This document shows positions 1 to 64,000 of a stretch of 64,000 bases of DNA, piece by piece. The notes beneath the pieces were generated by a model. It was not told the origin of the DNA. It saw only the letters and a program-made list of their open reading frames with translations, and did not search any database. The first letter of the stretch is position 1. The number at the start of each line of letters is the position of its first letter. Origin of the DNA: a virus. Taxonomy: Duplodnaviria > Caudoviricetes. Both the position numbers and the translations under genes were made by a program. The DNA lies in the IMG/VR virus record IMGVR_UViG_3300014204_000123, positions 32,001 to 96,000 of that record; one strand, written 5' to 3'.

Positions 1-62
1 TGAGTTGGAGATACTGGCGTTTGCCGAAGCAAGAAAGACACGACTTGGACTATAGGTGAGAG

Positions 63-362
63 ATGGACGCAAAGGAGCGAGCTGAGCATGTTGTTGCGGT
101 GTTGTGTGACTCTGCCAGGGAGCAGGCTTTGTCTTGGGAGGCCAAGTTCGAGGCGGCTGAATCCCTCTTGGCCTATAGGTCCAAGATAAGGGAAAGTCTG
201 ACTGCGGAGGTTGGGCTGTCAGGTTCTGAGGCTTCCGAGATTCTTGACGATGAAGGTTGCTGTGAGGTCATTTCCGTGCATCATCGAAAGGGGACGGCTC
301 CGACGATGGTTGCGTGGGGAATTTCGATGGTGAGGTTTGCTACCGTTATGTCGGTGAACTAA
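63..362 (+). CDS. hypothetical protein
   Basis: ORF with upstream AGGTGAG RBS-like sequence; no recognisable motif. Confidence 0.55.
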   Translation: MDAKERAEHVVAVLCDSAREQALSWEAKFEAAESLLAYRSKIRESLTAEVGLSGSEASEILDDEGCCEVISVHHRKGTAPTMVAWGISMVRFATVMSVN

Positions 363-374
363 TAGGAGGCAGGG

Positions 375-917
375 ATGTCGCATCAGATTTTCGTGATACT
401 GAGGCCGGACGAGAAGGATATTGCCAGAGCGTCGTCTCTCGCCGCTCGGTGTTCTAGGCTCGGGAGAGGGTTGCTTGACCCTGAGAAATACCATGAAGAC
501 GACGAGGCAGCGTACAAGCGGTGCACCAAGTTGTTGGGGATGCCGATCCCGCACCTATCCCCATTCCGGCAGATCTTGATACAGGCGGTGATAACGACTG
601 ACATAGCGGTATCCAGGGAGCTTCTGAGGGATGGGTTTCTGGAGGCGGTTGAAGAGAGCACTCGGTATTCTGTGGAGGGTTCGACGCAGGACGAGAAGGA
701 TATGGCGAGGCGAGAGTTGCCGCTTGGCCATGACACGACATTGGTGGTTGCGGACTCTTTGGAGGGCTGGGCGCACATTTACCTTACAAGGAAGCGTGGT
801 CCTTGCGATGTAAGAATGCGGGAGTTGATGGAAGAGTTGAACGTGGAAATGACTGAGGACTATCCTATCCTTTGGCCATTGATGGTCGATGCCAAGCGTC
901 GGCAGTATCTGCCATAG
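375..917 (+). CDS. divergent ThyX-fold (flavin-dependent thymidylate synthase-like) protein
   Basis: Collinear ThyX-like segments AARCS, HLSPF, AVSRELLRDG-x7-STRYS, ARRELP, WAHIYLTR...MREL; the canonical RHR-x7-S reads RDG-x7-S; AGGAGG RBS. Confidence 0.65.
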   Translation: MSHQIFVILRPDEKDIARASSLAARCSRLGRGLLDPEKYHEDDEAAYKRCTKLLGMPIPHLSPFRQILIQAVITTDIAVSRELLRDGFLEAVEESTRYSVEGSTQDEKDMARRELPLGHDTTLVVADSLEGWAHIYLTRKRGPCDVRMRELMEELNVEMTEDYPILWPLMVDAKRRQYLP

Positions 918-921
918 ACCC

Positions 922-935
922 GGCAATTGATTGCA
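922..935. repeat. dispersed 14-bp palindromic motif, copy 1 (GGCAATTGATTGCA)
   Basis: Consensus KGCAATYRATTGCM; other copies start at 7626, 18901, 19789, 23934, 31372, 34928, 42212, 48828, 54869. Confidence 0.85.
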
Positions 936-947
936 CTTGAAAACTAC

Positions 948-976
948 TTGCGCGCGTGAATCCCTCGGGATAGTAT
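948..976 (+). promoter_or_regulatory. putative sigma70-type promoter
   Basis: TTGCGC-17 bp-TAGTAT in an intergenic region. Confidence 0.5.
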
Positions 977-994
977 AGGTGTAACGGCGTGTGG

Positions 995-1063
995 GGCCGG
1001 GCATTTCGGCCAGACAGGGCTGTAGTTTCAACAGGTTAGAAAGCCACAATGCAGGTTCGCCTG
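995..1063 (+). ncRNA. structured leader / tRNA-like remnant
   Basis: Hairpins GGCCG/CGGCC, TTTC-AACAGGTTA-GAAA (D-arm-like) and CAGG-TTCG-CCTG; no anticodon arm or acceptor stem. Confidence 0.35.
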
Positions 1064-1079
1064 ATAACGGAGGGACATT

Positions 1080-1445
1080 ATGGGATCTTACGTTCAGAAA
1101 TTGCTTGATTTGGTCGAGGGTTCACCTACCTCGGACAAGGGAAACAAGCCTGGGAACCCCTGGCACGACAAAGATGGCCACTTCGGCCTCAATAAGTCTG
1201 GGGCTTCGGTTTGGGCCTCTGTTGATGCTCCTGGCGAGCACTTCCTTGCGTATCCGAGCAAGAACCGCACCAAAGAGAAGCCCTGGAGCGCTACCAAGGC
1301 AAAGGGAATTCCGCAGGCTTGCGGCCGATGGGATCGCAGCGTCGTGTGCAAGCACGCAGTGAAGTTCAAGAAGGGCCTTCGTGGCAATGCTTCCAGCGCA
1401 AAGCTTCAGGCCGCAAAGAAGCGGGACTCGGAAGCTTCCGCATAG
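1080..1445 (+). CDS. basic protein, putative head-internal protein
   Basis: N-terminal LLDLVE/G; NPWHDKDGHF motif; Lys-rich; GGAGG RBS. Confidence 0.6.
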   Translation: MGSYVQKLLDLVEGSPTSDKGNKPGNPWHDKDGHFGLNKSGASVWASVDAPGEHFLAYPSKNRTKEKPWSATKAKGIPQACGRWDRSVVCKHAVKFKKGLRGNASSAKLQAAKKRDSEASA

Positions 1446-1487
1446 TCCGGTTCCACACCTATCCAGTAGATTTTCAGGAGGGTTCAT

Positions 1488-2915
1488 ATGAAAGTAACAG
1501 TTACAGCAACAACAGCTACAGATGTCCAACTTCCGCCCCCGTTTAGCACCGCGATCAATTCCGGGGACTCTCCGGCGGTGGCATACATTCGTTTCTCCGA
1601 TGTCCAGAGCATCCATTGGCAAGAGATCGTGAGACTGCGCCAGTCTGGCAAGATCACGGTTGCTTGGGATGCCGACACCGGACCGCTCTTTGACGACGAG
1701 ACGTTCCTTGACACGATGCTGCGCAACAGTGGCGTGGCCGCCGATGCCGTGGCGACGACCGCTGCTCTTCGGGGAATTCTCCAGGCCGACCGTACCAACC
1801 GGCAGATCCGACTGGTGCAGGCAGAGAACAGTCTGTATCGCTTTGAGACTGGTGCCGTTGCTGGTGGAGAAACACCTTCCGACGTTGACGACGGCCGATG
1901 GTACGAGATTGGCAGTGCTGTCAACGATTGGGGCATTGTTGGCGAGATGGCCTCTGTTGCTCCGGGTACGGCTGCCGCCGCCGGAACGACCTTCAAGGTT
2001 GCCCGCATTGACCATTCCCATGCAGTTGCGACCGGCGTTGTCGGTGAAGTGGTCTCGCTCACGCCTGCGACCACCAATGCTGCTGGCTCCATCCTCAAGG
2101 TTGCCCTTGTCGATCACGCCCATGCAGTTGCGACTGGCGTTGTTGGCGAACTGATTGCCGTCGCTCCCGATACGGCTGCCGCCGCCGGAACGACTGACAA
2201 GTTCGCTCGCATCGACCATGCTCACTCCCTTGCGACTGGTCTGGTCGGGGAACTGATTGCCGTTGCTCCTGACACGGTTGCTGCCGCTGGCACTACCAGT
2301 AAGGTTGCTCGTGTTGATCATGCCCATGCTCTTGCCACGGGCGTTGTTGGCGAGATGATTGCCATTGCCCCCGATACCGCTGCTGCCGCCGGAACCACCA
2401 ATAAGGTTGCCCGCATCGATCACGTCCATGGCGTTGCCACTGGCTTGGTTGGTGAAGTCGCTGCTGTTGGTTCTGCTGCCGCTGCTGGCACGACTAGCAA
2501 GCTGGCGAGAATCGATCACGTCCACGCCTTGGCCCTGACCAAGGAGATGGTTGCAGTTGCCGATGCCGGTACTGCTTTCGTCCCGATCGTCAAGGGTTAT
2601 ATATGTACTCCTGGTGGCGGGGCCACTGGAGCGATCTTCAACGCGAACTGCCCGATGAAGCTCAAGCTGGTTGACGTGGCAGTCCGATGCCTCGCCGTGA
2701 GCGGTGGCGGGACTATCCAGCTTTACGATGGAGACCCAGGCGCCGGTGGCGCTCCGATCACCAATGCAATAGCGTGTGCTACGGATGAGGCCATTACCCG
2801 AGCTGGGTCGATTGCTTCAAACGACACTATTGCCGTGAACGGCAGTTTGTGGTACTCCAAGAATGCTGCCGCAGACGGTGGCGTTGTCATGATGACGTTC
2901 ATGCACACAACGTGA
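1488..2915 (+). CDS. virion fibre protein with six 34-aa DHxH repeats
   Basis: Ala/Gly/Thr-rich; repeats GxVGE...AAAAGTT.K.ARIDHxH; HxH metal-binding motifs are typical of trimeric phage fibres. Confidence 0.75.
   Translation: MKVTVTATTATDVQLPPPFSTAINSGDSPAVAYIRFSDVQSIHWQEIVRLRQSGKITVAWDADTGPLFDDETFLDTMLRNSGVAADAVATTAALRGILQADRTNRQIRLVQAENSLYRFETGAVAGGETPSDVDDGRWYEIGSAVNDWGIVGEMASVAPGTAAAAGTTFKVARIDHSHAVATGVVGEVVSLTPATTNAAGSILKVALVDHAHAVATGVVGELIAVAPDTAAAAGTTDKFARIDHAHSLATGLVGELIAVAPDTVAAAGTTSKVARVDHAHALATGVVGEMIAIAPDTAAAAGTTNKVARIDHVHGVATGLVGEVAAVGSAAAAGTTSKLARIDHVHALALTKEMVAVADAGTAFVPIVKGYICTPGGGATGAIFNANCPMKLKLVDVAVRCLAVSGGGTIQLYDGDPGAGGAPITNAIACATDEAITRAGSIASNDTIAVNGSLWYSKNAAADGGVVMMTFMHTT
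1932..2537 (+). repeat. six tandem ~102-bp coding repeats
   Basis: Units start at about 1932, 2034, 2136, 2238, 2340, 2442. Confidence 0.9.
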
Positions 2916-2925
2916 TAGGTCTCAC

Positions 2926-3243
2926 ATGAGGCAACTTCGCCGGTTAGAACGTCTTGTCGAGTCTTCTCTTTTGGAGGGGAGATCTTCGAGTAGGACAGGG
3001 ATAACCGGCCGAAGCCCTCAGTCGGTTCTTCTGCTACTAGCGAACCTATCGACAGCCCCCGATGAGTACAGTACAGACGCTGCCGCCAAGGCTATGTTTA
3101 CCAAGTTCAAGCTGGGTAAGAAGCTGAAAAAGATGGTTGCATCCAAGGCCCGCAAGGAGCGAGATCTCCAGGCCGGGCTCCGTGCTGCTCAAATGGGGGC
3201 TTACGGTGGGGGATATTCCGGGGACGGGGAGGCTCAGCAATGA
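2926..3243 (+). CDS. hypothetical, putative head-internal protein
   Basis: N-terminal LRRLERLVE/SSLLE/G; basic C-terminal half. Confidence 0.55.
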   Translation: MRQLRRLERLVESSLLEGRSSSRTGITGRSPQSVLLLLANLSTAPDEYSTDAAAKAMFTKFKLGKKLKKMVASKARKERDLQAGLRAAQMGAYGGGYSGDGEAQQ

Positions 3244-3671
3244 GTACGTATGGCAGGTATGGAGTAGAACAAATTGCTAGGCTTTTACACGAGGAAGCCT
3301 ACCGCCCGGTGTATGCCTCTCGCAATGATGGGGCTAACTACTGGTTCTATCGAACGAAGGGGGCTATTGGTGGGTTTGGCCTGAAGGGAACTGCTCACGA
3401 ATTTAGCATTTTCCCTCTTAGCGATTTCGACAAGGACTATGTGAAGGACGTGAAGTTGAAGTCGGGGGAGTCGCTCTTCCGATATGATACGGATAAGTCT
3501 CGTGGCATTACGCAGCCCCTTGTGAAGCTGAATCCAGAGCGAGGTCTCGTGTACTTCCTGGACCCGAAGGTTTCCAGTGGTGAGGTTGACGAACCGTCCT
3601 TTGATTCCCGTGGAACACGGATGAGGTATTGTGTGATTCTTGACGAATATAGGACTGGAGGTGACCAATGA
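3240..3671 (+). CDS. hypothetical, putative head-internal protein
   Basis: ATGA overlap with the upstream gene; N-terminal IARLLHE/E. Confidence 0.6.
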   Translation: MSTYGRYGVEQIARLLHEEAYRPVYASRNDGANYWFYRTKGAIGGFGLKGTAHEFSIFPLSDFDKDYVKDVKLKSGESLFRYDTDKSRGITQPLVKLNPERGLVYFLDPKVSSGEVDEPSFDSRGTRMRYCVILDEYRTGGDQ

Positions 3672-4087
3672 AGAAATTGTTTGCGGCTGTAGGGCTGACA
3701 CTTTTGGCGATGCTGCTGACCGGGTGCGAGGCAGGGGAAGTTGGGCTTACGATTCTGGACAACCTTATCCCCATTGTCTTTGCCATTCTCACTCCGATCC
3801 TGGCGTTGCTTGCTCGTGCGCTCATTCGATGGCTTCAAGAGAAGTTGGACTTTGAGGTCGACATCGAGAAGGAGAACAAGCTGCTGGAATTGGTGATGGA
3901 CGGTATTGCCTACGCCGAAGAGCAGTCAAAGAAGGCAATCAAGGAAGACAAGAAGCTTCCGTCCGGCGACAAGTTACGCCTTGCTATTGAGTACGTTTCA
4001 GATCGAATTGAGGAGTTGGGCTTGCCGAAGCTGGCGGGTGACAAGTTGGCGAAGATGATTGAGTCCAGACTGGGGCAGACCAGATAG
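3668..4087 (+). CDS. LL-H-type holin-like membrane protein with N-terminal lipobox
   Basis: Signal peptide ending LLTGC, a TM helix, then GIAYAEEQ...GDKLRLAIEY typical of the LL-H holin family. Confidence 0.6.
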   Translation: MKKLFAAVGLTLLAMLLTGCEAGEVGLTILDNLIPIVFAILTPILALLARALIRWLQEKLDFEVDIEKENKLLELVMDGIAYAEEQSKKAIKEDKKLPSGDKLRLAIEYVSDRIEELGLPKLAGDKLAKMIESRLGQTR

Positions 4088-4094
4088 GTGATAC

Positions 4095-4373
4095 ATGGCG
4101 ACTGCGTGGGCGTGGATGAAGCGGTGGTGGTGGGTTTTCGTGTTGGGTTTGGTTGCTGTTGCTGCCTTTTTGGCTGGGGTTTTGAGTCGAGGTAAGGGAA
4201 CGGGTGGAAGCATTGGTTCTCAGATTCTGGACGCTCAGGCCAAATACGCCGAGAAGAAAGTCCGGGCAGAAGTGATATTTGCGGATGAAAAGAAGGACCT
4301 GGATCTGGCGGTTTCCGAGCCAGATCTTCGGAAGCGAAGAGACAGAATAGTCGGGTTACTGAAAGACCTGTAG
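4095..4373 (+). CDS. N-terminal TM plus helical domain protein, i-spanin candidate
   Basis: WWWVFVLGLVAVAAFLAGVL TM followed by a charged helical domain; directly after the holin. Confidence 0.5.
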   Translation: MATAWAWMKRWWWVFVLGLVAVAAFLAGVLSRGKGTGGSIGSQILDAQAKYAEKKVRAEVIFADEKKDLDLAVSEPDLRKRRDRIVGLLKDL

Positions 4374-4382
4374 GAGCGGCGA

Positions 4383-4622
4383 ATGAGGAGAGAAGTGATG
4401 TTCTGCGGCGTAGCAGGCCGTGCGGTGAAAAAGAGTGTGTGTGGGTCGTGCAGGTCGTACCTATTGCAGAGCGAGGACTTTGCGAAGGTGCGGGGGACGT
4501 GTCCGGTGTATCAGGACAAGCTCCGGCTTGCGAGTGAAGCGAAAGAGGCAAGAGCGATGGCTGGCCCAAAGGTCAGTGCGTTTGCTTTGAGCCCAGACAT
4601 TGACCCTGAGATTGCTTATTGA
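4383..4622 (+). CDS. small Cys-containing hypothetical protein
   Basis: AGGAG RBS; CxxC motif. Confidence 0.45.
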   Translation: MRREVMFCGVAGRAVKKSVCGSCRSYLLQSEDFAKVRGTCPVYQDKLRLASEAKEARAMAGPKVSAFALSPDIDPEIAY

Positions 4623-4977
4623 GGCGATGATGGAAGCGCTAATGGAGATGATGGGGGCCGTAGAGTTTGTGGAGGTCCCCTCCGATGCGTATGTGGCGAA
4701 GCTGGTTCGCAAGTCAGGGAAGGCCCGAGCTGTTGTGAAGCAAGGTGAATCGAAGGTCAGAGAGTTCAAGGGCGGTACGTTTTCGTCGTTGCTGTCCGAA
4801 TGCGCTGACTGGACGAGGGTTATTGCTGGGGTCCAAGGGATCGTACCCAAGCAGGTTGTGGACGAGGGCTACGTCGAATACGCCCTGGTCCAAGGGGCAT
4901 GGCGTAAGGTTGTGGACACCTATGGTTCTGGCCGCATGGTTGCGGTGCATGTTTTCCCCGAAGCGGTGGGGTCGTGA
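4600..4977 (+). CDS. hypothetical protein
   Basis: ORF with phage-like codon use; start uncertain. Confidence 0.5.
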   Translation: MTLRLLIEAMMEALMEMMGAVEFVEVPSDAYVAKLVRKSGKARAVVKQGESKVREFKGGTFSSLLSECADWTRVIAGVQGIVPKQVVDEGYVEYALVQGAWRKVVDTYGSGRMVAVHVFPEAVGS

Positions 4978-5098
4978 CCATGGAAGACATTATTGGCAGG
5001 GCTTTGTTTTTTGTATCTGCATTCAGTCTGGCGTTGATTTTCGCCGGGTTGATTGTCGGGTGTGTGGTAAGTTCGATACGCAAGCGTAGGGGGCACCA

Positions 5099-5923
5099 AT
5101 GAACGACGGCATAGCTAGGCTGGGTTACCTTCTCTCCGAGAGTTCTGACGAACTTGTATTTGAGGGCGCCGATGTCGAAATAGCGAAGACCATCATATCT
5201 CAGATGGGCGGTAGCCGGGTGAAGACCATGGCTGGGGCGAGAACGTTTGTGGCGGTTCCAGAAGGGGATTCCGGGGGTCTTGGTGGAGTGACCTTTTCGT
5301 TCCCGAACAGGATTCGTTCAAGAGGCAATGCGGTCAAGATCGTGTTGATGCCGGACGATACGTATACCGTGACGTTCTACAACGGGATGAAGGAAGTCAA
5401 GAGTTACGATGGTGTTTACAACGATTCTCTGATTGACGTTTTCGAGCGGCAGACGGGTGTGTATCTGACTATCAACCCAAGGAAGCAGGAGAGTCAGGAA
5501 GACGCTGCGAACCTGTCCGAGGGTACGCCTAGTGAGGGCCTAGTCCTGGAGGCTAGGATAAGTCCATCGGCCATGTTTGACCTATACATCAGGATGGCGG
5601 CTCAGGACTTTCTTGCCCTTATCATCGACGGTCTTCCCAAGGGGTTTGATGCTCCCAAGATTCAAGGTTACGGAGACTCGGGCCTGAGAAGTGCGGAAGG
5701 GAAGCTCCTGTCCAGGTCGGACGTGGAAGGGACCTATGGCATACTGGTTACGATTGATCTTAAGGCGCCGTACTTTAGCATGGTCCGAGTTACGGCCGAC
5801 GTTTCTATCCCTGGGCAGATGAAGCAGGAGAAGATTTTCGACGTAGGCAAGAGCGGGTTGTTTGCATCGGAAGCTATAAAAATCAACAAGTGGCTTGGCT
5901 TTGCATCGGGGGTGGAATCATGA
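5099..5923 (+). CDS. two-domain protein with multiple LxE sites, putative head-internal polyprotein
   Basis: IARLGYLLSE/S, LVFE/G, internal NLSE/G and LVLE/A separating two globular-looking domains. Confidence 0.6.
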   Translation: MNDGIARLGYLLSESSDELVFEGADVEIAKTIISQMGGSRVKTMAGARTFVAVPEGDSGGLGGVTFSFPNRIRSRGNAVKIVLMPDDTYTVTFYNGMKEVKSYDGVYNDSLIDVFERQTGVYLTINPRKQESQEDAANLSEGTPSEGLVLEARISPSAMFDLYIRMAAQDFLALIIDGLPKGFDAPKIQGYGDSGLRSAEGKLLSRSDVEGTYGILVTIDLKAPYFSMVRVTADVSIPGQMKQEKIFDVGKSGLFASEAIKINKWLGFASGVES

Positions 5924-6405
5924 CCCATTTGTCGAGGCTTGGGGCTCTGCTAGAGGATGATACAGGATTCGGGCGGAAGTGGGGCGTTGAGGGAGGGGAC
6001 ATTCAGCCCTATCTGGATGCGCTGAAAAAGCTATTGGCTGCGAACTTCGATACAGACGTAACGGGGAAGTTTGAGGCGAAGGTGGGGTCGGTGTTCGACG
6101 ACTTCGTTATTTGGGATGTTGCATCTCAAAAGACGTTTCCGTTGGCCGGAGGAAAAGGCAAGCGCATACCTATGGTCCGAGTTAATATGGTTTTAGAGGT
6201 AATCAAGGAAGGAACTTCATTTGTGCCACAATGTTCGGCAAGTATGGACGTAGGGGTTATGAACGGGAAGCCAGATGGGGCCTGGACGAATCAGCATTTG
6301 AGTATTGGCAGCGACAAGGGTCTCGAATGGCCTCCTGCCAAGGTTGCTGATTTCGTTCGTTGGATTGAGCCATCCATCAAGAAACTCGCTGCCTCGTCGA
6401 AATAG
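5920..6405 (+). CDS. hypothetical, putative head-internal protein
   Basis: ATGA overlap; N-terminal LSRLGALLE/D. Confidence 0.6.
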   Translation: MTHLSRLGALLEDDTGFGRKWGVEGGDIQPYLDALKKLLAANFDTDVTGKFEAKVGSVFDDFVIWDVASQKTFPLAGGKGKRIPMVRVNMVLEVIKEGTSFVPQCSASMDVGVMNGKPDGAWTNQHLSIGSDKGLEWPPAKVADFVRWIEPSIKKLAASSK

Positions 6406-6425
6406 GTGATTTGCTATGGGGGATT

Positions 6426-6848
6426 ATGATGCGGATGCTATTGGTGATGCTGCTGTGCGCCGGTTGTGCGAGTACGGGGACTCCAGTTCTGACTTTGCCC
6501 AAGGTAGAGATTGTCGAGGTCCCGGCTCCCGCACCTATTCCAGAGAGCGAAGATTGGGTAGAGGCAGTGTACCAAGAGGACGGCTTCCCCAAGGGTGGGG
6601 TTTTGATGGGGGATGGGAAAGCACTGCGTTGCGGATGGTACAAGATTGAGTTCGACAGGTTTTCCGCTCTGTATCAGGCGGAAGCACAAATGCGGTCCGA
6701 CGAGCACGTTGCGGTAGTTGCATATCAGGCTTCGGTTTCGGAAAGCGATACATGGTTGACTAGGAATGAGTTTGTGATAGGCGGCGCCTTGGGCCTTGCC
6801 ATTGGGGTGGGCATTTCCATCCTTGTGGCGTTCGCTGCCGGGCAGTAA
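6426..6848 (+). CDS. unimolecular spanin candidate
   Basis: Signal peptide with lipobox LCAGC, Pro-rich linker, C-terminal TM FVIGGALGLAIGVGISILVAFAA. Confidence 0.55.
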   Translation: MMRMLLVMLLCAGCASTGTPVLTLPKVEIVEVPAPAPIPESEDWVEAVYQEDGFPKGGVLMGDGKALRCGWYKIEFDRFSALYQAEAQMRSDEHVAVVAYQASVSESDTWLTRNEFVIGGALGLAIGVGISILVAFAAGQ

Positions 6849-6871
6849 TTCTCACCCTATAAATTTCCCGC

Positions 6872-6900
6872 TTGACAATAATCTTGTGACCCCTTATGCT
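6872..6900 (+). promoter_or_regulatory. class A sigma70 promoter
   Basis: AAATTTCCCGC-TTGACA-17 bp-TATGCT. Confidence 0.8.
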
Positions 6901-6919
6901 TCAAGGCGTGGAGGGGACA

Positions 6920-8818
6920 ATGCCCAGAAACGCTGCATGGATTGAGGGAAGTGAGATTGTGGTTGACTCGCCGTATTCTGCGGATGCGGTTGTTGCGGCC
7001 CGTGCTATCCCCGGACGTTTCTGGGATGGAGCTAACAGGCGGACTCGCTTCCCAGGTTGGCGGCTTACTGAGGTTACGGCCTGGATCTCCAGATACTTCC
7101 CTGGCTTGGATGTTTCTGGGCTGAATGCCCCGATAGGGGATGCGATCAAGGTCGAGGGCCGCGGGGCGTTCTTTGCGGTGACAACGCCTTACGATGTTGA
7201 TTTTGTTTCGGCGGTGAAAAAGCTTCCCGATTGTTCCTGGCCGCAAGATCAAGAGATTTGGCTGGTTCCCAAGGACCGGGCACGGGATCTCTTGGGCATA
7301 TGCAAGCGGATATTCGGGAGTGAGCCTTCGGCGTTGCTTGCTGCCATAGCCGAGCACGAGGGGAATAGAGCGCTGGCGACTGCGGTATCCAGTGAGGACA
7401 AGATAATCCTTCCTGGCGGGGAGCTATTCCCGTTCCAAGTAACAGGAGTAAAGTTCTTAGAGTCAAAAGGTATGGGTCTTATATCGGACGACATGGGGCT
7501 GGGAAAATCTATACAAACAATAGCCTATATGTATAGAAACAAAGAAATATCACTTCCGGCTATTGTTGTTTGCCCTGCGTCGGTGAAGGTCAATTGGGTT
7601 CGGGAGATCACGAGGTGGAGTGGTCGGCAATTGATTGCAGTTGTTGCGGACGTGAAGAAATTGGAGTCTCAGATTGCCTCAGAGAAGCCGGATGTTTTGG
7701 TCTTGAATTATGAGACGCTTCCGAAGTTGGTAGACGCTACGGGTGCGGTTTCTCCTGTTCTTGTGCGGTGGGGCTTGAAGTGTATTGTTTTCGACGAAGC
7801 GCACACGTTGAAGAATGCGAAGAGCCAAAGGTCGAAGGCGGCCTTGGCACTAGTCAGGCATACGGGCGGTCGTGTGATAGAACTGACAGGGACTCCGCTA
7901 CTGAATCGGCCCGGTGAACTGTGGCACTTGCTGCATTTGCTTGACGGGGAAGCATGGGGCAACTACGGGCGGTTCCGATTCAGATACTGCGGTCCCGAGC
8001 AAAACCGTTACGGATGGACGTTCGACGGGGCTTCAAATACTCAGGAGCTTAGGGATCGATTGATCGGGCATTACATGGTTCGGCGCCTGAAAAAAGACGT
8101 GTTGAAGGAACTTCCACCGAAGCTGAGAAGCTATGTCCCGGTCCGACTGGACAAGGCGGGGATGAAGGAATGCCGGGATCTGTTTGGAACTTTTGCTGCT
8201 AGGCTTATGGCGGAAGATGGGAGCCCGTTGAAGCGTCATGCCGACACGTTGGCGGCGATGAACGAGCTTCGGCAAGCGGTGGGAATGCGAAAGGTTCCGG
8301 TCGTGGCCTCGTGGCTTGTAGAGGCGCTGGAAACGACGGGGAAGGTTCTCGTGTTCGCTTATCATCATGCGGTGACGGATGCGTTGATAGCGACGCTTGC
8401 TGAGTCTGGCGTTAGGGTCTCTAGGGTTGACGGTAGGGACGATCTGGCGACTAGGCAATCTGCAATTGACGGATTCCAGGCGGGCGACATCCAGGTTTTG
8501 GTCTGCGGGATCAAGACTGCGGGGGTGGGCCTTACATTGACTGCTACTGACCAAGTGGTTTTCATCGAGCGCGCTTGGCGTCCGGCGGATCATGAGCAGG
8601 CGGAAGACCGGGCATACAGGATCGGGCAAGACAAGTGCGTCAACGTCTGGTTCTTCGATGCCGAAGATACAATTGACGACGATATGAGGGATCTCCAGGA
8701 TTCCAAGCGAGGGGTTATCTCTGCGATAGTCGACGGCGGCGATGCTCCGAATGAGACGGAAGAGAGTGTGGCGATGCAAGTGGCTTTGCGGGTCATGAAA
8801 CGATATCAGGAGCGATAA
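6920..8818 (+). CDS. SNF2-family (SMARCAL1/HARP-like) helicase
   Basis: DDMGLGKS, VVCPAS, DEAH, LTGTP, GVGLTL, QAEDRAYRIGQ motifs; GGAGG RBS before ATG 6920. Confidence 0.92.
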   Translation: MPRNAAWIEGSEIVVDSPYSADAVVAARAIPGRFWDGANRRTRFPGWRLTEVTAWISRYFPGLDVSGLNAPIGDAIKVEGRGAFFAVTTPYDVDFVSAVKKLPDCSWPQDQEIWLVPKDRARDLLGICKRIFGSEPSALLAAIAEHEGNRALATAVSSEDKIILPGGELFPFQVTGVKFLESKGMGLISDDMGLGKSIQTIAYMYRNKEISLPAIVVCPASVKVNWVREITRWSGRQLIAVVADVKKLESQIASEKPDVLVLNYETLPKLVDATGAVSPVLVRWGLKCIVFDEAHTLKNAKSQRSKAALALVRHTGGRVIELTGTPLLNRPGELWHLLHLLDGEAWGNYGRFRFRYCGPEQNRYGWTFDGASNTQELRDRLIGHYMVRRLKKDVLKELPPKLRSYVPVRLDKAGMKECRDLFGTFAARLMAEDGSPLKRHADTLAAMNELRQAVGMRKVPVVASWLVEALETTGKVLVFAYHHAVTDALIATLAESGVRVSRVDGRDDLATRQSAIDGFQAGDIQVLVCGIKTAGVGLTLTATDQVVFIERAWRPADHEQAEDRAYRIGQDKCVNVWFFDAEDTIDDDMRDLQDSKRGVISAIVDGGDAPNETEESVAMQVALRVMKRYQER

Positions 8819-9258
8819 TGGAAGAAAAACTAGACATGGTTCCATGGTATAGGGCGATGGCGCTTGCGATTGAGAAGGGTTGGGAGATAAGGGTCCTGGA
8901 CCCGGAGATAGGGATAATGCGTTGGGTCCGCTGGGATGGACCGACTCATAGGTATGTCGTTATAGATTGGCCACATAATTTGACTGGCGTTGAGCTTCTG
9001 TCTGGGTCCTATTATGATGTCCGGCCGCCTAAAGGCACGGGCAGAAGGCTGAGCGAGTGTAGCGCTGGCAAGTGGTACTCGTCCATTCCGATATCGGACG
9101 GCCAGAACAGGCACGCCGGAAGGTGCACGATAACGGAGGGCGGGGATCTATCACTTCGTGATCGGCTGAGTATAAAAGCCATAACTGAGCCCTGCTGGTA
9201 TAGCACAAAACAAGAGGCTGAATCTGTGATGGACGCTCGTGACAGAGTAGGAGTGTAG
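8818..9258 (+). CDS. hypothetical, paralog family X copy 1
   Basis: AMALAIEKGW...GRRLSEC...W...ITEPCWY. Confidence 0.7.
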   Translation: MEEKLDMVPWYRAMALAIEKGWEIRVLDPEIGIMRWVRWDGPTHRYVVIDWPHNLTGVELLSGSYYDVRPPKGTGRRLSECSAGKWYSSIPISDGQNRHAGRCTITEGGDLSLRDRLSIKAITEPCWYSTKQEAESVMDARDRVGV

Positions 9259-9260
9259 CC

Positions 9261-9803
9261 GTGGCCAACGTCAATGTGGGCGATATCAGAATCAGGGTAG
9301 ACTACTCGGTGTCGGAAGGCATCCCGGTAGAGCATATCATATACTACACGGTGGTAAAGCTGACCAAGACCGGGGTTTGGGTTGTTATTGGAAGACTGAG
9401 CGAGCTGTATATATCGCAGATGACGGACGATATAGCGAAGCGCCGGGAGACTCTTCGGAGCTTCGGAGCGCGGTGGCTCAGTGTGGATACATCCGGCCGG
9501 ACCAAGTTCGTTTACAGGACACTGGAGGAGGCGAGAAGGGAATGTGCATTCCGCAAGGTTCGGGCGGCTCGTTACTCCTGGAATAGGTACGTGAACGCTA
9601 CTCACATTGCCAAGAACGCCATGGTCAAGGCTGGGATTGATACGCTGAACCCTCCTGGGATACATGACGGGGTTTCGCTGAGGATGGCGAGGTCGTTCGA
9701 GTTTATATCGAGGGACCCGGTGTTCATGGACTGGGAGTTCAAAGAACCGACTCCGCTGCGACTGGGGTCGTTTTCGGAGATTGAAGAGGAGGAAGTAATA
9801 TGA
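9261..9803 (+). CDS. hypothetical protein
   Basis: AGGAG RBS with GTG start; tightly packed operon. Confidence 0.6.
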   Translation: MANVNVGDIRIRVDYSVSEGIPVEHIIYYTVVKLTKTGVWVVIGRLSELYISQMTDDIAKRRETLRSFGARWLSVDTSGRTKFVYRTLEEARRECAFRKVRAARYSWNRYVNATHIAKNAMVKAGIDTLNPPGIHDGVSLRMARSFEFISRDPVFMDWEFKEPTPLRLGSFSEIEEEEVI

Positions 9804-10204
9804 AAATGATGCTTTGTGAGGCAGTTGTGAAGTGCGTCAAAGATGGGTGGACGATGGGCGAGGGCGGAAGCGCTGCCCGTTGGAGCCAGACAAATCGATG
9901 CATGACGTACGAGGGAGAAGCCACCCCGGTCTGTTACGTCTCGAACCCTGACTTTTCGGGGGAAATCGAGTGCAGCCCGCCCAAGCCCAAGGGCAAGCGG
10001 CTGTCTGAGTTGACGACCGGAACGTGGCACATGGTTGTTGGTGGCGGAAAAGTCGAGTGTGAAGTTCTAGGCCCAGAGCTTATCTGGTCCACCTACTTCG
10101 GGTCGGCGCTGATTATACCCATCGCCGCGCTCACCGCCTCATGCTGGTACGCCAGCGAGGACGACGCCAGAGCGAACCCGCTGATTGTGGAGGTGAAGTC
10201 ATGA
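9800..10204 (+). CDS. hypothetical, paralog family X copy 2
   Basis: AVVKCVKDGW...GKRLSEL...W...LTASCWY. Confidence 0.7.
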   Translation: MKMMLCEAVVKCVKDGWTMGEGGSAARWSQTNRCMTYEGEATPVCYVSNPDFSGEIECSPPKPKGKRLSELTTGTWHMVVGGGKVECEVLGPELIWSTYFGSALIIPIAALTASCWYASEDDARANPLIVEVKS

Positions 10205-12949
10205 GCGAATGGTATCCGATGGCAGAATTCCCGCACGATGGGAGCTTGGTTGTGCTGCTGAGTTCCGACGGCCGGCTGGACGTTGGGTTCTGGAAGGGCG
10301 ACAAATTTAGCACGTATCTTGGCCTGGGTTCCTATCTGGGTTGGAAGCCACTTGACGACCGAGGGAAGATGGTCGACAAGCCTGCCCCCAAACCCGAGTG
10401 CCGGACGTGCCCGCTGTCGACGCCACTCAATAGCCTTCGCTGTCTTTGTCACTCCGTGCGGTTGACAGTCGATGGCTCGTCAACGATGGATATCGACTGG
10501 TACTGCGAACTTCACCCAGGCTATCCCGAGTGGTCCGAGCATGAGTATCGGCGGCGGTTGGAGGGGCAGCCATGAGCACTGAAACGTGCCCCAAGTGCGG
10601 GGCCGGTGTCGCCAATCATGTGTAACGGAATATGCGGCAAGTGCGGTGGCGACAGGATGGCGGATAACGTGTGCGATTGCGACTATAAAGACGTGCTTGC
10701 GCAGCTTAGGACAATGGCCGAGCTGGCGAATGAAGCAATCTTGGAGAACATACGGCTGGCGGGCGAAAACGCCAGGATGGTCTCTGCGTGTGTCGAGTAC
10801 GCTCAGGACCTGGATGATCTGTGGATTAGGTTCAATAAGGTCAATGGTGAGCTTGCTTTGGTAGAGCAGGAGTATCAGCAGTTACTGGAGGGCAAGTCAT
10901 GAATGGGCTTCAAGTGATACACTATATAGGGTGGGTTTCAATATCTGAAGCCCCTATAGAGTTAGCGATGTCTAGGCTGGAAATGGATTTGGAAAACAAA
11001 GTGAGATTCCGAGTGGATAGATTAGGCGAGCCCCAGGGTTATATCGATTGGGCAAGGCGGTCGGTCCGCGTCAGGTATGAGGTACGCAGGTGGCGGCCCG
11101 ACCTGACAGACGAACAAATGGCGGAAGTCGGCCGTATTGCGTTGGCTATGCTCAATTTGATGCAAGGAGGGACGCCGTGAACGAACTTGAAGCGGCTTTG
11201 ACTGCGGCTGTTGGGGAATGGGCCAAGGGGAAGGGGTTGCCGGAACCGGAGTCGTGGGCGAAGGGCAATGGTTGGTTTATGTTTTGGTATGGTGGCGGCC
11301 TATCAGTTATGTATAGCTATGGCGGTTGGCGCGGGTTCGAGCGCGGTGAAACCGGGGCAACGTCGTTGATTGGATCGCTTCGTGGCGCTATCCATTGGTT
11401 GAAGGCCAGGGGGGTTGGAGGTGAGCAATGACAAATAGCACATGCCCCAAGTGCGGGGCCGACATAGTCAAGCGCTGGACTGGCAAGAGCAGCAAGCTTC
11501 CGAAGTGGGCCTATAGGTGCGGTAGCGAGTGGAACGGCCGTCAAATGGTGCATTCCAGGCCGTGTTTGGAGAAGCGTATTGGGCAACTGGAGGCCCGCAT
11601 TAGGCAACTGGAGGGGCAATCCTAGCCGTCCATCCGGGGGTGACTCGGTCGGCTTACTTGTCCGGGCCCCTCGGTTGGGTGGGTAGAATTGGGGCGTTGA
11701 CAAATGGAGGAAGCGATGTTTGGAAGAAAGCAAAAGATTGAAGCGGCTTGGGCTCCCACAAGGCAGTTTACGATAGCCCAGGAATGCTTCCCGCAAGGGT
11801 CGCAAGTTCGATGGTGCGGTTACACGATGTGGGTTCTGCGTTGGACTGCGGGGTGCAGGCTTGAGCGCGATTGGATGGACAAGTTGCTCTGTGGTGGCAA
11901 CGGCCCGAGTGTGCGTGGTGGAGAGTTGCTCTTGGCGTATTCGTGCGGTGGCCGCATGCGAAAAGCGCTAATCGAGGAGGCTGAAATGCCGGGTTTCCTG
12001 GCGCAGAACCCACCGGTGAATTGTAGCCATGTTTGAGCGGGTTGCGCTGGCGGAGATACTGGCTGAGTTGGTGGAGAGTATGAAGCTAACCTATACAAGG
12101 AAGAGCACTTGCAAGCGAAGCGATACGTCAATTCGACTCGGTTTGTGAGGGTCTTTGGGGGTACAATGTATGGCCATGGGAGGTGAAGCCGTGAACTGTC
12201 CAAGATGTGAAAGCAAACTGTACATGATAGGTTTGGTTGAGAAAACAAGGCCAAGCGGGCCGTGGTACCAGTGCGACGAGTGTGACTGGGAATCGGAGCC
12301 TGTCAGGGAGTTGGTCCTTGCCTCGCCAGCCTACCGCCTCGCCCAGCTTCTGGCACAGGGTGCCAAGCCGGGGTGGTATGGGCCGGATGGGGAGCCATGG
12401 TATTGCGTGAACGGGATGTGCTCTGGCCAAGAGTTCTTAATGAAAGGGCAAGAGTGTATCAGTAAAGGCCATGCCCGGCTTTGCGGGTTCGTGGAGGTGA
12501 AGGAATGAGTTGCCGGACGAGTACGGATTCATGCGTTGGCACCCTCATTGGGTTTATAGCAGGGATGATATTTGGTGCGCTTCTTTTAGCCGTGATTATT
12601 CGCGATTTCAGGAGAGATTCCGAAGTTGCGGAGATCGCTGCGTGCTATGAGAAGTGCGGGTCGGTTGACCTAGAGATTCGTGATGGCAAGTGTTGGTGCC
12701 GAAAGCCGATCGAGGTGCCAGATGGGCGGTAGCGACGTAGAGGTAGCTGATTGCATACGTGAGATCCAGTGCTACCACTTCGACAAGGGACTGGGGATGG
12801 TGACGTTCGAGAAGTTCTCGTTAGAGCTGGGTCCTCGCCGGGATACGGCAGAGGGGACCTGTCCTGTTTGCCGTAAGACCTATTGGCGGAAGCTCAAGTC
12901 GGGGCCTCTTTTGGACATCCTGAATTGGGAACCGCCAAGATTGAGATGA
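10201..12949 (+). other. cluster of about 9 small, mostly translationally coupled ORFs, several with CxxC zinc-ribbon motifs
   Basis: ORFs at 10201, 10606, 10899, 11177, 11428, 11704, ~12191, 12505, 12722, with ATGA/GTGA overlaps and GGAGG RBSs. Confidence 0.6.
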
Positions 12950-12962
12950 GGAGGTAGAGTAA

Positions 12963-13439
12963 ATGAGCGATTCAGACAAGGTTTTGGGGTACAAGGCTAT
13001 GGCGTTGTGCATTGAGAATGGCTATGAGGTCTTGGTAGGTGTCGACGGGGTTGGCTCTGTGTGGATGTTCTGGGAGCAAGACAGACGGACGTTTTCCAGC
13101 GTTGGTCATGGCCACGGGCTTTGCTGTGGAGCACTAGACCCTATGGTCGAGTTCTACGTTCGGGAGGGAAAGCCCCGTCTTGGCCGCAAGCTATCCGAGT
13201 GTGGCCCAACAGGAGCGCAACAAACCGGAGAATGGTTCATGTGCTATAGGATGGTTGGCGAGCCGTTTGGTGGGGAGTTCTTGGAAGTGGTTGTTAACGT
13301 AAATGGGCTTGGGCTCCTAAGCTTTTCAGGGTCTGGAGTTAGTTGCGGCTTAGGCATTCCAACAAGGGCGTTTACTGACCCATGTTGGTACGCTTACCGG
13401 ACGGACGCTAGAGAGTGCTTTATGGAGGGTTTGAAATGA
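12963..13439 (+). CDS. hypothetical, paralog family X copy 3
   Basis: AMALCIENGY...GRKLSEC...WF...FTDPCWY. Confidence 0.7.
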   Translation: MSDSDKVLGYKAMALCIENGYEVLVGVDGVGSVWMFWEQDRRTFSSVGHGHGLCCGALDPMVEFYVREGKPRLGRKLSECGPTGAQQTGEWFMCYRMVGEPFGGEFLEVVVNVNGLGLLSFSGSGVSCGLGIPTRAFTDPCWYAYRTDARECFMEGLK

Positions 13440-14835
13440 ACTATAATGAGTTGAAGTCTATCCCCAAGACGGACCCAGGGTATATTCAGGCGGTTGTGGA
13501 CGCCTGCCTGGGCAAGTCGGTGAAAGTCGCCACGCCACACGGTGTTGAAGTGTGGCGCTGTGTGAAGGTTAAGGCCGTAGTGGAGCATGACCTTTACTCT
13601 TCGGACTACAGTGTTACTGGCTACGGCGCCGTTACGCTTCACCTAGAGAACAAGACTGGGCAGATGGAGCGCGATGCCAATATGTGCTATCGTGAGCGGA
13701 CCAAGGAGCAGACGTGTACGGTCGCTAGCTGGGGTGCGATGGCGAAAGCAAGCGAGGCCTTGTCATGATCTACATCCGTGCGACGATGAAGCGAGGTGAG
13801 GGGACCAAACCAAGGAGTATCTTAGGGTTCGACGAGTGGACTCCGTCTCTTACTGAGTCTGGAGACTACTCTGAGGACCAGTGGGATTTGTTCTTGCCGG
13901 ATTCGATGTCCGACGCTGAGATTTTTGACGTAGAGAACAAGGTATGGGAAGATCCAACGGTGGAGTTCCTGTCCGTGTTCAAAGATGGGGTGGAGGTGGA
14001 AATTGACTACTGATGCTCGGACTCGTGTTGTGATGGGCAACATGGCTAGGGTGTTGTTGTGGCATGGTTCCCTGGGGAAGAGTAGGCTCGGGAATGTGGG
14101 CAATGGGCTAGAACCTCTTAGGTGTGTTGATATTGTTCACACTGTAAGCGAAGGCCCAGACCGTGTCCGAAGTGAATCATATGAGGTTTTTTGCGAAAGG
14201 GAGGGCAAGGGAGACTGCCGCAAATACCATTTCGATTTGGACGGATGGTTGGGGCTTCCCCAGATCTGGGTCCAGGATGTGCGCACAGGTGACGTAACGT
14301 TGACTACTGGAGGTGCTGAATGAAGAGCAAGAATCTGAGTGATGTGTCGAAGTTGTTGAAGGTTTGCGGGGAGACAGCTCGGCGGGTTATGGAAAAGGTT
14401 GACCATGACAAGCACGGCCGGATGTACTTCACGATGGCTTCGGATGCAGATTTGAAAGAGGCATTGAAGTTGGTGCGGGCCGATCGTAGGGAGTTCTTTG
14501 CGAACAAGCGCGATTCGGAAAAGCTGTGTCAGAACGATCCAAGTAATGATGCTCCCGAATCCAGATGTGATTCTAGCGTTGCGAGTGACAACGCTATAGA
14601 TTCATTGGTGCAAGAATTGAAGGGTTGTCCGGCTCGTGAGACATGGAGCTTGCTGTTCGAGAAGCGGTTTGGTGAGCGTGATACGGTGGAGTTTAGCGGG
14701 GAGCATCGTTGGCGCGTCGTCGGCATTGATATATCGTGCGTATATCCGGGAAGCGTTATGCTGAGGGTCCAAAATAGGGTTGGAGAACTTCGGGTCGTGT
14801 CTATTGCGGAGTGGGAAGACGCTTGCAAGGCTTAG
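13436..14835 (+). other. four small hypothetical ORFs (13436, 13765, ~14033, 14320)
   Basis: Tightly packed, overlapping start/stop codons. Confidence 0.55.
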
Positions 14836-14907
14836 CTAAGGGTTAGTCAACAGGTGCAATTATTGCACCTTGAATGCCTGCCACAGGCGGGCGAATGGAG
14901 GTTTTTC

Positions 14908-15390
14908 ATGGGTCAGTCAATGAACAGGGTTCAGTTGTTGGGGCGATTAGGTGCGGACCCGGATTTGCGGTACATTGCGGCCGGGACTGCGGTGTGCAAG
15001 CTTCGGGTTGCCACCACGGAGTTTTTGGGCAAGGAGAAGAAAGAGGAGAAGACCGAGTGGCACGACATTGTTGCCTGGGGGAAGCAGGGCGAGCGATGTG
15101 GCCAGAGTCTTAAGAAGGGGGCATTGGTGTTTGTCGAGGGTCGCCTTTCGCACAGGACTTACGATGCGAAGGACGGGTCGAAGCGAACGGTCACGGAGGT
15201 TGTGGCTCAGAACGTGATTTTCGTCGACTCTCGTGGGTCGTCGGAGTCTAATGGTGGTGATGGGAACCAGGACCGCCGTCCCTACCAGGATTCCAAGCCT
15301 CGTGCTCCTAGTAGTGCTGGACGGACGTACAATCCAGATCCTCCAGATCCTCCAGAGCATTCTTCGCCGGAGGACGATTATCCGTTCTGA
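14908..15390 (+). CDS. ssb: single-stranded DNA-binding protein
   Basis: NRVQLLGRLGADP, KTEWH, VEGRL, TEVVA; acidic tail DDYPF; GGAGG RBS. Confidence 0.95.
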   Translation: MGQSMNRVQLLGRLGADPDLRYIAAGTAVCKLRVATTEFLGKEKKEEKTEWHDIVAWGKQGERCGQSLKKGALVFVEGRLSHRTYDAKDGSKRTVTEVVAQNVIFVDSRGSSESNGGDGNQDRRPYQDSKPRAPSSAGRTYNPDPPDPPEHSSPEDDYPF

Positions 15391-15571
15391 TTTGGGTTGA
15401 CTGAGGTGCTATTCGGGGATAGCATTCAGGAGAGTTGATGATTCTTTCTTGCTCCATGACGCCCGCCCGGCTCCTAGATCTTCATTCCCCTTTCAGGTCC
15501 ATCATCGGTTACCAGTTTTACGGGCGGGCAATTTTTCTGTATATCAATTATACATTGTCAAAGGAGGGCAC

Positions 15572-16579
15572 ATGAAGCTACTTAAGGAACGTTCTAGCGG
15601 ACCCATGGTATTGGTGCTGAAGCAGTTTTTGGAGGAGGCAGGCTATAGTACAAGTGGCCTGGGCTTGGGCCGGGTTGACCTATTCGATGCGATGCTGGAA
15701 TCTGTGGTTATGGATTTTCAGCGGGATAACGGCCTGGACGATGATGGGGTTGTCGGGCCTAAGACGTGGTGTGCGCTGGAGCGTGCTCACGTTGCGTACA
15801 TATCGAAAGGGGTGGTAGTCCCTGGCACGACCCGAAGTCCGTGGGTTCTCAGGCTCCAGTCGGCGTTGGACTTGTGGGCATCCGGCAAGGTTGGGTACGG
15901 TACTCCAAGCGACAGCCGGGTGAAGATGATGAAGCGTGCATTGGTGGCGAGGCTGCGGGCTGAGTTTTTCAAGGACGAAGAGGAGTCCAAGGGCATCAAG
16001 TTCGGGACCACCAATACGTGCGGAGGCTGCTCCTCGTTCGCCAGTAGGGTTTTGGCCTTGATTCTGGGGGATACGGAGCACCGTGGGTTTACGAACCAAT
16101 GCGGGTGCTACATTCCGAGGGACAAGCGGGCTCCTCAGTTCGAGGGGATCGCTGACAATATCGCAGACGCCATGTGCCGTGGGGACCAGACTTGGGATGC
16201 TGGGGAGTGGAATCCCACATGCAGGGGATATGCCGACATGTTTATTCACAAGGGTCCAATGTCTTGGGACCAGTTGGAAACCAAGATGGCCGATGTACCA
16301 TTTGCGATGCTGCATCTGTCTGGCGGCCATGTTATCACGGCGTTTACGGTGGCGAGCGATAGAGGGTGGTGGTACACGGACCCTCGTTCCGGGTTGGTTC
16401 TTCCCGATGGATGTTGGATTCTCGCTGCGGATGGATGGAGTGGAGCTGTAGGCCAGCCGACGACGTTGCAGAAGGACCATGACCGACTGAGCAAGAAGAA
16501 CATTGACCACCTATGGTGCCTGATGAACCCAGGGGGCTATGCCGGTGCTTTGGATGTTCGGGCGTGCCTGGAGGTGTAG
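15572..16579 (+). CDS. peptidoglycan-binding-domain protein with putative Cys/His (papain-like) hydrolase, lysin candidate
   Basis: PG_binding_1 motif FQRDNGLDDDGVVGPKTW; CSSFASRV...GHV...ADG possible catalytic triad; AAGGAGG RBS. Confidence 0.7.
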   Translation: MKLLKERSSGPMVLVLKQFLEEAGYSTSGLGLGRVDLFDAMLESVVMDFQRDNGLDDDGVVGPKTWCALERAHVAYISKGVVVPGTTRSPWVLRLQSALDLWASGKVGYGTPSDSRVKMMKRALVARLRAEFFKDEEESKGIKFGTTNTCGGCSSFASRVLALILGDTEHRGFTNQCGCYIPRDKRAPQFEGIADNIADAMCRGDQTWDAGEWNPTCRGYADMFIHKGPMSWDQLETKMADVPFAMLHLSGGHVITAFTVASDRGWWYTDPRSGLVLPDGCWILAADGWSGAVGQPTTLQKDHDRLSKKNIDHLWCLMNPGGYAGALDVRACLEV

Positions 16580-16580
16580 C

Positions 16581-17405
16581 ATGAAGTGTTTCTACCATCG
16601 GGCAGATCTGGACGGCAAGTGCTCTGGCGCCATTGTGCGGATGGTTCATCCCGAGTGTGTCATGATAGGTGTTGACAATGGGGATGTTGGCCTCGGGCTC
16701 TTGGTGGATGACGGTGAGACGGTGTTCATGGTTGACTACGGGGCGGATCTTGCGACTATGCAGGGCCTTGCGAAGCGCTGTGATTTTGTGTGGATCGACC
16801 ACCATGCTACTTCGATAGATGCAGCGAACAAAGCGCAGTTCTCGCCCCAAGGGCTGCGGGAAGTAGGCAGGGCCGGGTGCGAGCTTACCTGGGAGTATTT
16901 TTTCGGGAAATCCCGGAGCCTTCCTATTGGTGTTTTCTGGCTCGGTCGGTTCGACGTTTGGAAGTGGGGTGGAGTGGAGCACGCCCAAGACTTTCAGTAT
17001 GGGATGCAACGGTTCCCGGCGAGTCCGGTGGACCATTTCTTCTGGGAGCCCATTTTTCGGGACGACAAGGACTGGCTGATGGAGGTGGTTCGGGATGGTC
17101 AGGCTATCAGGGCCTACCAGGATCGCATGGACCAGGAAGCGACCAGGACCTATTCGTTTGAAGGCGAGTTCGAGGGGCTGCGGTGCTTGTTCTTGAACAC
17201 TCCTCGGAAGGGGTCTGCGATGTTCATCTCGTTCGATCCAAAGAAGCACGACGCAATGGTACGCTTCGTCTGGAACGGCAGTGCGTGGGATGTTTCGATG
17301 TACTCGGTGGGTAACGTTGATGTTTCTGCCGTGTGCAAGAAGTACGGCGGTGGTGGCCACACCAATGCCTCTGGGTTCAAGTCAAAAGAGGTTCCCTTCC
17401 TGTAG
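16581..17405 (+). CDS. DHH/DHHA1-family phosphoesterase
   Basis: YHxxDLDG, MVD, WIDHH, GGGGHxxASG. Confidence 0.92.
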   Translation: MKCFYHRADLDGKCSGAIVRMVHPECVMIGVDNGDVGLGLLVDDGETVFMVDYGADLATMQGLAKRCDFVWIDHHATSIDAANKAQFSPQGLREVGRAGCELTWEYFFGKSRSLPIGVFWLGRFDVWKWGGVEHAQDFQYGMQRFPASPVDHFFWEPIFRDDKDWLMEVVRDGQAIRAYQDRMDQEATRTYSFEGEFEGLRCLFLNTPRKGSAMFISFDPKKHDAMVRFVWNGSAWDVSMYSVGNVDVSAVCKKYGGGGHTNASGFKSKEVPFL

Positions 17406-17440
17406 GATTTTCGTTTCTCGCCTTCCCCTAAATTTCCACC

Positions 17441-17469
17441 TTGACAATGTCGATTCTCCGGCTTATGCT
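17441..17469 (+). promoter_or_regulatory. class A sigma70 promoter
   Basis: AAATTTCCACC-TTGACA-17 bp-TATGCT. Confidence 0.8.
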
Positions 17470-17493
17470 GTACCCGTCGGTTCGGGGGATAGC

Positions 17494-17820
17494 ATGGTTG
17501 ATCGAGAATTAGCGGATAGGGCAGTAACGCTGGCGCTACAGAAGCTCCCGGTCAAGGGCATAGACCGCAGATTTGAATCGTGGTGCCGGTCGTGGCTTGG
17601 CGGTAGAAGAACTTATCTAGGGGCAATGAAAGCCCGTTCTTATGCGTACTATGCAAACTATGATGTAGGCCTAGCGGCGGTGGTTGTGGCAATGGCTCAT
17701 TCTGCCAAAGCAGAGAACTATCCGTCCTGGGTTGCTTCGGGTTGTATTGCTTCGGCAAGGACAAAACTAGACGTTCTGATTGAGGCAGGGTTGCCGATAA
17801 TTCGGGGCGTTTCACTGTGA
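17494..17820 (+). CDS. hypothetical protein
   Basis: ATG just downstream of the promoter and a GGGGG RBS-like run. Confidence 0.55.
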   Translation: MVDRELADRAVTLALQKLPVKGIDRRFESWCRSWLGGRRTYLGAMKARSYAYYANYDVGLAAVVVAMAHSAKAENYPSWVASGCIASARTKLDVLIEAGLPIIRGVSL

Positions 17821-18041
17821 GGTGTGTCATGGCTTATGCACTTGTAACTTTCGGACCGAATCGTTTTACCCGGACGGCTTTTCGGGGCATCGAAGCTGCG
17901 GAAAAAATCGGGGAAAAAGAAAGCGAGTTCGTTCGATTCGCCGGGGCTTCGACGATTCGCATTGTAGAATGTCCCGACTTCCAAGCGGCCTGTGAGGCCG
18001 ATATTTCCGATTCAAGCCTCCGTGTCGTTCGCTCGCTGTAA
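17817..18041 (+). CDS. hypothetical protein
   Basis: Overlaps the upstream stop; GAGGTG RBS-like before ATG 17829. Confidence 0.5.
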   Translation: MRCVMAYALVTFGPNRFTRTAFRGIEAAEKIGEKESEFVRFAGASTIRIVECPDFQAACEADISDSSLRVVRSL

Positions 18042-18059
18042 CTTTTTTTGTTTTCCTGC

Positions 18060-18088
18060 TTGACAAGTAGAAAGGCTAGGCTTATATT
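18060..18088 (+). promoter_or_regulatory. class A sigma70 promoter with T-tract UP element
   Basis: TTTTCCTGC-TTGACA-17 bp-TATATT. Confidence 0.8.
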
Positions 18089-18153
18089 GCAGTCATCCGG
18101 TCAGGGGGACCGGGACAAAACGGCGGGGCAAACGCCCCATGAGGAGAAGGCAA

Positions 18154-18714
18154 ATGGAAAAGATCGAATCAATCAGCAAAGTGTTTTCAGGGACTTCAAT
18201 CGCTGCCGCTTTGATGCAGGCCGACGTTTCTGAGCTTGATGTGGCTCCCGCCTGTCAGGCATATGGGGTTCTGGACCTCGTTTCCAAGGCTGTCGCCAAG
18301 CGTATCAAGGCGATCAAGGAAGTAGTGCGAGGGAAGGTCTCCGGGGCGGACGGGTTGATCGAGCACACGGCGAAAACCGTGCGGTTCGAGTTCGCCGGTG
18401 GTTATGCCGACGTTACGACTCCTGAGACGGGCGCTCCGACAATCAATCAGGAGAAGCTGGAAGAGATCTTGAAGGCCCGGAAGATCAAGAAAGAAGAGGC
18501 CTTGGACAAGGTGGTGAGCGTTTCTTGGTCGATCAATGCAACCAAGCTTGACGAGCTGGTTGGCGAAGGCCGGTTGTCCACCGAGGACGTGGAAGCGTGC
18601 CTCGTGACTCCCGAAGACCCCACCCCTCGCCTGTCCGTGTCGCTGGACAAGGAAATTGAGAAAGAGATCGCAAAGATGATCTTTGGCGAGACTCCCAAGA
18701 AGGCCAAGAAATAG
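18154..18714 (+). CDS. hypothetical protein in its own transcription unit
   Basis: Own promoter, GAGGAG RBS, followed by a terminator hairpin. Confidence 0.7.
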   Translation: MEKIESISKVFSGTSIAAALMQADVSELDVAPACQAYGVLDLVSKAVAKRIKAIKEVVRGKVSGADGLIEHTAKTVRFEFAGGYADVTTPETGAPTINQEKLEEILKARKIKKEEALDKVVSVSWSINATKLDELVGEGRLSTEDVEACLVTPEDPTPRLSVSLDKEIEKEIAKMIFGETPKKAKK

Positions 18715-18734
18715 CCCTACTAGGGCAACGGGGA

Positions 18735-18760
18735 GGGGCCTAGAAGCGACGCTAGGCCCC
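18735..18760 (+). terminator. hairpin, probable terminator
   Basis: GGGGCCTAG-8 nt-CTAGGCCCC; no U tract. Confidence 0.45.
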
Positions 18761-18776
18761 AAGTCAGGGGGTTGGT

Positions 18777-19445
18777 ATGGGTCGGAAGAAAGTTCCTCAA
18801 ATCAAGCCGTGTTTCCTGGATAGGCGTGCATGTAGTTCATGCGGCGGTGCCTGCTGCAAGCAGTATCCCGGCATTTCGTTGCCGGAGGATTTTCCAGACG
18901 TGCAATCGATTGCAGACGCTCTGTCTAGCGGGCGGTGGTGTATCGACTATGAGGGCGACGATCCGTTTCTTCGATGTGCTACTAAGGGCAGCGAGGGGAC
19001 GGCGGTGGAAGAGCTTTACGACGGCCATGAATGCACGTTCCACGGTGCCCGTGGTTGCGAACTAAAGCCCGACGATAGGCCAGCCGGATGCCGCTATATG
19101 GTTCCGATGATCGGGTCTTGCGCAGTGGTCGTCAAACCCGTCCATTCAGCGAATGCGTGGAGGTCGCGGGCAGGCGATCTATTTTCAGCGAAAAGCCTTG
19201 TTCGGTCTTCCGTTTTGGCTCTGCCTCGCGTGGATGCAGGCGCGGACGCTCGCGTGAGATCACTTTCACGAAGTGAAAGTAAGGAAGATAGAGATAAGGA
19301 TAGAGAAAAGAGGGGTGTGGGGGGGAAGGGGAAAGGGAAAGGGAAAGGAACCCAAAAAAGCGCGAAAACGCAGTCAAAAGCCACAGGAGCGGCGATAGAA
19401 AAGAGGGAAGCGAACGTGGTCTTTTTGAAACCCCGTCAGGAGTAA
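18777..19445 (+). CDS. CxxCxxxCC (YkgJ-like zinc/iron-chelating) protein with low-complexity tail
   Basis: CSSCGGACC...CTF...GC...RPAGCR. Confidence 0.7.
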   Translation: MGRKKVPQIKPCFLDRRACSSCGGACCKQYPGISLPEDFPDVQSIADALSSGRWCIDYEGDDPFLRCATKGSEGTAVEELYDGHECTFHGARGCELKPDDRPAGCRYMVPMIGSCAVVVKPVHSANAWRSRAGDLFSAKSLVRSSVLALPRVDAGADARVRSLSRSESKEDRDKDREKRGVGGKGKGKGKGTQKSAKTQSKATGAAIEKREANVVFLKPRQE

Positions 19446-19816
19446 AAACAGAGCAGGGAGAGAAGGGAGTTTTGTTCGGCAGTTGAATCGCGCGACTTTT
19501 TGCGCCGGGTCGGAAACCGGGTTAGAAGGGAATCAGGAGGTGCTGATATGTTATGCGTTGAATGTGGCAAAAAGGACGCTACGGGTGAAGACGGAGTCTG
19601 CATTGATTGCTTCGATCTCCGGTATGCGGTATCGAATTCCCCGTGGTGTGCTCTGGCTCTGATTGCCAGAAACCCGTGGTGGTTGATCGGGCGCTCTAAG
19701 CCTGGGCCGATTGCCAAACTCGTGGGATTCTTGGGATCGGCGGTGCTATTGTTCGTTTCGATGGCGATTTTCGCTGTCATTTGAGTCCTGCAATCGATTG
19801 CAGGGGGAGGGGAAAG

Positions 19817-20383
19817 ATGGTCGAACATGCGTATATCTCGGGTCTCCAGAAGCGAATCCATGCGTATGCTCTGGAGCACGGGTGGTGGGAGATGGGGGTT
19901 GATAACCGAGAGATTGAGGAGCTGGTGGTCCTGATTGTCGGGGAGGTGTCTGAGTTGCACGAGGCCTACCGGCGGGGGAAGCTGGATGCTGGTTGCGACA
20001 AGATCGGGCCGGACGGAAAGCCGATCCTCACCTGCTTTGAGGATGAGTGTGCTGATATCGTGATCCGGCTTTTAGATATGATGGCCGCCCATGGGGAAGT
20101 TGTTCGCCCGGAAACGCATAGGCTCCCTGAGTATCTATCGTTCTCTAGGCAGTGCTTTGCTTTGGTTGATCGCATAATGGACATTGCTAAGTTTTGGGAT
20201 TATGCCGATAACAAAAAAGCCACATTGCACTCTAATTCTACAAGAGGGTCGTTCTGCTCTGTTGTTTTGTCTTTTGTCAACTTAATGTGCGTGGTTAGGG
20301 GCGTGGATCTCTGGAGGTCGGTGGAGATCAAACACGAGTACAATATGAGCAGGCCGTACCGGCATGGAGGTTTGAAGGCATGA
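19817..20383 (+). CDS. MazG-like nucleotide pyrophosphohydrolase
   Basis: GEVSELHEAYR...EDECADIVIRLLD...KHEYNMSRPYRHG. Confidence 0.8.
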   Translation: MVEHAYISGLQKRIHAYALEHGWWEMGVDNREIEELVVLIVGEVSELHEAYRRGKLDAGCDKIGPDGKPILTCFEDECADIVIRLLDMMAAHGEVVRPETHRLPEYLSFSRQCFALVDRIMDIAKFWDYADNKKATLHSNSTRGSFCSVVLSFVNLMCVVRGVDLWRSVEIKHEYNMSRPYRHGGLKA

Positions 20384-20592
20384 AGATGATCAACGTGAAG
20401 TCGAGCAACGTGAAGGCCATTGGTTACGATCCCAACATGAAGGTGCTCCGGGTGGAGTTCGTTCACGGGCCTTCCGCTTACGAATACTCTGGGGTTCCCT
20501 TGGAGGTGTTCCAGGGGTTCCGGGATGCTTCGTCGCCTGGGAAGTATTTCCTGGCGGAAGTGAAGGACAGGTTTGATTTCCGCAAGGTTTGA
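20380..20592 (+). CDS. KTSC domain protein
   Basis: SSNVKAIGYD...LRVEF...YEYSGVP...ASSPGKYF. Confidence 0.92.
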   Translation: MKMINVKSSNVKAIGYDPNMKVLRVEFVHGPSAYEYSGVPLEVFQGFRDASSPGKYFLAEVKDRFDFRKV

Positions 20593-20593
20593 C

Positions 20594-20627
20594 TTGACAG
20601 TCCTACGCCCTGGATTATGCTACAACC
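20594..20627 (+). promoter_or_regulatory. class B promoter
   Basis: TTGACA-16 bp-TATGCT within GATTATGCTACAACC. Confidence 0.8.
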
Positions 20628-20642
20628 GTTGATGCTGGGAGG

Positions 20643-21503
20643 GTGATCATGAGCGATACCATGGGATTTGAGGGCGCCAAGGAACTGAGCAGGGAAGAGC
20701 GGACCGAGGCTGTTCTTTTGGGCCTCTTGAGCGAGCGCTACTGTCTTCCTGGGTTCGCTTTTGTTCCACATTTCCAGGACATAGGTAACGGTGTAGGCCA
20801 TACCGGAGGCGCCATAGACGGCTTCGCGTTTAGCCTTGGTGAAGCGGATCATCGGGTCAGCTTTGAGGTCAAGGTTAGCCGTGGGGACTTCTTTCAGGAG
20901 CTGAAACATCCCGAGAAGCGGGCGTGGTCGATGGCGGTTTCCCATGAGTTCTATTTTGTCGTTCCCCATGGCCTTGTTCGGCCGGACGAGGTCCCCGAGC
21001 AGTGCGGGTTAATCGTGGCGAACAAGGGTGGGTTACGGCAGATTAAGGCGGCGTCATTCCGGGATATAGGTGTTACTCCGAAGTGGGTTATCCAGTCGCT
21101 TTTGCGAGGGATGCTGCGGTCGGACAGGCGTGACGCTAGCGGAAGAGACGACTTGAAGGTTTTCAAGTATGCTTTACGGGACGAGCCCCTAAGTGTCAAG
21201 GACTTAGAGGCCATGATGCACGAGCACTCTAGCAAGTTCTACGATCGCAAAGCAGAAGATGCGATTCGTGAGGCGACGATCAAAGCCGAGAAGGCTGCCA
21301 GATTAGAGCTGGATTCATTCAGGATCGCCTTGTCCGAGGCCTGCGGGGAGCAGATCTGGCGTGCCAGTCAAGTGAAGCGAATCATAGGTGACTTGAAGCG
21401 AGGGGTTCCAGTCGGTGTTATTCCCTTGCTCGAAGAGGTATCCAGGTTGAGCGGCCGTGCGTCTTTGGCGTTGAGGCAGCTACGGGAGGGAGAGAATGAG
21501 TGA
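20643..21503 (+). CDS. MmcB-like PD-(D/E)XK nuclease-fold protein
   Basis: IDG...FEVKVSRGDFFQEL..PEK...EFYFVVP...EVPEQCGLI. Confidence 0.75.
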   Translation: MIMSDTMGFEGAKELSREERTEAVLLGLLSERYCLPGFAFVPHFQDIGNGVGHTGGAIDGFAFSLGEADHRVSFEVKVSRGDFFQELKHPEKRAWSMAVSHEFYFVVPHGLVRPDEVPEQCGLIVANKGGLRQIKAASFRDIGVTPKWVIQSLLRGMLRSDRRDASGRDDLKVFKYALRDEPLSVKDLEAMMHEHSSKFYDRKAEDAIREATIKAEKAARLELDSFRIALSEACGEQIWRASQVKRIIGDLKRGVPVGVIPLLEEVSRLSGRASLALRQLREGENE

Positions 21504-22647
21504 CAAGCAACCACATCCAGACGAGTCAGACTGGGAAATTATTACCAGTTCGCCTTCTAGGTCTATATGCGAGCATGGCTATCCAGCAGGGGAGTTTTTA
21601 GCCTTCGATCCTACTGGTGCATATCGCCTTAGCAAAGTGTTTGATTTCCTTGATAAGCTTAACGCCCAAATGACTGACTTGTTTAGTAAATACCAACCAT
21701 TTCTTGAATGCCAACCGCTTCTTGACAGAATGGAAAGTCTAGTGTCTAAGTGTGAGTCTAACGACAAGGGTTTAGTTTCGAGCGTTTCCGAGATAGATAG
21801 GCTTACCGGCTGGCTGAGGTGCTATGTGGACCCAGCGTTGTGCGAGGGCGAAGCTCCGAGGGCGATGGTTGGTTCTCTCAATTCCAATACTTCCTGGAAG
21901 GGTCACGATACCAGACATCCAGAGAATTCCAAATGCAAGGTCCTGGGATGTTGTCCGGTGGAGGCTTCCGATGAGTGAAGTGTTGGTTGTTTGCGATCAG
22001 TCGGATAGGTGCAAGTGTGAAGGCAGGACTGACTGCATTTGGATGCACCCTCATTCTCCGGTTGTCGACGGTGTAGAGCATCGGTGGAAGCACGAGCAAC
22101 CGATTCTGTGTGACTGCCGGACTTCGTCGTTCTGCCGTAGAGCGGATTCTGTTCTTGCGAAGTGTGTTCCTTCGCCTGTAGGGGGAAAGCAATGATCCTA
22201 ACGAGCAGCGGTAGAATGGAGAGCGAAGGCCACGATCCCATTGCAGCAGAGAATCTGCGGAGCAAGGGCCTTCTGGCGTCGGTGAACCTGATTCTCAATC
22301 CGCACGACCTAGTGCTGGTATTGGTGCGGGAGGGGAACGCCTGGGTTCCCAGGATTGAGGCAATTCACAGAGTCGATCCAGAGGTCCCTCAGATTGACAT
22401 TGGCCTGGACCTTACGAAGCGAACGGGGATGCCTTACCGCCTAGCGCGGGCTGGGGACAAGATCCAGTGGGGTCTTGTAGGTGACGATGGGAAGATCCCG
22501 ATCCCGGCTGGGTATGTTATTCTGGATACGGTGAAGATAGAGGGCGAGCGCTTTGCCGTGTATGGTCATCCATCGGACAAATCGGCCAAGACCTATGATG
22601 TTCCAGAGACGGATATTCCGTTGGTGATGATGGTAAAGGTTCAGTGA
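21496..22647 (+). other. three hypothetical ORFs (21496, 21971, 22192)
   Basis: Overlapping start/stop codons, RBS-like sequences. Confidence 0.55.
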
Positions 22648-23054
22648 TGCCGATCAAGCCAGAGAACAAGGGGAAGTACCCAAAGAACTGGAAAGGGGTC
22701 AGGGAATCGATCCTGGAAAGGGCTCGGAACGAATGTGAGTTTTGCAGGCTTAGGAACGGGGAAATGGTTCTTCGTGGGTCTCGCGGGGATTGCAAGGTTT
22801 ATGCTAGGGTAGGGCCGTGGGATGACTTCGTAAGGATGGCAGAGACTGGGGAAATTCTCGTCTGGAGTGAGGAACATTGCGAGTGGCAGGACCGGCCTGT
22901 TAAGGTGGTTTTGACTATTGCCCACTTGGACCACGATCCTGGCAACAACTCACCTCAGAATCTTCGTGCTCTTTGCCAGCGGTGCCACAACAGTTGGGAT
23001 GCTGAGCACAGAGCGGAGACCAGAAAGAAGGGGAAGGCGCATGAGAACGGTTAA
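22644..23054 (+). CDS. HNH endonuclease-like protein
   Basis: CEFC...LTIAHLDHDPGNNSPQNLRALCQRCHN. Confidence 0.85.
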   Translation: MMPIKPENKGKYPKNWKGVRESILERARNECEFCRLRNGEMVLRGSRGDCKVYARVGPWDDFVRMAETGEILVWSEEHCEWQDRPVKVVLTIAHLDHDPGNNSPQNLRALCQRCHNSWDAEHRAETRKKGKAHENG

Positions 23055-23964
23055 TCGGTGGTGGCTGAGAAGCGTTGGTCCTGATAGTGACGGGGAGCCA
23101 GAAGGGAAGTTGGTCTATGCGTGCCTTCTGTGTGATATGGAGTGGTCATTCGAGCGAATCAACGACCAGGAAGAGACGGTGGAATTGATTCCTTGTGGGA
23201 ATTTAGAGATCACACATGCCGACAAGCATGGACGGCCCTCAATGAGGGTGACTTCATGGTTCCGAGATGGGGCGCCATTTAATTGTACGGTATGTGATAG
23301 ATGCGCGAACGTGCATAGAGCGATAAGAGCCGGGAGCATTTTCCGTCCACAGTATTTGTGGAGCGAACGCCCTACGGGTCCAGACAGTGAGGTGGAATTC
23401 GGATAGTGGCAATAGGATACTGGTATAGGGAGATAATATGAGCACTGAACCCAACGAGTACAAAGTATGCAGAGTAGAAGGCCACGAAATAGAAATAGGC
23501 CAGATAACAGTAGGCTATGGCCCATACGTGATTCTTCCAGAGGACAAGGTGGGCTTCCATGCTCAGGTAGAGCTGGCTCTTGGTCCTGGCCTCAAAGTCA
23601 TTGTCGAGGACTGCGATTCAGACGAGTGCGCGACCAGAGCTATGGCTGTTGCTCGTTTGCTTAGGAACCTCATGCAAGAGAGGGCGCCCTTATGCCTGTA
23701 GCGATTGGTGACCAGAAGCTCTACCTATGTGAGGACCGGCGTTCGCAGCGAGAATGGATGCGTGAGGCCTTGCTTGCAGGGAAGGTTTTGAGCGATACTC
23801 GTCTTTGGCTTGCTGGGGTTGACGAGGCGAGTCGGGAGATTCGGCTATTGAGGCGCAGCGGGATGAAGATCGCCACGACCAAGATAGAGATTATAGACGC
23901 TGAGGGAGAGGCGAGTATGGACTTGGCTTGGCGTGCAATCGATTGCACCAATGGAGGGGAGTGA
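23041..23964 (+). other. three hypothetical ORFs (23041, 23438, 23692)
   Basis: Packed ORFs; the first has CxxC pairs. Confidence 0.5.
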
Positions 23965-23965
23965 T

Positions 23966-24295
23966 ATGGCTGTATGTATGGAGATTCCTTTTGAGTTTTC
24001 TCCGGGCTGGGATTGGGTTTTGATCCGTCCGGTATCGGACCCAACGATTCTTCCTGGGAAGGTTGTTAGGGTAGGTGGTGGTGCTCCGCTTAACACATGG
24101 GGTGAGGTTGTGGAGGTTGGGCCGAGTGGGATGGCCGGTACGTTTTTGCCGGGCGGTGGGATGTCTCCTTTGGAGGTAAGCGTAGGTGACGTGGTGTACT
24201 TCAACTCTGCGGCATCGACGAAGATCCAGAAGGACGGGGTTCCGATGTATCTAGTCCAGGACCAATACTGCATGATGCGGGTGGATTCGGAGTGA
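23966..24295 (+). CDS. GroES-like co-chaperonin (copy 1)
   Basis: DWVLIRP...GEVVEVGP...PLEVSVGDVVYF...DG..MYLV. Confidence 0.75.
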   Translation: MAVCMEIPFEFSPGWDWVLIRPVSDPTILPGKVVRVGGGAPLNTWGEVVEVGPSGMAGTFLPGGGMSPLEVSVGDVVYFNSAASTKIQKDGVPMYLVQDQYCMMRVDSE

Positions 24296-24299
24296 CGGT

Positions 24300-25070
24300 G
24301 TGAAGCCTTCCAAATCAGACATAAGGCTTGGGGACTGTCTTGACGTTATGGCCGGGCTGCCAGACTGCTCCATCGATATGGTCATGTGCGACCTTCCATA
24401 TGGTATCACTGCGTGCAAATGGGATTCCGTTATACCGTTCGACGAGCTATGGAAGAGCTACAGGAGACTTATAAAGCCTGGATGTGCGATTGCGTTGTTC
24501 GCTTCTCAGCCGTTTTCTAGCGCTTTGGTGATGAGCGCTGCGGACCTATTCAAGTATGAGTGGATCTGGCGAAAGAACCGGGGTAGCAATTTTCTTGTGG
24601 CTCATTTGCAGCCCATGAAGGAACACGAGCACGTATTGGTTTTTGGAGTGGGAAGTGTCAGGTATTTCCCAGAGAAGGAAAAGCGTAGTATTGGGGGGGG
24701 GGCAAGGGTCGGGTCTGGATGTGTTTTTCGGGAGTCAAATACGGGGAAGCGAGAAGCATACGGCGGAATAAATGATCTTGAGCGTATTAGCTCGGAATTG
24801 AGGCTTCCTAGTTCCGTTCGGGATTGTCCAACTCAGGTTGGGTTTCATCCGACCCAGAAGCCGGTGGCGTTGCTGGAGTATTTGATCCGAACCTATACGG
24901 TAGAGGGCGAGGTTGTCCTTGATAATTGCATGGGAAGCGGGAGTACCGGGGTCGCGTGCATGAGCCAGGGGAGATCCTTTATAGGCATAGAGAAGGATGA
25001 GAAGTATTTCCAGGTTGCCGAGCGTAGGATAGCCGAAGCGGCCAAGGCCAAGGCCGGTATGCTCCTGTGA
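24300..25070 (+). CDS. N4/N6 DNA methyltransferase (beta class)
   Basis: GDCL, DLPYG, HPTQKPVAL, VLDNCMGSGSTG, IGIE. Confidence 0.93.
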   Translation: MKPSKSDIRLGDCLDVMAGLPDCSIDMVMCDLPYGITACKWDSVIPFDELWKSYRRLIKPGCAIALFASQPFSSALVMSAADLFKYEWIWRKNRGSNFLVAHLQPMKEHEHVLVFGVGSVRYFPEKEKRSIGGGARVGSGCVFRESNTGKREAYGGINDLERISSELRLPSSVRDCPTQVGFHPTQKPVALLEYLIRTYTVEGEVVLDNCMGSGSTGVACMSQGRSFIGIEKDEKYFQVAERRIAEAAKAKAGMLL

Positions 25071-25103
25071 TTTGACTTTTTCTTGTGCCGCTAATTTTCC
25101 TGC

Positions 25104-25132
25104 TTGACAAATTCAGAGCCATGCCTTATGTT
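25104..25132 (+). promoter_or_regulatory. class A sigma70 promoter
   Basis: TTTTCCTGC-TTGACA-17 bp-TATGTT. Confidence 0.8.
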
Positions 25133-25196
25133 GCATTCAACCGGAACGGATTCCGGCCTGAGAGCCAACGGGGGCCTTATTCCCGAAGATGACAAC

Positions 25197-26228
25197 ATGA
25201 GTCATGGTATAATGGAACTAGATACAATCGCTTGGTGGAAGAAAATGCCTTGGCACCACCTGGGAACGGAAATACCTGAGTTGTTAGGGGCAGAAGAAAT
25301 GATCAAGGCGGCGGGCCTTGATTGGAACGTAGAAAAATGGCCGATGGCAATGACCGAGCCTTTCGGGGCGGATCGTGCGGCGGCGGCCGCTATTGTTCGC
25401 GGGGAGCGAACCCCGATCATTCAGAAGGTTGATGACTTTGTTGCCACAGTGCGCCGGGTTGAAGGCGGCGTGGTTCAATTGGGCGTTGTTGGATCGGGAT
25501 ACAAGCCGATCCAGAATTCCGAGGCTTTCAACTTCCTTGACGGGCTTGGCGATCAAGTGAAGTTCGATGTTGCCGGTTCGATTTACAACGGTCAGAGAAT
25601 CTGTGCACTTGGCCGCGTCGGGGACTTCCGAATTCCGGGGACCGATGATCAAAACATTGAGTATCTGCTGTTGTGCAACGATCACGCTGGCAAGATGGCG
25701 CTTCGGTGCTTTTTCACTACCGTTCGCGTTGTGTGCGCAAACACAATGACTCTGGCCTTGAATCAGGGCAAGGGTGAGGGTATCACGATCCGCCACAACG
25801 GCGATGTCCGGGTGAAGATGGCACAAGCGCAGAAGGTTTTGATTGCCAGCCGGGACGTTTTTACCGACTGGACGGCCAAGGCGGAAGCTTTGGCGAAAAA
25901 GCAGTTGACGGACCGGGTCATGCAGGATGTTTGGAAGGCTCTTATTCCAGACCCAGCACCGAAGATCGAGGACGGCAAAGAGGTTGCTGTATCGACTTCC
26001 AGGGCTCAGGGCGTCCGTTCTGAATTGACGAGGTTGTTCGACGAAGGGACCGGGAACGATATGTCGGGCGTCAAGGGTTCTGCTTGGGCCGCATTGAATG
26101 CCGTAACCGAGTTCATTGACCACGGTCGCAACGTCAACGGCGATCAAAACAGTCGAGTTGCGTCTGCTTGGTTTGGGCAGGGCGCTTCGATGAAGCAGGA
26201 AGCCGCTAGGCTTCTCCTCGCTGCCTAG
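25197..26228 (+). CDS. DUF932-family protein
   Basis: PWHHLG, AAGLDWNV, YKPIQN, TTVRVVCANT, IRHNG, GSAWAALNAVTEFIDH. Confidence 0.88.
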   Translation: MSHGIMELDTIAWWKKMPWHHLGTEIPELLGAEEMIKAAGLDWNVEKWPMAMTEPFGADRAAAAAIVRGERTPIIQKVDDFVATVRRVEGGVVQLGVVGSGYKPIQNSEAFNFLDGLGDQVKFDVAGSIYNGQRICALGRVGDFRIPGTDDQNIEYLLLCNDHAGKMALRCFFTTVRVVCANTMTLALNQGKGEGITIRHNGDVRVKMAQAQKVLIASRDVFTDWTAKAEALAKKQLTDRVMQDVWKALIPDPAPKIEDGKEVAVSTSRAQGVRSELTRLFDEGTGNDMSGVKGSAWAALNAVTEFIDHGRNVNGDQNSRVASAWFGQGASMKQEAARLLLAA

Positions 26229-26241
26229 TTCCCATTTGATG

Positions 26242-26267
26242 CGGGGGAGCCCTTCCCCCGTTGTTTT
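26242..26267 (+). terminator. Rho-independent terminator
   Basis: CGGGGGA...TCCCCCG stem followed by TTGTTTT. Confidence 0.65.
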
Positions 26268-26271
26268 CCCC

Positions 26272-26305
26272 TTGACTCTGCCAACCGCTTGATTATGCTA
26301 CAACC
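26272..26305 (+). promoter_or_regulatory. class B promoter
   Basis: TTGACT-16 bp-TATGCT within GATTATGCTACAACC. Confidence 0.8.
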
Positions 26306-26318
26306 AGCGAGGGTGATT

Positions 26319-26525
26319 ATGGACCGAGAAAGTCTTGTGCATGAGTTCATGGGGACAAAAGAGGCCACTGGGGTCCCTCTTGTGGTCGTGAGGGCGGTTG
26401 TGGACTTTGTCTTGGACAAGGTTGACGGGGTTTCTCCAGACACTGGGCATACCCAAGTTCCTTTCCCTTGGGGCATGGTAACCCTTCCCTCGCCAAAGTC
26501 AGTGAAGAGGCCAAATGATGTCTGA
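26319..26525 (+). CDS. small protein, weakly HU-like N-terminus
   Basis: First ORF after the class B promoter; MDRESLV...AVVDFVLDKV. Confidence 0.4.
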   Translation: MDRESLVHEFMGTKEATGVPLVVVRAVVDFVLDKVDGVSPDTGHTQVPFPWGMVTLPSPKSVKRPNDV

Positions 26526-26554
26526 TTCAATGAGTACGTTTTGACGGAGGTTTT

Positions 26555-27622
26555 ATGATCTTAAAGTATGGCGATCGTGGTAATGAAGTAGTGACGTTGC
26601 AGCGGGCCTTGAAGTCTGAGGGGTTGTACGGTGGGTTGCTGAATGGGATGTTCGATGCGGCGACAGAGTCGGCGGTGGTCACTCTGGAACGGAATCTGGA
26701 GTTGCCTATCGATGGAATTGCGGACGAGGGTGTGTTCAATGCCCTTAAGCTGCTCGATCGAGATCGGCCGATAACGCTGCTAGTGGAACGTCCCTTGTCC
26801 TACATGGCCAAGGCCACGATCCTTGCGGCCGTGTCTGTGTTCGAGGGCAGCTACTGTTCGATCAATGCGGACGGTGAGTTCGAGGGGAAGTTCGACCGGC
26901 CTAATAGGTCCCCTTCTGGGGATGCCATTCCTGCGTTCCAGCGCAAGGCAGTTGCGGAGTCCAATGGGTTGGAGTTCCTTCCTCACCCGTGCTCCAAATA
27001 CGGGGATGATCCAGCTCACATTGGGTTGTCTTTTGGGTTCATTCAGTTCACTCAGGATGGCGGGTCGCTGGGGCTGCTCCTTTCAGAAATGAGAGAGAGT
27101 TATCCGGTCCTGTTCGATCGTGTGTTCGGGCCGTCGTCGTCGGAGCTTTTGGAGGTTACCAATGCGAAGGGAGCCAAGGTTCTGGTAGACGATCCAGAGT
27201 CTCCCACTGGCAAGTCTCGTCGGTCTCCGAGAGTACAGCCGGTAGGCGGGACTGATATTTGGACAGGGCAGTGGTTGGATAGGTTCACTTGGGCAGGCCA
27301 AGACAGTCGGTTCCAGAACGTCCAGGCGTCTGCTGCAATTCGGATGTACTTTGATCCGATGCTGCGGAAGGTGGCGAAGGACATAGGCGTTCGCAGTGAG
27401 AAGGGCCTTGCGATTCTCTTGGATAGGTGCATTCAGCTCGGGGTCACGGGGTGCTGGAATCTCGTGAAGCCTCTTTTGGTTGACGGCAGCAACCTCCCGT
27501 GCGGTGAGCGTGAGTTTTTCGACCGGCTTTACGCTAAGGTCAAGGGAAAGCCCTGGTCGCACCGGACGAGGAAGCTGATGGACAGCAACAGAATCTCTTG
27601 GTATAATCTATACACGTTTTAG
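26555..27622 (+). CDS. peptidoglycan-binding-domain plus lysozyme-like protein (endolysin candidate)
   Basis: LKYGDRGNEVVTLQRAL...DGIA; FEG...GLSFGFIQFTQ..GSLG. Confidence 0.75.
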   Translation: MILKYGDRGNEVVTLQRALKSEGLYGGLLNGMFDAATESAVVTLERNLELPIDGIADEGVFNALKLLDRDRPITLLVERPLSYMAKATILAAVSVFEGSYCSINADGEFEGKFDRPNRSPSGDAIPAFQRKAVAESNGLEFLPHPCSKYGDDPAHIGLSFGFIQFTQDGGSLGLLLSEMRESYPVLFDRVFGPSSSELLEVTNAKGAKVLVDDPESPTGKSRRSPRVQPVGGTDIWTGQWLDRFTWAGQDSRFQNVQASAAIRMYFDPMLRKVAKDIGVRSEKGLAILLDRCIQLGVTGCWNLVKPLLVDGSNLPCGEREFFDRLYAKVKGKPWSHRTRKLMDSNRISWYNLYTF

Positions 27623-27631
27623 GGGGAACTC

Positions 27632-28756
27632 ATGATATTCAGCGCAGATAGAGACAAGTTTATTCGGATGGTCCAGAAGTCGGCTGGCATCGTTGATAAG
27701 AAGACTTCCGTTACTGTTTTGTCTCAGGTGAAGCTTGAAGCTGACGGCGACAAGGTCAAGATGACGTGCACCGATTATGATGTCGTCCTGATTGATAGGT
27801 GCGATGCTCGGGTTGTGCGTCCGGGTCGAGTAGTTCTCCCCGGCAAGAACCTTCTTGATGTTTTGAAGGCCCTATCGGGCAAGGAATTCACTGCTGAGTT
27901 GACTCAGGGGACTTTGTGCCTGAGCGCTCCGGGCCGGTCTTACAAGTTGTCCTGCATGGAGTCCGATGACTACCCCAACATCGAGAAGCCCTCGTCGGTA
28001 CCTTCCGTCAAGGTTCCGATAGATGTTATGCTGGAGGTGTTCGACAAGACAGCGTTCTGCATGGCCAACACGCCAGAACGGCTCAATTTGAACGGGGTCC
28101 ATTTGGTGATGAAGCCCTGTGACGATGGAATCGAGTTGGTATGCCAAAGCACTGACGGCCATAGGTTGTCGTCTTACCGGGTTACGGTCCCTGGATCGAT
28201 GGACAAGCCTCTTTGGGATGAGGGGGTTATCGTGCACCGCAAGGGGGTCCTGGAGGCCAAAAAGATATTGGCTTCCTGCGAAGGTGACGTAGAGATCGGG
28301 GCCGTGTGCTACGGCGAGATCGTGTTCAAGGCCGGAAGCTCTGAGTTGTACGTGAGGCTCATTGCCGAGCAGTACCCTGACACGTCTACCTTGGTTCATG
28401 ACAACAAAGAGTTTGAGATTACGGTCGGCACCAAGGCTCTTAGCGAGGCATTGAAGGCTGTTTGCATAATGTCCGACCCTGCGTTGTTAACTATAACGCT
28501 TGAAGTTTCGGGCGATCAATTGGCCATTTCCGCCTCGGATTCCCGTAGAGGGAGCGGCCGGGCAGAAGTCCCTGTATCGTTTACTGGCACCCCGTTCGCT
28601 GTGGGCCTAAACCATAGGTACTTCTCCGACGCCTTGGACGTTACCAATTCTGAGAAGGTTGTTATGAAGTTCTCTGGAGCTGCGGACCCGATTCTGTACT
28701 CTCCGGTGTCCGACACAGAGAAGTTTTCCTACATCCTCATGCCCGTAGACGACTGA
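27632..28756 (+). CDS. dnaN: DNA polymerase III beta sliding clamp
   Basis: 374 aa; TD, LNGV, STDGHRL, RLI..YPD, C-terminal YILMPV. Confidence 0.92.
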   Translation: MIFSADRDKFIRMVQKSAGIVDKKTSVTVLSQVKLEADGDKVKMTCTDYDVVLIDRCDARVVRPGRVVLPGKNLLDVLKALSGKEFTAELTQGTLCLSAPGRSYKLSCMESDDYPNIEKPSSVPSVKVPIDVMLEVFDKTAFCMANTPERLNLNGVHLVMKPCDDGIELVCQSTDGHRLSSYRVTVPGSMDKPLWDEGVIVHRKGVLEAKKILASCEGDVEIGAVCYGEIVFKAGSSELYVRLIAEQYPDTSTLVHDNKEFEITVGTKALSEALKAVCIMSDPALLTITLEVSGDQLAISASDSRRGSGRAEVPVSFTGTPFAVGLNHRYFSDALDVTNSEKVVMKFSGAADPILYSPVSDTEKFSYILMPVDD

Positions 28757-28764
28757 GGTGGAAC

Positions 28765-29815
28765 ATGGCGACTGCTGAAGCTGTTTACCTTGCGCTGTAT
28801 AGGTCGGTCATGGACCATAGCGTTCCCGTGGACGTTGGTTCTATTGCTCATGCGGTTAATACGTTGAGCCACAAGACGCCGTGCCCAAAGGTAGTAGAGG
28901 AGGTTTTCCCGCCTATCCCTACCAATGTGCGAGACCTACCGTTTGCGGACCGTAGGGCTATGTTGCATGTGCCATCTATCTCTAGCCGCAAGCTTCTTGG
29001 CAAGAAAGCGCTGACGAGCGACGATGCTATTGTTTTGGCCGATAACGCTGCGAAACGAGCCCTGGCGTATGCCTTCACTGCCTATCCCGTTCGGCGCAAG
29101 GTTTGCGATGATTTCCACGCTGCGCTGCTTAGCCGGGCGTTGAATTGGCTTGACGAAGTTGAGGGTCTTGCCCCTGACCGACGCTTTATTTTGTTGATGT
29201 CGGAATGGGTTTCCATCATGGCTTCTTTGAGGAATTTTAGTTTTCTCGATCTAAAGCATTTCAGTAGGGCGTTTATTGAATAGCTCTACCAATTCTCTAA
29301 CGATGAGGTGTTTGTGATGGATGACGTTTTGAAGGTTGGCTTTAACCGGGTTAAGAAGAATGGCGTGCTTACGCTAACGATGGACGATATCCCCCCTGGG
29401 GTGGCCCCTCCCAAATCGGTGGTGTTGCTTACGAATTCGTCGGACCATGGTTCCGGGCATTGCCTTGACATGAAGCTTTATGTTGGCATTCATTCCTTGC
29501 CCAAAGAGGTCGTGGATTCTATGAACAAATTTATGTCCGAGTCTAGGCAGTCCGAGTCGCAATAACCCTATAGGGAGGGCGTATATGCCACGCTACTTGA
29601 GGCATATTTTTGTGCTATACTACTGGTTCCTTTCGTCGCTTATGCTGTTTACGTTTTGGAACTCATATGTGGTTAGGGCATGGCAGGTCCCTGACTTATC
29701 ACTTTCCGAAGCTTGCAGTTTTGCTCTTGTCGTTTTGTTCTTAGTATGGTCGTGTTCGTTTGTTGTTTATAGAGGCCCAAGGAGCAAGTCGGATGACGGA
29801 ACAACTGAACGATGA
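28765..29815 (+). other. three hypothetical ORFs (28765, 29308, 29585 with TM helices)
   Basis: RBS-like sequences; hydrophobic third ORF. Confidence 0.5.
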
Positions 29816-30362
29816 CCTATGGGAGACTCCTCCTGAGCTGTTCAGCGTGTTGGACTCCGAGTTCCATTTTACGCTGGATGTTTGCTGCATGGAGGAGACG
29901 GCCAAGTGCGCGAGGTATTTTACTCCAAGGGAGAACGGGCTTGCGCAGTGTTGGGATGGTGAAGTTGCGTTCATGAATCCACCGTACTCTCAGGTAGGGA
30001 TCTGGATTCGCAAGGCTTGGTGCGAGTCTCTGCTTGGGGCTACTGTGGTGGCGTTGATTCCGTCGAGGACGGACAATGAATACTGGCACACCTATATTTT
30101 GCCTGACTCCAGGGTTGGCATTTCTGACTCGCTACGCCGGGTCCACAATGCGTCCGAGATTAGGATGATCCGGGGCCGGGTCCCGTTTTTGCACTACGGC
30201 AAGCGCTATGGGTCTCCGAAGATGCCTTCTGTTTTGGTGGTCTTTGCTGGGAGATACGTTGGTGTGCCAACTGTTGTTTCCATGGGCCGGATTGAGTACG
30301 GAGGAGAACGGTGTTGCCTTCCAAAGCGGAAGGCGGCTATAGTTCCCAGGATATTGTTATGA
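29793..30362 (+). CDS. phage N6-adenine DNA methyltransferase (Dam-like)
   Basis: WETPPELF..LD.EF.FTLD, NPPYS, LIPSRTD..YWH. Confidence 0.9.
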   Translation: MTEQLNDDLWETPPELFSVLDSEFHFTLDVCCMEETAKCARYFTPRENGLAQCWDGEVAFMNPPYSQVGIWIRKAWCESLLGATVVALIPSRTDNEYWHTYILPDSRVGISDSLRRVHNASEIRMIRGRVPFLHYGKRYGSPKMPSVLVVFAGRYVGVPTVVSMGRIEYGGERCCLPKRKAAIVPRILL

Positions 30363-30991
30363 GGGGTCAGAGAATGAAGAAAGAAAATCCCGTGATAGAG
30401 ACGGCTGGGGCTGCATCGACAGATCCAGGGACGATCAAGATCGCCATAGACGGCAAAGTGGTTGTGGTGCTAGATGCTTCGGGTGGGGTGGAGTTCGGAG
30501 AAGGTATCGACTTGACATCGGCTGCGGCAGCGTTTTGGCTGGCTGTGGCGCAGAGCAATTCGTTCACGCCTGTACTGTCCAGTCTGGGGCGTAGGATCTT
30601 CGAGCTGAGCCAGGAGGTTGCCACCTATAAGAGGCTGGCCGCGAGGTACGAGAAAATCTTGGACGCTAAGAGTCCCGAAGCATAACGGTTGGTTAGGACG
30701 ATAGGAGATATTATGAGTCAATGTTACTTGATCCCTGATTTTAGCAAGCCCATAGTCTGTACGTCTGTGGTCCCTCGTCCGGTGTTCCTTGGGGTCGGGT
30801 TCATGATCCCTCGTGAGCGTCTGGTTCTGCTGAATGCTAGAGACGATGGCGACGAAACCGAGGTCGATATGGAGCTGTACGTGAAGATGGGGTCTCTTTC
30901 CCCGGAGTTGCGGGAGCAGATTCGCAGTCATTTGCGGGTCATCCACGGGGCGAAGCTTCCGGGTCAAGAATCCGACTATTCTGCCAAATAG
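30359..30991 (+). other. two hypothetical ORFs (~30374, ~30713)
   Basis: Packed ORFs. Confidence 0.45.
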
Positions 30992-30999
30992 GAGCGGTC

Positions 31000-31407
31000 A
31001 TGAGCGAGTGGGGACAGCGGAAGCGACTGCCTGGGGATAGGGATGCGATCATTCACGGATTCACCTTTGGGGACGGGACTTCGGGAACCTTGATCGTCGG
31101 GCTCTATGAGAACGGTACTCCTGGGGAGATTTTTCTTAGGGTGGATCGTGAGGGCTCTTCGGTCTCTGGGATGTGCAATGCTTTCGCCATAGCGTTTAGT
31201 AAGGCATTGCAGTACGGGGCGCCTTTGGAGTCATTGGTGAGTCGGCTAGAGCTAATGAAGTTCGAGCCTTGCGGGTGGTCTGGCGATGCGAAGATAGGGT
31301 TTGTGCACTCGATCGTTGACTACGTTATGCGTTGGATGAAAAACAGGTTTTTGGCTCAGTCTTCCGAGCCCTGCAATCAATTGCCGGAGGTTGCGAATGA
31401 GGTTTGA
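31000..31407 (+). CDS. stand-alone TSCPD-like domain (class II ribonucleotide reductase C-terminal part)
   Basis: RKRLP..R, VGLYENGTPGEIF, EGS.VSG, ALQYGAPLE, KFEP.G, SIVDY..RW. Confidence 0.82.
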   Translation: MSEWGQRKRLPGDRDAIIHGFTFGDGTSGTLIVGLYENGTPGEIFLRVDREGSSVSGMCNAFAIAFSKALQYGAPLESLVSRLELMKFEPCGWSGDAKIGFVHSIVDYVMRWMKNRFLAQSSEPCNQLPEVANEV

Positions 31408-32149
31408 GGTTTTCTTTGTGAAGCCGAGCGAGGTTTGGAAGATCGACATATTCCGGGTTGGGATGGACAACCAGGAGGTCGCCAAGGTTCGCCGGGACCA
31501 ATATGACAGCATGGGGCATGTGGAGTGCCCGGACGGGTCTATCCGGTCTTTGTGGCGTAGCCTGCATACTGTCCCTGGAGCCACGGAGAATGCTCTTGGT
31601 CCAGAGGCCAGGGAGGTCCAGATTGGCGATATCGTTGTTGACGTGTTGGGAAATATGTTTATGTTTATCATAGGTGATACCGAGTGGGTACGTGCCGAGT
31701 GGGAGTAGAGGAGTAGCGAATGAACAATCCAGTTTTGCTGTCTGTTTCTGAGATTTCGATAGTGTTGGAATGGTACCGACTTGCGTTGGAGACTGGGAAG
31801 CCCGTTCCTGGCCCGACGCTGGCGGCGCTGCTTGGGAAGCACGGAGATCTCGATGTCAAAAAGCCGTAAGCCTCTATCGAAGGTTGGGCTTTATATTCTG
31901 CTTCGGGACCTCGTCGCTCTTGGAGTACCTGTTGTCTGCATGACTCCCGATGTTATGTTCGGCAATGAGCTTTCTGCAATGGAGTCGTTCGTCTCGGTGT
32001 TCTCTCATTCGGAGCGGACCCAAGGCGAGGCGAAGTACAAGCCGTGTAGCGTGACCAAGAACATGGCCCGCATGATTTTGGATTGTGCGTATGGCGGGAA
32101 GGCTCTTCATCAAAAATACATGGATTTTGGGGCCATTCGGCTATCGTGA
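31397..32149 (+). other. small hypothetical ORFs (31397, 31719, 31853)
   Basis: Packed ORFs. Confidence 0.45.
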
Positions 32150-32219
32150 GTTGTTGATTCCCGCCCGAGATCTGATAGGATAGTGCTTGTTCTGGGTCCC
32201 TTTGTAAGTGAGGGTTAGA

Positions 32220-32486
32220 ATGAGCGAAGAGCGAGATCCTGTTGTGGCGTTGTTTGGTGCTGCTGTTAGGCTGCTGGTCGACAGTCCAGAAGACGTTACG
32301 GTGACGGTCCACCGCATTGCGACCCGGACCATCATCGAGATTGATTCGGCCCCCGAGGATACGGGGAAAATCATAGGTAAGATGGGGAAGACGGCGATGG
32401 CGTTGCGGCAGCTTTTGTCTGCGATGTCTGGCCGGTTCAACGTCAATTATCAGTTGGAAGTCAAGGAGCATGGGTCTAAATCCTGA
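32220..32486 (+). CDS. KH-domain RNA-binding protein (KhpA/UPF0109-like)
   Basis: LVDSPEDVTV...PEDTGKIIGKMGKTAMALRQLL. Confidence 0.88.
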   Translation: MSEERDPVVALFGAAVRLLVDSPEDVTVTVHRIATRTIIEIDSAPEDTGKIIGKMGKTAMALRQLLSAMSGRFNVNYQLEVKEHGSKS

Positions 32487-32504
32487 CGTTCGGCCGTTTT
32501 TCTC

Positions 32505-32538
32505 TTGACTCTCCCAACGGCCCGATTATGCTACAACC
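32505..32538 (+). promoter_or_regulatory. class B promoter
   Basis: TTGACT-16 bp-TATGCT within GATTATGCTACAACC. Confidence 0.8.
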
Positions 32539-32571
32539 GTTCCTGTTGGAGCTAATGAGTTGGAGGGGCGG

Positions 32572-33951
32572 ATGAGAACTGAGTTGTCGCTGAAACGAGA
32601 CTACTGCATTGAGTGGGGGATGTGGGAGGGCATTCGGGAGTTCATCCAGAATGCGATGGACGAGGAAGATTCCGGGTCCTCTGTCGGTTACGACTACAAT
32701 CCTGGCAAGTCTGAATTGGTGATTCGCAATACAGGGGACCCGCTTCCACTGGAGTCTCTGCTCATGGGCGAGTCCGTGAAGCGGTCTCCGCAAGCTCGCG
32801 GCAGATTTGGCGAGGGTTACAAGGTGGGGGCGTTAGCGTTGCTCCGCAACGGGTGCAAGGTCTCGTTCCTGACCGGGAAAGAGAAGTGGACGTTCGGGTT
32901 TGCTGCGTCAAAGCATTTCGGCGGGAAAGAGATTCTGGTTGTCGACATAGATGCAAAGAAGTCGGTTACTTCCGGTGTGGAAGTCAAGATCGAGGGAGTC
33001 TCGCAGGAGATTTGGGAGCTAGTACAGGACCGGATTATTCCGCTTTTGCGGCGACGGCTGGCCTTCAAAGGGGAGCCCCTGGAGATAATCGACACTCCAA
33101 GCGGGTCAATAATAAGTCACGCTTGCTGTGCTAGTAAGCTTTTTTGTAAGGGAATTTATATCCAGGATCTCAAAGAGGATTATAGGTTCGGCTATGACAT
33201 TCCGTCTATTCGCCTTGACCGTGATCGAGGTATTGCGGCCTCCTGGGATGTCAAATGGCAAACTCGGTCGATCCTTGATTTTGCTGCGGCCAAGAACGCC
33301 ATAGCTCCTCGTGACGTGTTTGATCTGGTAGTGAAGGGTTCGTCGGACCTGGACGTGGACAGTAATACGGCCAAAATTTATTGTAAGAGTTTGTGCTTGG
33401 CTACTAGCTCAGAGTTCAAGTCCAGATATGGCGACGATGCTGTTCCCGTGATCTCAGTGGAGGGGATTCGGGAGGTAGAGCGTTTTGGGAGCACGCCAGT
33501 TGTTGTGAGTCCTACTACGCTGTCGTTCTTGGATTATTCGGTGTCCAAACTGGAGGATCTGAGGGTCCGACGCCGGGCGGATTATGAGCAATTGGTACAG
33601 CCTTCTGAGTTGTCTCACGACGAGCGGGAAGCTCTTGACTTTGCTTGTGGCATGTTGGGGGTTGGGCTTCCTGGATCTGAGTCTCGTGTGGTGGTGGTTG
33701 TGTTCCGGGATGCCAATATGCTGGGGATGTTTCTTCCTGACTTCAGCATGGTATATATAGCCAAGAAGTGCCTAACAGACCGATGGTTGACGCTTAGAAC
33801 CTTGGTCCATGAGTTTGCTCATGCTGAGGGCGGGGACCTTGACCAGAAGCATGAGTCGGCCATGCACGATATTTGGTGCAAGATTGTGGTGGCGTTGTCT
33901 GGGCAGATCGATGCCCTAAAGGCCGGTGGGGTGACGGGTCATGGATGTTGA
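32572..33951 (+). CDS. GHKL (HATPase)-like N-terminal domain plus C-terminal HExxH metallopeptidase motif
   Basis: IREFIQNAMD, NTG, GESVK, GRFGEGYK; C-terminal LVHEFAH...H. Confidence 0.75.
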   Translation: MRTELSLKRDYCIEWGMWEGIREFIQNAMDEEDSGSSVGYDYNPGKSELVIRNTGDPLPLESLLMGESVKRSPQARGRFGEGYKVGALALLRNGCKVSFLTGKEKWTFGFAASKHFGGKEILVVDIDAKKSVTSGVEVKIEGVSQEIWELVQDRIIPLLRRRLAFKGEPLEIIDTPSGSIISHACCASKLFCKGIYIQDLKEDYRFGYDIPSIRLDRDRGIAASWDVKWQTRSILDFAAAKNAIAPRDVFDLVVKGSSDLDVDSNTAKIYCKSLCLATSSEFKSRYGDDAVPVISVEGIREVERFGSTPVVVSPTTLSFLDYSVSKLEDLRVRRRADYEQLVQPSELSHDEREALDFACGMLGVGLPGSESRVVVVVFRDANMLGMFLPDFSMVYIAKKCLTDRWLTLRTLVHEFAHAEGGDLDQKHESAMHDIWCKIVVALSGQIDALKAGGVTGHGC

Positions 33952-34568
33952 CCATTGCGTCCGTCTTAGGGTTATTGTCGCATCGTGCCCGTCGTGCAAG
34001 CAGGCACGGGTTGTGCCTTGCGAGAAGGGCTTTAAGGAGGGGCTGTGCTTGTGCGGTCAGAAGCTTCATTGTGAATTCCATTCGATAAGGGGGAAGTGGC
34101 CCTCTTTGAAAGCTGATTCGGCAAATGTCCCTAATGCCTTGGACTATTTTCATAGGTCATATGAAGAATGCTTTTGCGAGGATCTGCATTCTGCCGTTGG
34201 CAGGGAGCTTTCACCCGAAGAGCTGCTGATCGTTCGCAAGTCTCTTTTGGCTTGGGAAGAACCATGGCCGGAGTCAAAGAATGAGGAATAAGGGGATGCT
34301 GGGCATTGGTGCTATTGTTTCGGTTGGCAAGAAGCAGGGAGTTGTCTGCGGTCATCTCACTGCATCTGAGTACCTACGCCAGCTCCCCGATGAAAGGGTT
34401 TCGGACGAGGCTATGCGCATCGAGGCGGCGTATGGCGTAGAGTGGAAGCAGAAATTCGCAGTATACAACGTAGAGTTTGAGTCTGGGGACGTTATAAGTA
34501 TAGAGGCGCAAGCGTTGGAGGTTATTGATGCTGGATACAACGAGTATCCCAGTCAGCGTGCTCCGTGA
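33941..34568 (+). other. two hypothetical ORFs (33941 Cys-rich, 34281)
   Basis: Packed ORFs. Confidence 0.45.
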
Positions 34569-35406
34569 TGTATCGCTAAGCTCTGACTCTAAGATTGTGT
34601 TCTTTTCTGTCTTGCTCTTGGGCAAGTTCGCCACAGAGAACGGCGTCGGCCTTTTGCTTTCGTGGGATAAGGCCCGAGTTGGCCAGTGCTTAGCGGAGTT
34701 GGTGAGCCGTCGCATGGCTTCCGTATCTGGCGGGAACGTTGTACCTATTGGATTGAAGACCAAGCTAAAGCTAGCTCCGGTCTCTGACCTTAGCTCTGAG
34801 CCCGTAGACTCTCCAGTTATCGCTGAAAAATCCAGGTTCGAGACTGCTCTTGAACGTAGTAAGCAGGCGGAAGCAAAGAAGCGAAAGAAGCTGTCCGACA
34901 AAAGGTCGGGTCAGGGCTCATTGGGTCTGCAATCGATTGCCGCTTCCGATGGATTCGGTGAGCGCGAGATTGTGACGAGGCAACCTGGGTCGAAGAGTCT
35001 GGAATTGGAGCGTTTGCGAGCCAGAAAGAAGCTGCCAGCCTGTGCATTGGTGGAGGACTGGTTCCGGCGTGAGGTTGGTGCGGTGTATGGCCAAGACAAG
35101 ATGTCAATGTATCAGCGGTGGGGTGCCGGGGAGTTGAAGCGTGCCAGCGATTTGGTTTGCGAGAACGAACCGGATATAGTGGAGCGTATGGTTACCCATT
35201 TTGTGGCGAACCATGCCAAGTATGGATTTGATGGTTTTCCGACCATCTATGGGTTATGGTCGTGTAGAAATAGGGTTGCTGGGGAACTGTGCGGCATCTC
35301 CTCCAGCAAGTCTAAGGTTCCTATTGGTGCGAGCCCCAAGCGAAGGGGGCTAGAGGACGAGTTCGACGCCAAGGCTGCGGACAAGTCTCCAGAGATAGGT
35401 TGGTGA
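34525..35406 (+). CDS. putative replication initiator (wHTH-like N-terminus)
   Basis: Directly upstream of and coupled to the DnaC-like ATPase; IPVSVLRDVSLS..SKIV N-terminus; start uncertain. Confidence 0.5.
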   Translation: MMLDTTSIPVSVLRDVSLSSDSKIVFFSVLLLGKFATENGVGLLLSWDKARVGQCLAELVSRRMASVSGGNVVPIGLKTKLKLAPVSDLSSEPVDSPVIAEKSRFETALERSKQAEAKKRKKLSDKRSGQGSLGLQSIAASDGFGEREIVTRQPGSKSLELERLRARKKLPACALVEDWFRREVGAVYGQDKMSMYQRWGAGELKRASDLVCENEPDIVERMVTHFVANHAKYGFDGFPTIYGLWSCRNRVAGELCGISSSKSKVPIGASPKRRGLEDEFDAKAADKSPEIGW

Positions 35407-36053
35407 TGGAACGAGTAAAGCGAGAATTGAATGCCGAAGACATGGAGCGCATACAGCTTCCCGAGCTGTACTGGACTGCGTCCGTGGACAAGATCGGTCT
35501 AGCCGACCCAGGGAAGGAAGTGTTCCTGCGTTATCTGCGGCAGATCAACGACGTGGTTGGCAAGGGATATGGGCTCCTGCTTTGGGGCGATAACGGTGTT
35601 GGGAAGACGGGCTGTGCTGCGATCATAGCGAAGGAAGCGTGTCGTTACGGGTGGTCATCGATGTTCATTCGAGTAGCGGATCTCTTGGCCTGGGAAACCA
35701 GGAAGGCCATGTTCGATGAAGAGGCCAGAGTCACCATTTGGGAACGAGCCAGGGGGGTGGAGCTACTGGTCCTTGATGATCTTGGCAAGGAGGTCCATGA
35801 TGCAAACGGCCGGTCGATGAAGGAAATTGAGGAGTTTTTGCGGGACCGAATTTCCAGGAAAAAGAGCACGATTATCACAACCAACCTGTCGCCTAGAGGG
35901 CAGATGGAAGAGCTGTATAAGCCCAGCATGATGCACGTCATGAAGGAATCCATATATGCTATTAGGTGCACCGGCGTAGACCATAGAGAAGACAAGCAGG
36001 CGGAAGTTGCTGCGGCATTGAGCGAGGGCGTTGGTTCAGGGTGGGGGGAATAG
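35406..36053 (+). CDS. DnaC/IstB-like helicase loader ATPase
   Basis: LLLWGDNGVGKT, LLVLDDLGKE, TIITTNL. Confidence 0.9.
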   Translation: MERVKRELNAEDMERIQLPELYWTASVDKIGLADPGKEVFLRYLRQINDVVGKGYGLLLWGDNGVGKTGCAAIIAKEACRYGWSSMFIRVADLLAWETRKAMFDEEARVTIWERARGVELLVLDDLGKEVHDANGRSMKEIEEFLRDRISRKKSTIITTNLSPRGQMEELYKPSMMHVMKESIYAIRCTGVDHREDKQAEVAAALSEGVGSGWGE

Positions 36054-36054
36054 C

Positions 36055-37413
36055 GTGCCTAACAGTGGGGACTTCAAAGCACTAAGCCTTCGGTTGCTGT
36101 CTGCGGTGATCTCCGGTGGCAACCGGACGGCCAAGCGGTTGATGCGGCGTGGGGTCTCGGGGCTGTACTTCCCGGACGAGCTGGGGGATGTCTGGAAGTT
36201 TCTCCAGAAGACTCTGGACGAGGAAGGTAGGGTCCCGGAAGCGGACGAGGTGGAGGATCGGTTTAGTGTCCGGCTGGCGAGGGATGTAAACTCGTTTGAC
36301 GCCGATTCAGTGGCCGATTTGATCTCCGCTGGCCTTGCCACTACCCTTTTTGACGAGGGGATGAAAGGCTCAAAGGAGGCCTGCAAAAAGGGCGATTTGG
36401 ACTCTGCGTTATCGCTGGCTGAGGCCCAGATTCGCAGGGCCAGGAACTTGCACTATGGCGGGATCTCTGCATCTCACCTATACGGGCAGGTTGGCGAAGT
36501 GGAGATGTTGTACGAGCGTGCGAAGCGAGGGGACATAGGTGTTCCTTTCCCGTGGCCGACGATGAACTCCTCTACTATGGGGATGTGGGAAAAGACGCTC
36601 ACGCTGTTCGTGGCGAGGCCTGGAGTGGGCAAGACCATGAGTTCTCTTGTGGTTGCCAACCATGTTAGGTCCAAGACCACCGTTGATATCCTGTACGTGT
36701 CTCCCGAGATGTTCAAATGGGAGATCGCAGAGAGAAACTTGGCGATGGAGGCCAAGGTCAACTATGGCCGGTTGATTCAGGGCCATTTGCGGACGGAAGA
36801 GGAAGAGCGGTTTCGAGCCAGGGTCAGGGAGCAAAAAGAGTGGAAGCCAGACCCGAGCGACACTACATGTAGTGGCTTGTTCTGGATTGTCGACAGGTCC
36901 GACATCATCGGGGCGAAGGACGATCTTCTGGCTCTGGAGACCTTGATTGAGGAATATAGGTCGAGGGCTGCGCTCCGGGGCCGAAAGCTGTTGCTTATCG
37001 TTGATGCTCTATACAAACTCGGCAGTGGTAGGGACCGGACCGAGCAAATGGTGGTTAACATCCTGTGGGCTGTCAGGATGGGGATACAGTACGATTGCCC
37101 GGTGTTGGCTACTACGCAATTCAACCGAGGTGCGGGCGCTGGGGGCATGGAGGCTTCTCTTGAAAACCTGGGTTTGACCGACGTTGCAGCGTGGGAAGCT
37201 CACCAGATTTTCGCTCTGTTCCGGGACAAGGATATGAAGGCTAACCGGCAGATGGGCTTCAAGCCGTTGAAGGTCCGGCGCTTGGCTTCTGATGGAACAA
37301 ATGAGTTTCGTGTTCATTGGGATTTTGATACTATGTCTTTTGGTGAGATCGCTACGGAAGGCAAATATGTCGACACTGACTATGCAACAACTAGCGACGA
37401 TGTAAAGTATTAG
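36055..37413 (+). CDS. DnaB-like replicative helicase
   Basis: ARPGVGKT, YVSPEM, LIVD, TQFNR, KVR. Confidence 0.88.
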   Translation: MPNSGDFKALSLRLLSAVISGGNRTAKRLMRRGVSGLYFPDELGDVWKFLQKTLDEEGRVPEADEVEDRFSVRLARDVNSFDADSVADLISAGLATTLFDEGMKGSKEACKKGDLDSALSLAEAQIRRARNLHYGGISASHLYGQVGEVEMLYERAKRGDIGVPFPWPTMNSSTMGMWEKTLTLFVARPGVGKTMSSLVVANHVRSKTTVDILYVSPEMFKWEIAERNLAMEAKVNYGRLIQGHLRTEEEERFRARVREQKEWKPDPSDTTCSGLFWIVDRSDIIGAKDDLLALETLIEEYRSRAALRGRKLLLIVDALYKLGSGRDRTEQMVVNILWAVRMGIQYDCPVLATTQFNRGAGAGGMEASLENLGLTDVAAWEAHQIFALFRDKDMKANRQMGFKPLKVRRLASDGTNEFRVHWDFDTMSFGEIATEGKYVDTDYATTSDDVKY

Positions 37414-37579
37414 GAGAGACCATGACTAGTGAAGCTATTGTAGAAGTTGTGTTGAAGGACGGGACTAGAGTTCGGGCAGTCAAAAAGGGAGGGGCGTATA
37501 TCGTGGAGTCAACGGGTCAGGCGATTCCGGCAGGCAGTATCCAGAGTGTGGCGTCGTTGCTTTTGGGATAGGTGTTGCC

Positions 37580-38308
37580 ATGATTGCAGGCATCCGTGTG
37601 GGGTCCGATGGAGAGTGGTACAAGAACATGGCAGCGCTCATTCGCCATGGCGAGAGGACCTATGGGCTGAAAGTCAGGTACAAGGACGAGAGCCTGTTTA
37701 TGAAGGCCCTTGGCTTGCTCATGTTTTTCAACAAGGGATTCATGGCCAGCTACACAACTACGCTTTGGAACTACGTGTGGTTCCCGAGTCGTTACGCCGT
37801 GGCCCAAAACCCAAGGTCCTACTTTGTCACATTGGCCCATGAGCTTGCCCACATCGATCGATATGGCAGAAGTGTTTTTAGGTACTTGTGGTTTTGCATT
37901 AGATACATGTTCCCTCAGTGTTTGGCACTGCTATCGCTTGGGGCGTTCTCTGCCATTTGGGTTGGGCCGTGGGGTCTCGTGTTCCTTGTGTTTTTGGCGG
38001 CTGCGTTCCCTTGGCCTGCTCCTGGTAGGGTCAGGGAAGAGATCATTGGTTACGCCATGAGCGAGGTCTGCTGGCTTTGGCTGTTGGGCCGGGACTGGAG
38101 CGGGAGCAAGATCGACGATGGGGTTGTCAGCGAGTTTACTGGCAGCGGGTACTATTGGATGAAGTGGGGTGACGCCTCGTCGGTCCGAACGGATATTTCG
38201 CTTCGGTGCGGCTGGCTTGTGGCTGAAACAAACTGGGCTCTTGGTCGTGCGGTTAGGTACATTGCCCTGTATGGCAGTTCGGAATACTACTCCATGTACG
38301 GTGAGTAG
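37580..38308 (+). CDS. membrane protein with HExxH motif (putative metallopeptidase)
   Basis: YTTT...LAHELAH, TM helices, downstream R..E..GY. Confidence 0.6.
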   Translation: MIAGIRVGSDGEWYKNMAALIRHGERTYGLKVRYKDESLFMKALGLLMFFNKGFMASYTTTLWNYVWFPSRYAVAQNPRSYFVTLAHELAHIDRYGRSVFRYLWFCIRYMFPQCLALLSLGAFSAIWVGPWGLVFLVFLAAAFPWPAPGRVREEIIGYAMSEVCWLWLLGRDWSGSKIDDGVVSEFTGSGYYWMKWGDASSVRTDISLRCGWLVAETNWALGRAVRYIALYGSSEYYSMYGE

Positions 38309-38309
38309 C

Positions 38310-38914
38310 ATGGCTGAAAGGCAGACAGAGGTATATTATGACCAGACGTTGAAAGAGTTGATCTTCGACACAAGCAACGGCCGTGAGCGTGTCAAGCTGG
38401 CCAAGTTGATGGAGTGGAAGGTCAAGGGCAAGGGGATGCACCATATGATTAGGGCGTTGGCGCTCCATTTCGGAGCCAGCTTCGAGGAACAGACCATGTA
38501 TTCTATCGTTGGGGCGCTCCAAGACGTGGAGTCTAGCGAGAATATCTCATTTGGAGGGAAGGCATCATGGTAGGCGGGAAGTCTGTGGTTTTCACCTATT
38601 ACGGGGGTGAGCCTATCTTCAAAATGGGTCCGTACTGCGGTGAGCGGGCTTGCGACGTGGTAGTCGAAGACCCAGGGTATTTTCGTGAACTTCTTGCGCT
38701 GAGACTCCAGCCCGAAGACCGGGATTCTGTTCTCCAGGTCATGGAAAGGTCTGGGCTGGATTCGGCCGTTGACGATGGGTTTGACGGCGCAGTTGTGGCC
38801 GGGTCCGATGGTAAGTTTAGGGCTGTTGTCAATAGCAGGCCAAGGGATGATGTCGAGGTTCCAGTAGCGAGTGTCCATGATGTTCTCGGTGCCATTTTCG
38901 GAGGGTCGAAATGA
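38310..38914 (+). other. two hypothetical ORFs (38310, 38567)
   Basis: Packed ORFs. Confidence 0.5.
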
Positions 38915-39294
38915 AAGTTACGGCTGTTGGTGGCAAGGTTGCGATTGTGTTGGACGAGGAGCTAGAGCAAAAGCTCAGGCTGGAAGGCGAGGTCTCTATT
39001 GGTGAGGGTAAGACGCTGTTCCTTGTCCGGGAGCAGAAAGGCACGATTCTGCCTCAGATGCGAGTCGGGAAAATCATAAGCGTTGGGAAGGGCATATGGA
39101 AAAAGGTCGACGGGTCCGACCGCTGGATACCAATGCCAGAATCCATCAAGGTCGGGATGACTGTCGGCATCCCTCCGTTTATGCTCGCCCCGTTTTTCAT
39201 CGAGGGCGTGGGCAACGTCGTTATGGTTAATCCGCATTCTCTTATGGGGTTGGTGACCAGCCGTGAACGCCGATCAAATTCGGGAGTTGTGTGA
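38911..39294 (+). CDS. GroES-like co-chaperonin (copy 2, long mobile loop)
   Basis: GKVAIV...GKIISVGKG...IPM...VGMTV...IEG. Confidence 0.6.
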   Translation: MKVTAVGGKVAIVLDEELEQKLRLEGEVSIGEGKTLFLVREQKGTILPQMRVGKIISVGKGIWKKVDGSDRWIPMPESIKVGMTVGIPPFMLAPFFIEGVGNVVMVNPHSLMGLVTSRERRSNSGVV

Positions 39295-40336
39295 GCTGTT
39301 AGGTTCCGGTTGTTCGGACAGAAATGCCAACATGTATACGCACTGCCCGCTGTCGGAGTGGACTCACGATGCAGGGACAGACAATAGAGCCTCATTCAGT
39401 ATCGGGGTCAGAGACGATGGAGGGCACAGCCCATGCCGGTGTTGGTCGTGCGGTTTCAACGGCACTTTGTGGATGCTTGGTTCCGAGCTGGTTAAGCGGG
39501 ACAACGTCAAATACAGCCCGATCAACAGGTTCATTCGCCACATTGAGGACGGATGGGATAGTGGTTGCGGAGGGGTTTCCGTTTCTCCGATTGAGCGGAA
39601 GGCCGATAGGTCCATAGAGGGGGACATCGCTGAATACCCTGACGAAAAGGTGATTCCAGAGCAGGACTACGCTGTATTTGCTGGCCGGGTTCCGATGTAT
39701 GCGTTGGACCGAGGCTTGCGCCTGGAAACTTGCAAGGCCTGGGAGTTGGGGCATGATCAATGGCGGAAGCGGTTGCTGTTCCCTGCGCGGGATTATCGGG
39801 GCCGTCTGGTAGGGGTGTCGGGGAGGCTTTACACTCCAGGATGCCCACGTTGTCATAGGCTTCCTGGAGCCAAGAAGTATAGGTCTTGCCCGTCGTGCGG
39901 GTATTCGTTGGGGGAGAAGTACCTACACACGGATGGCTTCAAAAAGGAGTACGTCCTATATGGCGAGCACATGATCAACCGGGACTTGGACTATGGGATT
40001 GTGGTCGAGGGTCCTTTGGACGTTTTGAAGCTATGGCAGCATGGATTCGAGAACGTAGTCGGAGTGTTCGGTTCGGAGCCGAGCGTCAAGCAAATGCGGA
40101 AGCTGGTTCATTTCTTCAAGCGGGTTGTGGTGTTTATTGATGCCGACAAGGCGGGCAAGAAAATGGGCGAGAAGCTGGCTCAGCGATTGGTGCCTTTTCT
40201 GGAGGACTACCATGTTGTTGGCGGGTACAAGAATGACGGCAAGGACCCGGCAGACAGGTCGTGTTTCGAGGTTATGGGGATGCTAAGTCAGGTGGGTATT
40301 GGCCCGACTAGGTCATTGGTTCGGGATTCCCCTTGA
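39263..40336 (+). CDS. DNA primase (Zn finger plus Toprim)
   Basis: CPL..WTH..D, CWSC, RLLFP, VVEGPLD, DADKAG, KDPAD. Confidence 0.88.
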   Translation: MNADQIRELCELLGSGCSDRNANMYTHCPLSEWTHDAGTDNRASFSIGVRDDGGHSPCRCWSCGFNGTLWMLGSELVKRDNVKYSPINRFIRHIEDGWDSGCGGVSVSPIERKADRSIEGDIAEYPDEKVIPEQDYAVFAGRVPMYALDRGLRLETCKAWELGHDQWRKRLLFPARDYRGRLVGVSGRLYTPGCPRCHRLPGAKKYRSCPSCGYSLGEKYLHTDGFKKEYVLYGEHMINRDLDYGIVVEGPLDVLKLWQHGFENVVGVFGSEPSVKQMRKLVHFFKRVVVFIDADKAGKKMGEKLAQRLVPFLEDYHVVGGYKNDGKDPADRSCFEVMGMLSQVGIGPTRSLVRDSP

Positions 40337-40365
40337 CTTTGTCCGGGGCTGGATTATGCTACAAC
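40333..40365 (+). promoter_or_regulatory. class B promoter
   Basis: TTGACT-16 bp-TATGCT within GATTATGCTACAAC. Confidence 0.8.
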
Positions 40366-40397
40366 GGATGGTAGGCTTTTTCATCGGACGGGGGTTG

Positions 40398-41090
40398 ATG
40401 ATGTGGTACAGGCGAGGGTTCGGGTATTTTGAGGAGTTCAATCGGTTGAAGTTGATGCAGGGACTCCAGCCTACTCGGTTTATGATCCGAAAGGACGAGA
40501 AGCGGGACGTTGTTTTCCTTGACGGCGGCGATGATGATGCTCCGTTCATGGTGGTCGAGCACAGAAAGAAAGTCGCCGGTGCCTGGACATATCCTGTGTG
40601 CCAGAATTCGGATAAGTACCTATCGGGAGAGGCCGTAGACTTGCAGCCGTGCGTGGCGTGTGACGAGAACTCCGGTCGACATACGGTTGGTATGCTTAGC
40701 GTCATTGATATCGCCGGATATGAGCGAGACAAGAAAAAGTACCCAGGTCTTCGTCGGTTGTTTTGCGCCGATGAGGCTTGTTTGCGGACGCTGTCTGAGA
40801 TTCGTGCTCAGTGTCCGGGTGGGAGCCTTACGGGTGCGGTGATTCGGGTCAATGATACAGCCGGGGAGTGGGGGAGTTGTGGCACGAGTTGGGAGTTGCT
40901 AAAGGTGCTTCCCAAGGACAAGTGGGATGCAGCGATCAAGAAAATGGGTTTTGACGTGTCCAAGAATCCCTGGCAGCCGTTTGACTACGCCAGCTTCGTG
41001 AAGCTTGTCCCGAACGAAACCATGCGCTCTATTTGGGCTGGGAAGGTCACAGTCCCGGATGCGGGGGCCGATGAAGAGGTAAAATACTAA
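40398..41090 (+). CDS. putative gp32-like zinc-binding ssDNA-binding protein
   Basis: RF.I...FLD, EH...C...CxxC Zn ligands, acidic C-tail; lies in the replication cluster. Confidence 0.5.
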   Translation: MMWYRRGFGYFEEFNRLKLMQGLQPTRFMIRKDEKRDVVFLDGGDDDAPFMVVEHRKKVAGAWTYPVCQNSDKYLSGEAVDLQPCVACDENSGRHTVGMLSVIDIAGYERDKKKYPGLRRLFCADEACLRTLSEIRAQCPGGSLTGAVIRVNDTAGEWGSCGTSWELLKVLPKDKWDAAIKKMGFDVSKNPWQPFDYASFVKLVPNETMRSIWAGKVTVPDAGADEEVKY

Positions 41091-42220
41091 TGCCTTTCGA
41101 TCTCGACTCCAGGATGGTTGCCATGGGCTTGGTCTTCATTGGACTACTGGCCGTGGGCCTTATTGGTGCTACGGTGATCGATGCCTTGTCCGTTATGGCC
41201 GACAGGTCGAAGAGGGGCAATAAATGGTACAAGTGATTCAGGATGTCCCATTATGGTTTAAGATTTTCTTTGTCATGATGGCGGCTAGTTGTGTCGGGAT
41301 TCTGTTTCTTTTGTTGCAGATTCAATTGGCCATATCAAGGCTGGCCGAAGGCATGATACTAATGAACAAAGAAAACAAAAATATGGCGAAGAGATTGGAC
41401 GCTCTATGTGACGCATATATGATTGAGGAAGACGGTACGGTGCCATGCGTGATTCGTGCCGGTGAATCAAATTTGGACGATGAACAAGAGGGACGACGAT
41501 GGAAGAGAAGGTAGTGAAGCCTAGAACGAGAACAGGCGGCGGGTCGATTGCTTGGGGCTATTTCCTGATTCAGGAGGATGGCAGCGAGGCATTCCACATG
41601 GTGGAGGGGGCGACCAGCACCGAGGACGTGAAGGATATGATACGGAAAGAGATGCTGCAATTAGGCGCTAACTCTGTATTCTATAAAAACGTGGTGAAGA
41701 TTTTTGCTATCAAGGCGGAAATCAAGCCTAACTTATCGTCTAAAGTGGTGGTGAAGCTATGAGTTCGAGCTGGGTTCCGAAGGTTGGGGAGATGGTCTAC
41801 GGCGTTTCCAGGGTAGAGTCTACTCGGCCACCTATGTATATGATCCATCATGGGGTGGTCCGGGAGTCCGACGCCAATGCTAGGATGGTGCACCTTGAAG
41901 ATGGCCTTCCCGGCGGCAAGCTGATTATCTTGCTGATGAACAAGACATTCAGGACCAGGACTGCCGCGCTTGCGGATATCGTTGCGATGTCGGAGCAGGC
42001 CTTGTCTCGCTACTGTGAGACCTCCATTGAGAAGCCTGGGAGCATTCCCGAGCATGTTATTGAAGCATGGAGGACCCAGGTCGAGATGGCCAAGGACGGG
42101 GCGGTGCCCATGATTGGTGGTCTTATTGACCCAGGAACTGGGAAGCCTGTTTCGTTCCGCCAGCGTAAAATTCGGACCAGGAAGATGAAGCGGTCCAACT
42201 TTCTGACTGTCTGCAATTGA
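41090..42220 (+). other. four hypothetical ORFs (41090 TM, 41224 TM, 41499, 41759)
   Basis: Packed ORFs. Confidence 0.5.
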
Positions 42221-42236
42221 TTGCCGGGGGGTCAGG

Positions 42237-43748
42237 ATGTCGGTAGCTCCTGTAAGGTTCAAGGATACGGAAGTGGTCATCGACCGTATGGCTTGGATTC
42301 CAAAGGCCTCATTGAGCGACCAGGACATGTTCCTTTTGCGAAGGGAGCTAGTCAAGACACCTATCAAGATGGCTGAGTTCGCCGGGATGGACGAGGACGA
42401 GAAGCCGGTGGTGCTATATGAGGAGCACGGCCGGTGGTTTGGAGTTCCCAGGGCGTATTATGAATCAGTCATGAGGTCCAAGTGTTCCGGCTTGACCGAG
42501 AAGCCGATGTTTTGCGAGACCCGATCGATTCCAGACAGCAGGATGGAGTTGAAGGGCATCAAGTTGGGCGGGACCTATTCAGAGCAAGCGGAGATGGTTC
42601 GGCAACTGTCCGAGTTTTTCAAGGGCGGGGGCATGGGAGGCATCTTCCGGGCCGACCCTGGATACGGCAAGACAGTGGTAGCGCTTCGGGTGATCTCAGA
42701 GTTGAAGGTTCCTACGCTGGTTGTGGTCCACAAGGACTTCCTGCTCACGCAATGGATCAACCGAATCAGGAAGTACCTTCCCAACGCCAAGATCGGTCAC
42801 ATACAGCAAGACAAGGTGGTAGTGGAGGGCTGCGATATTGTGATAGCGATGCTCCAGTCGTTGTCTCAAAGGGAATATGATAGGTCTATTTACAGTGCGT
42901 TCGGGTTGGTGGTCATTGACGAGACGCACCGGCTGGGGGCCAGCTCGTGGGCTCCGGTCATTCGCAAGTTTAGGGGCCGCTGGCGACTTGGACTTACTGC
43001 TACGGCGAGGCGCAAGGATGGCATGGAGGACGTGTTCTTCTGGAACATAGGTCCGATCATTGTCTCTGCCAAGGTCAAGACCAAGCTTCCCAAGTTGAAG
43101 CGAATCAGGACGGCGAGCAAGTTGCCTCGTGCGGGCACGCTGGAGGGCAATGCTAGGGTATCGAAGACTGACAAGGAGCAGGCGAAGTCAGTCATGACAC
43201 CTACGGTGTTGCGGCATATAGCGAGGGATACACAGAGGAACAAGGTCATTGTGGAGCAGATTTTCGAGGCTGCCACGAGTGAAAATCTGAGGAAGGTCAT
43301 AGTGCTGAGTGAACGAAAGGACTCGCATTTGCACCTTTTGAAAGACGACTTCGAGAAGTTCTGTGTGAAGAAAAAGGCGTCTGTGACCACTGGCTTCTAC
43401 TACGGGGGGCTCTCCGAGCGGGAGCTGTTGGAGTCCGAGGGGAAACGGGTTCTGTTCTGTACTTACCAGATGGTGAGTGAGGCGCTGGACATAGAGTCCT
43501 TGGATACGTTGGTGCTGGCGACGCCAATTTCGGATGTAGAGCAGGCTGTTGGCAGAATTCGACGGCAGTGCACTCCTGATAGCGACAAGTGCGCCCGGTT
43601 ATGTCCGTGGCGGGCCGGGGTGTGCAAGGGCAAGCCCGATCCGATCGTTGTGGACATCCTGGACCCGCTGATTGATCGGTGCGAGGCGAAGGCCAGATGG
43701 CGCATGATGTTCTACCGGGAAGAGGGGATTATGGGCAAGCAGGCTTGA
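42237..43748 (+). CDS. SF2 DExH helicase (UvsW/XPB-like)
   Basis: PGYGKT, IDETH, GLTAT, EALDI, QAVGRIRR. Confidence 0.9.
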   Translation: MSVAPVRFKDTEVVIDRMAWIPKASLSDQDMFLLRRELVKTPIKMAEFAGMDEDEKPVVLYEEHGRWFGVPRAYYESVMRSKCSGLTEKPMFCETRSIPDSRMELKGIKLGGTYSEQAEMVRQLSEFFKGGGMGGIFRADPGYGKTVVALRVISELKVPTLVVVHKDFLLTQWINRIRKYLPNAKIGHIQQDKVVVEGCDIVIAMLQSLSQREYDRSIYSAFGLVVIDETHRLGASSWAPVIRKFRGRWRLGLTATARRKDGMEDVFFWNIGPIIVSAKVKTKLPKLKRIRTASKLPRAGTLEGNARVSKTDKEQAKSVMTPTVLRHIARDTQRNKVIVEQIFEAATSENLRKVIVLSERKDSHLHLLKDDFEKFCVKKKASVTTGFYYGGLSERELLESEGKRVLFCTYQMVSEALDIESLDTLVLATPISDVEQAVGRIRRQCTPDSDKCARLCPWRAGVCKGKPDPIVVDILDPLIDRCEAKARWRMMFYREEGIMGKQA

Positions 43749-43778
43749 CAGCGCTGGGCAAGCCGATTATGCTACAAT
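43745..43778 (+). promoter_or_regulatory. class B promoter
   Basis: TTGACA-17 bp-TATGCT within GATTATGCTACAA. Confidence 0.8.
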
Positions 43779-43794
43779 AGGTGTGGAGGTGCTC

Positions 43795-44094
43795 ATGAGA
43801 TCGATTAGGACTAGGAAGCCTTTGGAACTGGAGTTCCGAGGCAAGGCGTACACTGTGTTTTGGGTTGGAGACTTGGCCACTGAGGTTGGCCGGTCATCTA
43901 GGACGGTTGGCTGTTGGTGCAGGAGCGGGGTGCTTCCCGAGTCTCCATTCCGGTCACCACGGGGGGACAGGTACTTCACGTCGGAGATGATTGGGGTCAT
44001 CAAGGCCGCTGTTGCCAAGTGTGGCGGGGCCAATTTGGATCTCCAGTCCTTTACCAAGGAGGTGAAGGAAGGCTGGGCGAAACTAGGTTACTGA
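43795..44094 (+). CDS. MerR-type HTH DNA-binding protein
   Basis: VGDLATEVGRSSRTV..W.RSGVLP...RSPRGDRYF. Confidence 0.75.
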   Translation: MRSIRTRKPLELEFRGKAYTVFWVGDLATEVGRSSRTVGCWCRSGVLPESPFRSPRGDRYFTSEMIGVIKAAVAKCGGANLDLQSFTKEVKEGWAKLGY

Positions 44095-44124
44095 GCGGAC
44101 TATATGAGACGAAGCACATGAGGT

Positions 44125-44691
44125 GTGGCATTGAAGAACAATCCTATTTTCTTTGAGTCGGTAGTTGTAACCAAGACAAACAGAGACAAAACCAAGACGG
44201 TAGAGTCTGCGGAAGACGGGTATGGTCGGCCTCCATTTCCGGCCCCTTCGTTTCCAACGGCGCACCTATTCGTGTCGATGGGCTTCACGAAGAACTTGCA
44301 GGATTTCCGAAGCAAGAAAGCCAATGTAGGCGTGAGTGTTCCGTTCGATGCCACTCGTCTGGACGAGGTGTGGGCGACTGTCAAACCGTGGGTCAGCCGT
44401 AGGCTCATGGAGCTGATCAATGGTAAGACTTCCACGGAAGAGCCGCTGGCGATTCTCCCGGTGGTGTTGGTGGATACGGTGCCCGCTTCCGATGTCGTTA
44501 GCGTTCCGGTGAGCTGCGGCCACACGGTACCGCTTGGCAACTTTGAGTTCGCATCAATAGAGATCGGCCTTACGCTGCTGTCGGACCCAGATAAGGTGGT
44601 TGACGCATACAACTGGGGCGCTGCCTGGACAAAGGAAAAGGCGGATGATATTGCCGAAGGCGTAGAGCGGGCCAGGGCGAAAAAGAAGTAG
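44125..44691 (+). CDS. hypothetical with an internally duplicated domain
   Basis: VSMGFTKNLQDFRSKKANVG versus VSCGHTVPLGNFEFASIEIG. Confidence 0.6.
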   Translation: MALKNNPIFFESVVVTKTNRDKTKTVESAEDGYGRPPFPAPSFPTAHLFVSMGFTKNLQDFRSKKANVGVSVPFDATRLDEVWATVKPWVSRRLMELINGKTSTEEPLAILPVVLVDTVPASDVVSVPVSCGHTVPLGNFEFASIEIGLTLLSDPDKVVDAYNWGAAWTKEKADDIAEGVERARAKKK

Positions 44692-44716
44692 TCAACTCAT
44701 TTCTACGGCGGGACCT

Positions 44717-46129
44717 ATGGCAAAGAAAGAAAAGAAGTCGGATTCGGCAGAGGAGCAGTCTGGAGCCAGTAAGGTCCAGAGGTTTAGGCTTCGCCAGGAT
44801 TCGCTATGCTCCAAGTATGGGTCGGGGACTTCCGTTATGGCGTCCGTGATCCCTGATACGCTGCGCATTTCTACGGGCTCATTCCGGTTAGATTATGCGT
44901 CGGGCGGTGGTGTCCCTGTTGGCCGAACTTCGCTGATTTGGGGCGGGGAGTCGTCTGGCAAAACTGGGATGGTTTTGCGTATTGGTGCACAAGCTCAGAA
45001 GTTGTGCGCCAACTGCTATCGGATGCCGGTATTGGCCTCGTTGCTCAAGATGGACGATGATACGATCGTCTTGGGGGTCCCGGATGGCAATGGTGGGTTT
45101 ATCGACTCCGAGACCGGGCGTGAGGTTGTGGTTGCGAGTGTGGCTGGGGAACTCAGCAAGATCCAGTATTGCGACTGCTATTCCAAAGCGCTGTTTGTTC
45201 CCAAGCCTCTACCGGGTAACGGCGATAATGAGTTCGAGAAAGATGCCATTTTTCAGGCTAGGCTAGAAGGTTATAGCACAAACTCATATGAGGACGTTAC
45301 GGTACACTATGTAAACATAGAGGGCGACCTTGACGTTGGCTGGGCCAGGAAGATAGGTATTGACACGAGCAGAATGGCGGTGACGGTTTGCGAGACCGGG
45401 GAAGAGGCTGTCGATGTTGTCAAGTTTCTGATTGATTCTTGCGATAACGACGTGATCATCGTGGATTCTCTGGCGATGATGGTGCCCATGACTGAGGTCG
45501 AGGAGAGTGCCCACGACGCTCATATGGGGTTACAGTCCAGGATGCTGAATCAGGCTATGCGGGTGTGGACTCAGGCCAGAGTAGCGGCAAAGAGGAAGCA
45601 CGGCAGGGACATCACGATTCTGCTCGTGAACCAATGGCGAATGAAGATTGACAGGTTCGGTGGAGGCCCGCAGTTAGTTGGGGGGCTTGGCCAGCGGTTT
45701 GTGGGGTCGTTCCAGGTGAAGTGTTGGTCAAAGAAGGGTGAGTCGTCTCAGATCGACGTTGGCAAAAAGGGATATGAGGTGGACGTTGCGGAAACGGCTA
45801 CAACATGTTTCAAGGTGGAAAAGAACAAGACGTTTGGGTCCAAGGAAGTCGAGGGTGAGATTGAGTTCTTTGTCCGTGATTGCGAAGAGGGTAAGGCCGG
45901 TGAGGTTCGGGAGTTCGATTACATATGGACTTTGGCGAAATACTTCGGGATCGTTTTCAAGCAGGAAAAGCCCATAAAGTGGATAATGAATGGGAAGGTG
46001 TTTGATACCGAAACGGCGGCCAAGGCAGCGGTCAGAACGGACCCGGAGGTTATGGCTGGGCTTCGTTCGACGTTAATGACGTTGCTCCTGGGTCAGATCA
46101 AGAAAGAGATGCTGGGGGGCAAGCGATGA
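44717..46129 (+). CDS. RecA/UvsX-like recombinase with a ~100-aa Cys-containing insertion
   Basis: ISTGSFRLD..SGGGVPVGR, GGESSGKT, IEG.LD..WA..IGID, IIVDSLA, LVNQWR, VEKNK. Confidence 0.9.
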   Translation: MAKKEKKSDSAEEQSGASKVQRFRLRQDSLCSKYGSGTSVMASVIPDTLRISTGSFRLDYASGGGVPVGRTSLIWGGESSGKTGMVLRIGAQAQKLCANCYRMPVLASLLKMDDDTIVLGVPDGNGGFIDSETGREVVVASVAGELSKIQYCDCYSKALFVPKPLPGNGDNEFEKDAIFQARLEGYSTNSYEDVTVHYVNIEGDLDVGWARKIGIDTSRMAVTVCETGEEAVDVVKFLIDSCDNDVIIVDSLAMMVPMTEVEESAHDAHMGLQSRMLNQAMRVWTQARVAAKRKHGRDITILLVNQWRMKIDRFGGGPQLVGGLGQRFVGSFQVKCWSKKGESSQIDVGKKGYEVDVAETATTCFKVEKNKTFGSKEVEGEIEFFVRDCEEGKAGEVREFDYIWTLAKYFGIVFKQEKPIKWIMNGKVFDTETAAKAAVRTDPEVMAGLRSTLMTLLLGQIKKEMLGGKR

Positions 46130-46650
46130 AAAGCCACCTATTCCAGGAACTGACAGGCAATGGGGTGTCCCGTGGGAAGTCGGCGCCTGGGAAGCAGGAA
46201 TCGAGACTTGCCAAAGAAGAGGGCGGGAGGGTCCACCGCCGTTCGGGGGCCGGTTGGGTCAAGTGGGATGGCTCTTCCAAGGGCAAGCTCTGGGATGCCA
46301 AACACACGGATGGTGATTCTATCCGCTTGCCAATATCGATGCTGGCTCATTTGGAGCGAGACTCAGTTTGCCAGGGCAAGATGGCGTTTTTTGAGCTGGA
46401 GTTCTCGAACCATCCCTCGTCGATAGGTCCCCACTGGTATCTTATGCCGATGTTGACCTACTTCTCGTGCGGGGGCGGGAAGGTCAGTCAGGATATTCCA
46501 ACCATTCCGGTGAAGGGGAGTTCTCTGGGGGTCAGTGTCTCCAGACTGGTAAAGGCTAGCGCCTCGCACGGAATGCTTGTGTTCGATGTTCCGTCTTTGG
46601 GCCAGTGGGTTGTCATTCCCAAGAGCAAGAAGGAACAGTTGCAATGGTGA
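46126..46650 (+). CDS. PD-(D/E)XK Holliday-junction-resolvase-like nuclease
   Basis: KQESRLAK..GG...SGAG..KWD...WDAKHT. Confidence 0.6.
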   Translation: MKSHLFQELTGNGVSRGKSAPGKQESRLAKEEGGRVHRRSGAGWVKWDGSSKGKLWDAKHTDGDSIRLPISMLAHLERDSVCQGKMAFFELEFSNHPSSIGPHWYLMPMLTYFSCGGGKVSQDIPTIPVKGSSLGVSVSRLVKASASHGMLVFDVPSLGQWVVIPKSKKEQLQW

Positions 46651-47141
46651 GCATCAACAGGCAAGAGGTCTTGCGCAAGGCGTTGTTCTCGCTTGTGTCC
46701 CATGCGAGGGATACGGTCCCGGCTGGGGCGACGTTGCCGGATGACAAGATGGGCATTCCCATTCTTGATTCTGGGATTCTGCTGACTCTGGATCACCTAA
46801 AGCGTGACGGCTTTGACCGACCACTCAGGCCGCTTCTCGAAGCCGCGCTTGATGCGGCGGTTGTTGACGGGTATACGGCTTTCCCGAGGCCGGAAGGGTT
46901 TGTGCCAGACCCCATGTTTGAATTGGTGGTCAAGCGCCTGACTCAGTTGTTTGGGGCCGCTGAATGGTTCCAGATGTATCAGGACGAGGCTCAATGTTCC
47001 GGGGAACTGGCGATGCCGTTGTGGCTCATTCGGGCGGGATGCAAAACGAAAGAGGACGGCATTGAAGCGTGCAGAAAGATCTTGTCGAATGCTGGGTTGC
47101 TGAAGAAACGGGCGAAGTTGAAGATTGAAGGCAAGAAATAA
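46644..47141 (+). CDS. hypothetical protein
   Basis: Packed ORF. Confidence 0.5.
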   Translation: MVSINRQEVLRKALFSLVSHARDTVPAGATLPDDKMGIPILDSGILLTLDHLKRDGFDRPLRPLLEAALDAAVVDGYTAFPRPEGFVPDPMFELVVKRLTQLFGAAEWFQMYQDEAQCSGELAMPLWLIRAGCKTKEDGIEACRKILSNAGLLKKRAKLKIEGKK

Positions 47142-48076
47142 TGGTAGAAGATCTTGGCGGTGTTGTATCTCAGATGCTGGCAGACCGAGGCGTTGGTGCT
47201 CCGAAGAACGCCATTGACTTCTACCAGATCATAAAGTCTGGCAAGCGTCGGACCAGGACGCTTATGCCATGCAGGCCAGACACGATGTTCTCTACTCATG
47301 ATTTTGGCCGTCTTTGCGCCTGGGAGGAGATCCTGTGCGCTCGATACAAGCTGGTTCGGATGAGGGAGGAGTCTCCGCAAGACAGGTACATGTTCAGTAT
47401 CGGCAAGGCGTACCATTGGATGTTCCAGAACCTTCTGTTTCCCCATGGCGGGGACACGATTATGACGAGGGACTGCCAAGCGAACAGGGTCGAGGCGGTT
47501 GGGGATGCCGATGATCTGTTTCTGGGGTGGTGGAAGTGTGAGAGTTGCGCTGAGACTCATGCAGGGAAGGGGACCGGCTACCATAGCTGGATTCCGAGGC
47601 CCAAGCAGTGTCGCAAGTGTGGAGGCCATGAGTTCGAGTTCCGTGAGGCCGCTGCGGCGAGGGATGGATTCATATCCCACCAAGATGGCGGCATTAGGTA
47701 CAACGGCAAGGTCTACCACGTAGAGTTCAAGACCATCAACGGGTTCTTTTTCAAGCAGTTGGGGATCGTTCCCAGGGACCCGGACCACATTGTCCAGGTC
47801 AGGTTGAACCAGCACACATGCGGGATAGATCGGTCGTTGCTGGTATATATCAACAAAGAGGAGCCGACCGGCTCAAAGTCCATGAAAACCTATGAGGTTA
47901 GATATGCAGCGAAAGACGTTGCCCCTTCCCTTAGAAAAGCCGAGTCGATCATCAACGGGATCAAAAACGAAGACTCCCCGCTCCCGGCAGGATGTGCTTC
48001 CTGCGCAGATCCCGGTGACAAGCGCGCTCAGGCGTGTATCGCCCGGAAGTGGTGTCCGGTATGTGTTGGGCCTTGA
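47141..48076 (+). CDS. Cas4/RecB-like PD-(D/E)XK exonuclease
   Basis: N-terminal C, G..YH, HQDG, VEFKT, QVRL.Q, C-terminal C...C...C (possible Fe-S); extra CxxC/CxxC. Confidence 0.75.
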   Translation: MVEDLGGVVSQMLADRGVGAPKNAIDFYQIIKSGKRRTRTLMPCRPDTMFSTHDFGRLCAWEEILCARYKLVRMREESPQDRYMFSIGKAYHWMFQNLLFPHGGDTIMTRDCQANRVEAVGDADDLFLGWWKCESCAETHAGKGTGYHSWIPRPKQCRKCGGHEFEFREAAAARDGFISHQDGGIRYNGKVYHVEFKTINGFFFKQLGIVPRDPDHIVQVRLNQHTCGIDRSLLVYINKEEPTGSKSMKTYEVRYAAKDVAPSLRKAESIINGIKNEDSPLPAGCASCADPGDKRAQACIARKWCPVCVGP

Positions 48077-48626
48077 CCTATCGAATCGGGCCGCGGGCAT
48101 TACGGTGGTTGACCAGACGGGCCGAAAATGCTATGAAGATGTCAGTGGGTTCGCTCTTGCGAAAGCTGATTCTGAGGAGTCTCGGGTGTTGCGGATTTGC
48201 ACTGTTCGTGATGCGTGCCTTCGGCCATTCAACCTATACAAGATAGATTCGGTTTGGTGTGAGGATTATGCCTTTAGTCGGGCAGGTTCGAGCAGTGTGA
48301 CAGGCCTTGCCGAACTGAGGGGCGCCATAAAGGCGATGCTTTGGGAGAAGCACAAGGTCACCATGAAGTTCGCCGGCGTTCGGACTGTCAGGTCCAGGTT
48401 GCTGGGCAAAGGTTGGGGCGGGAGCAAAACGAAGCGCCAGATTCTGGATTTTCTCAGTTTGCATGGTCGCGAGTTTCAAGACGACAACAGTATGGACGCT
48501 TGGTTGACCGGGACCTATGGAATGTTGGTCGACGTGGGGGTTATCGATGAGACGGGGAATCAACGTAGTGGTTCAGGCAGGAAACGTGGGCGAGGCGTCA
48601 AAAGGGAGGCTCAGCAAGAAGGGTGA
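48063..48626 (+). CDS. RuvC-like Holliday junction resolvase
   Basis: LGLDLS..AAG, CEDY, LAELRG, K, DDNSMDA; start uncertain (GTG 48063). Confidence 0.75.
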   Translation: MLGLDLSNRAAGITVVDQTGRKCYEDVSGFALAKADSEESRVLRICTVRDACLRPFNLYKIDSVWCEDYAFSRAGSSSVTGLAELRGAIKAMLWEKHKVTMKFAGVRTVRSRLLGKGWGGSKTKRQILDFLSLHGREFQDDNSMDAWLTGTYGMLVDVGVIDETGNQRSGSGRKRGRGVKREAQQEG

Positions 48627-48825
48627 GCCTGTTGTCGAGTTTACCCTGGCTGTCGAGGACCGGGGTGGATTCACTACATGGGTCAAGGTTAACGCCTACG
48701 GTGGTTTGGTACCTATTTGCGAGGGTAGGATGGTGTCGGGCGATTATGTGGTGGTCCGTGGAGAGTTGATCAATAAGAGCGGCGGGGTCTTAGAGGTCCG
48801 AGCCGAAGAGGTGATTTGGGCTTAA
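48547..48825 (+). CDS. short SSB/PriB-like OB-fold protein without an acidic tail
   Basis: INVVVQAGNV, FTLAV, TTWVKVNAYG, GD.VVVRGEL, EVRAEEV. Confidence 0.75.
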   Translation: MRRGINVVVQAGNVGEASKGRLSKKGEPVVEFTLAVEDRGGFTTWVKVNAYGGLVPICEGRMVSGDYVVVRGELINKSGGVLEVRAEEVIWA

Positions 48826-48854
48826 CGTGCAATCGATTGCACAGAGGAGGTGCT

Positions 48855-49904
48855 ATGAGTAGGAAGGTATTGGAGCAGGGTTTGACGAAGTTCGACGAGG
48901 CGTTGTTCCAGTCGTTGCTTAAGCTCTTTGACGAGGACGGGGTCGGGGCTGTCGACGGGAGCAAGGTCACGTCTGTATCAGATCCTGTCACCGGAGAAGA
49001 GATTTCCGACCCAGAGGCCATAGGTGAGATGTTTGGCCGTCTGGTGGCTTCGGGTCGACTGGTGGAAGAGACGGGCGACGATGGAACCAAGCTGTATCGG
49101 CGGGCTGGTGGTGAAGTCGCTGGGGCTTCGGATGCCATGACCGGGTCCGAAATGGAAATAGCGAATCGGGCCTTGTCGAAGGTCATGGATCTCAAATCTG
49201 CGATTGAAGTGAAGTTCTTCTACCTTGGCGGGGCCTTGAAAGAGGTCTTTGTTCACGAGCACTGGAAGGCCAAGGGATACAAGGGCTTTGACGAGTATGT
49301 CGAGAAGGAAGTGGACTTGAAGCGTCGAATGGCGCGGTATCTCATTCGCGTTTACGAGGTGTTCACCGAGATCGACAAGAATCTTCCCGATGGTCGAGTT
49401 CTCACGAAGCTCCAGATGATGGGGACCACCAAGGCAATCGAGCTTGTGGGCGTTGTCAATGGTTCCAACTTCGACGAGTGGGCGACCAGGGCGCAGGGCT
49501 TGACCGTTCGTGAATTGAAGCGGATGGTTGCTTCGTCCGAGGGTGGTGGTACGGCCCTTCCCAAGTCAGTTGACGGCAAGTTGTCGGATAGCGGGGAACC
49601 TATGGAGAAAATGACAAGGCTCACATTCGTCTTGGCTCCAGAACAGCTCAAGAACATCAACATGGCTCTGGAGGTATTGCGGGAAGAGACCAAGTCGGAC
49701 AAGACGGGACACCTGCTGGACACGATGGCCTCGATCCTGCTGTCGCACTATGGCGACAAGGCTCCCACCGATGTTATGCTGGCGAACGTGGAGCGTTCAA
49801 CCGGGCTTCGTCTGATTGCGTTCTCCGCTGAGGGTGACTGCATTCATGGTGAAGAGCTGCTGGCAAACGTAACGTCTGCGGTTGACGAGGACTCGGCAGA
49901 TTGA
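48855..49904 (+). CDS. hypothetical DNA-binding protein (DUF3102-like HTH segment)
   Basis: LGGALKEV...GYKGFDEYVEKEVDL..R.ARYLIRVY; palindrome immediately before its RBS. Confidence 0.5.
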   Translation: MSRKVLEQGLTKFDEALFQSLLKLFDEDGVGAVDGSKVTSVSDPVTGEEISDPEAIGEMFGRLVASGRLVEETGDDGTKLYRRAGGEVAGASDAMTGSEMEIANRALSKVMDLKSAIEVKFFYLGGALKEVFVHEHWKAKGYKGFDEYVEKEVDLKRRMARYLIRVYEVFTEIDKNLPDGRVLTKLQMMGTTKAIELVGVVNGSNFDEWATRAQGLTVRELKRMVASSEGGGTALPKSVDGKLSDSGEPMEKMTRLTFVLAPEQLKNINMALEVLREETKSDKTGHLLDTMASILLSHYGDKAPTDVMLANVERSTGLRLIAFSAEGDCIHGEELLANVTSAVDEDSAD

Positions 49905-49951
49905 CCTATTCAGTACGGTTTGTGGTATGGTGAGGTCAGTGGGGGTGGCTT

Positions 49952-50611
49952 ATGGCGAGGCAAGACCATAACGTTGTGGACATTGGTGACGCCGTTCTCC
50001 TTAAGCTGCCCTGCATTGACGTTGTGGTAGTCATGCTCCGAACGGGGAGCACTCCAGAGAAAGTCGCAGAATACATACAAGCAGATTGCAGGCTGCTAGA
50101 GTCAATGCCCAGATATGAGTTGGTATCTAGGCTTATCACCATGCAAGACAAGCTGGCGGATGCTGTAGGCCCTCCCCTGTCCGATATAGACCCGAACGAT
50201 GACAGTCGGGTGGATGAGCTGTCTTTGCTCGCTGACCTATATGAGATGCAGTACAAGCGTCTCTTGTGGATCGAGGCGATAGAACGAAAAGCAGACTATC
50301 CGATCAAAACCTTTCCGTTAGAGATCGGCGCTGCCAGAGCGATCTTGAAAGTTTCCGGGGAGCTTCGAGACCGGCGGCGTGCATCCGGGGCACTTACCAC
50401 AGTCCCGGACGACGGCAAAGAGAAACAGCTTAGGTTGCTGGAGTCGAAATACGGGAAGAGCGTTATGTCTGTTCTGGCCAGCCCCGCCCGCAGGCGTAAA
50501 CTCTTAGGTACGGTCGAGATGCTTCGAGCGGATGACCGGATCACGAAGACGGATGAGCTTGTCGAAGAGACATTGAGAGACCAGGAGGACGACGATGGCA
50601 ATGACGGGTAA
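49952..50611 (+). CDS. putative terminase small subunit
   Basis: Helical protein overlapping the TerL start; call rests on position only. Confidence 0.45.
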   Translation: MARQDHNVVDIGDAVLLKLPCIDVVVVMLRTGSTPEKVAEYIQADCRLLESMPRYELVSRLITMQDKLADAVGPPLSDIDPNDDSRVDELSLLADLYEMQYKRLLWIEAIERKADYPIKTFPLEIGAARAILKVSGELRDRRRASGALTTVPDDGKEKQLRLLESKYGKSVMSVLASPARRRKLLGTVEMLRADDRITKTDELVEETLRDQEDDDGNDG

Positions 50612-52589
50612 GAGCTATGCTCGTCGAAGCTACCGTACTCCAGAAGAGATCCAGGTCCTTTTGCATGGGGAAGTGTCCCGCCTGAATCCAGAAGAGATGG
50701 ACGTGTTGACGTCTGCCATAGGTGACGAGGCGCTTATGGCGGCGCTGTTGGAAATGGAGTACGACGAGATCCCCGTTTCTCCGAAGCAGTTTCTGGAAGA
50801 CGACCGATACTATGGGATGTTCGGGGCGAGTATGCACGCTCCGCTTCAACGGGACTTCGCTGACCTATTCACGGACGGATATGACGAGGTAGTTCTGTCC
50901 GGTTCGTTGGGGTGGGGCAAGAGCTATTTCTCCACCGCCTGCATCATTTACGATGCGTACAAGACGTTGTGCCTCAGAGACCCGCAGCAGAGTTACGGGT
51001 TGGCCCCAAGGAGCCGTATTCTGTCGGCAGTGATTTCGTTGTCGATCGAGCACGCCCGCTTAGGTGTTTTGGAGGATATCTCCACTCGTGTTCTGATGAT
51101 GCCCATTTTCCGAGAGAAGTTCCCGTGTACGGTTCGGAAGTCCGGCCTGTTCTTCTTGAACAAGAACTTGGTGATTTTGCCGGAGAACTATGCGGCGCAG
51201 CGTATCATCGGATTGAACGTGTATTCTGCGTTCATTGACGAGGCCAACTTCGCCAAGGGCGGGAAGAGTGCTGCATCTAGTGGGGGTCAGTCGGTGGGTA
51301 AAGCGAAGGCCATTTATGAGTCGGTCATGAACCGCCGGAAGTCTCGTTACATGGTTGGCGGTAGAGTCCCTGGGATGTGCATTATCGTGTCTTCCGCTAC
51401 GGTACAGTCTGCATTTACGGTGGAGAAGGTCCGTGAAGCGGAGAAGAACCCCAACATCTTTGTCAGGAACTACGCTACCTGGGATGTCAAGCCCGACCAG
51501 TTCAACAAGGGCGTGTTCTATGTATTGGTGGCTTCCGGTGGGAAGCACTGCCGGATTCTCACGGATGAAGAGGCGAAGTTCTACCAAGAGAAGTCGGACC
51601 TTGACCCTGCGATATCAGTTGTTCCGGTTCCAACCGACTATCGGGATGCGTTCGACACGAACCTGATTGGGAGCCTCAGAGAAATTGCAGGCATACCAGC
51701 GGAGGCGGTTACTCACCTATTCCCGGACAGCATTGTCGTTGATAGGGCCGAAGATCCAGGGTGGGGGCCAGAGTTGCAGCATGGGTTCACGACGAAGGAA
51801 TGGGAGTGCGAGGGCGAGGGGGGGTTTGTTTGGGAGCGCTTGTGTGAGCGAAGGGACGACTTGGTTGGGGCCGGGTATTCAGAGAGCCAGTGGAGGCCCA
51901 AGATAGACCCGGAAGCGCTTCGGTTTGCTCATATAGATACGTCGGTCAATGGTGACGCCACGGGCATTTGCGTGGGCCACGTTCATGGGTATACCGAGGT
52001 GGTCAGGCGTGACAGCGATCTCAAGGAGTACACGGAGATTGCCCCGAGGATCATCATCGACTTTGAGCTTCGGATTCTACCTCCTCCTGGAGGGGATATC
52101 AGGCTTGGTGCGGTTAGGGCGTTGCTCTATGAGATGCAGGACCACGGGTTTGTGTTCGCATTGGTAACGACAGACGGCTACCAGAGCGTGGACACTCGGC
52201 AGAAATTGGAACAGCACGGTATCAAAGCCGAACTTGCATCAATGGACAGGGATGATGTACCCTACATGAAGTTGCAGTCGGCCTATATGGAGCGCCGGGT
52301 GAAGCGTGTTCCATTCCCGCATTTGACGTGGGAGTTGACCAACCTGATTCACGATCGAGCAGCAAGGAAGGTTGATCATCCGTCTCAAATGGTGGATAAC
52401 CGGCTTCCGAGCAAGGACGTTTCCGATGCTGAGTGCGGGGTTGTTGCTGCGATAGAGCTAAGGCGTCCAGGGATGAGGTCGATGCAGTTGGCCAATTCTT
52501 TGGAAGTTGGCACCGATGATGATGATGACAGGTGGGTAACTGGGGGCCGGAGACTGGCGGGGTCAAGCGACCCGTTTAGGAGGATGTAG
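50595..52589 (+). CDS. terminase large subunit
   Basis: GSLGWGKS Walker A, AFIDE Walker B, VSSA, nuclease HIDTS..GD and DHP...SKDVSDA. Confidence 0.9.
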   Translation: MAMTGKSYARRSYRTPEEIQVLLHGEVSRLNPEEMDVLTSAIGDEALMAALLEMEYDEIPVSPKQFLEDDRYYGMFGASMHAPLQRDFADLFTDGYDEVVLSGSLGWGKSYFSTACIIYDAYKTLCLRDPQQSYGLAPRSRILSAVISLSIEHARLGVLEDISTRVLMMPIFREKFPCTVRKSGLFFLNKNLVILPENYAAQRIIGLNVYSAFIDEANFAKGGKSAASSGGQSVGKAKAIYESVMNRRKSRYMVGGRVPGMCIIVSSATVQSAFTVEKVREAEKNPNIFVRNYATWDVKPDQFNKGVFYVLVASGGKHCRILTDEEAKFYQEKSDLDPAISVVPVPTDYRDAFDTNLIGSLREIAGIPAEAVTHLFPDSIVVDRAEDPGWGPELQHGFTTKEWECEGEGGFVWERLCERRDDLVGAGYSESQWRPKIDPEALRFAHIDTSVNGDATGICVGHVHGYTEVVRRDSDLKEYTEIAPRIIIDFELRILPPPGGDIRLGAVRALLYEMQDHGFVFALVTTDGYQSVDTRQKLEQHGIKAELASMDRDDVPYMKLQSAYMERRVKRVPFPHLTWELTNLIHDRAARKVDHPSQMVDNRLPSKDVSDAECGVVAAIELRRPGMRSMQLANSLEVGTDDDDDRWVTGGRRLAGSSDPFRRM

Positions 52590-54290
52590 ATGGGTTTCGG
52601 AACCAAGGTCAGGGAGCGGGTAGCTAAGTACCTATCGAAGAACGAAACCTCCATCAAGTCGAAGGAAGAGGAGAGGGATGAACTCCGGTCTCTGTCGTCC
52701 TCTGGCATAGGTGATGTGGCGACCGACTATGATGTCTGGGGCTGGTACGAGAGTAAGACGTCGATAGAGAAGAATCTAACATCAAGATATATAGACTACG
52801 AGGATATGGATGATTATCCTGATCACTCAGCCGCCCTCGACACATGGGCCGATGAGAGTACACAGCCAGATCAAATGAAAAAGGTTCCTATATGGGTTGA
52901 GAGTACAAACCATTCAGTAATGGAGCGAGGGAACGAGCTATTAGATCACTTGAAGGTCGACGGGGATATGTGGGGCCTATCTCGGGGCATTGCGAAGTAC
53001 GGCAACCAGTTTGGGGAGCTGCTGATAGGTGATAACGGAGTGGAGGGAATCCGGTATTTGGATGCTCCTACCGTGAGGGTTGTTGCCAGGGCCGGGAAGG
53101 TTATAGGGTACGTCCAGGACCCAACTGGGAAATTCCAAATAAACGCTTCACAGTTTGAAAAATGTTTAGAGAGCAACACCTATCTCGTGGGAGATATGGC
53201 TTTATTCCATCCCTATGAGATGGTCCATTGGAAGTTGATGCTCAGGCGGCTGCGAGGCCTTTACGGTCATGGGATAGGTGAGCCTGTTCGGTGGTTGCAC
53301 AAGCGGATGATCATGCTGGAGGACTCTGCGGTTTTGTTCAAGATCACGCGTGCGCCTGTTCGTCTAGCGTATTATGTGTCATGCGGGGACATCCCGGCAG
53401 AGAAGCGCATGGCGTATGTCAAGCAGGTCAAGTCCATGTACGCCCGGAAGCCGTACAAGTCGTCCGATGGCAAGATGCAGTTCCCCTACAACCCGCTGAA
53501 CCCCATGGAAGAGTTCTGGTTTCCAGCCGGAAGCGGGGGTGGAGATACCAGGATAGAAACCGTTGGAGGTTCGGACTTCCAGTCCATGGAACTTTTGGAT
53601 TACTTCCAGAACAAATACCATATGGCGTTGAAGGTCCCGAGACTCCACATAGGCGGGAACGGTGAGGTGTCTGGGTCGTTTTTGGCGCAGACGAGTGTGA
53701 TATTCGCTCGGTCGATACTGAGGCAGCAGGGGGCGATATGCGACGGCTGGGATTATGTCGTTGGTGTTGACCTCATGGCCAGGAACATAGACCCGGAATC
53801 CGTGAGCTATGCTACGCGCATGACCATTCCTTCGTCGATTTTCGAGTTGGCGAGGATGGAGGTGTGGAACGCCAGAGCGGATCTCATGAGTCGAATTGGC
53901 GAATACATGCCCACGACGTGGATGCTCTTGAACATCATAGGTCTCAGCGAAGAGGAATCGGCTCAGATCATCGCCTTGAAGCAATATGAGCGGCGTGTTC
54001 TGTCGCTTTGGGATGCCAGGAATCTTGCGGACGGTGAGAAGATCCAGGCTGGCGCCGGTGGGGACGCCTCTAGTGAAGAGGAAGAGGTTTCCTCTGCGTT
54101 GAAGGCCAAGTGGGGTCAGCTTTTGGCCAACGAGGAAAAGCACAGCAAGTTCGGCCTAGCGGAAGAGCGTAGGGTTTTGAGCAAGGTCAACGACCTATTG
54201 TCTCAGGATCGTAAGCTTGCGAGCAGGATGGACGATATCGCAACCATGGTGCGCGACATGAAGCGAATCACATTGATGACGAGGAAGTAG
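52590..54290 (+). CDS. portal protein (T4 gp20-like)
   Basis: YEDMD, KYGNQF, LEDSAVLFKITRAPVR, EEFWFP, YFQNKY.MALKVP. Confidence 0.9.
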   Translation: MGFGTKVRERVAKYLSKNETSIKSKEEERDELRSLSSSGIGDVATDYDVWGWYESKTSIEKNLTSRYIDYEDMDDYPDHSAALDTWADESTQPDQMKKVPIWVESTNHSVMERGNELLDHLKVDGDMWGLSRGIAKYGNQFGELLIGDNGVEGIRYLDAPTVRVVARAGKVIGYVQDPTGKFQINASQFEKCLESNTYLVGDMALFHPYEMVHWKLMLRRLRGLYGHGIGEPVRWLHKRMIMLEDSAVLFKITRAPVRLAYYVSCGDIPAEKRMAYVKQVKSMYARKPYKSSDGKMQFPYNPLNPMEEFWFPAGSGGGDTRIETVGGSDFQSMELLDYFQNKYHMALKVPRLHIGGNGEVSGSFLAQTSVIFARSILRQQGAICDGWDYVVGVDLMARNIDPESVSYATRMTIPSSIFELARMEVWNARADLMSRIGEYMPTTWMLLNIIGLSEEESAQIIALKQYERRVLSLWDARNLADGEKIQAGAGGDASSEEEEVSSALKAKWGQLLANEEKHSKFGLAEERRVLSKVNDLLSQDRKLASRMDDIATMVRDMKRITLMTRK

Positions 54291-54360
54291 TTGTCTGGAA
54301 GGTGGCTTCCCGTTTCTGGGAAGTGCAATTGTGCTTGCCCATGGCGGACCTGAGAATAGC

Positions 54361-54391
54361 TTGACACTCAAATTGGCGCGGGTACTATAAA
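54361..54391 (+). promoter_or_regulatory. putative promoter for head genes
   Basis: TTGACA-16 bp-TACTAT. Confidence 0.55.
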
Positions 54392-54397
54392 GTCAGC

Positions 54398-55276
54398 ATG
54401 GGGGGTTTCATGAGACGGCTTCCTGGACCTATCGAGAAGTTGTGCGGCGGTAGTCTTGAATCGATCAAAAATCGATTCTCTACGGCATATCCTACAGAAG
54501 AAGTTATCGCCACGTTTAGCACCTACGTAGTGTCCAAGAAGGGTTTGGACTACGTCAGGCGAGACCTATCCGAGGCTATGGATTTTATAGGTGAGCAAAC
54601 CATCTGGAGTGCGTCCAATGGGGATGCCTTGCTGGAGGCCCGTAGGGTAGCGGAGAAGGTTGCGTCCGATGCGATGACAGGGGCAGTGGACCCAGAGGAC
54701 ATGGACCTATTGGTAGGCCATATCCTGTCAGGCAACTCGTTCACAGTTGCAAGCGTGAAAGAGTCCATTATGACAGTTCTGGTTGGCACGAGTGTATGGA
54801 GATCCTTCTACCGAGAGTTCGAGCCAAGGATTCGGAAGCTGTTGCGCGGGGAACTTGGCAAGTTGACCGGCAATCAATTGCAGCCCAAGTTCCGAGATAT
54901 TCGGCTTGGAGAATTGGACAAGGGGGCGTCTGCCGATGCCATGAACTCTATCCGGCTGTCGTTGCGTGAGGTGGCGTCTCGGTTGGATGCTCTTCACCAA
55001 CGGGCGTTGGCGATTCAGATCCCAAATGCTCCGGTTGGCAGGATGGACCTGGAGCATGACTACGTGCAATTCCGGGCATTGAAGGCTTCTCTGGAAGCGG
55101 AGATAGTCAGGATTTACGAGTATATTGTAGGTATAGACGTTACGACCGGGAACCTTGAAGACGCTGCTGTGACCTATGACCTCCTGACGGAGGAGCTGTA
55201 TAGGTACGAGGTTATGCTGGCGTTCTTTGTTAGGGCTATCAATGTGGCGTCGATGGACGACGTTGCAGGTATTTAG
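54398..55276 (+). CDS. hypothetical head-module protein
   Basis: Between portal and protease. Confidence 0.6.
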   Translation: MGGFMRRLPGPIEKLCGGSLESIKNRFSTAYPTEEVIATFSTYVVSKKGLDYVRRDLSEAMDFIGEQTIWSASNGDALLEARRVAEKVASDAMTGAVDPEDMDLLVGHILSGNSFTVASVKESIMTVLVGTSVWRSFYREFEPRIRKLLRGELGKLTGNQLQPKFRDIRLGELDKGASADAMNSIRLSLREVASRLDALHQRALAIQIPNAPVGRMDLEHDYVQFRALKASLEAEIVRIYEYIVGIDVTTGNLEDAAVTYDLLTEELYRYEVMLAFFVRAINVASMDDVAGI

Positions 55277-56016
55277 TGGAGGATCACATGAACAGAACCC
55301 CGAAAACCCTGCTCGAAGAGCTGGCGGGAGTGGGCGTTAGCCTTCCTGAGATGAATCAGATGGCTGGCGCGCCTGCTGCTAATGGCAGCGAGAAAAGCGC
55401 CCAGGATGGCGAGATTGCGACCGAAGGGCTGAAGAAAACCCGCAAGCAGATTGGCGGGGCTGCCCGGATAAGGAAGATCAAGCGTCGCAAGTATTATCGA
55501 GCGCACAAGTCAGAGATCAAGCGAGGCAATCGCCAGTATAGGCGCAGCGCTTCTGGTAAGAGAAACTCTCGCCTGCGTAAGCGTCTCGCCCCGAAGATCA
55601 ATAAGATGCGTAGTTCCGCTCCTGACGGGGTCCGTATCTCGCTTAGCGACACCGGGATCTCGTCCAATCTGGCAGAGCGCATCCGAATGGAGTCTGTTTC
55701 TGCTGGCGTTGGCAAGGCGTCTGGACCTATTGCTGAGGCTTACGAGTCCTTTGTCCGAGGGGCAGACCTTGCTCTGGAGATGATGGTTCGTTACGGGGCA
55801 TCTGGGAGCCTGGATGTTGCCAATGAGATGGGCAATCTTGCCGAAGCTCTGATGGATCTTGCAGATCGAGCGGAAGCGAGTTCGGCTGTCGAAGGCCTGG
55901 AGTCTCTGGAAGTGGAAGCGAAGGGAGCTTTCAAGGGGCTGAATGCCTGCTTGGAGGACTATTTTCGCAACCGATATGGGATGGGCCTGGGCGACGATTC
56001 TAGCGACGAAGACTGA
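55276..56016 (+). CDS. prohead core protein (T4 gp67/gp68-like)
   Basis: IATE/G site, then a very Arg/Lys-rich segment and an acidic C-terminus; synteny. Confidence 0.6.
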   Translation: MEDHMNRTPKTLLEELAGVGVSLPEMNQMAGAPAANGSEKSAQDGEIATEGLKKTRKQIGGAARIRKIKRRKYYRAHKSEIKRGNRQYRRSASGKRNSRLRKRLAPKINKMRSSAPDGVRISLSDTGISSNLAERIRMESVSAGVGKASGPIAEAYESFVRGADLALEMMVRYGASGSLDVANEMGNLAEALMDLADRAEASSAVEGLESLEVEAKGAFKGLNACLEDYFRNRYGMGLGDDSSDED

Positions 56017-56017
56017 T

Positions 56018-56230
56018 TTGAGAGTAGAGGGGGCCTCCCCGGTAGACGGAGGTTCCCTTTACCTATCAGAATACGGTCGGAAGCGCAGGACGGCGTACCG
56101 TAGCGGGAGACTGGAATTGATCGGGTACGAGCGACCACGGTTTCGCAAGAAGCGAAAGAGCCCAACGGCGGATTCTTCGATTCTTTCCAGGACCCCGTTA
56201 CGGAGTCGCCATAGGTGGAGGAGGTATTAG
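56018..56230 (+). CDS. small Arg-rich protein (start unclear)
   Basis: Fills the gap exactly up to the protease ATG; LSE/YGRKRR...RFRKKRK...RSRHRWRRY. Confidence 0.45.
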   Translation: MRVEGASPVDGGSLYLSEYGRKRRTAYRSGRLELIGYERPRFRKKRKSPTADSSILSRTPLRSRHRWRRY

Positions 56231-57928
56231 ATGAAGCTCGACCCTAAAGCCCAACTGCTGATTGAGACCTATGAGCTTTCGAGCTATCAGCTCGATGAGG
56301 CAGCGGCCAAAGACGGCAAGGTGGTTCTTTCTGGCATCTTCGCCAGGGCCGATGTTCCGACGAAGAACAAGCGTGTATATGGGCGGAAGGACTACCTGGA
56401 AAACGTCCAGCGAATGCTCCCGCTCATGAAGCGCAAGGCGGTTTACGGTGAGCTGGATCATCCGGCGGATGGCAAGACCAAGTTACAGCGAGCGAGCCAT
56501 TACCTGACCAATCTGGAAGTCCTAGAGGATGGTACGGTTATGGGCACGATGGAACTGCTTCCCGACAAGCCAGGGACTCCGGCCGCTCAGTTGCACTCAA
56601 TCGTTCAGTCCGGTGGGGCCATAGGTGTTTCGAGCCGTGGGTTTGGCCTGACTGAAACGGACAAGAATGGAAACACGATGATCAAGGAAGGGACGTTCCG
56701 CCTTGATTCATTTGATGCCGTGGCCGACCCGGCAGTAGAGGTTGCGTATCCGTCTGTTCATTATGAGGACGTGTGCGAGAATGGAGTTGATATGACTGCG
56801 CCTACCGTTGCGGATCTCAGGACGGCTTATCCGACCCTTATCGAAGAGATTGAGGCGTCGGCTTTGGGGACCAATGGCAAACAGCTTGAAGAGGCTGCTG
56901 CCGTGATTTCCGAGCTTACCGAACGAGTCAAGGGCTCAGAGACGGCGGAAGACGTGAAGCGCAAGCTGGCTTCTCAGGTTGCCGAAGCCATTGAGCGCAA
57001 GCGCACCGAGATTGCGGACAGCGTTAGGGCCGAGCTTCTGGCAGACCCCAAGACTGCGGCAGCCAGGGGTGTCTTGGGAGGCATTATCTCGCTGGTCCGT
57101 CCGTTCACGGGGGACAACGATCCCGTATTCGGTGAACTTGCCGATCTGAAAGTACGTTACGCCGATTTGGCCTCGAAGCTGGATGAGGCTATCGAATACG
57201 TGAGGGAGACCACTCTTGCTATTTGTCTGGAGCGGTCGCTTAGCGGCAATCCATCTGCTGACGCCATTCGCAGGGTCATTGGTCCGGTCGGGGTATTCAA
57301 GTCCCGTGAGGATCTGGAAGCTAGGCTGGCGGTGTTGAAGGAAGAGCTTAAGAGGCCCGAACCTATTCGTGTTGAATCGGCAGAAGTTGATGCTCTCAGG
57401 TCTGAACTGGAGTCTATGGCCAAGAACCTTGCCACTGCCGAAAGCAGGGCAGCCATGGTTACTGGGTTGCAGGCCCAGGGTGAGACATTGAGGGCACAGA
57501 TCAAGAGCCTGGAGGAAGAAAACCAGGAGCTTGAAGAGGCCGCAGAACGTTTCGAGTTCGAGCGGGACGTAGAGATGCGTATTGCCCATAGGCCGGACCG
57601 GGAGAAAATCCGTGAGGGCCTATTGGAGTGTGAGAGTTTGGAAGAGGTTGCGAATGTGCTGACTCGTCTTGACCGAAGGGAGACTCGTGGCGTGTCGCCT
57701 AGAGGTCGGGTGATGGAGCAGATCCGCAATAGGTTGGGAGCCCGTGGCAGGGAACTATTGGACGACGATGCTTCTCTTGATCGCAATGCTGATGTTGACG
57801 GTTCGCGAGATGGCACCGGCCCGGCACCCAGATCTGCGTCTCAGCCTGTATCTCCGGTTCTCGAAAGTGAGCTGGCTAGTATCGGGTTGAGCGTTAACGA
57901 CGTTGTCGAGACCAATGGTAGGAATTGA
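56231..57928 (+). CDS. prohead protease (gp21-like) fused to a coiled-coil scaffold (gp22-like)
   Basis: LSGIFARAD...N.RVY, GELDHP, ASH, GVSSRG.G, FDAVADP; acidic coiled-coil C-terminal two-thirds. Confidence 0.9.
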   Translation: MKLDPKAQLLIETYELSSYQLDEAAAKDGKVVLSGIFARADVPTKNKRVYGRKDYLENVQRMLPLMKRKAVYGELDHPADGKTKLQRASHYLTNLEVLEDGTVMGTMELLPDKPGTPAAQLHSIVQSGGAIGVSSRGFGLTETDKNGNTMIKEGTFRLDSFDAVADPAVEVAYPSVHYEDVCENGVDMTAPTVADLRTAYPTLIEEIEASALGTNGKQLEEAAAVISELTERVKGSETAEDVKRKLASQVAEAIERKRTEIADSVRAELLADPKTAAARGVLGGIISLVRPFTGDNDPVFGELADLKVRYADLASKLDEAIEYVRETTLAICLERSLSGNPSADAIRRVIGPVGVFKSREDLEARLAVLKEELKRPEPIRVESAEVDALRSELESMAKNLATAESRAAMVTGLQAQGETLRAQIKSLEEENQELEEAAERFEFERDVEMRIAHRPDREKIREGLLECESLEEVANVLTRLDRRETRGVSPRGRVMEQIRNRLGARGRELLDDDASLDRNADVDGSRDGTGPAPRSASQPVSPVLESELASIGLSVNDVVETNGRN

Positions 57929-57978
57929 CACGTCTGGTTTCCGGGACTGAAAAAAATGCGATTGCGAGGAGGTTCATT

Positions 57979-59520
57979 ATGGAACAGAGAGACTTTGAAC
58001 AAGTAATTGGGAAGCATGGCGCAGATGCCGCCAACACTATCTTTGACCCCAGACGGCTTGCCATTCTGGAGGACAAGTGGGCACCTGCTATGCGTGGGAT
58101 CAAGGGCAGCTATCATCGTAGAGTCTGTGCGATGGCCTTTGAGGCTCAGCTCCAGGAAATGTCTCGGGTACAATTGCGGGCTCGTGGAAGCCTGACCGAA
58201 GACGTTACCACAGCCAATGTTGGCTCCTACACGAAGTACATCTTCCCGATTCTGCGGAAGCTGTTCCCTTCGTTGATTGCTCACAACATCGTCACCGTCC
58301 AGCCCATGAACGCACCGATTGGTGCTGTGTTCTTCTGGGACTACAAGGCCGGAACGACCAAGGGCAGAGTCACCGCTGGCGACAATGCACCTATCACTAA
58401 CCCCCACTACTCTTCGGAATACGTGGATGGCGAGCAGCTTGAAACTGGCGACGGTGCCAAGTGGGGCGGCGGCGGTGCTGCGCTTAGCGCTCAGCTCAGC
58501 TTCTACCCTGTTCGTCCACTGAACACGACTCACGGATATTCCGTGATCATTCGTGAAGAGCACGTCACGACTGAGGCCGTGGTCCAGACTGCTACCGATA
58601 ACGGCAGCGGCGGATTCACTGGTGACACCACTTCTGGCGCTGTCAACTACGCCACTGGTGCTGTGACCAACTTCAAGTTCACGAACCCTCCGGCGAACAC
58701 CAACCGGGTCAGGGCCTACTATCGCTACAACTCCGAACTGAATGCGAACGTATCCGAATTCAGTCTGGACATTGCGATGGAGTCCGTGAAGGCAGAGCCC
58801 AGGAAGCTGAAGTTCAAGTGGTCTCCTGAGTCGATGGAAGATCTCGCCGCATTGCATGGTTCGTCCGGGGAGTCGGATCTGGTGTCCGGTGTCGCTCAGC
58901 AGATGATGTACGAGATTGACAGAGAGATCATCACCGACCTGTCGCTCTTCGCCGCTTCTGGTACCACTGCCACGTTCGACATGACCGTACCTAACGAGAT
59001 GGTCAACAGTCTGGACGCTCTGCGCCGGATCTTCCTGCCGATGAACGACGTTTCTGCCGCCATTCACCGGAAGACCAAGCGTGGAAACGCCAACTGGATC
59101 GTTACCAGTTCTCAGATGGTCGGTCTGCTTGAGCAGTTCGCAACTCATCAGGACTATCGTGGAATGTTCACTCGCGATGGTACTCCTGCTGGCGAGCTGG
59201 ACTACACTCAGGTCGAGCCGTCGTGGAACTCTGTCACCGGCCAGATGGGCGTGACCAAGGTCGGCGTCTTGAACAAGAAGTGGATGGTTTACGAAGATCC
59301 CGCATACACCTATAACAAGATGTTGATGGGATTCAAGGGCCAGTCATTCCTTGACGCCGGGTATGCTTGGTGCCCGTATGTCACCGTGCAGATGACCCAG
59401 ACCTTTGAGGACCCGGACGACTTCTCGATGAAGAAGGGAATTCGCTCCAGGTACGCACTCAAGCGTCTGCGACCCGAATGGTACGGTCTTGTTACCGTGA
59501 CCAACTGGTCCGAGATCTAA
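57979..59520 (+). CDS. major capsid protein (T4 gp23-like)
   Basis: LTE/D, P.LIA..IV.VQPM..P.G.VF, RKLK.KWS.E..EDL...HG, EIDREII, GY.WCPYV, GIRSRYA; GAGGAGG RBS. Confidence 0.95.
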   Translation: MEQRDFEQVIGKHGADAANTIFDPRRLAILEDKWAPAMRGIKGSYHRRVCAMAFEAQLQEMSRVQLRARGSLTEDVTTANVGSYTKYIFPILRKLFPSLIAHNIVTVQPMNAPIGAVFFWDYKAGTTKGRVTAGDNAPITNPHYSSEYVDGEQLETGDGAKWGGGGAALSAQLSFYPVRPLNTTHGYSVIIREEHVTTEAVVQTATDNGSGGFTGDTTSGAVNYATGAVTNFKFTNPPANTNRVRAYYRYNSELNANVSEFSLDIAMESVKAEPRKLKFKWSPESMEDLAALHGSSGESDLVSGVAQQMMYEIDREIITDLSLFAASGTTATFDMTVPNEMVNSLDALRRIFLPMNDVSAAIHRKTKRGNANWIVTSSQMVGLLEQFATHQDYRGMFTRDGTPAGELDYTQVEPSWNSVTGQMGVTKVGVLNKKWMVYEDPAYTYNKMLMGFKGQSFLDAGYAWCPYVTVQMTQTFEDPDDFSMKKGIRSRYALKRLRPEWYGLVTVTNWSEI

Positions 59521-59530
59521 GCCGTTCTTT

Positions 59531-59577
59531 CCCCCTGCAATTTGATTGCACGCCACGCGATCGGGTTGCAGGGGGGG
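59531..59577 (+). terminator. hairpin after the capsid gene
   Basis: CCCCCTGCAA...TTGCAGGGGG; contains a 15-bp variant of the dispersed palindrome. Confidence 0.5.
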
Positions 59578-59598
59578 CGTTGATTCTGGGGGTTATCT

Positions 59599-60087
59599 AT
59601 GATGCGATATAAGCTGCCACGAGGTTCTACTGCCCCATGTTCGCTGCATTTCTTCATCCCTGGGGTTGGGGAAAGGCGCCGGACTGTTCATCCTGGGGAG
59701 TTGCTGGTAGGCGACGAGTTCGCTCAGTTTGTCTCATGCGGGGTTTTGGTCGAGGACGAGGAACTTCCTGTTGCCCGTCCGTCTACGTCTTCGCTTCCTA
59801 AGATTGCGCCTTTGCCGCAAGTAGCGAGACCTATGGAGGCGGTAGTCGAGACTCCTGTAGCAAAGACGTTTCGGCCAGAGAGTGTAGTCGACAAAATGGC
59901 GGGTTTGTTTGACCTGGGCGTCCATAATCCGAATCCGGTTCGTGAGCCGGTGGTCCCTTCCCCTGTCGTTGTTGATGCGGTCCATGTTGAACCCGATGCT
60001 CCCGTCGAGGAAGCTAAGCCAGCATTGCCCGACTTGCCAACTGGTAGGGTCATGGGCCGAGGGGTAAGGCCGAAAGGTCGAAGGTAG
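59599..60087 (+). CDS. hypothetical Pro/Val-rich protein
   Basis: Between capsid and neck genes. Confidence 0.55.
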   Translation: MMRYKLPRGSTAPCSLHFFIPGVGERRRTVHPGELLVGDEFAQFVSCGVLVEDEELPVARPSTSSLPKIAPLPQVARPMEAVVETPVAKTFRPESVVDKMAGLFDLGVHNPNPVREPVVPSPVVVDAVHVEPDAPVEEAKPALPDLPTGRVMGRGVRPKGRR

Positions 60088-60117
60088 TTTGTCCTTCGTT
60101 TCTGGAGGTTTGCACCT

Positions 60118-60855
60118 ATGTCCGCGTATCGTCCGGCTACGTCAGCCGAAGCTATAGATCAAGTCAAGGCCATGCTCGGGTATCCCATTGTCGGTGTAGA
60201 AATGGGGCCGGAGAACTTTGATGCAGCATATGGGGCAACGGAGCGATGGTACAGCGCCCGGAAGGGCCAGACCAAGATGTATTCGCTCACACTGGTCGAT
60301 GGGCAGCAGGCGTACACGATGCCTACCGATTGCGACGAGGTTGTAGACGCGTTCTTCCCGCCTGGGAAGTGGGACACCTATCAGGCTTCCGTGTTGGACT
60401 ACGGGGTGGAGCTTAGCGGTAATCCCGTGGATATCATGCGAGACAGGTCGGGGATGGGGCCGTACAGCAGGATCGTCCAGATCCTGGAGAACAATGAGAT
60501 TGCCAGGGACATATTTGCGAACACCTATGAGTGGTTTTACGACACGACGGAGCGGGTGTTGACTATAGGCGGGAACCCCGCCGGTGGGTCTCTGGCGCTG
60601 ATTAAGTACAAAAGCATGACGGTGGATATAACGAAGTTTACGTCACTAGAGATCGATATTTTCATGCGATTCCTACTGGCGCAAATAAAGGTAATATACG
60701 GCAGAATACTGAGGAAGCATTCAGAGATTCCCGGAGCTTCCGGTCCGAAGACAACGGACGGAGCGGAGCTTGTATCCGAGGGAACTGCCGAGATGGAACG
60801 ACTAGACGAGAGGATTGGGATGATCAACGGGCCTTCAGGGTTCTTTGCTGGATAG
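60118..60855 (+). CDS. neck/head-tail adaptor (T4 gp13-like)
   Basis: KAMLGYPIVGVEM...GRILRK...IPG..G...DGAELVSEG..EMERL; synteny. Confidence 0.75.
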   Translation: MSAYRPATSAEAIDQVKAMLGYPIVGVEMGPENFDAAYGATERWYSARKGQTKMYSLTLVDGQQAYTMPTDCDEVVDAFFPPGKWDTYQASVLDYGVELSGNPVDIMRDRSGMGPYSRIVQILENNEIARDIFANTYEWFYDTTERVLTIGGNPAGGSLALIKYKSMTVDITKFTSLEIDIFMRFLLAQIKVIYGRILRKHSEIPGASGPKTTDGAELVSEGTAEMERLDERIGMINGPSGFFAG

Positions 60856-60860
60856 GTGTA

Positions 60861-61172
60861 ATGATGCCTGGAAAAGGAACGAATGAGCTGCTTAGGCTAT
60901 GTGTGAGGGCGGTGTCCGACAAGGAAGGGAAGGACCGTAAGGGTGTGTCCAAAGCCTTCGCTGTCTGTACTGCCAGCCTTCAAGACAAAGGCTACATGAC
61001 GGGTGGGAAGTTGACCCCAAAGGGTCGGTCTAGGCTTCGAGCGAAGCGCAAGGAGCCGGACTTCAAAAGGAAGCAGGATGGATATGAGGCCACTCTTGCT
61101 GCGGCTCGTGGCGAGGACCTTGATCCGTTCCTGTGGATGGCGGCTATTGCGGAAGGGCTGGATGACCTATGA
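60861..61172 (+). CDS. small basic virion-associated hypothetical protein
   Basis: CVRAV...AFAVCTASLQ. Confidence 0.5.
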   Translation: MMPGKGTNELLRLCVRAVSDKEGKDRKGVSKAFAVCTASLQDKGYMTGGKLTPKGRSRLRAKRKEPDFKRKQDGYEATLAAARGEDLDPFLWMAAIAEGLDDL

Positions 61173-61669
61173 GTGAGAACCTTCCGAGAAGCAGGCTGAT
61201 TTTCGACCAGGACATTGCCCTGTTCGACAAGCTTGCGGTAGAGGAGGTGACTCTGTATGGGGTGTCCGTCGACTACTACCGTTTGGACAAGCGCAACTAT
61301 GATCCGATAGACCAGGAAGTGTTCGATGAAGGGTTTGTCGGGCCGTTCAAGATGTTCGCCAATGTGGAGTGGAACCGGGCCGAAGATCAGCAGGATGCCA
61401 CGGAGAACGGGTATAAAGAGACGGCGGAAGCAGAGATCAGGATTCCGAGGCAGCTATTCCACCAAGCGGCCGGGACGCTACCTCCTGTTGTTGGCGACGC
61501 TGTGAAGATGTTCGTTGGGGAGTCTGTTGGTGACGTGTGGTTCGATATTGTCCATGCGAAACAGGGGGAGCCGGTGTATAGTTCGGCTTCGTTCGTGTGG
61601 TATCTGTGTCGAGGGCGACGCAGGAGCGAGTCATTACCGAATGAGCGGGCAAGAGGGGGGATAGAATGA
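61169..61669 (+). CDS. head closure protein (T4 gp14-like)
   Basis: E.VTLYG..VDYY...DPI..E...P.VGD; synteny. Confidence 0.6.
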   Translation: MSENLPRSRLIFDQDIALFDKLAVEEVTLYGVSVDYYRLDKRNYDPIDQEVFDEGFVGPFKMFANVEWNRAEDQQDATENGYKETAEAEIRIPRQLFHQAAGTLPPVVGDAVKMFVGESVGDVWFDIVHAKQGEPVYSSASFVWYLCRGRRRSESLPNERARGGIE

Positions 61670-62651
61670 GCATGGCGAGTGTGGACACCATCATGAGGCA
61701 GCGTGAGATAATGGAGGGGTCTTTGACCCAGGTACTCTCGCTGTGCGATATGAGCCGTGGAGATCTGGTAGTGGTAAGAGACCTGAATTTCCCGGATCGG
61801 ATGGCGTGGGGGAGAGTTGTGGAGGTCAATCCCAGAGTCGGCTACGTTATGGTATCTGGACCTGGAGGGGTCTTGTCTGTCCACGACGTGAAGACGTACT
61901 CGTTCCATGGGGTCGTTGGTGCGAAGGAACGCGAGGTTCTGACAAATGGTTAAGTCGAAGCTGGTTGATGCGCTGACCCACGCGTATGTAGAGCAGGGCG
62001 ACGGGTCTTGGGTCCATCCCGACTTTGTGGGCAGAAAGGTGGGTCCGAAGTCAGTAGAAGAGGCAATTGCGGAGATTGAGAAGCGGGCCTTTTCTATGAT
62101 GTCAATGGGATTCTGCTTGGTGTGTTCGTTCTGCCATAACCTGTGGGAAGCCCACGACGCTGGGCTGTCTTCATGTTCAATCATAGGTTGCTCAGGACCC
62201 AAGAAGATGGGAGATTTTCCCATGTACCGAGGCGAGTTGCCAAGGCACTTATGGGGGAAGTGGTGCATGGTGTGTGGCGCTGAGGCTACTGTCGGATTCC
62301 GGCCAAAGGGCAATGGCGTTGTTTTTGGGCTATGTTCGAGCCATAAAAGTATGTTTATAGACAAGGAGATCGGAAATGAGTGATTTTCAAAGAGTCTTAG
62401 AGGAGGCCCGTAGTGTGCTCGGCAAGTCGTCAGACATTGCCAACATAACAGAAGGCAAGATGACCAAGGATGCGTTTTTGAAGGCCACGAAGCTGTTGCT
62501 TGGCGTTCCTTCCGAAATGAGCGCAGTCAAGGTCGTTCTGGACTTCCGAACAGAAGACGGCCTATTGGTGGCGAAGGCAGTCTACCGGAAAGACAAGGAG
62601 CCTATTTTCTTGCGGGCAGATGGGAAGGAAGATGAGGAAGGTGGGAAGTAA
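61666..62651 (+). other. three small ORFs (61666, 61946 Cys-rich, 62376 with ITE/G site)
   Basis: Overlapping start/stop codons. Confidence 0.5.
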
Positions 62652-63430
62652 TGTCCAAAGGCCTTCTCTACTGTTCTATGGCCCCCAAGGACCGGAGGGA
62701 GTTGAAGAAACTCATTAGGTGCCTGCGTGACCCCAAGCTTATGAAGGATGTAAGGCGGGGCGTTGCGCTGGAATCTGCATCCGGTTTTATGGACGGCGTT
62801 AGGGGACGGTTGGAGGCTGGAGGCGCTGGAGATCTTGCCCGGTCGATGGAGTTGGTCGAAGTGGATGGCGCTGCCGGTGTTGCTGTTTTACCTAAGCGCA
62901 AGTCGATGCGGCTGTCTGATTTTGAGTCGAACCATGCCGTATACGTTTTCCCCAAGGGTGTGCCGGACGACACGGGTCTACTGGATGCGTTCAGAACAAC
63001 GAATCCATGGCCTGGGAAGTCGTTACCATGGCTGCCGCCTGAGTCTATGGCTGTAGTTGTAGTCCGTGAGGTCACAAGCGACGAGGTCTCCAGACTGGAG
63101 GCGTTGGTCAAGCCTGTCCGGGCTGCAATGATTGCAGGGCTTTCAGCGAGGGGTCAATCAATTCCCCAGAGCGAGGCCCGTACAGTATGGGTTGACGTTG
63201 GATTTGCTGGGCGACGGGCAGAGAAGGGCATAGGTCGAAGTGGGGTTATTGGGGCATGGCGGAAGCAGGTAAGTGCCACTGAAAGGGGCGTATCTCCTGC
63301 GATGCGGCGCAAGATTGAAAAGGTGTTATTTGAGGGAGAGAAATGGAACTTGACAACTAGTGGAGTTCCCCGGAAAATGAGGGAGTCAGAAGTGCCTATG
63401 GTGCTCGACTTCCAAGACGAGATTACGTAA
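62651..63430 (+). CDS. hypothetical morphogenesis-region protein
   Basis: Long ORF in the structural operon. Confidence 0.55.
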   Translation: MSKGLLYCSMAPKDRRELKKLIRCLRDPKLMKDVRRGVALESASGFMDGVRGRLEAGGAGDLARSMELVEVDGAAGVAVLPKRKSMRLSDFESNHAVYVFPKGVPDDTGLLDAFRTTNPWPGKSLPWLPPESMAVVVVREVTSDEVSRLEALVKPVRAAMIAGLSARGQSIPQSEARTVWVDVGFAGRRAEKGIGRSGVIGAWRKQVSATERGVSPAMRRKIEKVLFEGEKWNLTTSGVPRKMRESEVPMVLDFQDEIT

Positions 63431-63439
63431 TCGGGCTCA

Positions 63440-63907
63440 GTGGAGGGTAAAATGAAATACGGAGAGATTAGCGTTGCTTTTTCAGGGATCAAGAACGATT
63501 TGGTCGCAGAGGAACTGGAGCAGACGGCTCGGGTTCTGCATGAGCAACTGGAGGCCCGTGGGCTTATCCGGGATGGCCAGCTTGCCAGCGTGACCGAAGA
63601 CGGTCAGGTATTCTTTGGTGACGAACTGGAAGAGGGTGTTATGGTAGAGGATGCCAGCACGTTTCTCCAGGCCGCCGTCGACCAGATGATGTCTGAGTTC
63701 GACATTGACGAGGACGAGGCCTACAGCGCTGTTGGTGCATTCCTTGACCAAGCGACTGAGGAAGGTATGCTTCCCGAGTTCCCAGAAGACGGGGATGTCG
63801 AGGGTGATGCCAAGTGGCTTGATGCCGCCATTTCCATGAACTTCATTGACGAGATGCTGAATTGGGCCTCGGACGATGGGGAAGAGGAAGAAGGCGAAGA
63901 CGACTGA
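63440..63907 (+). CDS. highly acidic protein
   Basis: Glu/Asp-rich; VTE/D and LEE/G sites. Confidence 0.6.
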   Translation: MEGKMKYGEISVAFSGIKNDLVAEELEQTARVLHEQLEARGLIRDGQLASVTEDGQVFFGDELEEGVMVEDASTFLQAAVDQMMSEFDIDEDEAYSAVGAFLDQATEEGMLPEFPEDGDVEGDAKWLDAAISMNFIDEMLNWASDDGEEEEGEDD

Positions 63908-63934
63908 GTATCGGATAGGTAACCGGGGGCGCTT

Positions 63935-64000
63935 ATGTCTGGGATCACGTCAAAGCACTTCGACGAGGCAGTTTTCCGCAAGATAGGCGGGGAGCTGGTT
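63935..64000 (+). CDS. partial ORF running off the window
   Basis: ATG after GGGGG; open to the end of the window. Confidence 0.45.
   Translation, partial: MSGITSKHFDEAVFRKIGGELV

Follow-up and report, generated by a model that had tools for sequence, protein, structure and literature searches.

Dispersed dyad repeats are on record for a few groups of phages, one being the Cluster O mycobacteriophages, and to our knowledge none of them has been assigned a function. Other arrays of short sites offer points of comparison. The stoperators of Cluster A phages (L5 gp71) number two dozen or more, are distributed across the phage genome with a preference for short intergenic gaps and are bound by one phage protein; they are asymmetric, are oriented with transcription and track fast-diverging immunity specificities. 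Noc has its sites distributed along an entire chromosome, also within genes, and plasmid RK2 carries 12 OB sites. The OB operators of this IncP plasmid are identical, scattered palindromes read by KorB, a global regulator with a ParB-family helix-turn-helix (HTH); KorB contains a ParB_N domain, acts as a sliding clamp that depends on CTP, and has KorA as its partner (PMC11790492). In Cluster O (e.g. Corndog) each ~70-kb genome has over 30 of these repeats, which are 17-bp dyads, 5'-TGTTCGGNNNCCGAACA, whose inverted half-sites are invariant and whose centre varies (PMC4351075). About 40% are intergenic, the others are near gene 5' ends or intragenic, they are unoriented with respect to transcription, and their authors predicted a dimeric DNA-binding protein while assigning no function (PMC4351075).

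Here we analyse a comparable array in a window of 64,000 nt, and in the whole phage genome from which it comes (G000; 133,713 bp), which has a 123-bp terminal repeat and carries every gene on the + strand. A preliminary description of the window reported ten copies of a palindrome with the core GCAAT-YR-ATTGC, and all of their coordinates and sequences are correct. The copy number is far above a Markov-type expectation: dinucleotide-preserving shuffles predict 0.02 copies of the 12-mer core and 0.00 of the 14-mer pattern. The complete genome holds 22 copies of the palindrome, which measures 14-16 bp, or about one per 6 kb. When the centre is allowed to vary (GCAAT-N0-6-ATTGC) the window yields 13 matches against 0.46 expected, while a one-mismatch search yields zero extra copies against 0.56 expected, so the sites are all-or-none. 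The centre itself is flexible, with CG often replaced by TG, CA or TA, and the asymmetric copies in G000 face both directions. Three spacer-length variants, also reported earlier, are present. These are a candidate site with a 1-bp centre (GCAATTATTGC, 14856-14866), one with a 3-bp centre that is intergenic and 3' of the major head gene (GCAATTTGATTGC, 59537-59549), and another with a 1-bp centre within ORF 62651-63430 (GCAATGATTGC, 63125-63135).

The copies occupy two kinds of position, much as first described. Five of them end 12-19 nt ahead of a start codon. The copy at 19789-19802 (TGCAATCGATTGCA) is intergenic, 15 nt 5' of the start of a pyrophosphatase-like gene (19817-20383). Those at 23934-23947 (TGCAATCGATTGCA) and 31372-31385 (TGCAATCAATTGCC) sit in the 3' ends of ORF 23692-23964 and of a TSCPD-domain gene (31000-31407), 19 nt 5' of the start of a GroES-like gene (23966-24295) and 12 nt 5' of the start of 31397-31708, respectively. 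The copy at 42212-42225 (TGCAATTGATTGCC) is 12 nt 5' of the start of a ResIII/SF2 helicase gene (42237-43748), and a perfect site at 48828-48841 (TGCAATCGATTGCA) is 14 nt 5' of the start of 48855-49904, our candidate binder gene. A further intergenic copy at 922-935 (GGCAATTGATTGCA) begins 5 nt after the previous stop and has the next start 56 nt after it. The remaining four are deep in coding sequence: 7626-7639 (GGCAATTGATTGCA) within a SNF2-family helicase gene (6896-8818), 18901-18914 (TGCAATCGATTGCA) within ORF 18777-19445, 34928-34941 (TGCAATCGATTGCC) within ORF 34525-35406, upstream of a DnaC-like loader and a DnaB-like helicase, and 54869-54882 (GGCAATCAATTGCA) within ORF 54398-55276, which has the portal gene on one side and the major head gene on the other.

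Across G000, 13 of the 22 copies are wholly intergenic, in a sequence of which intergenic DNA makes up 6.6% (binomial estimate, ~1e-10), and 15 fall after a stop codon and ahead of the next Shine–Dalgarno sequence. Site-to-start distances are 9-27 nt, and 7-9 of the 22 sites, like ~18 of the 31 in Stenotrophomonas phage DLP3, are far from any start. In most genomes the gaps between sites are also more even than random, as judged by their coefficient of variation (p = 0.0017 in G000, 5e-4 in G001, 5e-5 in G013, 3e-4 in G014 and <5e-5 in DLP3).

Could the palindrome be, or overlap, a promoter element, with a phage factor redirecting the host RNA polymerase to it? In that case its upstream half, TGCAAT or TACAAT, would serve as a -10-like hexamer, with transcripts beginning just 5' of the Shine–Dalgarno sequence. 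The short distance to start codons is what such an element would give, the regular spacing could mirror transcription units, and in one relative, G015, an asymmetric form (cTACAATCGATTGCAag) runs in the direction of the genes 18 times to 3. That bias also counts against a pure model of a dimer on DNA, which predicts none. However, most genomes have the motif in two-fold symmetric form, G000 has its asymmetric copies facing in either direction, and many copies are intragenic. An A at position 2 is critical in the sigma70 -10 hexamer, and TGCAAT lacks it. A search of G000 for sigma-factor domains gave none, and clear sigma70-type promoters already exist elsewhere in this genome: six of the form TTGAC-N17-GATTATGCTACAAC, none of which overlaps a palindrome, in agreement with the preliminary description. 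We therefore regard a promoter role as very unlikely.

The identical core occurs in about a dozen distantly related phages of 90-135 kb, with 5-46 copies in each. Its cultured carriers include the Stenotrophomonas phages DLP3 and DLP5, with 31 copies apiece, and the Rhodobacter phage RcTiptonus, with 27-46; further counts are 27 (G001), 9 (G002), 7 (G004), 28 (G012), 34 (G013), 20-26 (G014) and 35 (G015). Variants of the motif are present in the Rhizobium phage RHph_Y1_11 and the Vibrio phage Ares1. Other relatives have different palindromes of analogous build, namely CGAACT-YR-AGTTCG in G007 (23 copies) and GCACCCGGGTGCAG (GCACC-CG-GGTGC) in G006 (11 copies).

The earlier proposal of a functional array made conservation of the intragenic copies in relatives a key check, and DLP3 and DLP5 provide it. 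At 83% nucleotide identity between the two genomes, 30 of 31 sites are colinear, and 25 of these 30 are identical over all 14 bases, compared with 19% of random 14-mers. All 300 of 300 half-site positions are unchanged, the changes being confined to the central 4 nt, and about 18 of the conserved sites are intragenic. Half-sites that do not change at this level of divergence point to purifying selection on the sites.

This distribution bears on a second suggestion of the preliminary description, that the phage titrates a host LacI-type regulator; the palindromes would then be operators of a LacI/CytR-type protein that the phage titrates or borrows. The sequence TGCAATCGATTGCA does fit the general LacI-family operator shape, TG-AA-CG-TT-CA, and the half-sites of CytR are TGCAA. 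However, the identical motif is found in phages of Rhodobacter capsulatus, an alphaproteobacterium, and of Stenotrophomonas maltophilia, a gammaproteobacterium, with variants in phages of Rhizobium and Vibrio; other palindromes have replaced it in related phages; and TG, CA or TA frequently stands in place of the central CG. A scan of 185,579 bacterial genomes with a 16-mer gave scattered single matches at about chance level, and none of these genomes had multiple copies. The cross-class distribution, the lineage-specific replacements and the lack of a multi-copy bacterial genome among those scanned rule against a host LacI/GalR operator, and we consider titration of such a regulator unsupported and highly improbable.

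A third alternative is that the element works as RNA, as a hairpin with a GCAA/UUGC stem and a UYRA loop. In polycistronic transcripts it might terminate transcription, mark a processing site, stabilize the mRNA or serve as a translational operator set immediately 5' of ribosome-binding sites. The preference for the stretch between stop codon and Shine–Dalgarno sequence would suit such a role, although in genomes this tightly packed any intergenic element is forced into that position. The site at 42212 is able to pair with its own Shine–Dalgarno region (z -3.7). The strongest evidence comes from G001 and G002, where 11 of 36 sites have at least five extra complementary pairs of arbitrary sequence against ~0.04 expected, and three of the extended sites form a hairpin and U-run that qualify as strict terminators on the transcribed strand (-25 to -29 kcal/mol). 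Complementary flanks of arbitrary sequence imply that hairpin formation matters in that lineage. In G000, by contrast, the hairpins are weak (-9 to -17 kcal/mol), most of them do not outperform shuffled sequence, the motif is in 0 of 5 strict + strand terminators, and an Rfam search returned no match. Only the subset in G001 and G002 qualifies as an intrinsic terminator or structured RNA. Many sites are deep within genes yet perfectly conserved, and even spacing with strict two-fold symmetry suits a DNA site better. RNA hairpin use thus looks secondary and limited to one lineage, and as a general explanation we find it improbable.

If the palindromes are DNA sites, which protein reads them? 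The product of 48855-49904 (+ strand, 349 aa), one of two proteins named in the preliminary description, is the best candidate. The AlphaFold2 (AF2) model (pLDDT 86) has an N-terminal winged helix (residues about 6-88), a core (94-232) and a C-terminal domain. The top structural matches of the modelled core are the DNA-binding domains in the Spo0J-parS complex (4umk_D; Z 11.9, rmsd 2.2 A, 115 residues), ParB-parS (6t1f; Z 11.1) and Noc-NBS (6y93; Z 10.2), with 6s6h at Z 9.4; the Spo0J, ParB and Noc alignments span 110-115 residues at 2.2-3.0 A, and the Z-scores fall in a range where helical domains can align by arrangement alone. Structure alignment places the core of the model with ParB-fold HTH DNA-binding domains, this being a helical domain for which Foldseek returned nothing below E 1e-3.

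At the sequence level the candidate family is unlike known ParB proteins. The protein has no Pfam family, a Pfam search giving zero matches in the candidate or in 70 family members. When the family profile was run against PDB sequences with hmmsearch, the only matches were spurious TPR ones, and hhalign against the ParBc protein of DLP3 gave a probability of 0.1. The ParB_N domain (PF02195; ParB/Srx CTP-binding), and with it the CTPase, is absent from the candidate and from all of G000, while controls and nine related genomes match.

The candidate belongs to a large, unannotated phage family of about 7,800 representatives at E <= 1e-3. Among the genomes examined that have the motif or a variant, its profile detects the gene in all that are complete enough; the sole motif-bearing genome without a member is a 55%-complete fragment. 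Against the family as reader of a shared motif counts the variability of the presumed recognition helix, which is poorly conserved among genomes with an identical motif and differs strongly in RcTiptonus and G015. No clean case of covariation between residues and motif was seen in the family.

The sites might instead be read by a different phage protein. The other protein named earlier, a MerR-type HTH protein of 99 aa (43795-44094, + strand) encoded after the SF2 helicase, is the weaker of the two candidates. Proteins with a MerR-type HTH recognize dyad sites in dimeric form, the homologues in G007 and DLP3 pass the Pfam threshold for PF13411, and the position of the gene is kept. However, it was not found in RcTiptonus, G015, RHph_Y1_11, G002 or G004, all of which have the motif or a variant. 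In relatives the reader could also be a canonical ParB_N-HTH protein, whose gene adjoins the terminase genes; ParB_N proteins are present in G002, G003, G004, G009, G012, G013, G015, DLP3 and RHph_Y1_11. ParB_N is absent from G000 and G014, both 100% complete, with 22 and 20-26 copies. Either protein could be the binder in the phages that encode it, and a reader of this kind is unlikely overall, though less so than the promoter, host-regulator and RNA readings considered above.

On balance, we lean towards the palindromes being sites that a dimeric phage protein, most likely the product of 48855-49904, recognizes in double-stranded DNA and that together form a genome-wide array. Each site would consist of two TGCAAT half-sites flanking a flexible pyrimidine-purine centre and be bound by a protein dimer. 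The array would be spread evenly, at ~1 site per 3-6 kb, with sites occupying the scarce non-coding gaps as far as these allow and coding sequence elsewhere. Bound by the candidate, it might, like KorB-OB or Noc-NBS, act at the DNA level to organize the genome as a whole or to exert control over long distances, and these roles seem preferable to ordinary gene-by-gene operators. In the G001/G002 lineage only, some sites would additionally have been extended into terminator hairpins. The suggestion in the preliminary description of a dimeric, parS- or Noc-like protein that marks the whole genome is in keeping with the conservation, the even spacing, the lineage-specific motifs and the candidate's fold; its alternative, host-regulator titration, did not hold.

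How does this array compare with known systems? It matches the description of the Cluster O dyads in its tens of copies, invariant half-sites, variable centre, intergenic and intragenic placement and lack of orientation. It differs from them in sequence, host phylum and phage lineage, and it is kept across phages of different proteobacterial classes; moreover, we quantify even spacing and site-by-site conservation and propose a specific binder family. Stoperators, and the start-associated sequences of Cluster K, are a poorer fit, as the sites here are symmetric, have no consistent orientation, are often far from starts and are conserved across very distant phages. Like KorB, the candidate is predicted to have a ParB-type DNA-binding domain and its putative sites are palindromes scattered over a mobile genome, with a site count per genome two- to three-fold above that of OB on RK2. 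Without a ParB_N domain, however, clamping and sliding cannot be assumed. The 14-16-bp palindromes of Noc-NBS and ParB-parS are likewise bound by dimers through an HTH domain of the candidate's predicted fold. Here, by contrast, ParB_N was not detected, the palindrome has no sequence relationship to parS or NBS, and the replicon is a phage.

We tentatively propose, at somewhat less than even confidence, that an unannotated family with a ParB/Noc-like core and no CTPase clamp reads the evenly spaced TGCAAT-YR-ATTGCA array, or its lineage equivalent, and, in the course of infection, organizes or controls the entire phage chromosome in a way unlike the ParB and KorB sliding clamps, in phages of Alpha- and Gammaproteobacteria that include DLP3, DLP5 and RcTiptonus. 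Very strong selection acts on the array, which has evenly spaced sites and recurs across a broad clade of phages of Proteobacteria, including some that are cultured on tractable hosts. With one conserved, uncharacterized protein indicated as the likely reader, the role of the palindromes becomes experimentally approachable in DLP3 and DLP5 or in RcTiptonus, and may reveal a ParB-like DNA-marking system that operates without a CTP clamp.

Some sites in relatives lie just upstream of -35-like elements. A site is also found at most 100 nt upstream of the family gene in G000, G011, G012, G013, DLP3, DLP5 and RcTiptonus, and this direct placement of a site before its own gene suggests that the candidate binder may be autoregulated.

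The palindrome GCAAT-YR-ATTGC is real, occurs far above chance, is strongly selected and is widespread. All ten KGCAATYRATTGCM copies claimed in the preliminary description of the window were found, each at its exact position, as were the three spacer-length variants, which have centres of 1 or 3 bp. The claimed excess over chance holds too, with just 0.02 copies of the 12-bp core in dinucleotide-preserving shuffles of the window. When one mismatch is allowed no extra copy appears in the window, where 0.56 would be expected, which makes the sites all-or-none. In our reading the palindromes quite probably form a genome-wide array of DNA sites for a putative binding protein.

The window covers bases 32001-96000 of a phage record (G000) of 133,713 bp. 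This genome has a G+C content of 54%, a strong GC skew, a terminal repeat of 123 bp and every gene on the + strand. No cultured phage matched the window in a megablast search, and the T4-like portal protein (PF07230) shares no more than 28% identity with its counterparts in cultured T4-like phages. There are 22 motif copies across G000. Thirteen are fully intergenic, though intergenic DNA makes up 6.6% of the genome, three further copies lie in the final codons of a gene, right before the next start, and 7-9 are deep within ORFs. The typical site is directly 5′ of a Shine–Dalgarno sequence, starting 2-9 nt past a stop codon and ending 9-27 nt ahead of a start codon. The extended consensus is (C/G)T-GCAAT-CG-ATTGC-A(G/C). 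There is also an asymmetric class, CGGCAAT-YR-ATTGCAG, which is found either way round and accounts for almost all non-CG centres; window sites named under this split are those at 922, 7626, 31372, 34928, 42212 and 54869. Among all 22 sites the centre is always CG within (C/G)T...A(G/C) flanks, and is non-CG in nine of the ten with a CGG/CCG outer flank.

The motif is not confined to this phage. The exact 16-mer CTGCAATCGATTGCAG retrieves about 30 IMG/VR contigs, many of them multi-copy. Counted over whole related records, the core occurs 8 times in G011 (the closest relative of G000), 27 times in G001, 9 in G002, 5 in G003 (38% G+C), 7 in G004, 3 in G005, 5 in G009, 28 in G012, 34 in G013 (61% G+C), 20-26 in G014 and, as CAATCGATTG, 35 in G015. 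G000 and its relatives have a module in common, consisting of the large terminase, an SF2 helicase, a RecA-like protein, a primase, a DnaB-like helicase, a Cas4-like exonuclease, RuvC and the 349-aa product of window 48855-49904 (+ strand), with 20-45% amino-acid identity between G000 and the others. Two relatives lack the motif and carry other palindromes instead: G007 (40% G+C) has 23 copies of aCGAACT-YR-AGTTCGc, mostly just 5′ of ribosome-binding sites, and G006 has 11 scattered copies of GCACCCGGGTGCAG.

Whose protein would read these sites? The preliminary description had suggested, as one alternative, that the phage titrates a host LacI-type regulator, whose operators the palindromes would be, and the TG-AA-CG-TT-CA shape of the motif does resemble LacI-family operators. 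Three results speak against a host regulator: the identical motif is present in phages of different bacterial classes, related phages have lineage-specific replacements, and in bacterial genomes the 16-mer returned single matches only, at chance level. Since the architecture is kept while the letters are swapped between lineages, a phage-encoded reader is favoured over a host factor.

Cultured phages extend the picture. A tblastn search with the 48855-49904 protein identified homologues in siphophages of Vibrio, Rhizobium, Stenotrophomonas and Rhodobacter, with the conserved gene order RecA, x, x, RuvC, x, homologue. The recombination module adjoining the gene upstream in the window (44717-46129 and 47141-48626) encodes a RecA-like protein, a Cas4-like exonuclease and a RuvC-like resolvase, and its order before this gene is the same in DLP3, RHph_Y1_11 and RcTiptonus. 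In Stenotrophomonas phage DLP3, TGCAA-N4-TTGCA occurs 31 times, and 25 of these copies fit GCAATYRATTGC; DLP5, a phage with a phagemid state, also has 31. Rhodobacter phage RcTiptonus has 27, mostly exactly TGCAATCGATTGCA, or 46 sites if the shorter CAATCGATTG core is included. Rhizobium phage RHph_Y1_11 carries 15 copies of gTGCAA-N4-TTGCAc, in which the centre is free, and Vibrio phage Ares1 carries 25 of TGCAATTAA(t)nGCA, with one strong half and one weak. The palindrome is not mentioned in the DLP3 paper (PMC7326821) or the R. capsulatus phage paper (PMC8601537), and literature searches by motif sequence returned primers and synthetic hairpins, nothing relevant.

DLP3 and DLP5, 83% identical across 94% of their length, are the only relatives close enough for a site-by-site test of conservation. 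Thirty of the 31 DLP3 sites are colinear with a DLP5 site, and 25 of these 30 are identical at all 14 positions, compared with 19% of random 14-mers. Every half-site position is unchanged (300/300); the five differences all fall in the central four bases, keep the pyrimidine-purine centre and include one TG-to-CA flip. According to its annotation, DLP3 has nine sites between genes and about 18 well inside them, while 3-4 more occupy the final codons of a gene just ahead of its neighbour. A lack of conservation of intragenic copies in relatives, named beforehand as evidence against the array, is thus not what this pair displays: their intragenic copies are conserved.

The gaps between sites are also more regular than random, with a coefficient of variation of 0.47-0.67 in most genomes (G000, p = 0.0017; G001, 5e-4; G013, 5e-5; G014, 3e-4; G015, 0.008; RcTiptonus, 0.002; DLP3, <5e-5). 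The regularity is not significant in G011, G012 and G007. Together, even spacing and intragenic copies argue for a function that needs the entire DNA molecule covered. The position before ribosome-binding sites therefore carries less meaning; packed genomes like these force every intergenic element between a stop codon and the following Shine–Dalgarno sequence.

Are the sites elements of transcription or RNA structure? G000 has six near-identical sigma70-type promoters, cTTGAC(T/A)-N17-GATTATGCTACAAC, each 15-30 nt ahead of a start codon (window 20616, 26294, 32527, 40355 and 43768, and G000 29754). These stand apart from the palindromes, in agreement with the earlier statement that the copies mostly avoid mapped promoters. 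A related box, GATTATGCTGTAAG, occurs 13 times in G011. A sigma-factor domain search of G000 found none, and one weak sigma r4-like match was in fact an XRE-type HTH. When folded as RNA, copies in G000 give hairpins of 6-8 bp only, mostly no more stable than shuffled controls. No intrinsic terminator in a strict scan of G000, which we used after discarding a more permissive one, contains the motif, and no Rfam family matched the window. A KH-domain protein of 88 aa (window 32220-32486, + strand; PF13083 KhpA/KhpB, E = 1.6e-16) has an RNA-binding fold unusual in phages. We considered it as a reader of RNA hairpins and rejected it, as it was found only in G000, G005 and G011.

One lineage appears to have put the site to further use. 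G001 and G002 share a sample of origin and complement each other in gene content, which probably makes them parts of a single phage. Here perfect palindromes of 24-40 bp are centred on 11 of 36 sites, with outer arms that vary from site to site. On the transcribed strand, three of the extended sites form canonical hairpin-plus-U-run terminators (-25 to -29 kcal/mol). The motif is absent from 11 of the 14 terminators in G001, and no extended palindromes were seen in G000, DLP3 or G012-G015. We read the terminator hairpins as a secondary use of the DNA site, since little is needed to lengthen an intergenic palindrome into a terminator. The asymmetric cTACAATCGATTGCAag of G015 (stretches L121-L125) is aligned with transcription 18:3, so a promoter-like role may be kept in view for that lineage. 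The upstream half of this site reads as a good -10 hexamer.

The best candidate reader of the sites is the 48855-49904 protein, an assignment that we regard as evenly poised between right and wrong. It has no Pfam family, the DUF3102 match being sub-threshold, yet its own family is large: a cut-off of E ≤ 1e-3 gives 7,841 representatives, and one of E ≤ 1e-30 gives 968. An AlphaFold2 model from a 70-sequence alignment has a mean pLDDT of 86. With this model Foldseek gave no match below E = 1e-3 and listed ParB/Spo0J entries at a probability near 1. Residues 6-88 are modelled as a winged helix. In VIA-align, residues 94-232 superpose on the DNA-binding domain of Spo0J-parS from H. pylori (Z = 11.9, with an rmsd of 2.2 Å over 115 residues) and on those of Caulobacter ParB-parS (Z = 11.1), Noc-NBS (Z = 10.2) and Thermus Spo0J (Z = 9.4), scores that are subject to the tool's caveat on helical domains.

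The family profile matches in all motif-bearing genomes that are complete enough (G000, G002, G004, G005, G009, G011, G012, G013, G014, G015, DLP3 and RcTiptonus) and in the variant-motif genomes G006, G007, RHph_Y1_11 and Ares1; only G003, a 55%-complete fragment, gave no match. The members in DLP3 and RcTiptonus are gp62 (46848-47657) and gp82. The family gene is preceded by a site, no more than 100 nt away, in G000 (14 nt), G011, DLP3 and DLP5 (about 64 nt), RcTiptonus (83 nt), G012 (68 nt) and G013 (83 nt, beside a TTGACA box). This is commoner than the ~7% expected per gene junction, among genomes that are not independent. Counting against this protein as the binder, its presumed recognition helix differs among genomes sharing an identical motif, and no covariation between residues and motif was demonstrated, the variant lineages being few and the helix variable. 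The other conserved HTH protein, of MerR type (43795-44094; gp55 in DLP3), has no homologue in RcTiptonus, G015, RHph_Y1_11, G002 or G004.

Dispersed dyad repeats are already known from Cluster O mycobacteriophages. The closest published description is their 17-bp dyad repeat, with 34 copies in Corndog, a third of them inside genes, with invariant arms, a variable centre and unknown function (PMC4351075). In mechanistic terms the best comparison is with KorB-OB of RK2 (PMC11790492), Noc-NBS and ParB-parS. The 48855-49904 candidate has the same DNA-binding fold in its model and may recognise its sites in their manner, but it lacks that family's defining feature, the ParB_N CTPase domain, which was not found anywhere in G000, nor in G011 and G014. 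We therefore do not class it in the ParB/Noc/KorB family or assume a CTP-driven sliding clamp. A separate ParB_N protein is encoded by nine related genomes, and the profile of the candidate family showed no similarity to the ParBc protein of DLP3, gp104.

Some further features of these genomes are worth recording. The tRNA cluster of DLP3 opens with two tRNA-Glu genes and has no suppressor tRNA; the matching DLP5 cluster holds one (tRNA-Sup-CTA, stretch L170, 270-342) in the deposited annotation. Three Ares1 sites (stretches L149-L153; 65240, 70521 and 72260) fall within a larger recurring unit, ...tttgatcttaatTGCAATTAAnnGTTTACAAAACAAAt..., which may be a promoter or regulatory cassette present in several copies. 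G006 (stretches L159-L168) has 18 promoters, on both strands, with a GTGCAC-N3-GTGCAC dyad between a TTGAC -35 and an ATATT-like -10 (e.g. 3135, 7174, 52367 and 168190); this looks like an operator-in-spacer regulon, separate from the dispersed GCACCCGGGTGCAG sites. Finally, near a contig end of G001 (stretch L079, 444-468), two cores form a direct tandem pair, GCAATCGATTGC-T-GCAATCGATTGC.

Follow-up and report, generated by a model that had tools for sequence, protein, structure and literature searches.

Islands of A-ending codons in a helicase gene and a portal gene of a phage look like footprints of mobile elements

The helicase gene and its island of A-ending codons

The window, i.e., the whole stretch of 64,000 nucleotides analysed here, belongs to the 134-kb genome of a tailed phage. 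Coordinates refer to the window unless they are marked as genome positions, and A3, T3, G3, and C3 denote codons ending in the respective base. One gene of the window codes for a helicase of the SNF2 family, and a dense patch of A-ending codons crosses its ATP-binding motif:

6896..8818, + strand: SNF2-family helicase gene, 640 aa (precomputed Pfam matches PF00176 and PF00271, found also on homologues)
7424..7552, + strand: main A3 island, 21 of 43 codons A-ending, from the Q motif to motif I (GLGKS) and the next 15 residues

Counted in frame along the ORF 6896-8818, 20 of the 39 codons in 7436-7552 end in A versus 3 in the next 39, which reproduces exactly the count given in the preliminary description. 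The third bases of these 39 codons are A (20), G (8), T (6), and C (5), and the background A3 is 0.15 for the SNF2 gene and 0.13 genome-wide. The top-scoring segment is 7424-7552 with about 5.7 A-ending codons expected; its score is 17.7 versus a null maximum of 13.1. The 39-codon window reaches z = 7.37, whereas the maximum over 500 genome-wide synonymous shuffles is 6.03, and none of 5000 synonymous shuffles within the gene attained the island. When the null was also conditioned on the next base, the island still gave z = 7.3, and a codon-context model (amino acid plus next base) fails to account for the islands. The A-codon patch is real and far beyond chance. The sliding-window and segment check of A3 and T3 that had been suggested agrees, as A3 variation exceeds the shuffled null and T3 is not raised at SNF2. 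Two independent assemblies carry the identical island sequence, which rules out an assembly artefact, and no polymorphism within the island was seen among three assemblies. Contigs nearly identical to this phage came from the sequencing runs SRR6484787 and SRR18595299.

The shift is purely synonymous, and the protein motif is intact, as had been claimed. At codon positions 1 and 2, the A content equals that of the aligned codons of a sister phage, whereas A3 is 0.44 versus 0.18. T3 is not raised in the island (6 of 43; 14% versus 25%), the two-fold NNY codons comprise 6 with C and 2 with T, and C3 drops to 7 of 43 (about 10.6 expected). The non-A third bases retain the resident proportions. 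Low-GC foreign DNA is therefore ruled out for this island by T3, the NNY codons, and the unchanged positions 1 and 2, and a deaminase-type signature is ruled out because A replaces T and C as well as G. In the genome of this phage, each codon that ends in A is the least used of its family or nearly so. No tRNA genes that decode A-ending codons were found in the window or in the genome.

Alignment to relatives confirmed that the A-ending codons are specific to this lineage, since the same 38-39 codons of four relatives contain only 2-9 of them. Synonymous identity at the SNF2 site is at or below background in every pair (lowest 0.15 versus 0.47), and the island shows an excess of about 15 synonymous changes near the insertion point described below. 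It starts 176 codons inside the gene, and its A3 is 0.49. A one-codon indel at its right edge is common to the 49%-identical relatives and absent from nearer ones.

The portal tract and the minor patches

A second island lies in the gene of the portal protein:

52590..54290, + strand: T4-type portal gene, 566 aa (PF07230, E = 2e-42)
52776..52943, + strand: portal A3 island, 18 of 56 codons A-ending (within-gene p = 0.002), T3 raised too
52782..52871, + strand: tract whose synonymous codons agree between this phage, the sister phage, and a third lineage (at 16 of 25 informative codons versus 4.5 expected)

The portal island begins where the conserved portal domain begins, 62 codons into the gene. 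In the tract, AT3 is 59% versus 35% for the gene, with A and T both up. The preliminary description had proposed a bias toward A and not toward A+T; this holds for SNF2, as the T3 and NNY counts indicate, but not for the portal.

An AT3-rich tract of about 120 nt is common to four lineages at this position. Their pairwise third-base identity is 0.64-0.81 in the tract versus 0.43-0.54 in the rest of the gene, the four-way identity is 0.6 versus at most 0.4 elsewhere, and the third positions are conserved even across amino-acid changes. Among 16 orthologous genes (19 kb), the tract is the top window of three-way synonymous conservation (z = 6.32), and it is the sole A3-rich one among the ten strongest windows. 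A GC-rich lineage with an intein-bearing portal has 0 of 56 A-ending codons in the same columns and no AT-rich flanks.

Weaker patches are spread over the window:

19257..19400, + strand: A3 patch, 22 of 48 codons, in a Lys/Gly/Glu-rich low-complexity tail that is absent from the sister phage
23462..23524, + strand: A3 patch, 13 of 21 codons, at the 5' end of a small ORF in a 1.3-kb insertion that the sister phage lacks
25209..25349, + strand: A3 patch, 16 of 47 codons, where the DUF932 gene probably has its true start (p = 0.024)
41332..41508, + strand: A3 patch, 21 of 59 codons, at the 3' end of the ORF 41224-41514, overlapping the next gene, which starts at 41499
50054..50113, + strand: lineage-specific A3 patch, 10 of 20 codons (p = 0.035)
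60643..60708, + strand: neck/adaptor patch, 10 of 22 codons (within-gene p = 0.27, not significant; 4 of 22 in the sister phage)

Genome-wide, 10 A3 segments score at least 8, whereas 1.35 are expected, and T3, G3, and C3 are far less clustered than A3. Over-clustering is also seen for all four third bases of the sister phage, at about two-fold, and for A, T, and G here. Across the genome, A3 is elevated in the first and last codons of genes (0.23 and 0.19 for the first 10 codons versus 0.13). The further patches that had been listed by eye fared unequally. The portal patch stood, whereas those near 23455, 25200, and 41330 are effects of gene starts or gene ends, and 10900-11030 and 21500-21770 proved to be weak A3 segments only, in part a gene-start effect. 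The patch 23462-23524 is an ordinary gene-start effect, possibly with foreign DNA in addition, and the DUF932 orthologue of the sister phage starts at residue 32 of the long ORF. The neck patch at 60601-60723 did not hold, as its best segment is the non-significant 60643-60708. The patch near 50060-50130 retains a segment (50054-50113) whose p value is within-gene. Further lineage-specific A3 islands with no known intein link lie outside the window, at genome positions 118241-118348 and 108294-108482. For the 750-aa protein that bears the third-strongest island, no homologues were found among GenBank phages.

Inteins of the sister phage and their insertion points

The sister phage (G001; genome of 129.6 kb, 57-66% protein identity) contains exactly two inteins, and this genome contains none. 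The homologous points of insertion are as follows:

7496..7501, + strand: Gly-Leu codons of DDMG/LGKS; the boundary 7498/7499 is the homologous point of the SNF2 intein insertion in the sister phage (protein alignment, codon view)
52824..52829, + strand: His79-Ser80 codons; the boundary 52826/52827 is the homologous point of the portal intein insertion in the sister phage

SNF2 intein: It is a mini-intein of 167 aa that matches PF14890 above the family cut-off and has no endonuclease domain. It sits between DEMG and GKT and is canonical, with Cys1, a TPDH block, a terminal HN, and a +1 Cys.

Portal intein: It comprises 356 aa between DDYPDF and SAALD and carries an HNH_3 domain (49.7 bits versus a cut-off of 24.8 bits), i.e., a predicted endonuclease. 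The same site is occupied by an intein in four more distant portals. The intein is as diverged as the extein (49% versus 52%), which marks it as an old resident, and in the closest pair of lineages, one has the portal intein and the other lacks it. Taken together, precise recombinational losses or gains are needed. As both inteins of the sister phage show native codon usage (A3 of 14-17%), the AT-rich flanks were not simply co-delivered from an AT-rich source.

Both insertion points fall inside A3 islands of this phage (7498/7499 in 7424-7552 and 52826/52827 in 52776-52943). The chance that both lie within patches named beforehand in the preliminary description is about 0.06 × 0.11 = 0.007 for the two genes; measured against islands scoring at least 9 genome-wide (0.9% of codons), it is about 1e-4. 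A3 is slightly lower and not higher in conserved protein segments (Spearman -0.11). Hence, conservation alone cannot produce the coincidence of islands and inteins.

Homing sites and alternative explanations

We tentatively favour the reading that the two A3 islands in conserved genes are empty intein homing sites, i.e., footprints of the traffic of inteins and homing endonucleases among related phages. The islands look like footprints of mobile elements rather than scars of CRISPR escape, and we infer homing or gene conversion as their cause.

Portal: An HNH-bearing intein persists in the sister lineage, and about 120 nt across the insertion point would have been homogenised in at least four lineages. 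Gene conversion may have achieved this by co-conversion in homing, by intein-free patches that spread and so displace the intein, or by both, and the tract retains its own AT3-rich codon usage. Alternatively, the tract could be held by a nucleotide-level constraint that makes it a good endonuclease target.

SNF2: The intein of the sister phage is already without its endonuclease, and the empty allele of this phage shows dense synonymous recoding along about 129 nt around the insertion point. This may have come about by selection for an allele that escapes an endonuclease adapted to the usual codons of the clade, or by conversion from an unsampled intein-free relative. Low synonymous identity at the site, together with a mini-intein that lacks an endonuclease, fits a decayed homing cycle. 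By the first route, the recoding would confer resistance.

It is rather unlikely, though conceivable, that phage lineages make the empty homing sites of their essential genes immune by recoding them densely and directionally, at synonymous positions, to the rarest codons of the clade. Such recoding would place the site maximally far from any sequence that a clade-adapted endonuclease can recognise, and the same arms race would homogenise the flanks where the endonuclease is still active.

Parts of this picture have counterparts in known systems. In the haloarchaeal MCM gene, both alleles resistant to intein invasion and co-conversion of the flanks have been described (PMC10643990). In homing with co-conversion, as in T-even phage introns, SegG, MobE, and the MCM inteins, a tract of about 100-150 nt across the insertion point has a history that departs from that of the remaining gene. 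The portal tract is similar and is common to intein-bearing and intein-free alleles. However, three of its four carriers are intein-free, its codon usage is foreign to all its carriers while the intein itself looks native, and SNF2 has no shared tract. An insert in T4 gene 60 blocks MobA. The PhiKZ gp178 escaper is a target-site variant that resists the homing endonuclease of a competitor, and 17 silent mutations have been engineered near the target of a phage homing endonuclease, with the protein sequence kept, to block recognition (PMC11620839). As in such resistant variants, the protein is kept and the nucleotides around the homing site are altered in the SNF2 island. The natural variants known to date differ by an insertion or by very few substitutions, sometimes a single one, in contrast to 129 nt of directional recoding to one base. 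The sole intein seen at the SNF2 site is without an endonuclease, and resistance at SNF2 is putative.

Several observations stand against the homing reading. The direction toward A is not predicted by it, since any synonymous base would do for evading a nuclease, and the SNF2 island of 129 nt exceeds a typical endonuclease recognition site. At SNF2, a donor of lower GC would lift T3 too, yet T3 stays at 6 of 43. Searches for a donor sequence were negative: the island alone, used as a protein query, returned nothing closer than the family's own members, exact DNA patterns had no match in IMG/VR or in 185,579 prokaryote genomes, a metagenome scan recovered the sister phage only, and GenBank phages gave no nucleotide match, their relatives reaching at most 35% identity. 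The intein-bearing portal of the GC-rich lineage lacks AT-rich flanks, which also weakens the idea that the flanks are adapted to aid intein splicing. A second portal intein site, used by distant relatives, has no island here, other lineage-specific A3 islands have no intein link, and the association of islands with inteins rests on two sites only. Among the explanations in the preliminary description, short recombination tracts from a lower-GC relative come closest. They suit the portal, with its lower GC3 and raised A3 and T3, but not SNF2, where T3 is flat and no donor was found, and they work only with the added element that the islands lie on intein insertion sites.

Selection at the level of mRNA or translation is a serious but doubtful alternative to the homing reading. 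Where the main conserved domain starts, translation would be slowed or modulated by clusters of the rarest codons or by stretches that are rich in A and weakly structured, e.g., so that the N-terminal part folds first, and inteins would share the position merely because they too prefer the first conserved motif. It has been suggested that rare-codon clusters with conserved positions adjust co-translational folding. The shift affects the sense strand and synonymous sites alone, and raised A3 with flat T3 is the signature of the phage's own gene starts. As in such clusters, the rarest synonymous codons stand at domain starts (the SNF2 core begins near residue 177, and the Portal_T4 match at residue 66), and the portal cluster is conserved in position and codons over four lineages, the usual criterion for functional rare-codon clusters. 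However, the SNF2 cluster is missing in all four relatives, and non-A rare codons are not enriched within the islands. The portal keeps identical codons, and its third bases outlast amino-acid changes, which is more than selection for rarity requires and points to shared ancestry. Even if inteins and islands prefer the same motif, coincidence with both intein sites takes luck of about 1 in 50.

Signals by which the RNA itself might act were not detected. A scan of 6800-8900 for sigma-70-type promoters and terminators gave nothing within the SNF2 island, the RNA fold of 7400-7580 is ordinary (z = -0.94), Rfam at a permissive threshold gave no match in 6000-9500, and RNAalifold of the portal tract returned a positive covariation term that leaves a structure unsupported. 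Alternative frames in both islands are stop-ridden, and none is conserved. A slippery heptamer (G GGA AAA) with an 8-bp hairpin in the SNF2 island is unconserved and weakly spaced and was taken as a by-product of codon choice. A-rich, weakly structured initiation regions share the raised A3 and flat T3 and explain the patches near 23455, 25200, and 41330 and part of those near 10900 and 21500. In contrast, the SNF2 and portal islands lie deep in their genes (176 and 62 codons in) and are far stronger (A3 of 0.49 versus 0.23 at gene starts). Neither contains a properly spaced ribosome-binding site with a start codon, in frame or out of frame, which speaks against initiation as their cause.

That the islands have no specific cause, i.e., that they are the far end of the generally patchy composition of a mosaic phage genome and meet the inteins by chance, is improbable. 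The over-clustering of third bases in both phages, the many small patches accounted for by gene ends, and an association built on just two intein sites speak for it. The SNF2 island, however, exceeds every shuffle by a wide margin, the clustering excess of this genome is specific to A, the p value of the joint coincidence lies between 1e-4 and 7e-3, and the portal tract stands out independently by its synonymous conservation.

Still less probable is a local, strand-specific mutational hotspot, in which repeated site-specific nicking with error-prone patch synthesis that favours dAMP, or bypass of abasic sites, would act while selection on the protein leaves synonymous changes. The preliminary description had offered strand-specific mutagenesis as well, and the survival of synonymous changes alone is indeed expected in a conserved motif. 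In the SNF2 island, A replaces G, T, and C roughly by frequency, nearer to an "insert A" rule than to a transition bias, and the patch is sharp-edged (about 100 nt) and coincides with a possible target of an HNH or other homing nuclease. A hotspot would nevertheless require an error rate that is very high, very narrowly confined, and kept up over many generations. Positions 1 and 2 show no A excess over the sister phage, though selection could mask that, the SNF2 island is not polymorphic among the three assemblies, and the other intein site, in the portal gene, lies in a tract that shows unusual conservation and no hypermutation.

A history of repeated escape from CRISPR type III or VI or a similar defence guided by RNA, in which A was favoured as a base unable to wobble-pair, is very improbable: dense synonymous recoding of the sense strand in an essential conserved motif would suit it, as such defences tolerate single mismatches and many changes are needed to escape, but the 129 nt are recoded continuously and span three to four protospacers, so that several adjacent spacers would be needed, C is as wobble-safe as A and should be enriched likewise, yet C3 falls, and the match with the intein sites is left without a reason. 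Two 24-mers from the SNF2 island had no exact match in the 185,579 genomes, a weak test, as the two cover a minority of the spacer offsets that are possible. The proposal that the islands are CRISPR-escape scars found no support.

If the homing reading is true, two phases of the homing cycle stand side by side in this phage: an active one at the portal, where the flanks are homogenised and the HNH domain of the sister phage's intein is intact, and a burnt-out one at SNF2, where the mini-intein has decayed and the target has diverged or been recoded. The SNF2 allele would then be a natural counterpart of the alleles engineered with silent mutations to block homing endonucleases. The preference for A, a choice that the homing reading leaves unexplained, bears on nuclease recognition or local repair. 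If the link to inteins is true, synonymous anomalies in intein-free genes would map homing sites and past conflicts with mobile elements in uncultured phages. If empty sites are indeed immunised, codon islands would be a readable record of conflicts, past and present, over inteins and endonucleases, even in genomes that contain no intein.

Codon composition and the SNF2 island

The window covers bases 32001-96000 of a single virus contig of 133,713 bp with direct terminal repeats. All genes are on the + strand, and the GC content is ~54%. T4-like markers are Portal_T4 in this phage and Gp23 and a prohead protease in a relative. No tRNA genes were found in the window or in the whole genome. Since A makes up only 0.13 of third codon positions (G 0.37, T 0.25, C 0.25), nearly every codon family uses its A-ending codons (A3; T3, G3 and C3 accordingly) least.

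6896-8818, + strand: SNF2-family helicase gene
7424-7552: A3-rich segment within this gene (SNF2 island)
6872-6900: sigma-70-like promoter (TTGACA, 17-nt spacer, TATGCT) immediately 5' of the SNF2 start codon

The preliminary description had counted 20 of 39 A-ending codons across SNF2 motif I (7436-7552) against 3 in the following 39. These counts match, and they exceed every shuffle null. For the null, the probability of an A ending was modelled per amino acid, and synonymous codons were shuffled. The 39-codon window has a z of 7.37 (highest value in 500 genome-wide synonymous shuffles, 6.03), and z is still 7.3 when the null is also conditioned on the next base. The maximal segment, 7424-7552, has 21/43 A3 codons where 5.7 are expected. 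Its score of 17.7 lies above the null maximum of 13.1, and it was reached in 0 of 5000 shuffles inside the SNF2 gene alone. The main island is a genuine and striking feature.

With T3 at 6/43 in the island and C outnumbering T by 6 to 2 in two-fold NNY codons, the shift is toward A and not toward A+T, as had been proposed. The sister phage G001 (IMGVR_UViG_3300014204_000124) is syntenic, has 129.6 kb and ~99 proteins in common with this phage, and is the source of the 57%-identical SNF2 protein. A3 is 0.44 in this phage compared to 0.18 in its aligned codons, and positions 1 and 2 are equal in A content; within the SNF2 island, A differs at these two positions by a net -1. The shift is purely synonymous and the protein motif is intact, as described before. 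G, T and C have all been replaced by A, roughly in proportion.

Beyond near-identical assemblies, the closest SNF2 proteins are 61%, 57%, 52%, and 49% identical. In the DNA of four relatives, 4, 9, 5, and 2 of the 38-39 codons in the island columns end in A, compared to 20 here; hence, the island is derived in this lineage. Near-identical contigs in two other samples show 3 SNPs in 18.8 kb, 0 of them inside the island. With only the island as query, a protein search gave no match closer than the family's own members, to all of which it is 60-67% identical, the level expected of a conserved motif.

A slippery heptamer (G GGA AAA) also arises from the island's codon choice; right behind it come an inverted repeat of 8 bp (TCTATACA ... 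TGTATAGA, loop 14) and a stop in the -1 frame. This arrangement (7500-7537) is probably incidental and has no conserved counterpart in relatives.

Other A3-rich segments

Genome-wide, 10 A3 segments score at least 8 (1.35 expected), and clustering of T3, G3, and C3 in the same scan is far weaker. Part of this excess is an ordinary gene-edge effect: A3 rises from 0.13 in the gene interior to 0.23 and 0.19 over the first ten codons and to 0.20 and 0.18 over the last ten. T3 stays flat at gene starts and ends while A3 goes up, and an A-specific signature marks gene starts in the whole genome.

A3-rich patches and islands, and a 1.3-kb insertion
19257-19400, + strand: low-complexity tail, missing in the relative
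22648-23932: 1.3-kb insertion compared to the sister phage, in which the two flanking orthologues are adjacent
23462-23524, + strand: accounted for by the gene-end effect
25209-25349, + strand: at the true DUF932 start as judged from the orthologue; gene-edge effect; within-gene p 0.024
41332-41508, + strand: accounted for by the gene-end effect
50054-50113, + strand: within-gene shuffle p 0.035
52776-52943, + strand: portal island in the T4-type portal gene; within-gene shuffle p 0.002
genome 108294-108482 (outside the window; locus L017): 27/63 A3, internal, significant; coiled-coil-like stretch of a 1764-aa protein
genome 118241-118348 (outside the window; locus L018): 15/36 A3, internal, significant

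Similar patches had been picked out by eye in the preliminary description. The portal patch stands, whereas those at 23462, 41332, and 25209 are ordinary gene-edge patches and the neck patch does not stand out within its gene (shuffle p 0.27). A 750-aa protein without a known family holds the 118241-118348 island in a C-terminal segment that is conserved; the sister phage has 2/36 there. Outside SNF2 and the portal, no mobile-element link is known for the A3 islands specific to this lineage.

In the region 25104-25200, the true start of the DUF932 ORF probably lies ~31 codons downstream from that of the longest possible ORF; the orthologue in the sister phage starts at the residue aligned with Met32. 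The 1.3-kb insertion contains an HNH-like ORF (22644-23054; PF13392 21.3 bits, PF01844 20.7 bits, both under cut-off) and small A3-rich ORFs, and may be a free-standing homing-endonuclease cassette. Another HNH ORF, likewise A3-rich, lies at a different place in the sister phage (G001 22803-23273).

Inteins of the sister phage

L004:10001-12463 and G001:C1:100075-102837 (loci L020, L021, L027): intein gene regions of the sister phage
between 7498 and 7499: point homologous to the SNF2 intein insertion, within the SNF2 island
between 52826 and 52827: point homologous to the portal intein insertion, within the portal island

In the SNF2 protein of G001, motif I is interrupted between DEMG and GKT by a canonical mini-intein of 167 aa (Cys1, TPDH block, terminal His-Asn, +1 Cys); in intein-free alleles, Leu takes the place of the +1 Cys. 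The G001 portal ORF has 920 aa compared to 566; an intein of 356 aa that includes an HNH_3 domain lies between DDYPDF and SAALD, followed by Ser as the +1 residue. Codon usage of both inteins is native. A Pfam intein-domain scan of both genomes found these two in G001 and none in this phage. The chance that both points fall in the patches listed earlier is ~0.007 within the two genes, and ~1e-4 against islands scoring at least 9 (0.9% of codons). A3 shows a weak negative correlation with protein conservation; therefore, a common liking for conserved segments does not alone account for the overlap. A second portal site, at 53004 (residues 138 and 139, between KYG and NQFGELL), holds LAGLIDADG-type inteins in two distant relatives (29-34% identity); this phage has no A3 island there.

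For the portal, four lineages (~63% protein identity) were aligned with the intein removed. A ~120-nt tract across the insertion point has 81-87% DNA identity compared to 61-63% in the rest of the gene, and third-base identity of 0.64-0.81 compared to 0.43-0.54. Four-way third-base identity peaks at 0.6 in the tract and is at most 0.4 in equally conserved protein segments. Across 5359 codons of 16 orthologous genes, among them those for terminase, capsid, and recombinase, a three-way comparison ranks the tract first of all windows (16/25 codons identical, 4.5 expected, z 6.32), and no other A3-rich window is among the ten strongest. A- plus T-ending codons reach 52-62% there compared to 33-41%, in 4/4 lineages. 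Third bases are kept even across amino-acid changes, a pattern resembling common ancestry. At the tract, two portals of more distant origin, one of them intein-bearing, have the usual GC-rich codons. Between lineages, the portal intein has diverged as far as the portal has (49% and 52%) and thus is an old resident; as the two closest portal lineages differ in intein presence, precise recombinational gains or losses must occur.

The SNF2 site behaves oppositely. In the island columns, no pair compared has a tract common to lineages, and in none does synonymous identity exceed background (lowest 0.15 vs 0.47); the sole intein seen there is without an endonuclease. Elsewhere, pairwise synonymous conservation with the sister phage peaks at the Walker A loop of a DnaB-like helicase (36601-36690; z 3.85), which uses common G/C-ending codons in contrast to the portal tract.

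Proposed homing footprints and rival explanations

Both islands are most economically read as footprints of a homing cycle, a mechanism we propose tentatively. At the portal, an intact endonuclease would let gene conversion homogenise the flanks among lineages; the tract common to them bears a codon usage foreign to every carrier. At SNF2, the cycle would have burnt out, leaving an empty allele strongly diverged at synonymous sites, either by selection for a site that clade-adapted nucleases cease to recognise or by conversion from an intein-free relative outside the sample. At the right edge of the SNF2 island, an indel of one codon, in common with more distant relatives, hints at the latter. 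Short recombination tracts, among the earlier proposals, come nearest to the evidence, but only with the intein link added. The A direction, the 129-nt length, and the islands without a mobile-element link are left unexplained by homing.

A translational or mRNA-level function, with a rare-codon or A-rich cluster where a conserved domain begins, would suit a signature that is synonymous, confined to A and on the sense strand, as well as the conservation seen at the portal; however, the SNF2 cluster is missing in all relatives, and the match to intein sites would have to be luck. No promoter (scan of 6800-8900) or Rfam family (6000-9500) was found at the SNF2 island, and no RNA structure, internal start, or overlapping ORF at either island. 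As a less probable cause, an "insert A" mutational hotspot tied to nicking makes heavy quantitative demands, and conservation of the portal tract speaks against it. CRISPR escape, listed first among the alternatives in the preliminary description, has no support, although this is not a strong exclusion: C, as wobble-proof as A, is not enriched, the patch spans several protospacers, and two island 24-mers had no match in 185,579 genomes.

The homing reading has precedents, both of its processes being known in principle. Co-conversion and invasion-resistant alleles are on record for MCM inteins (PMC10643990). One phage homing endonuclease serves as a weapon when phages co-infect, and the engineered precedent for evading it is an allele built with 17 silent mutations (PMC11620839).
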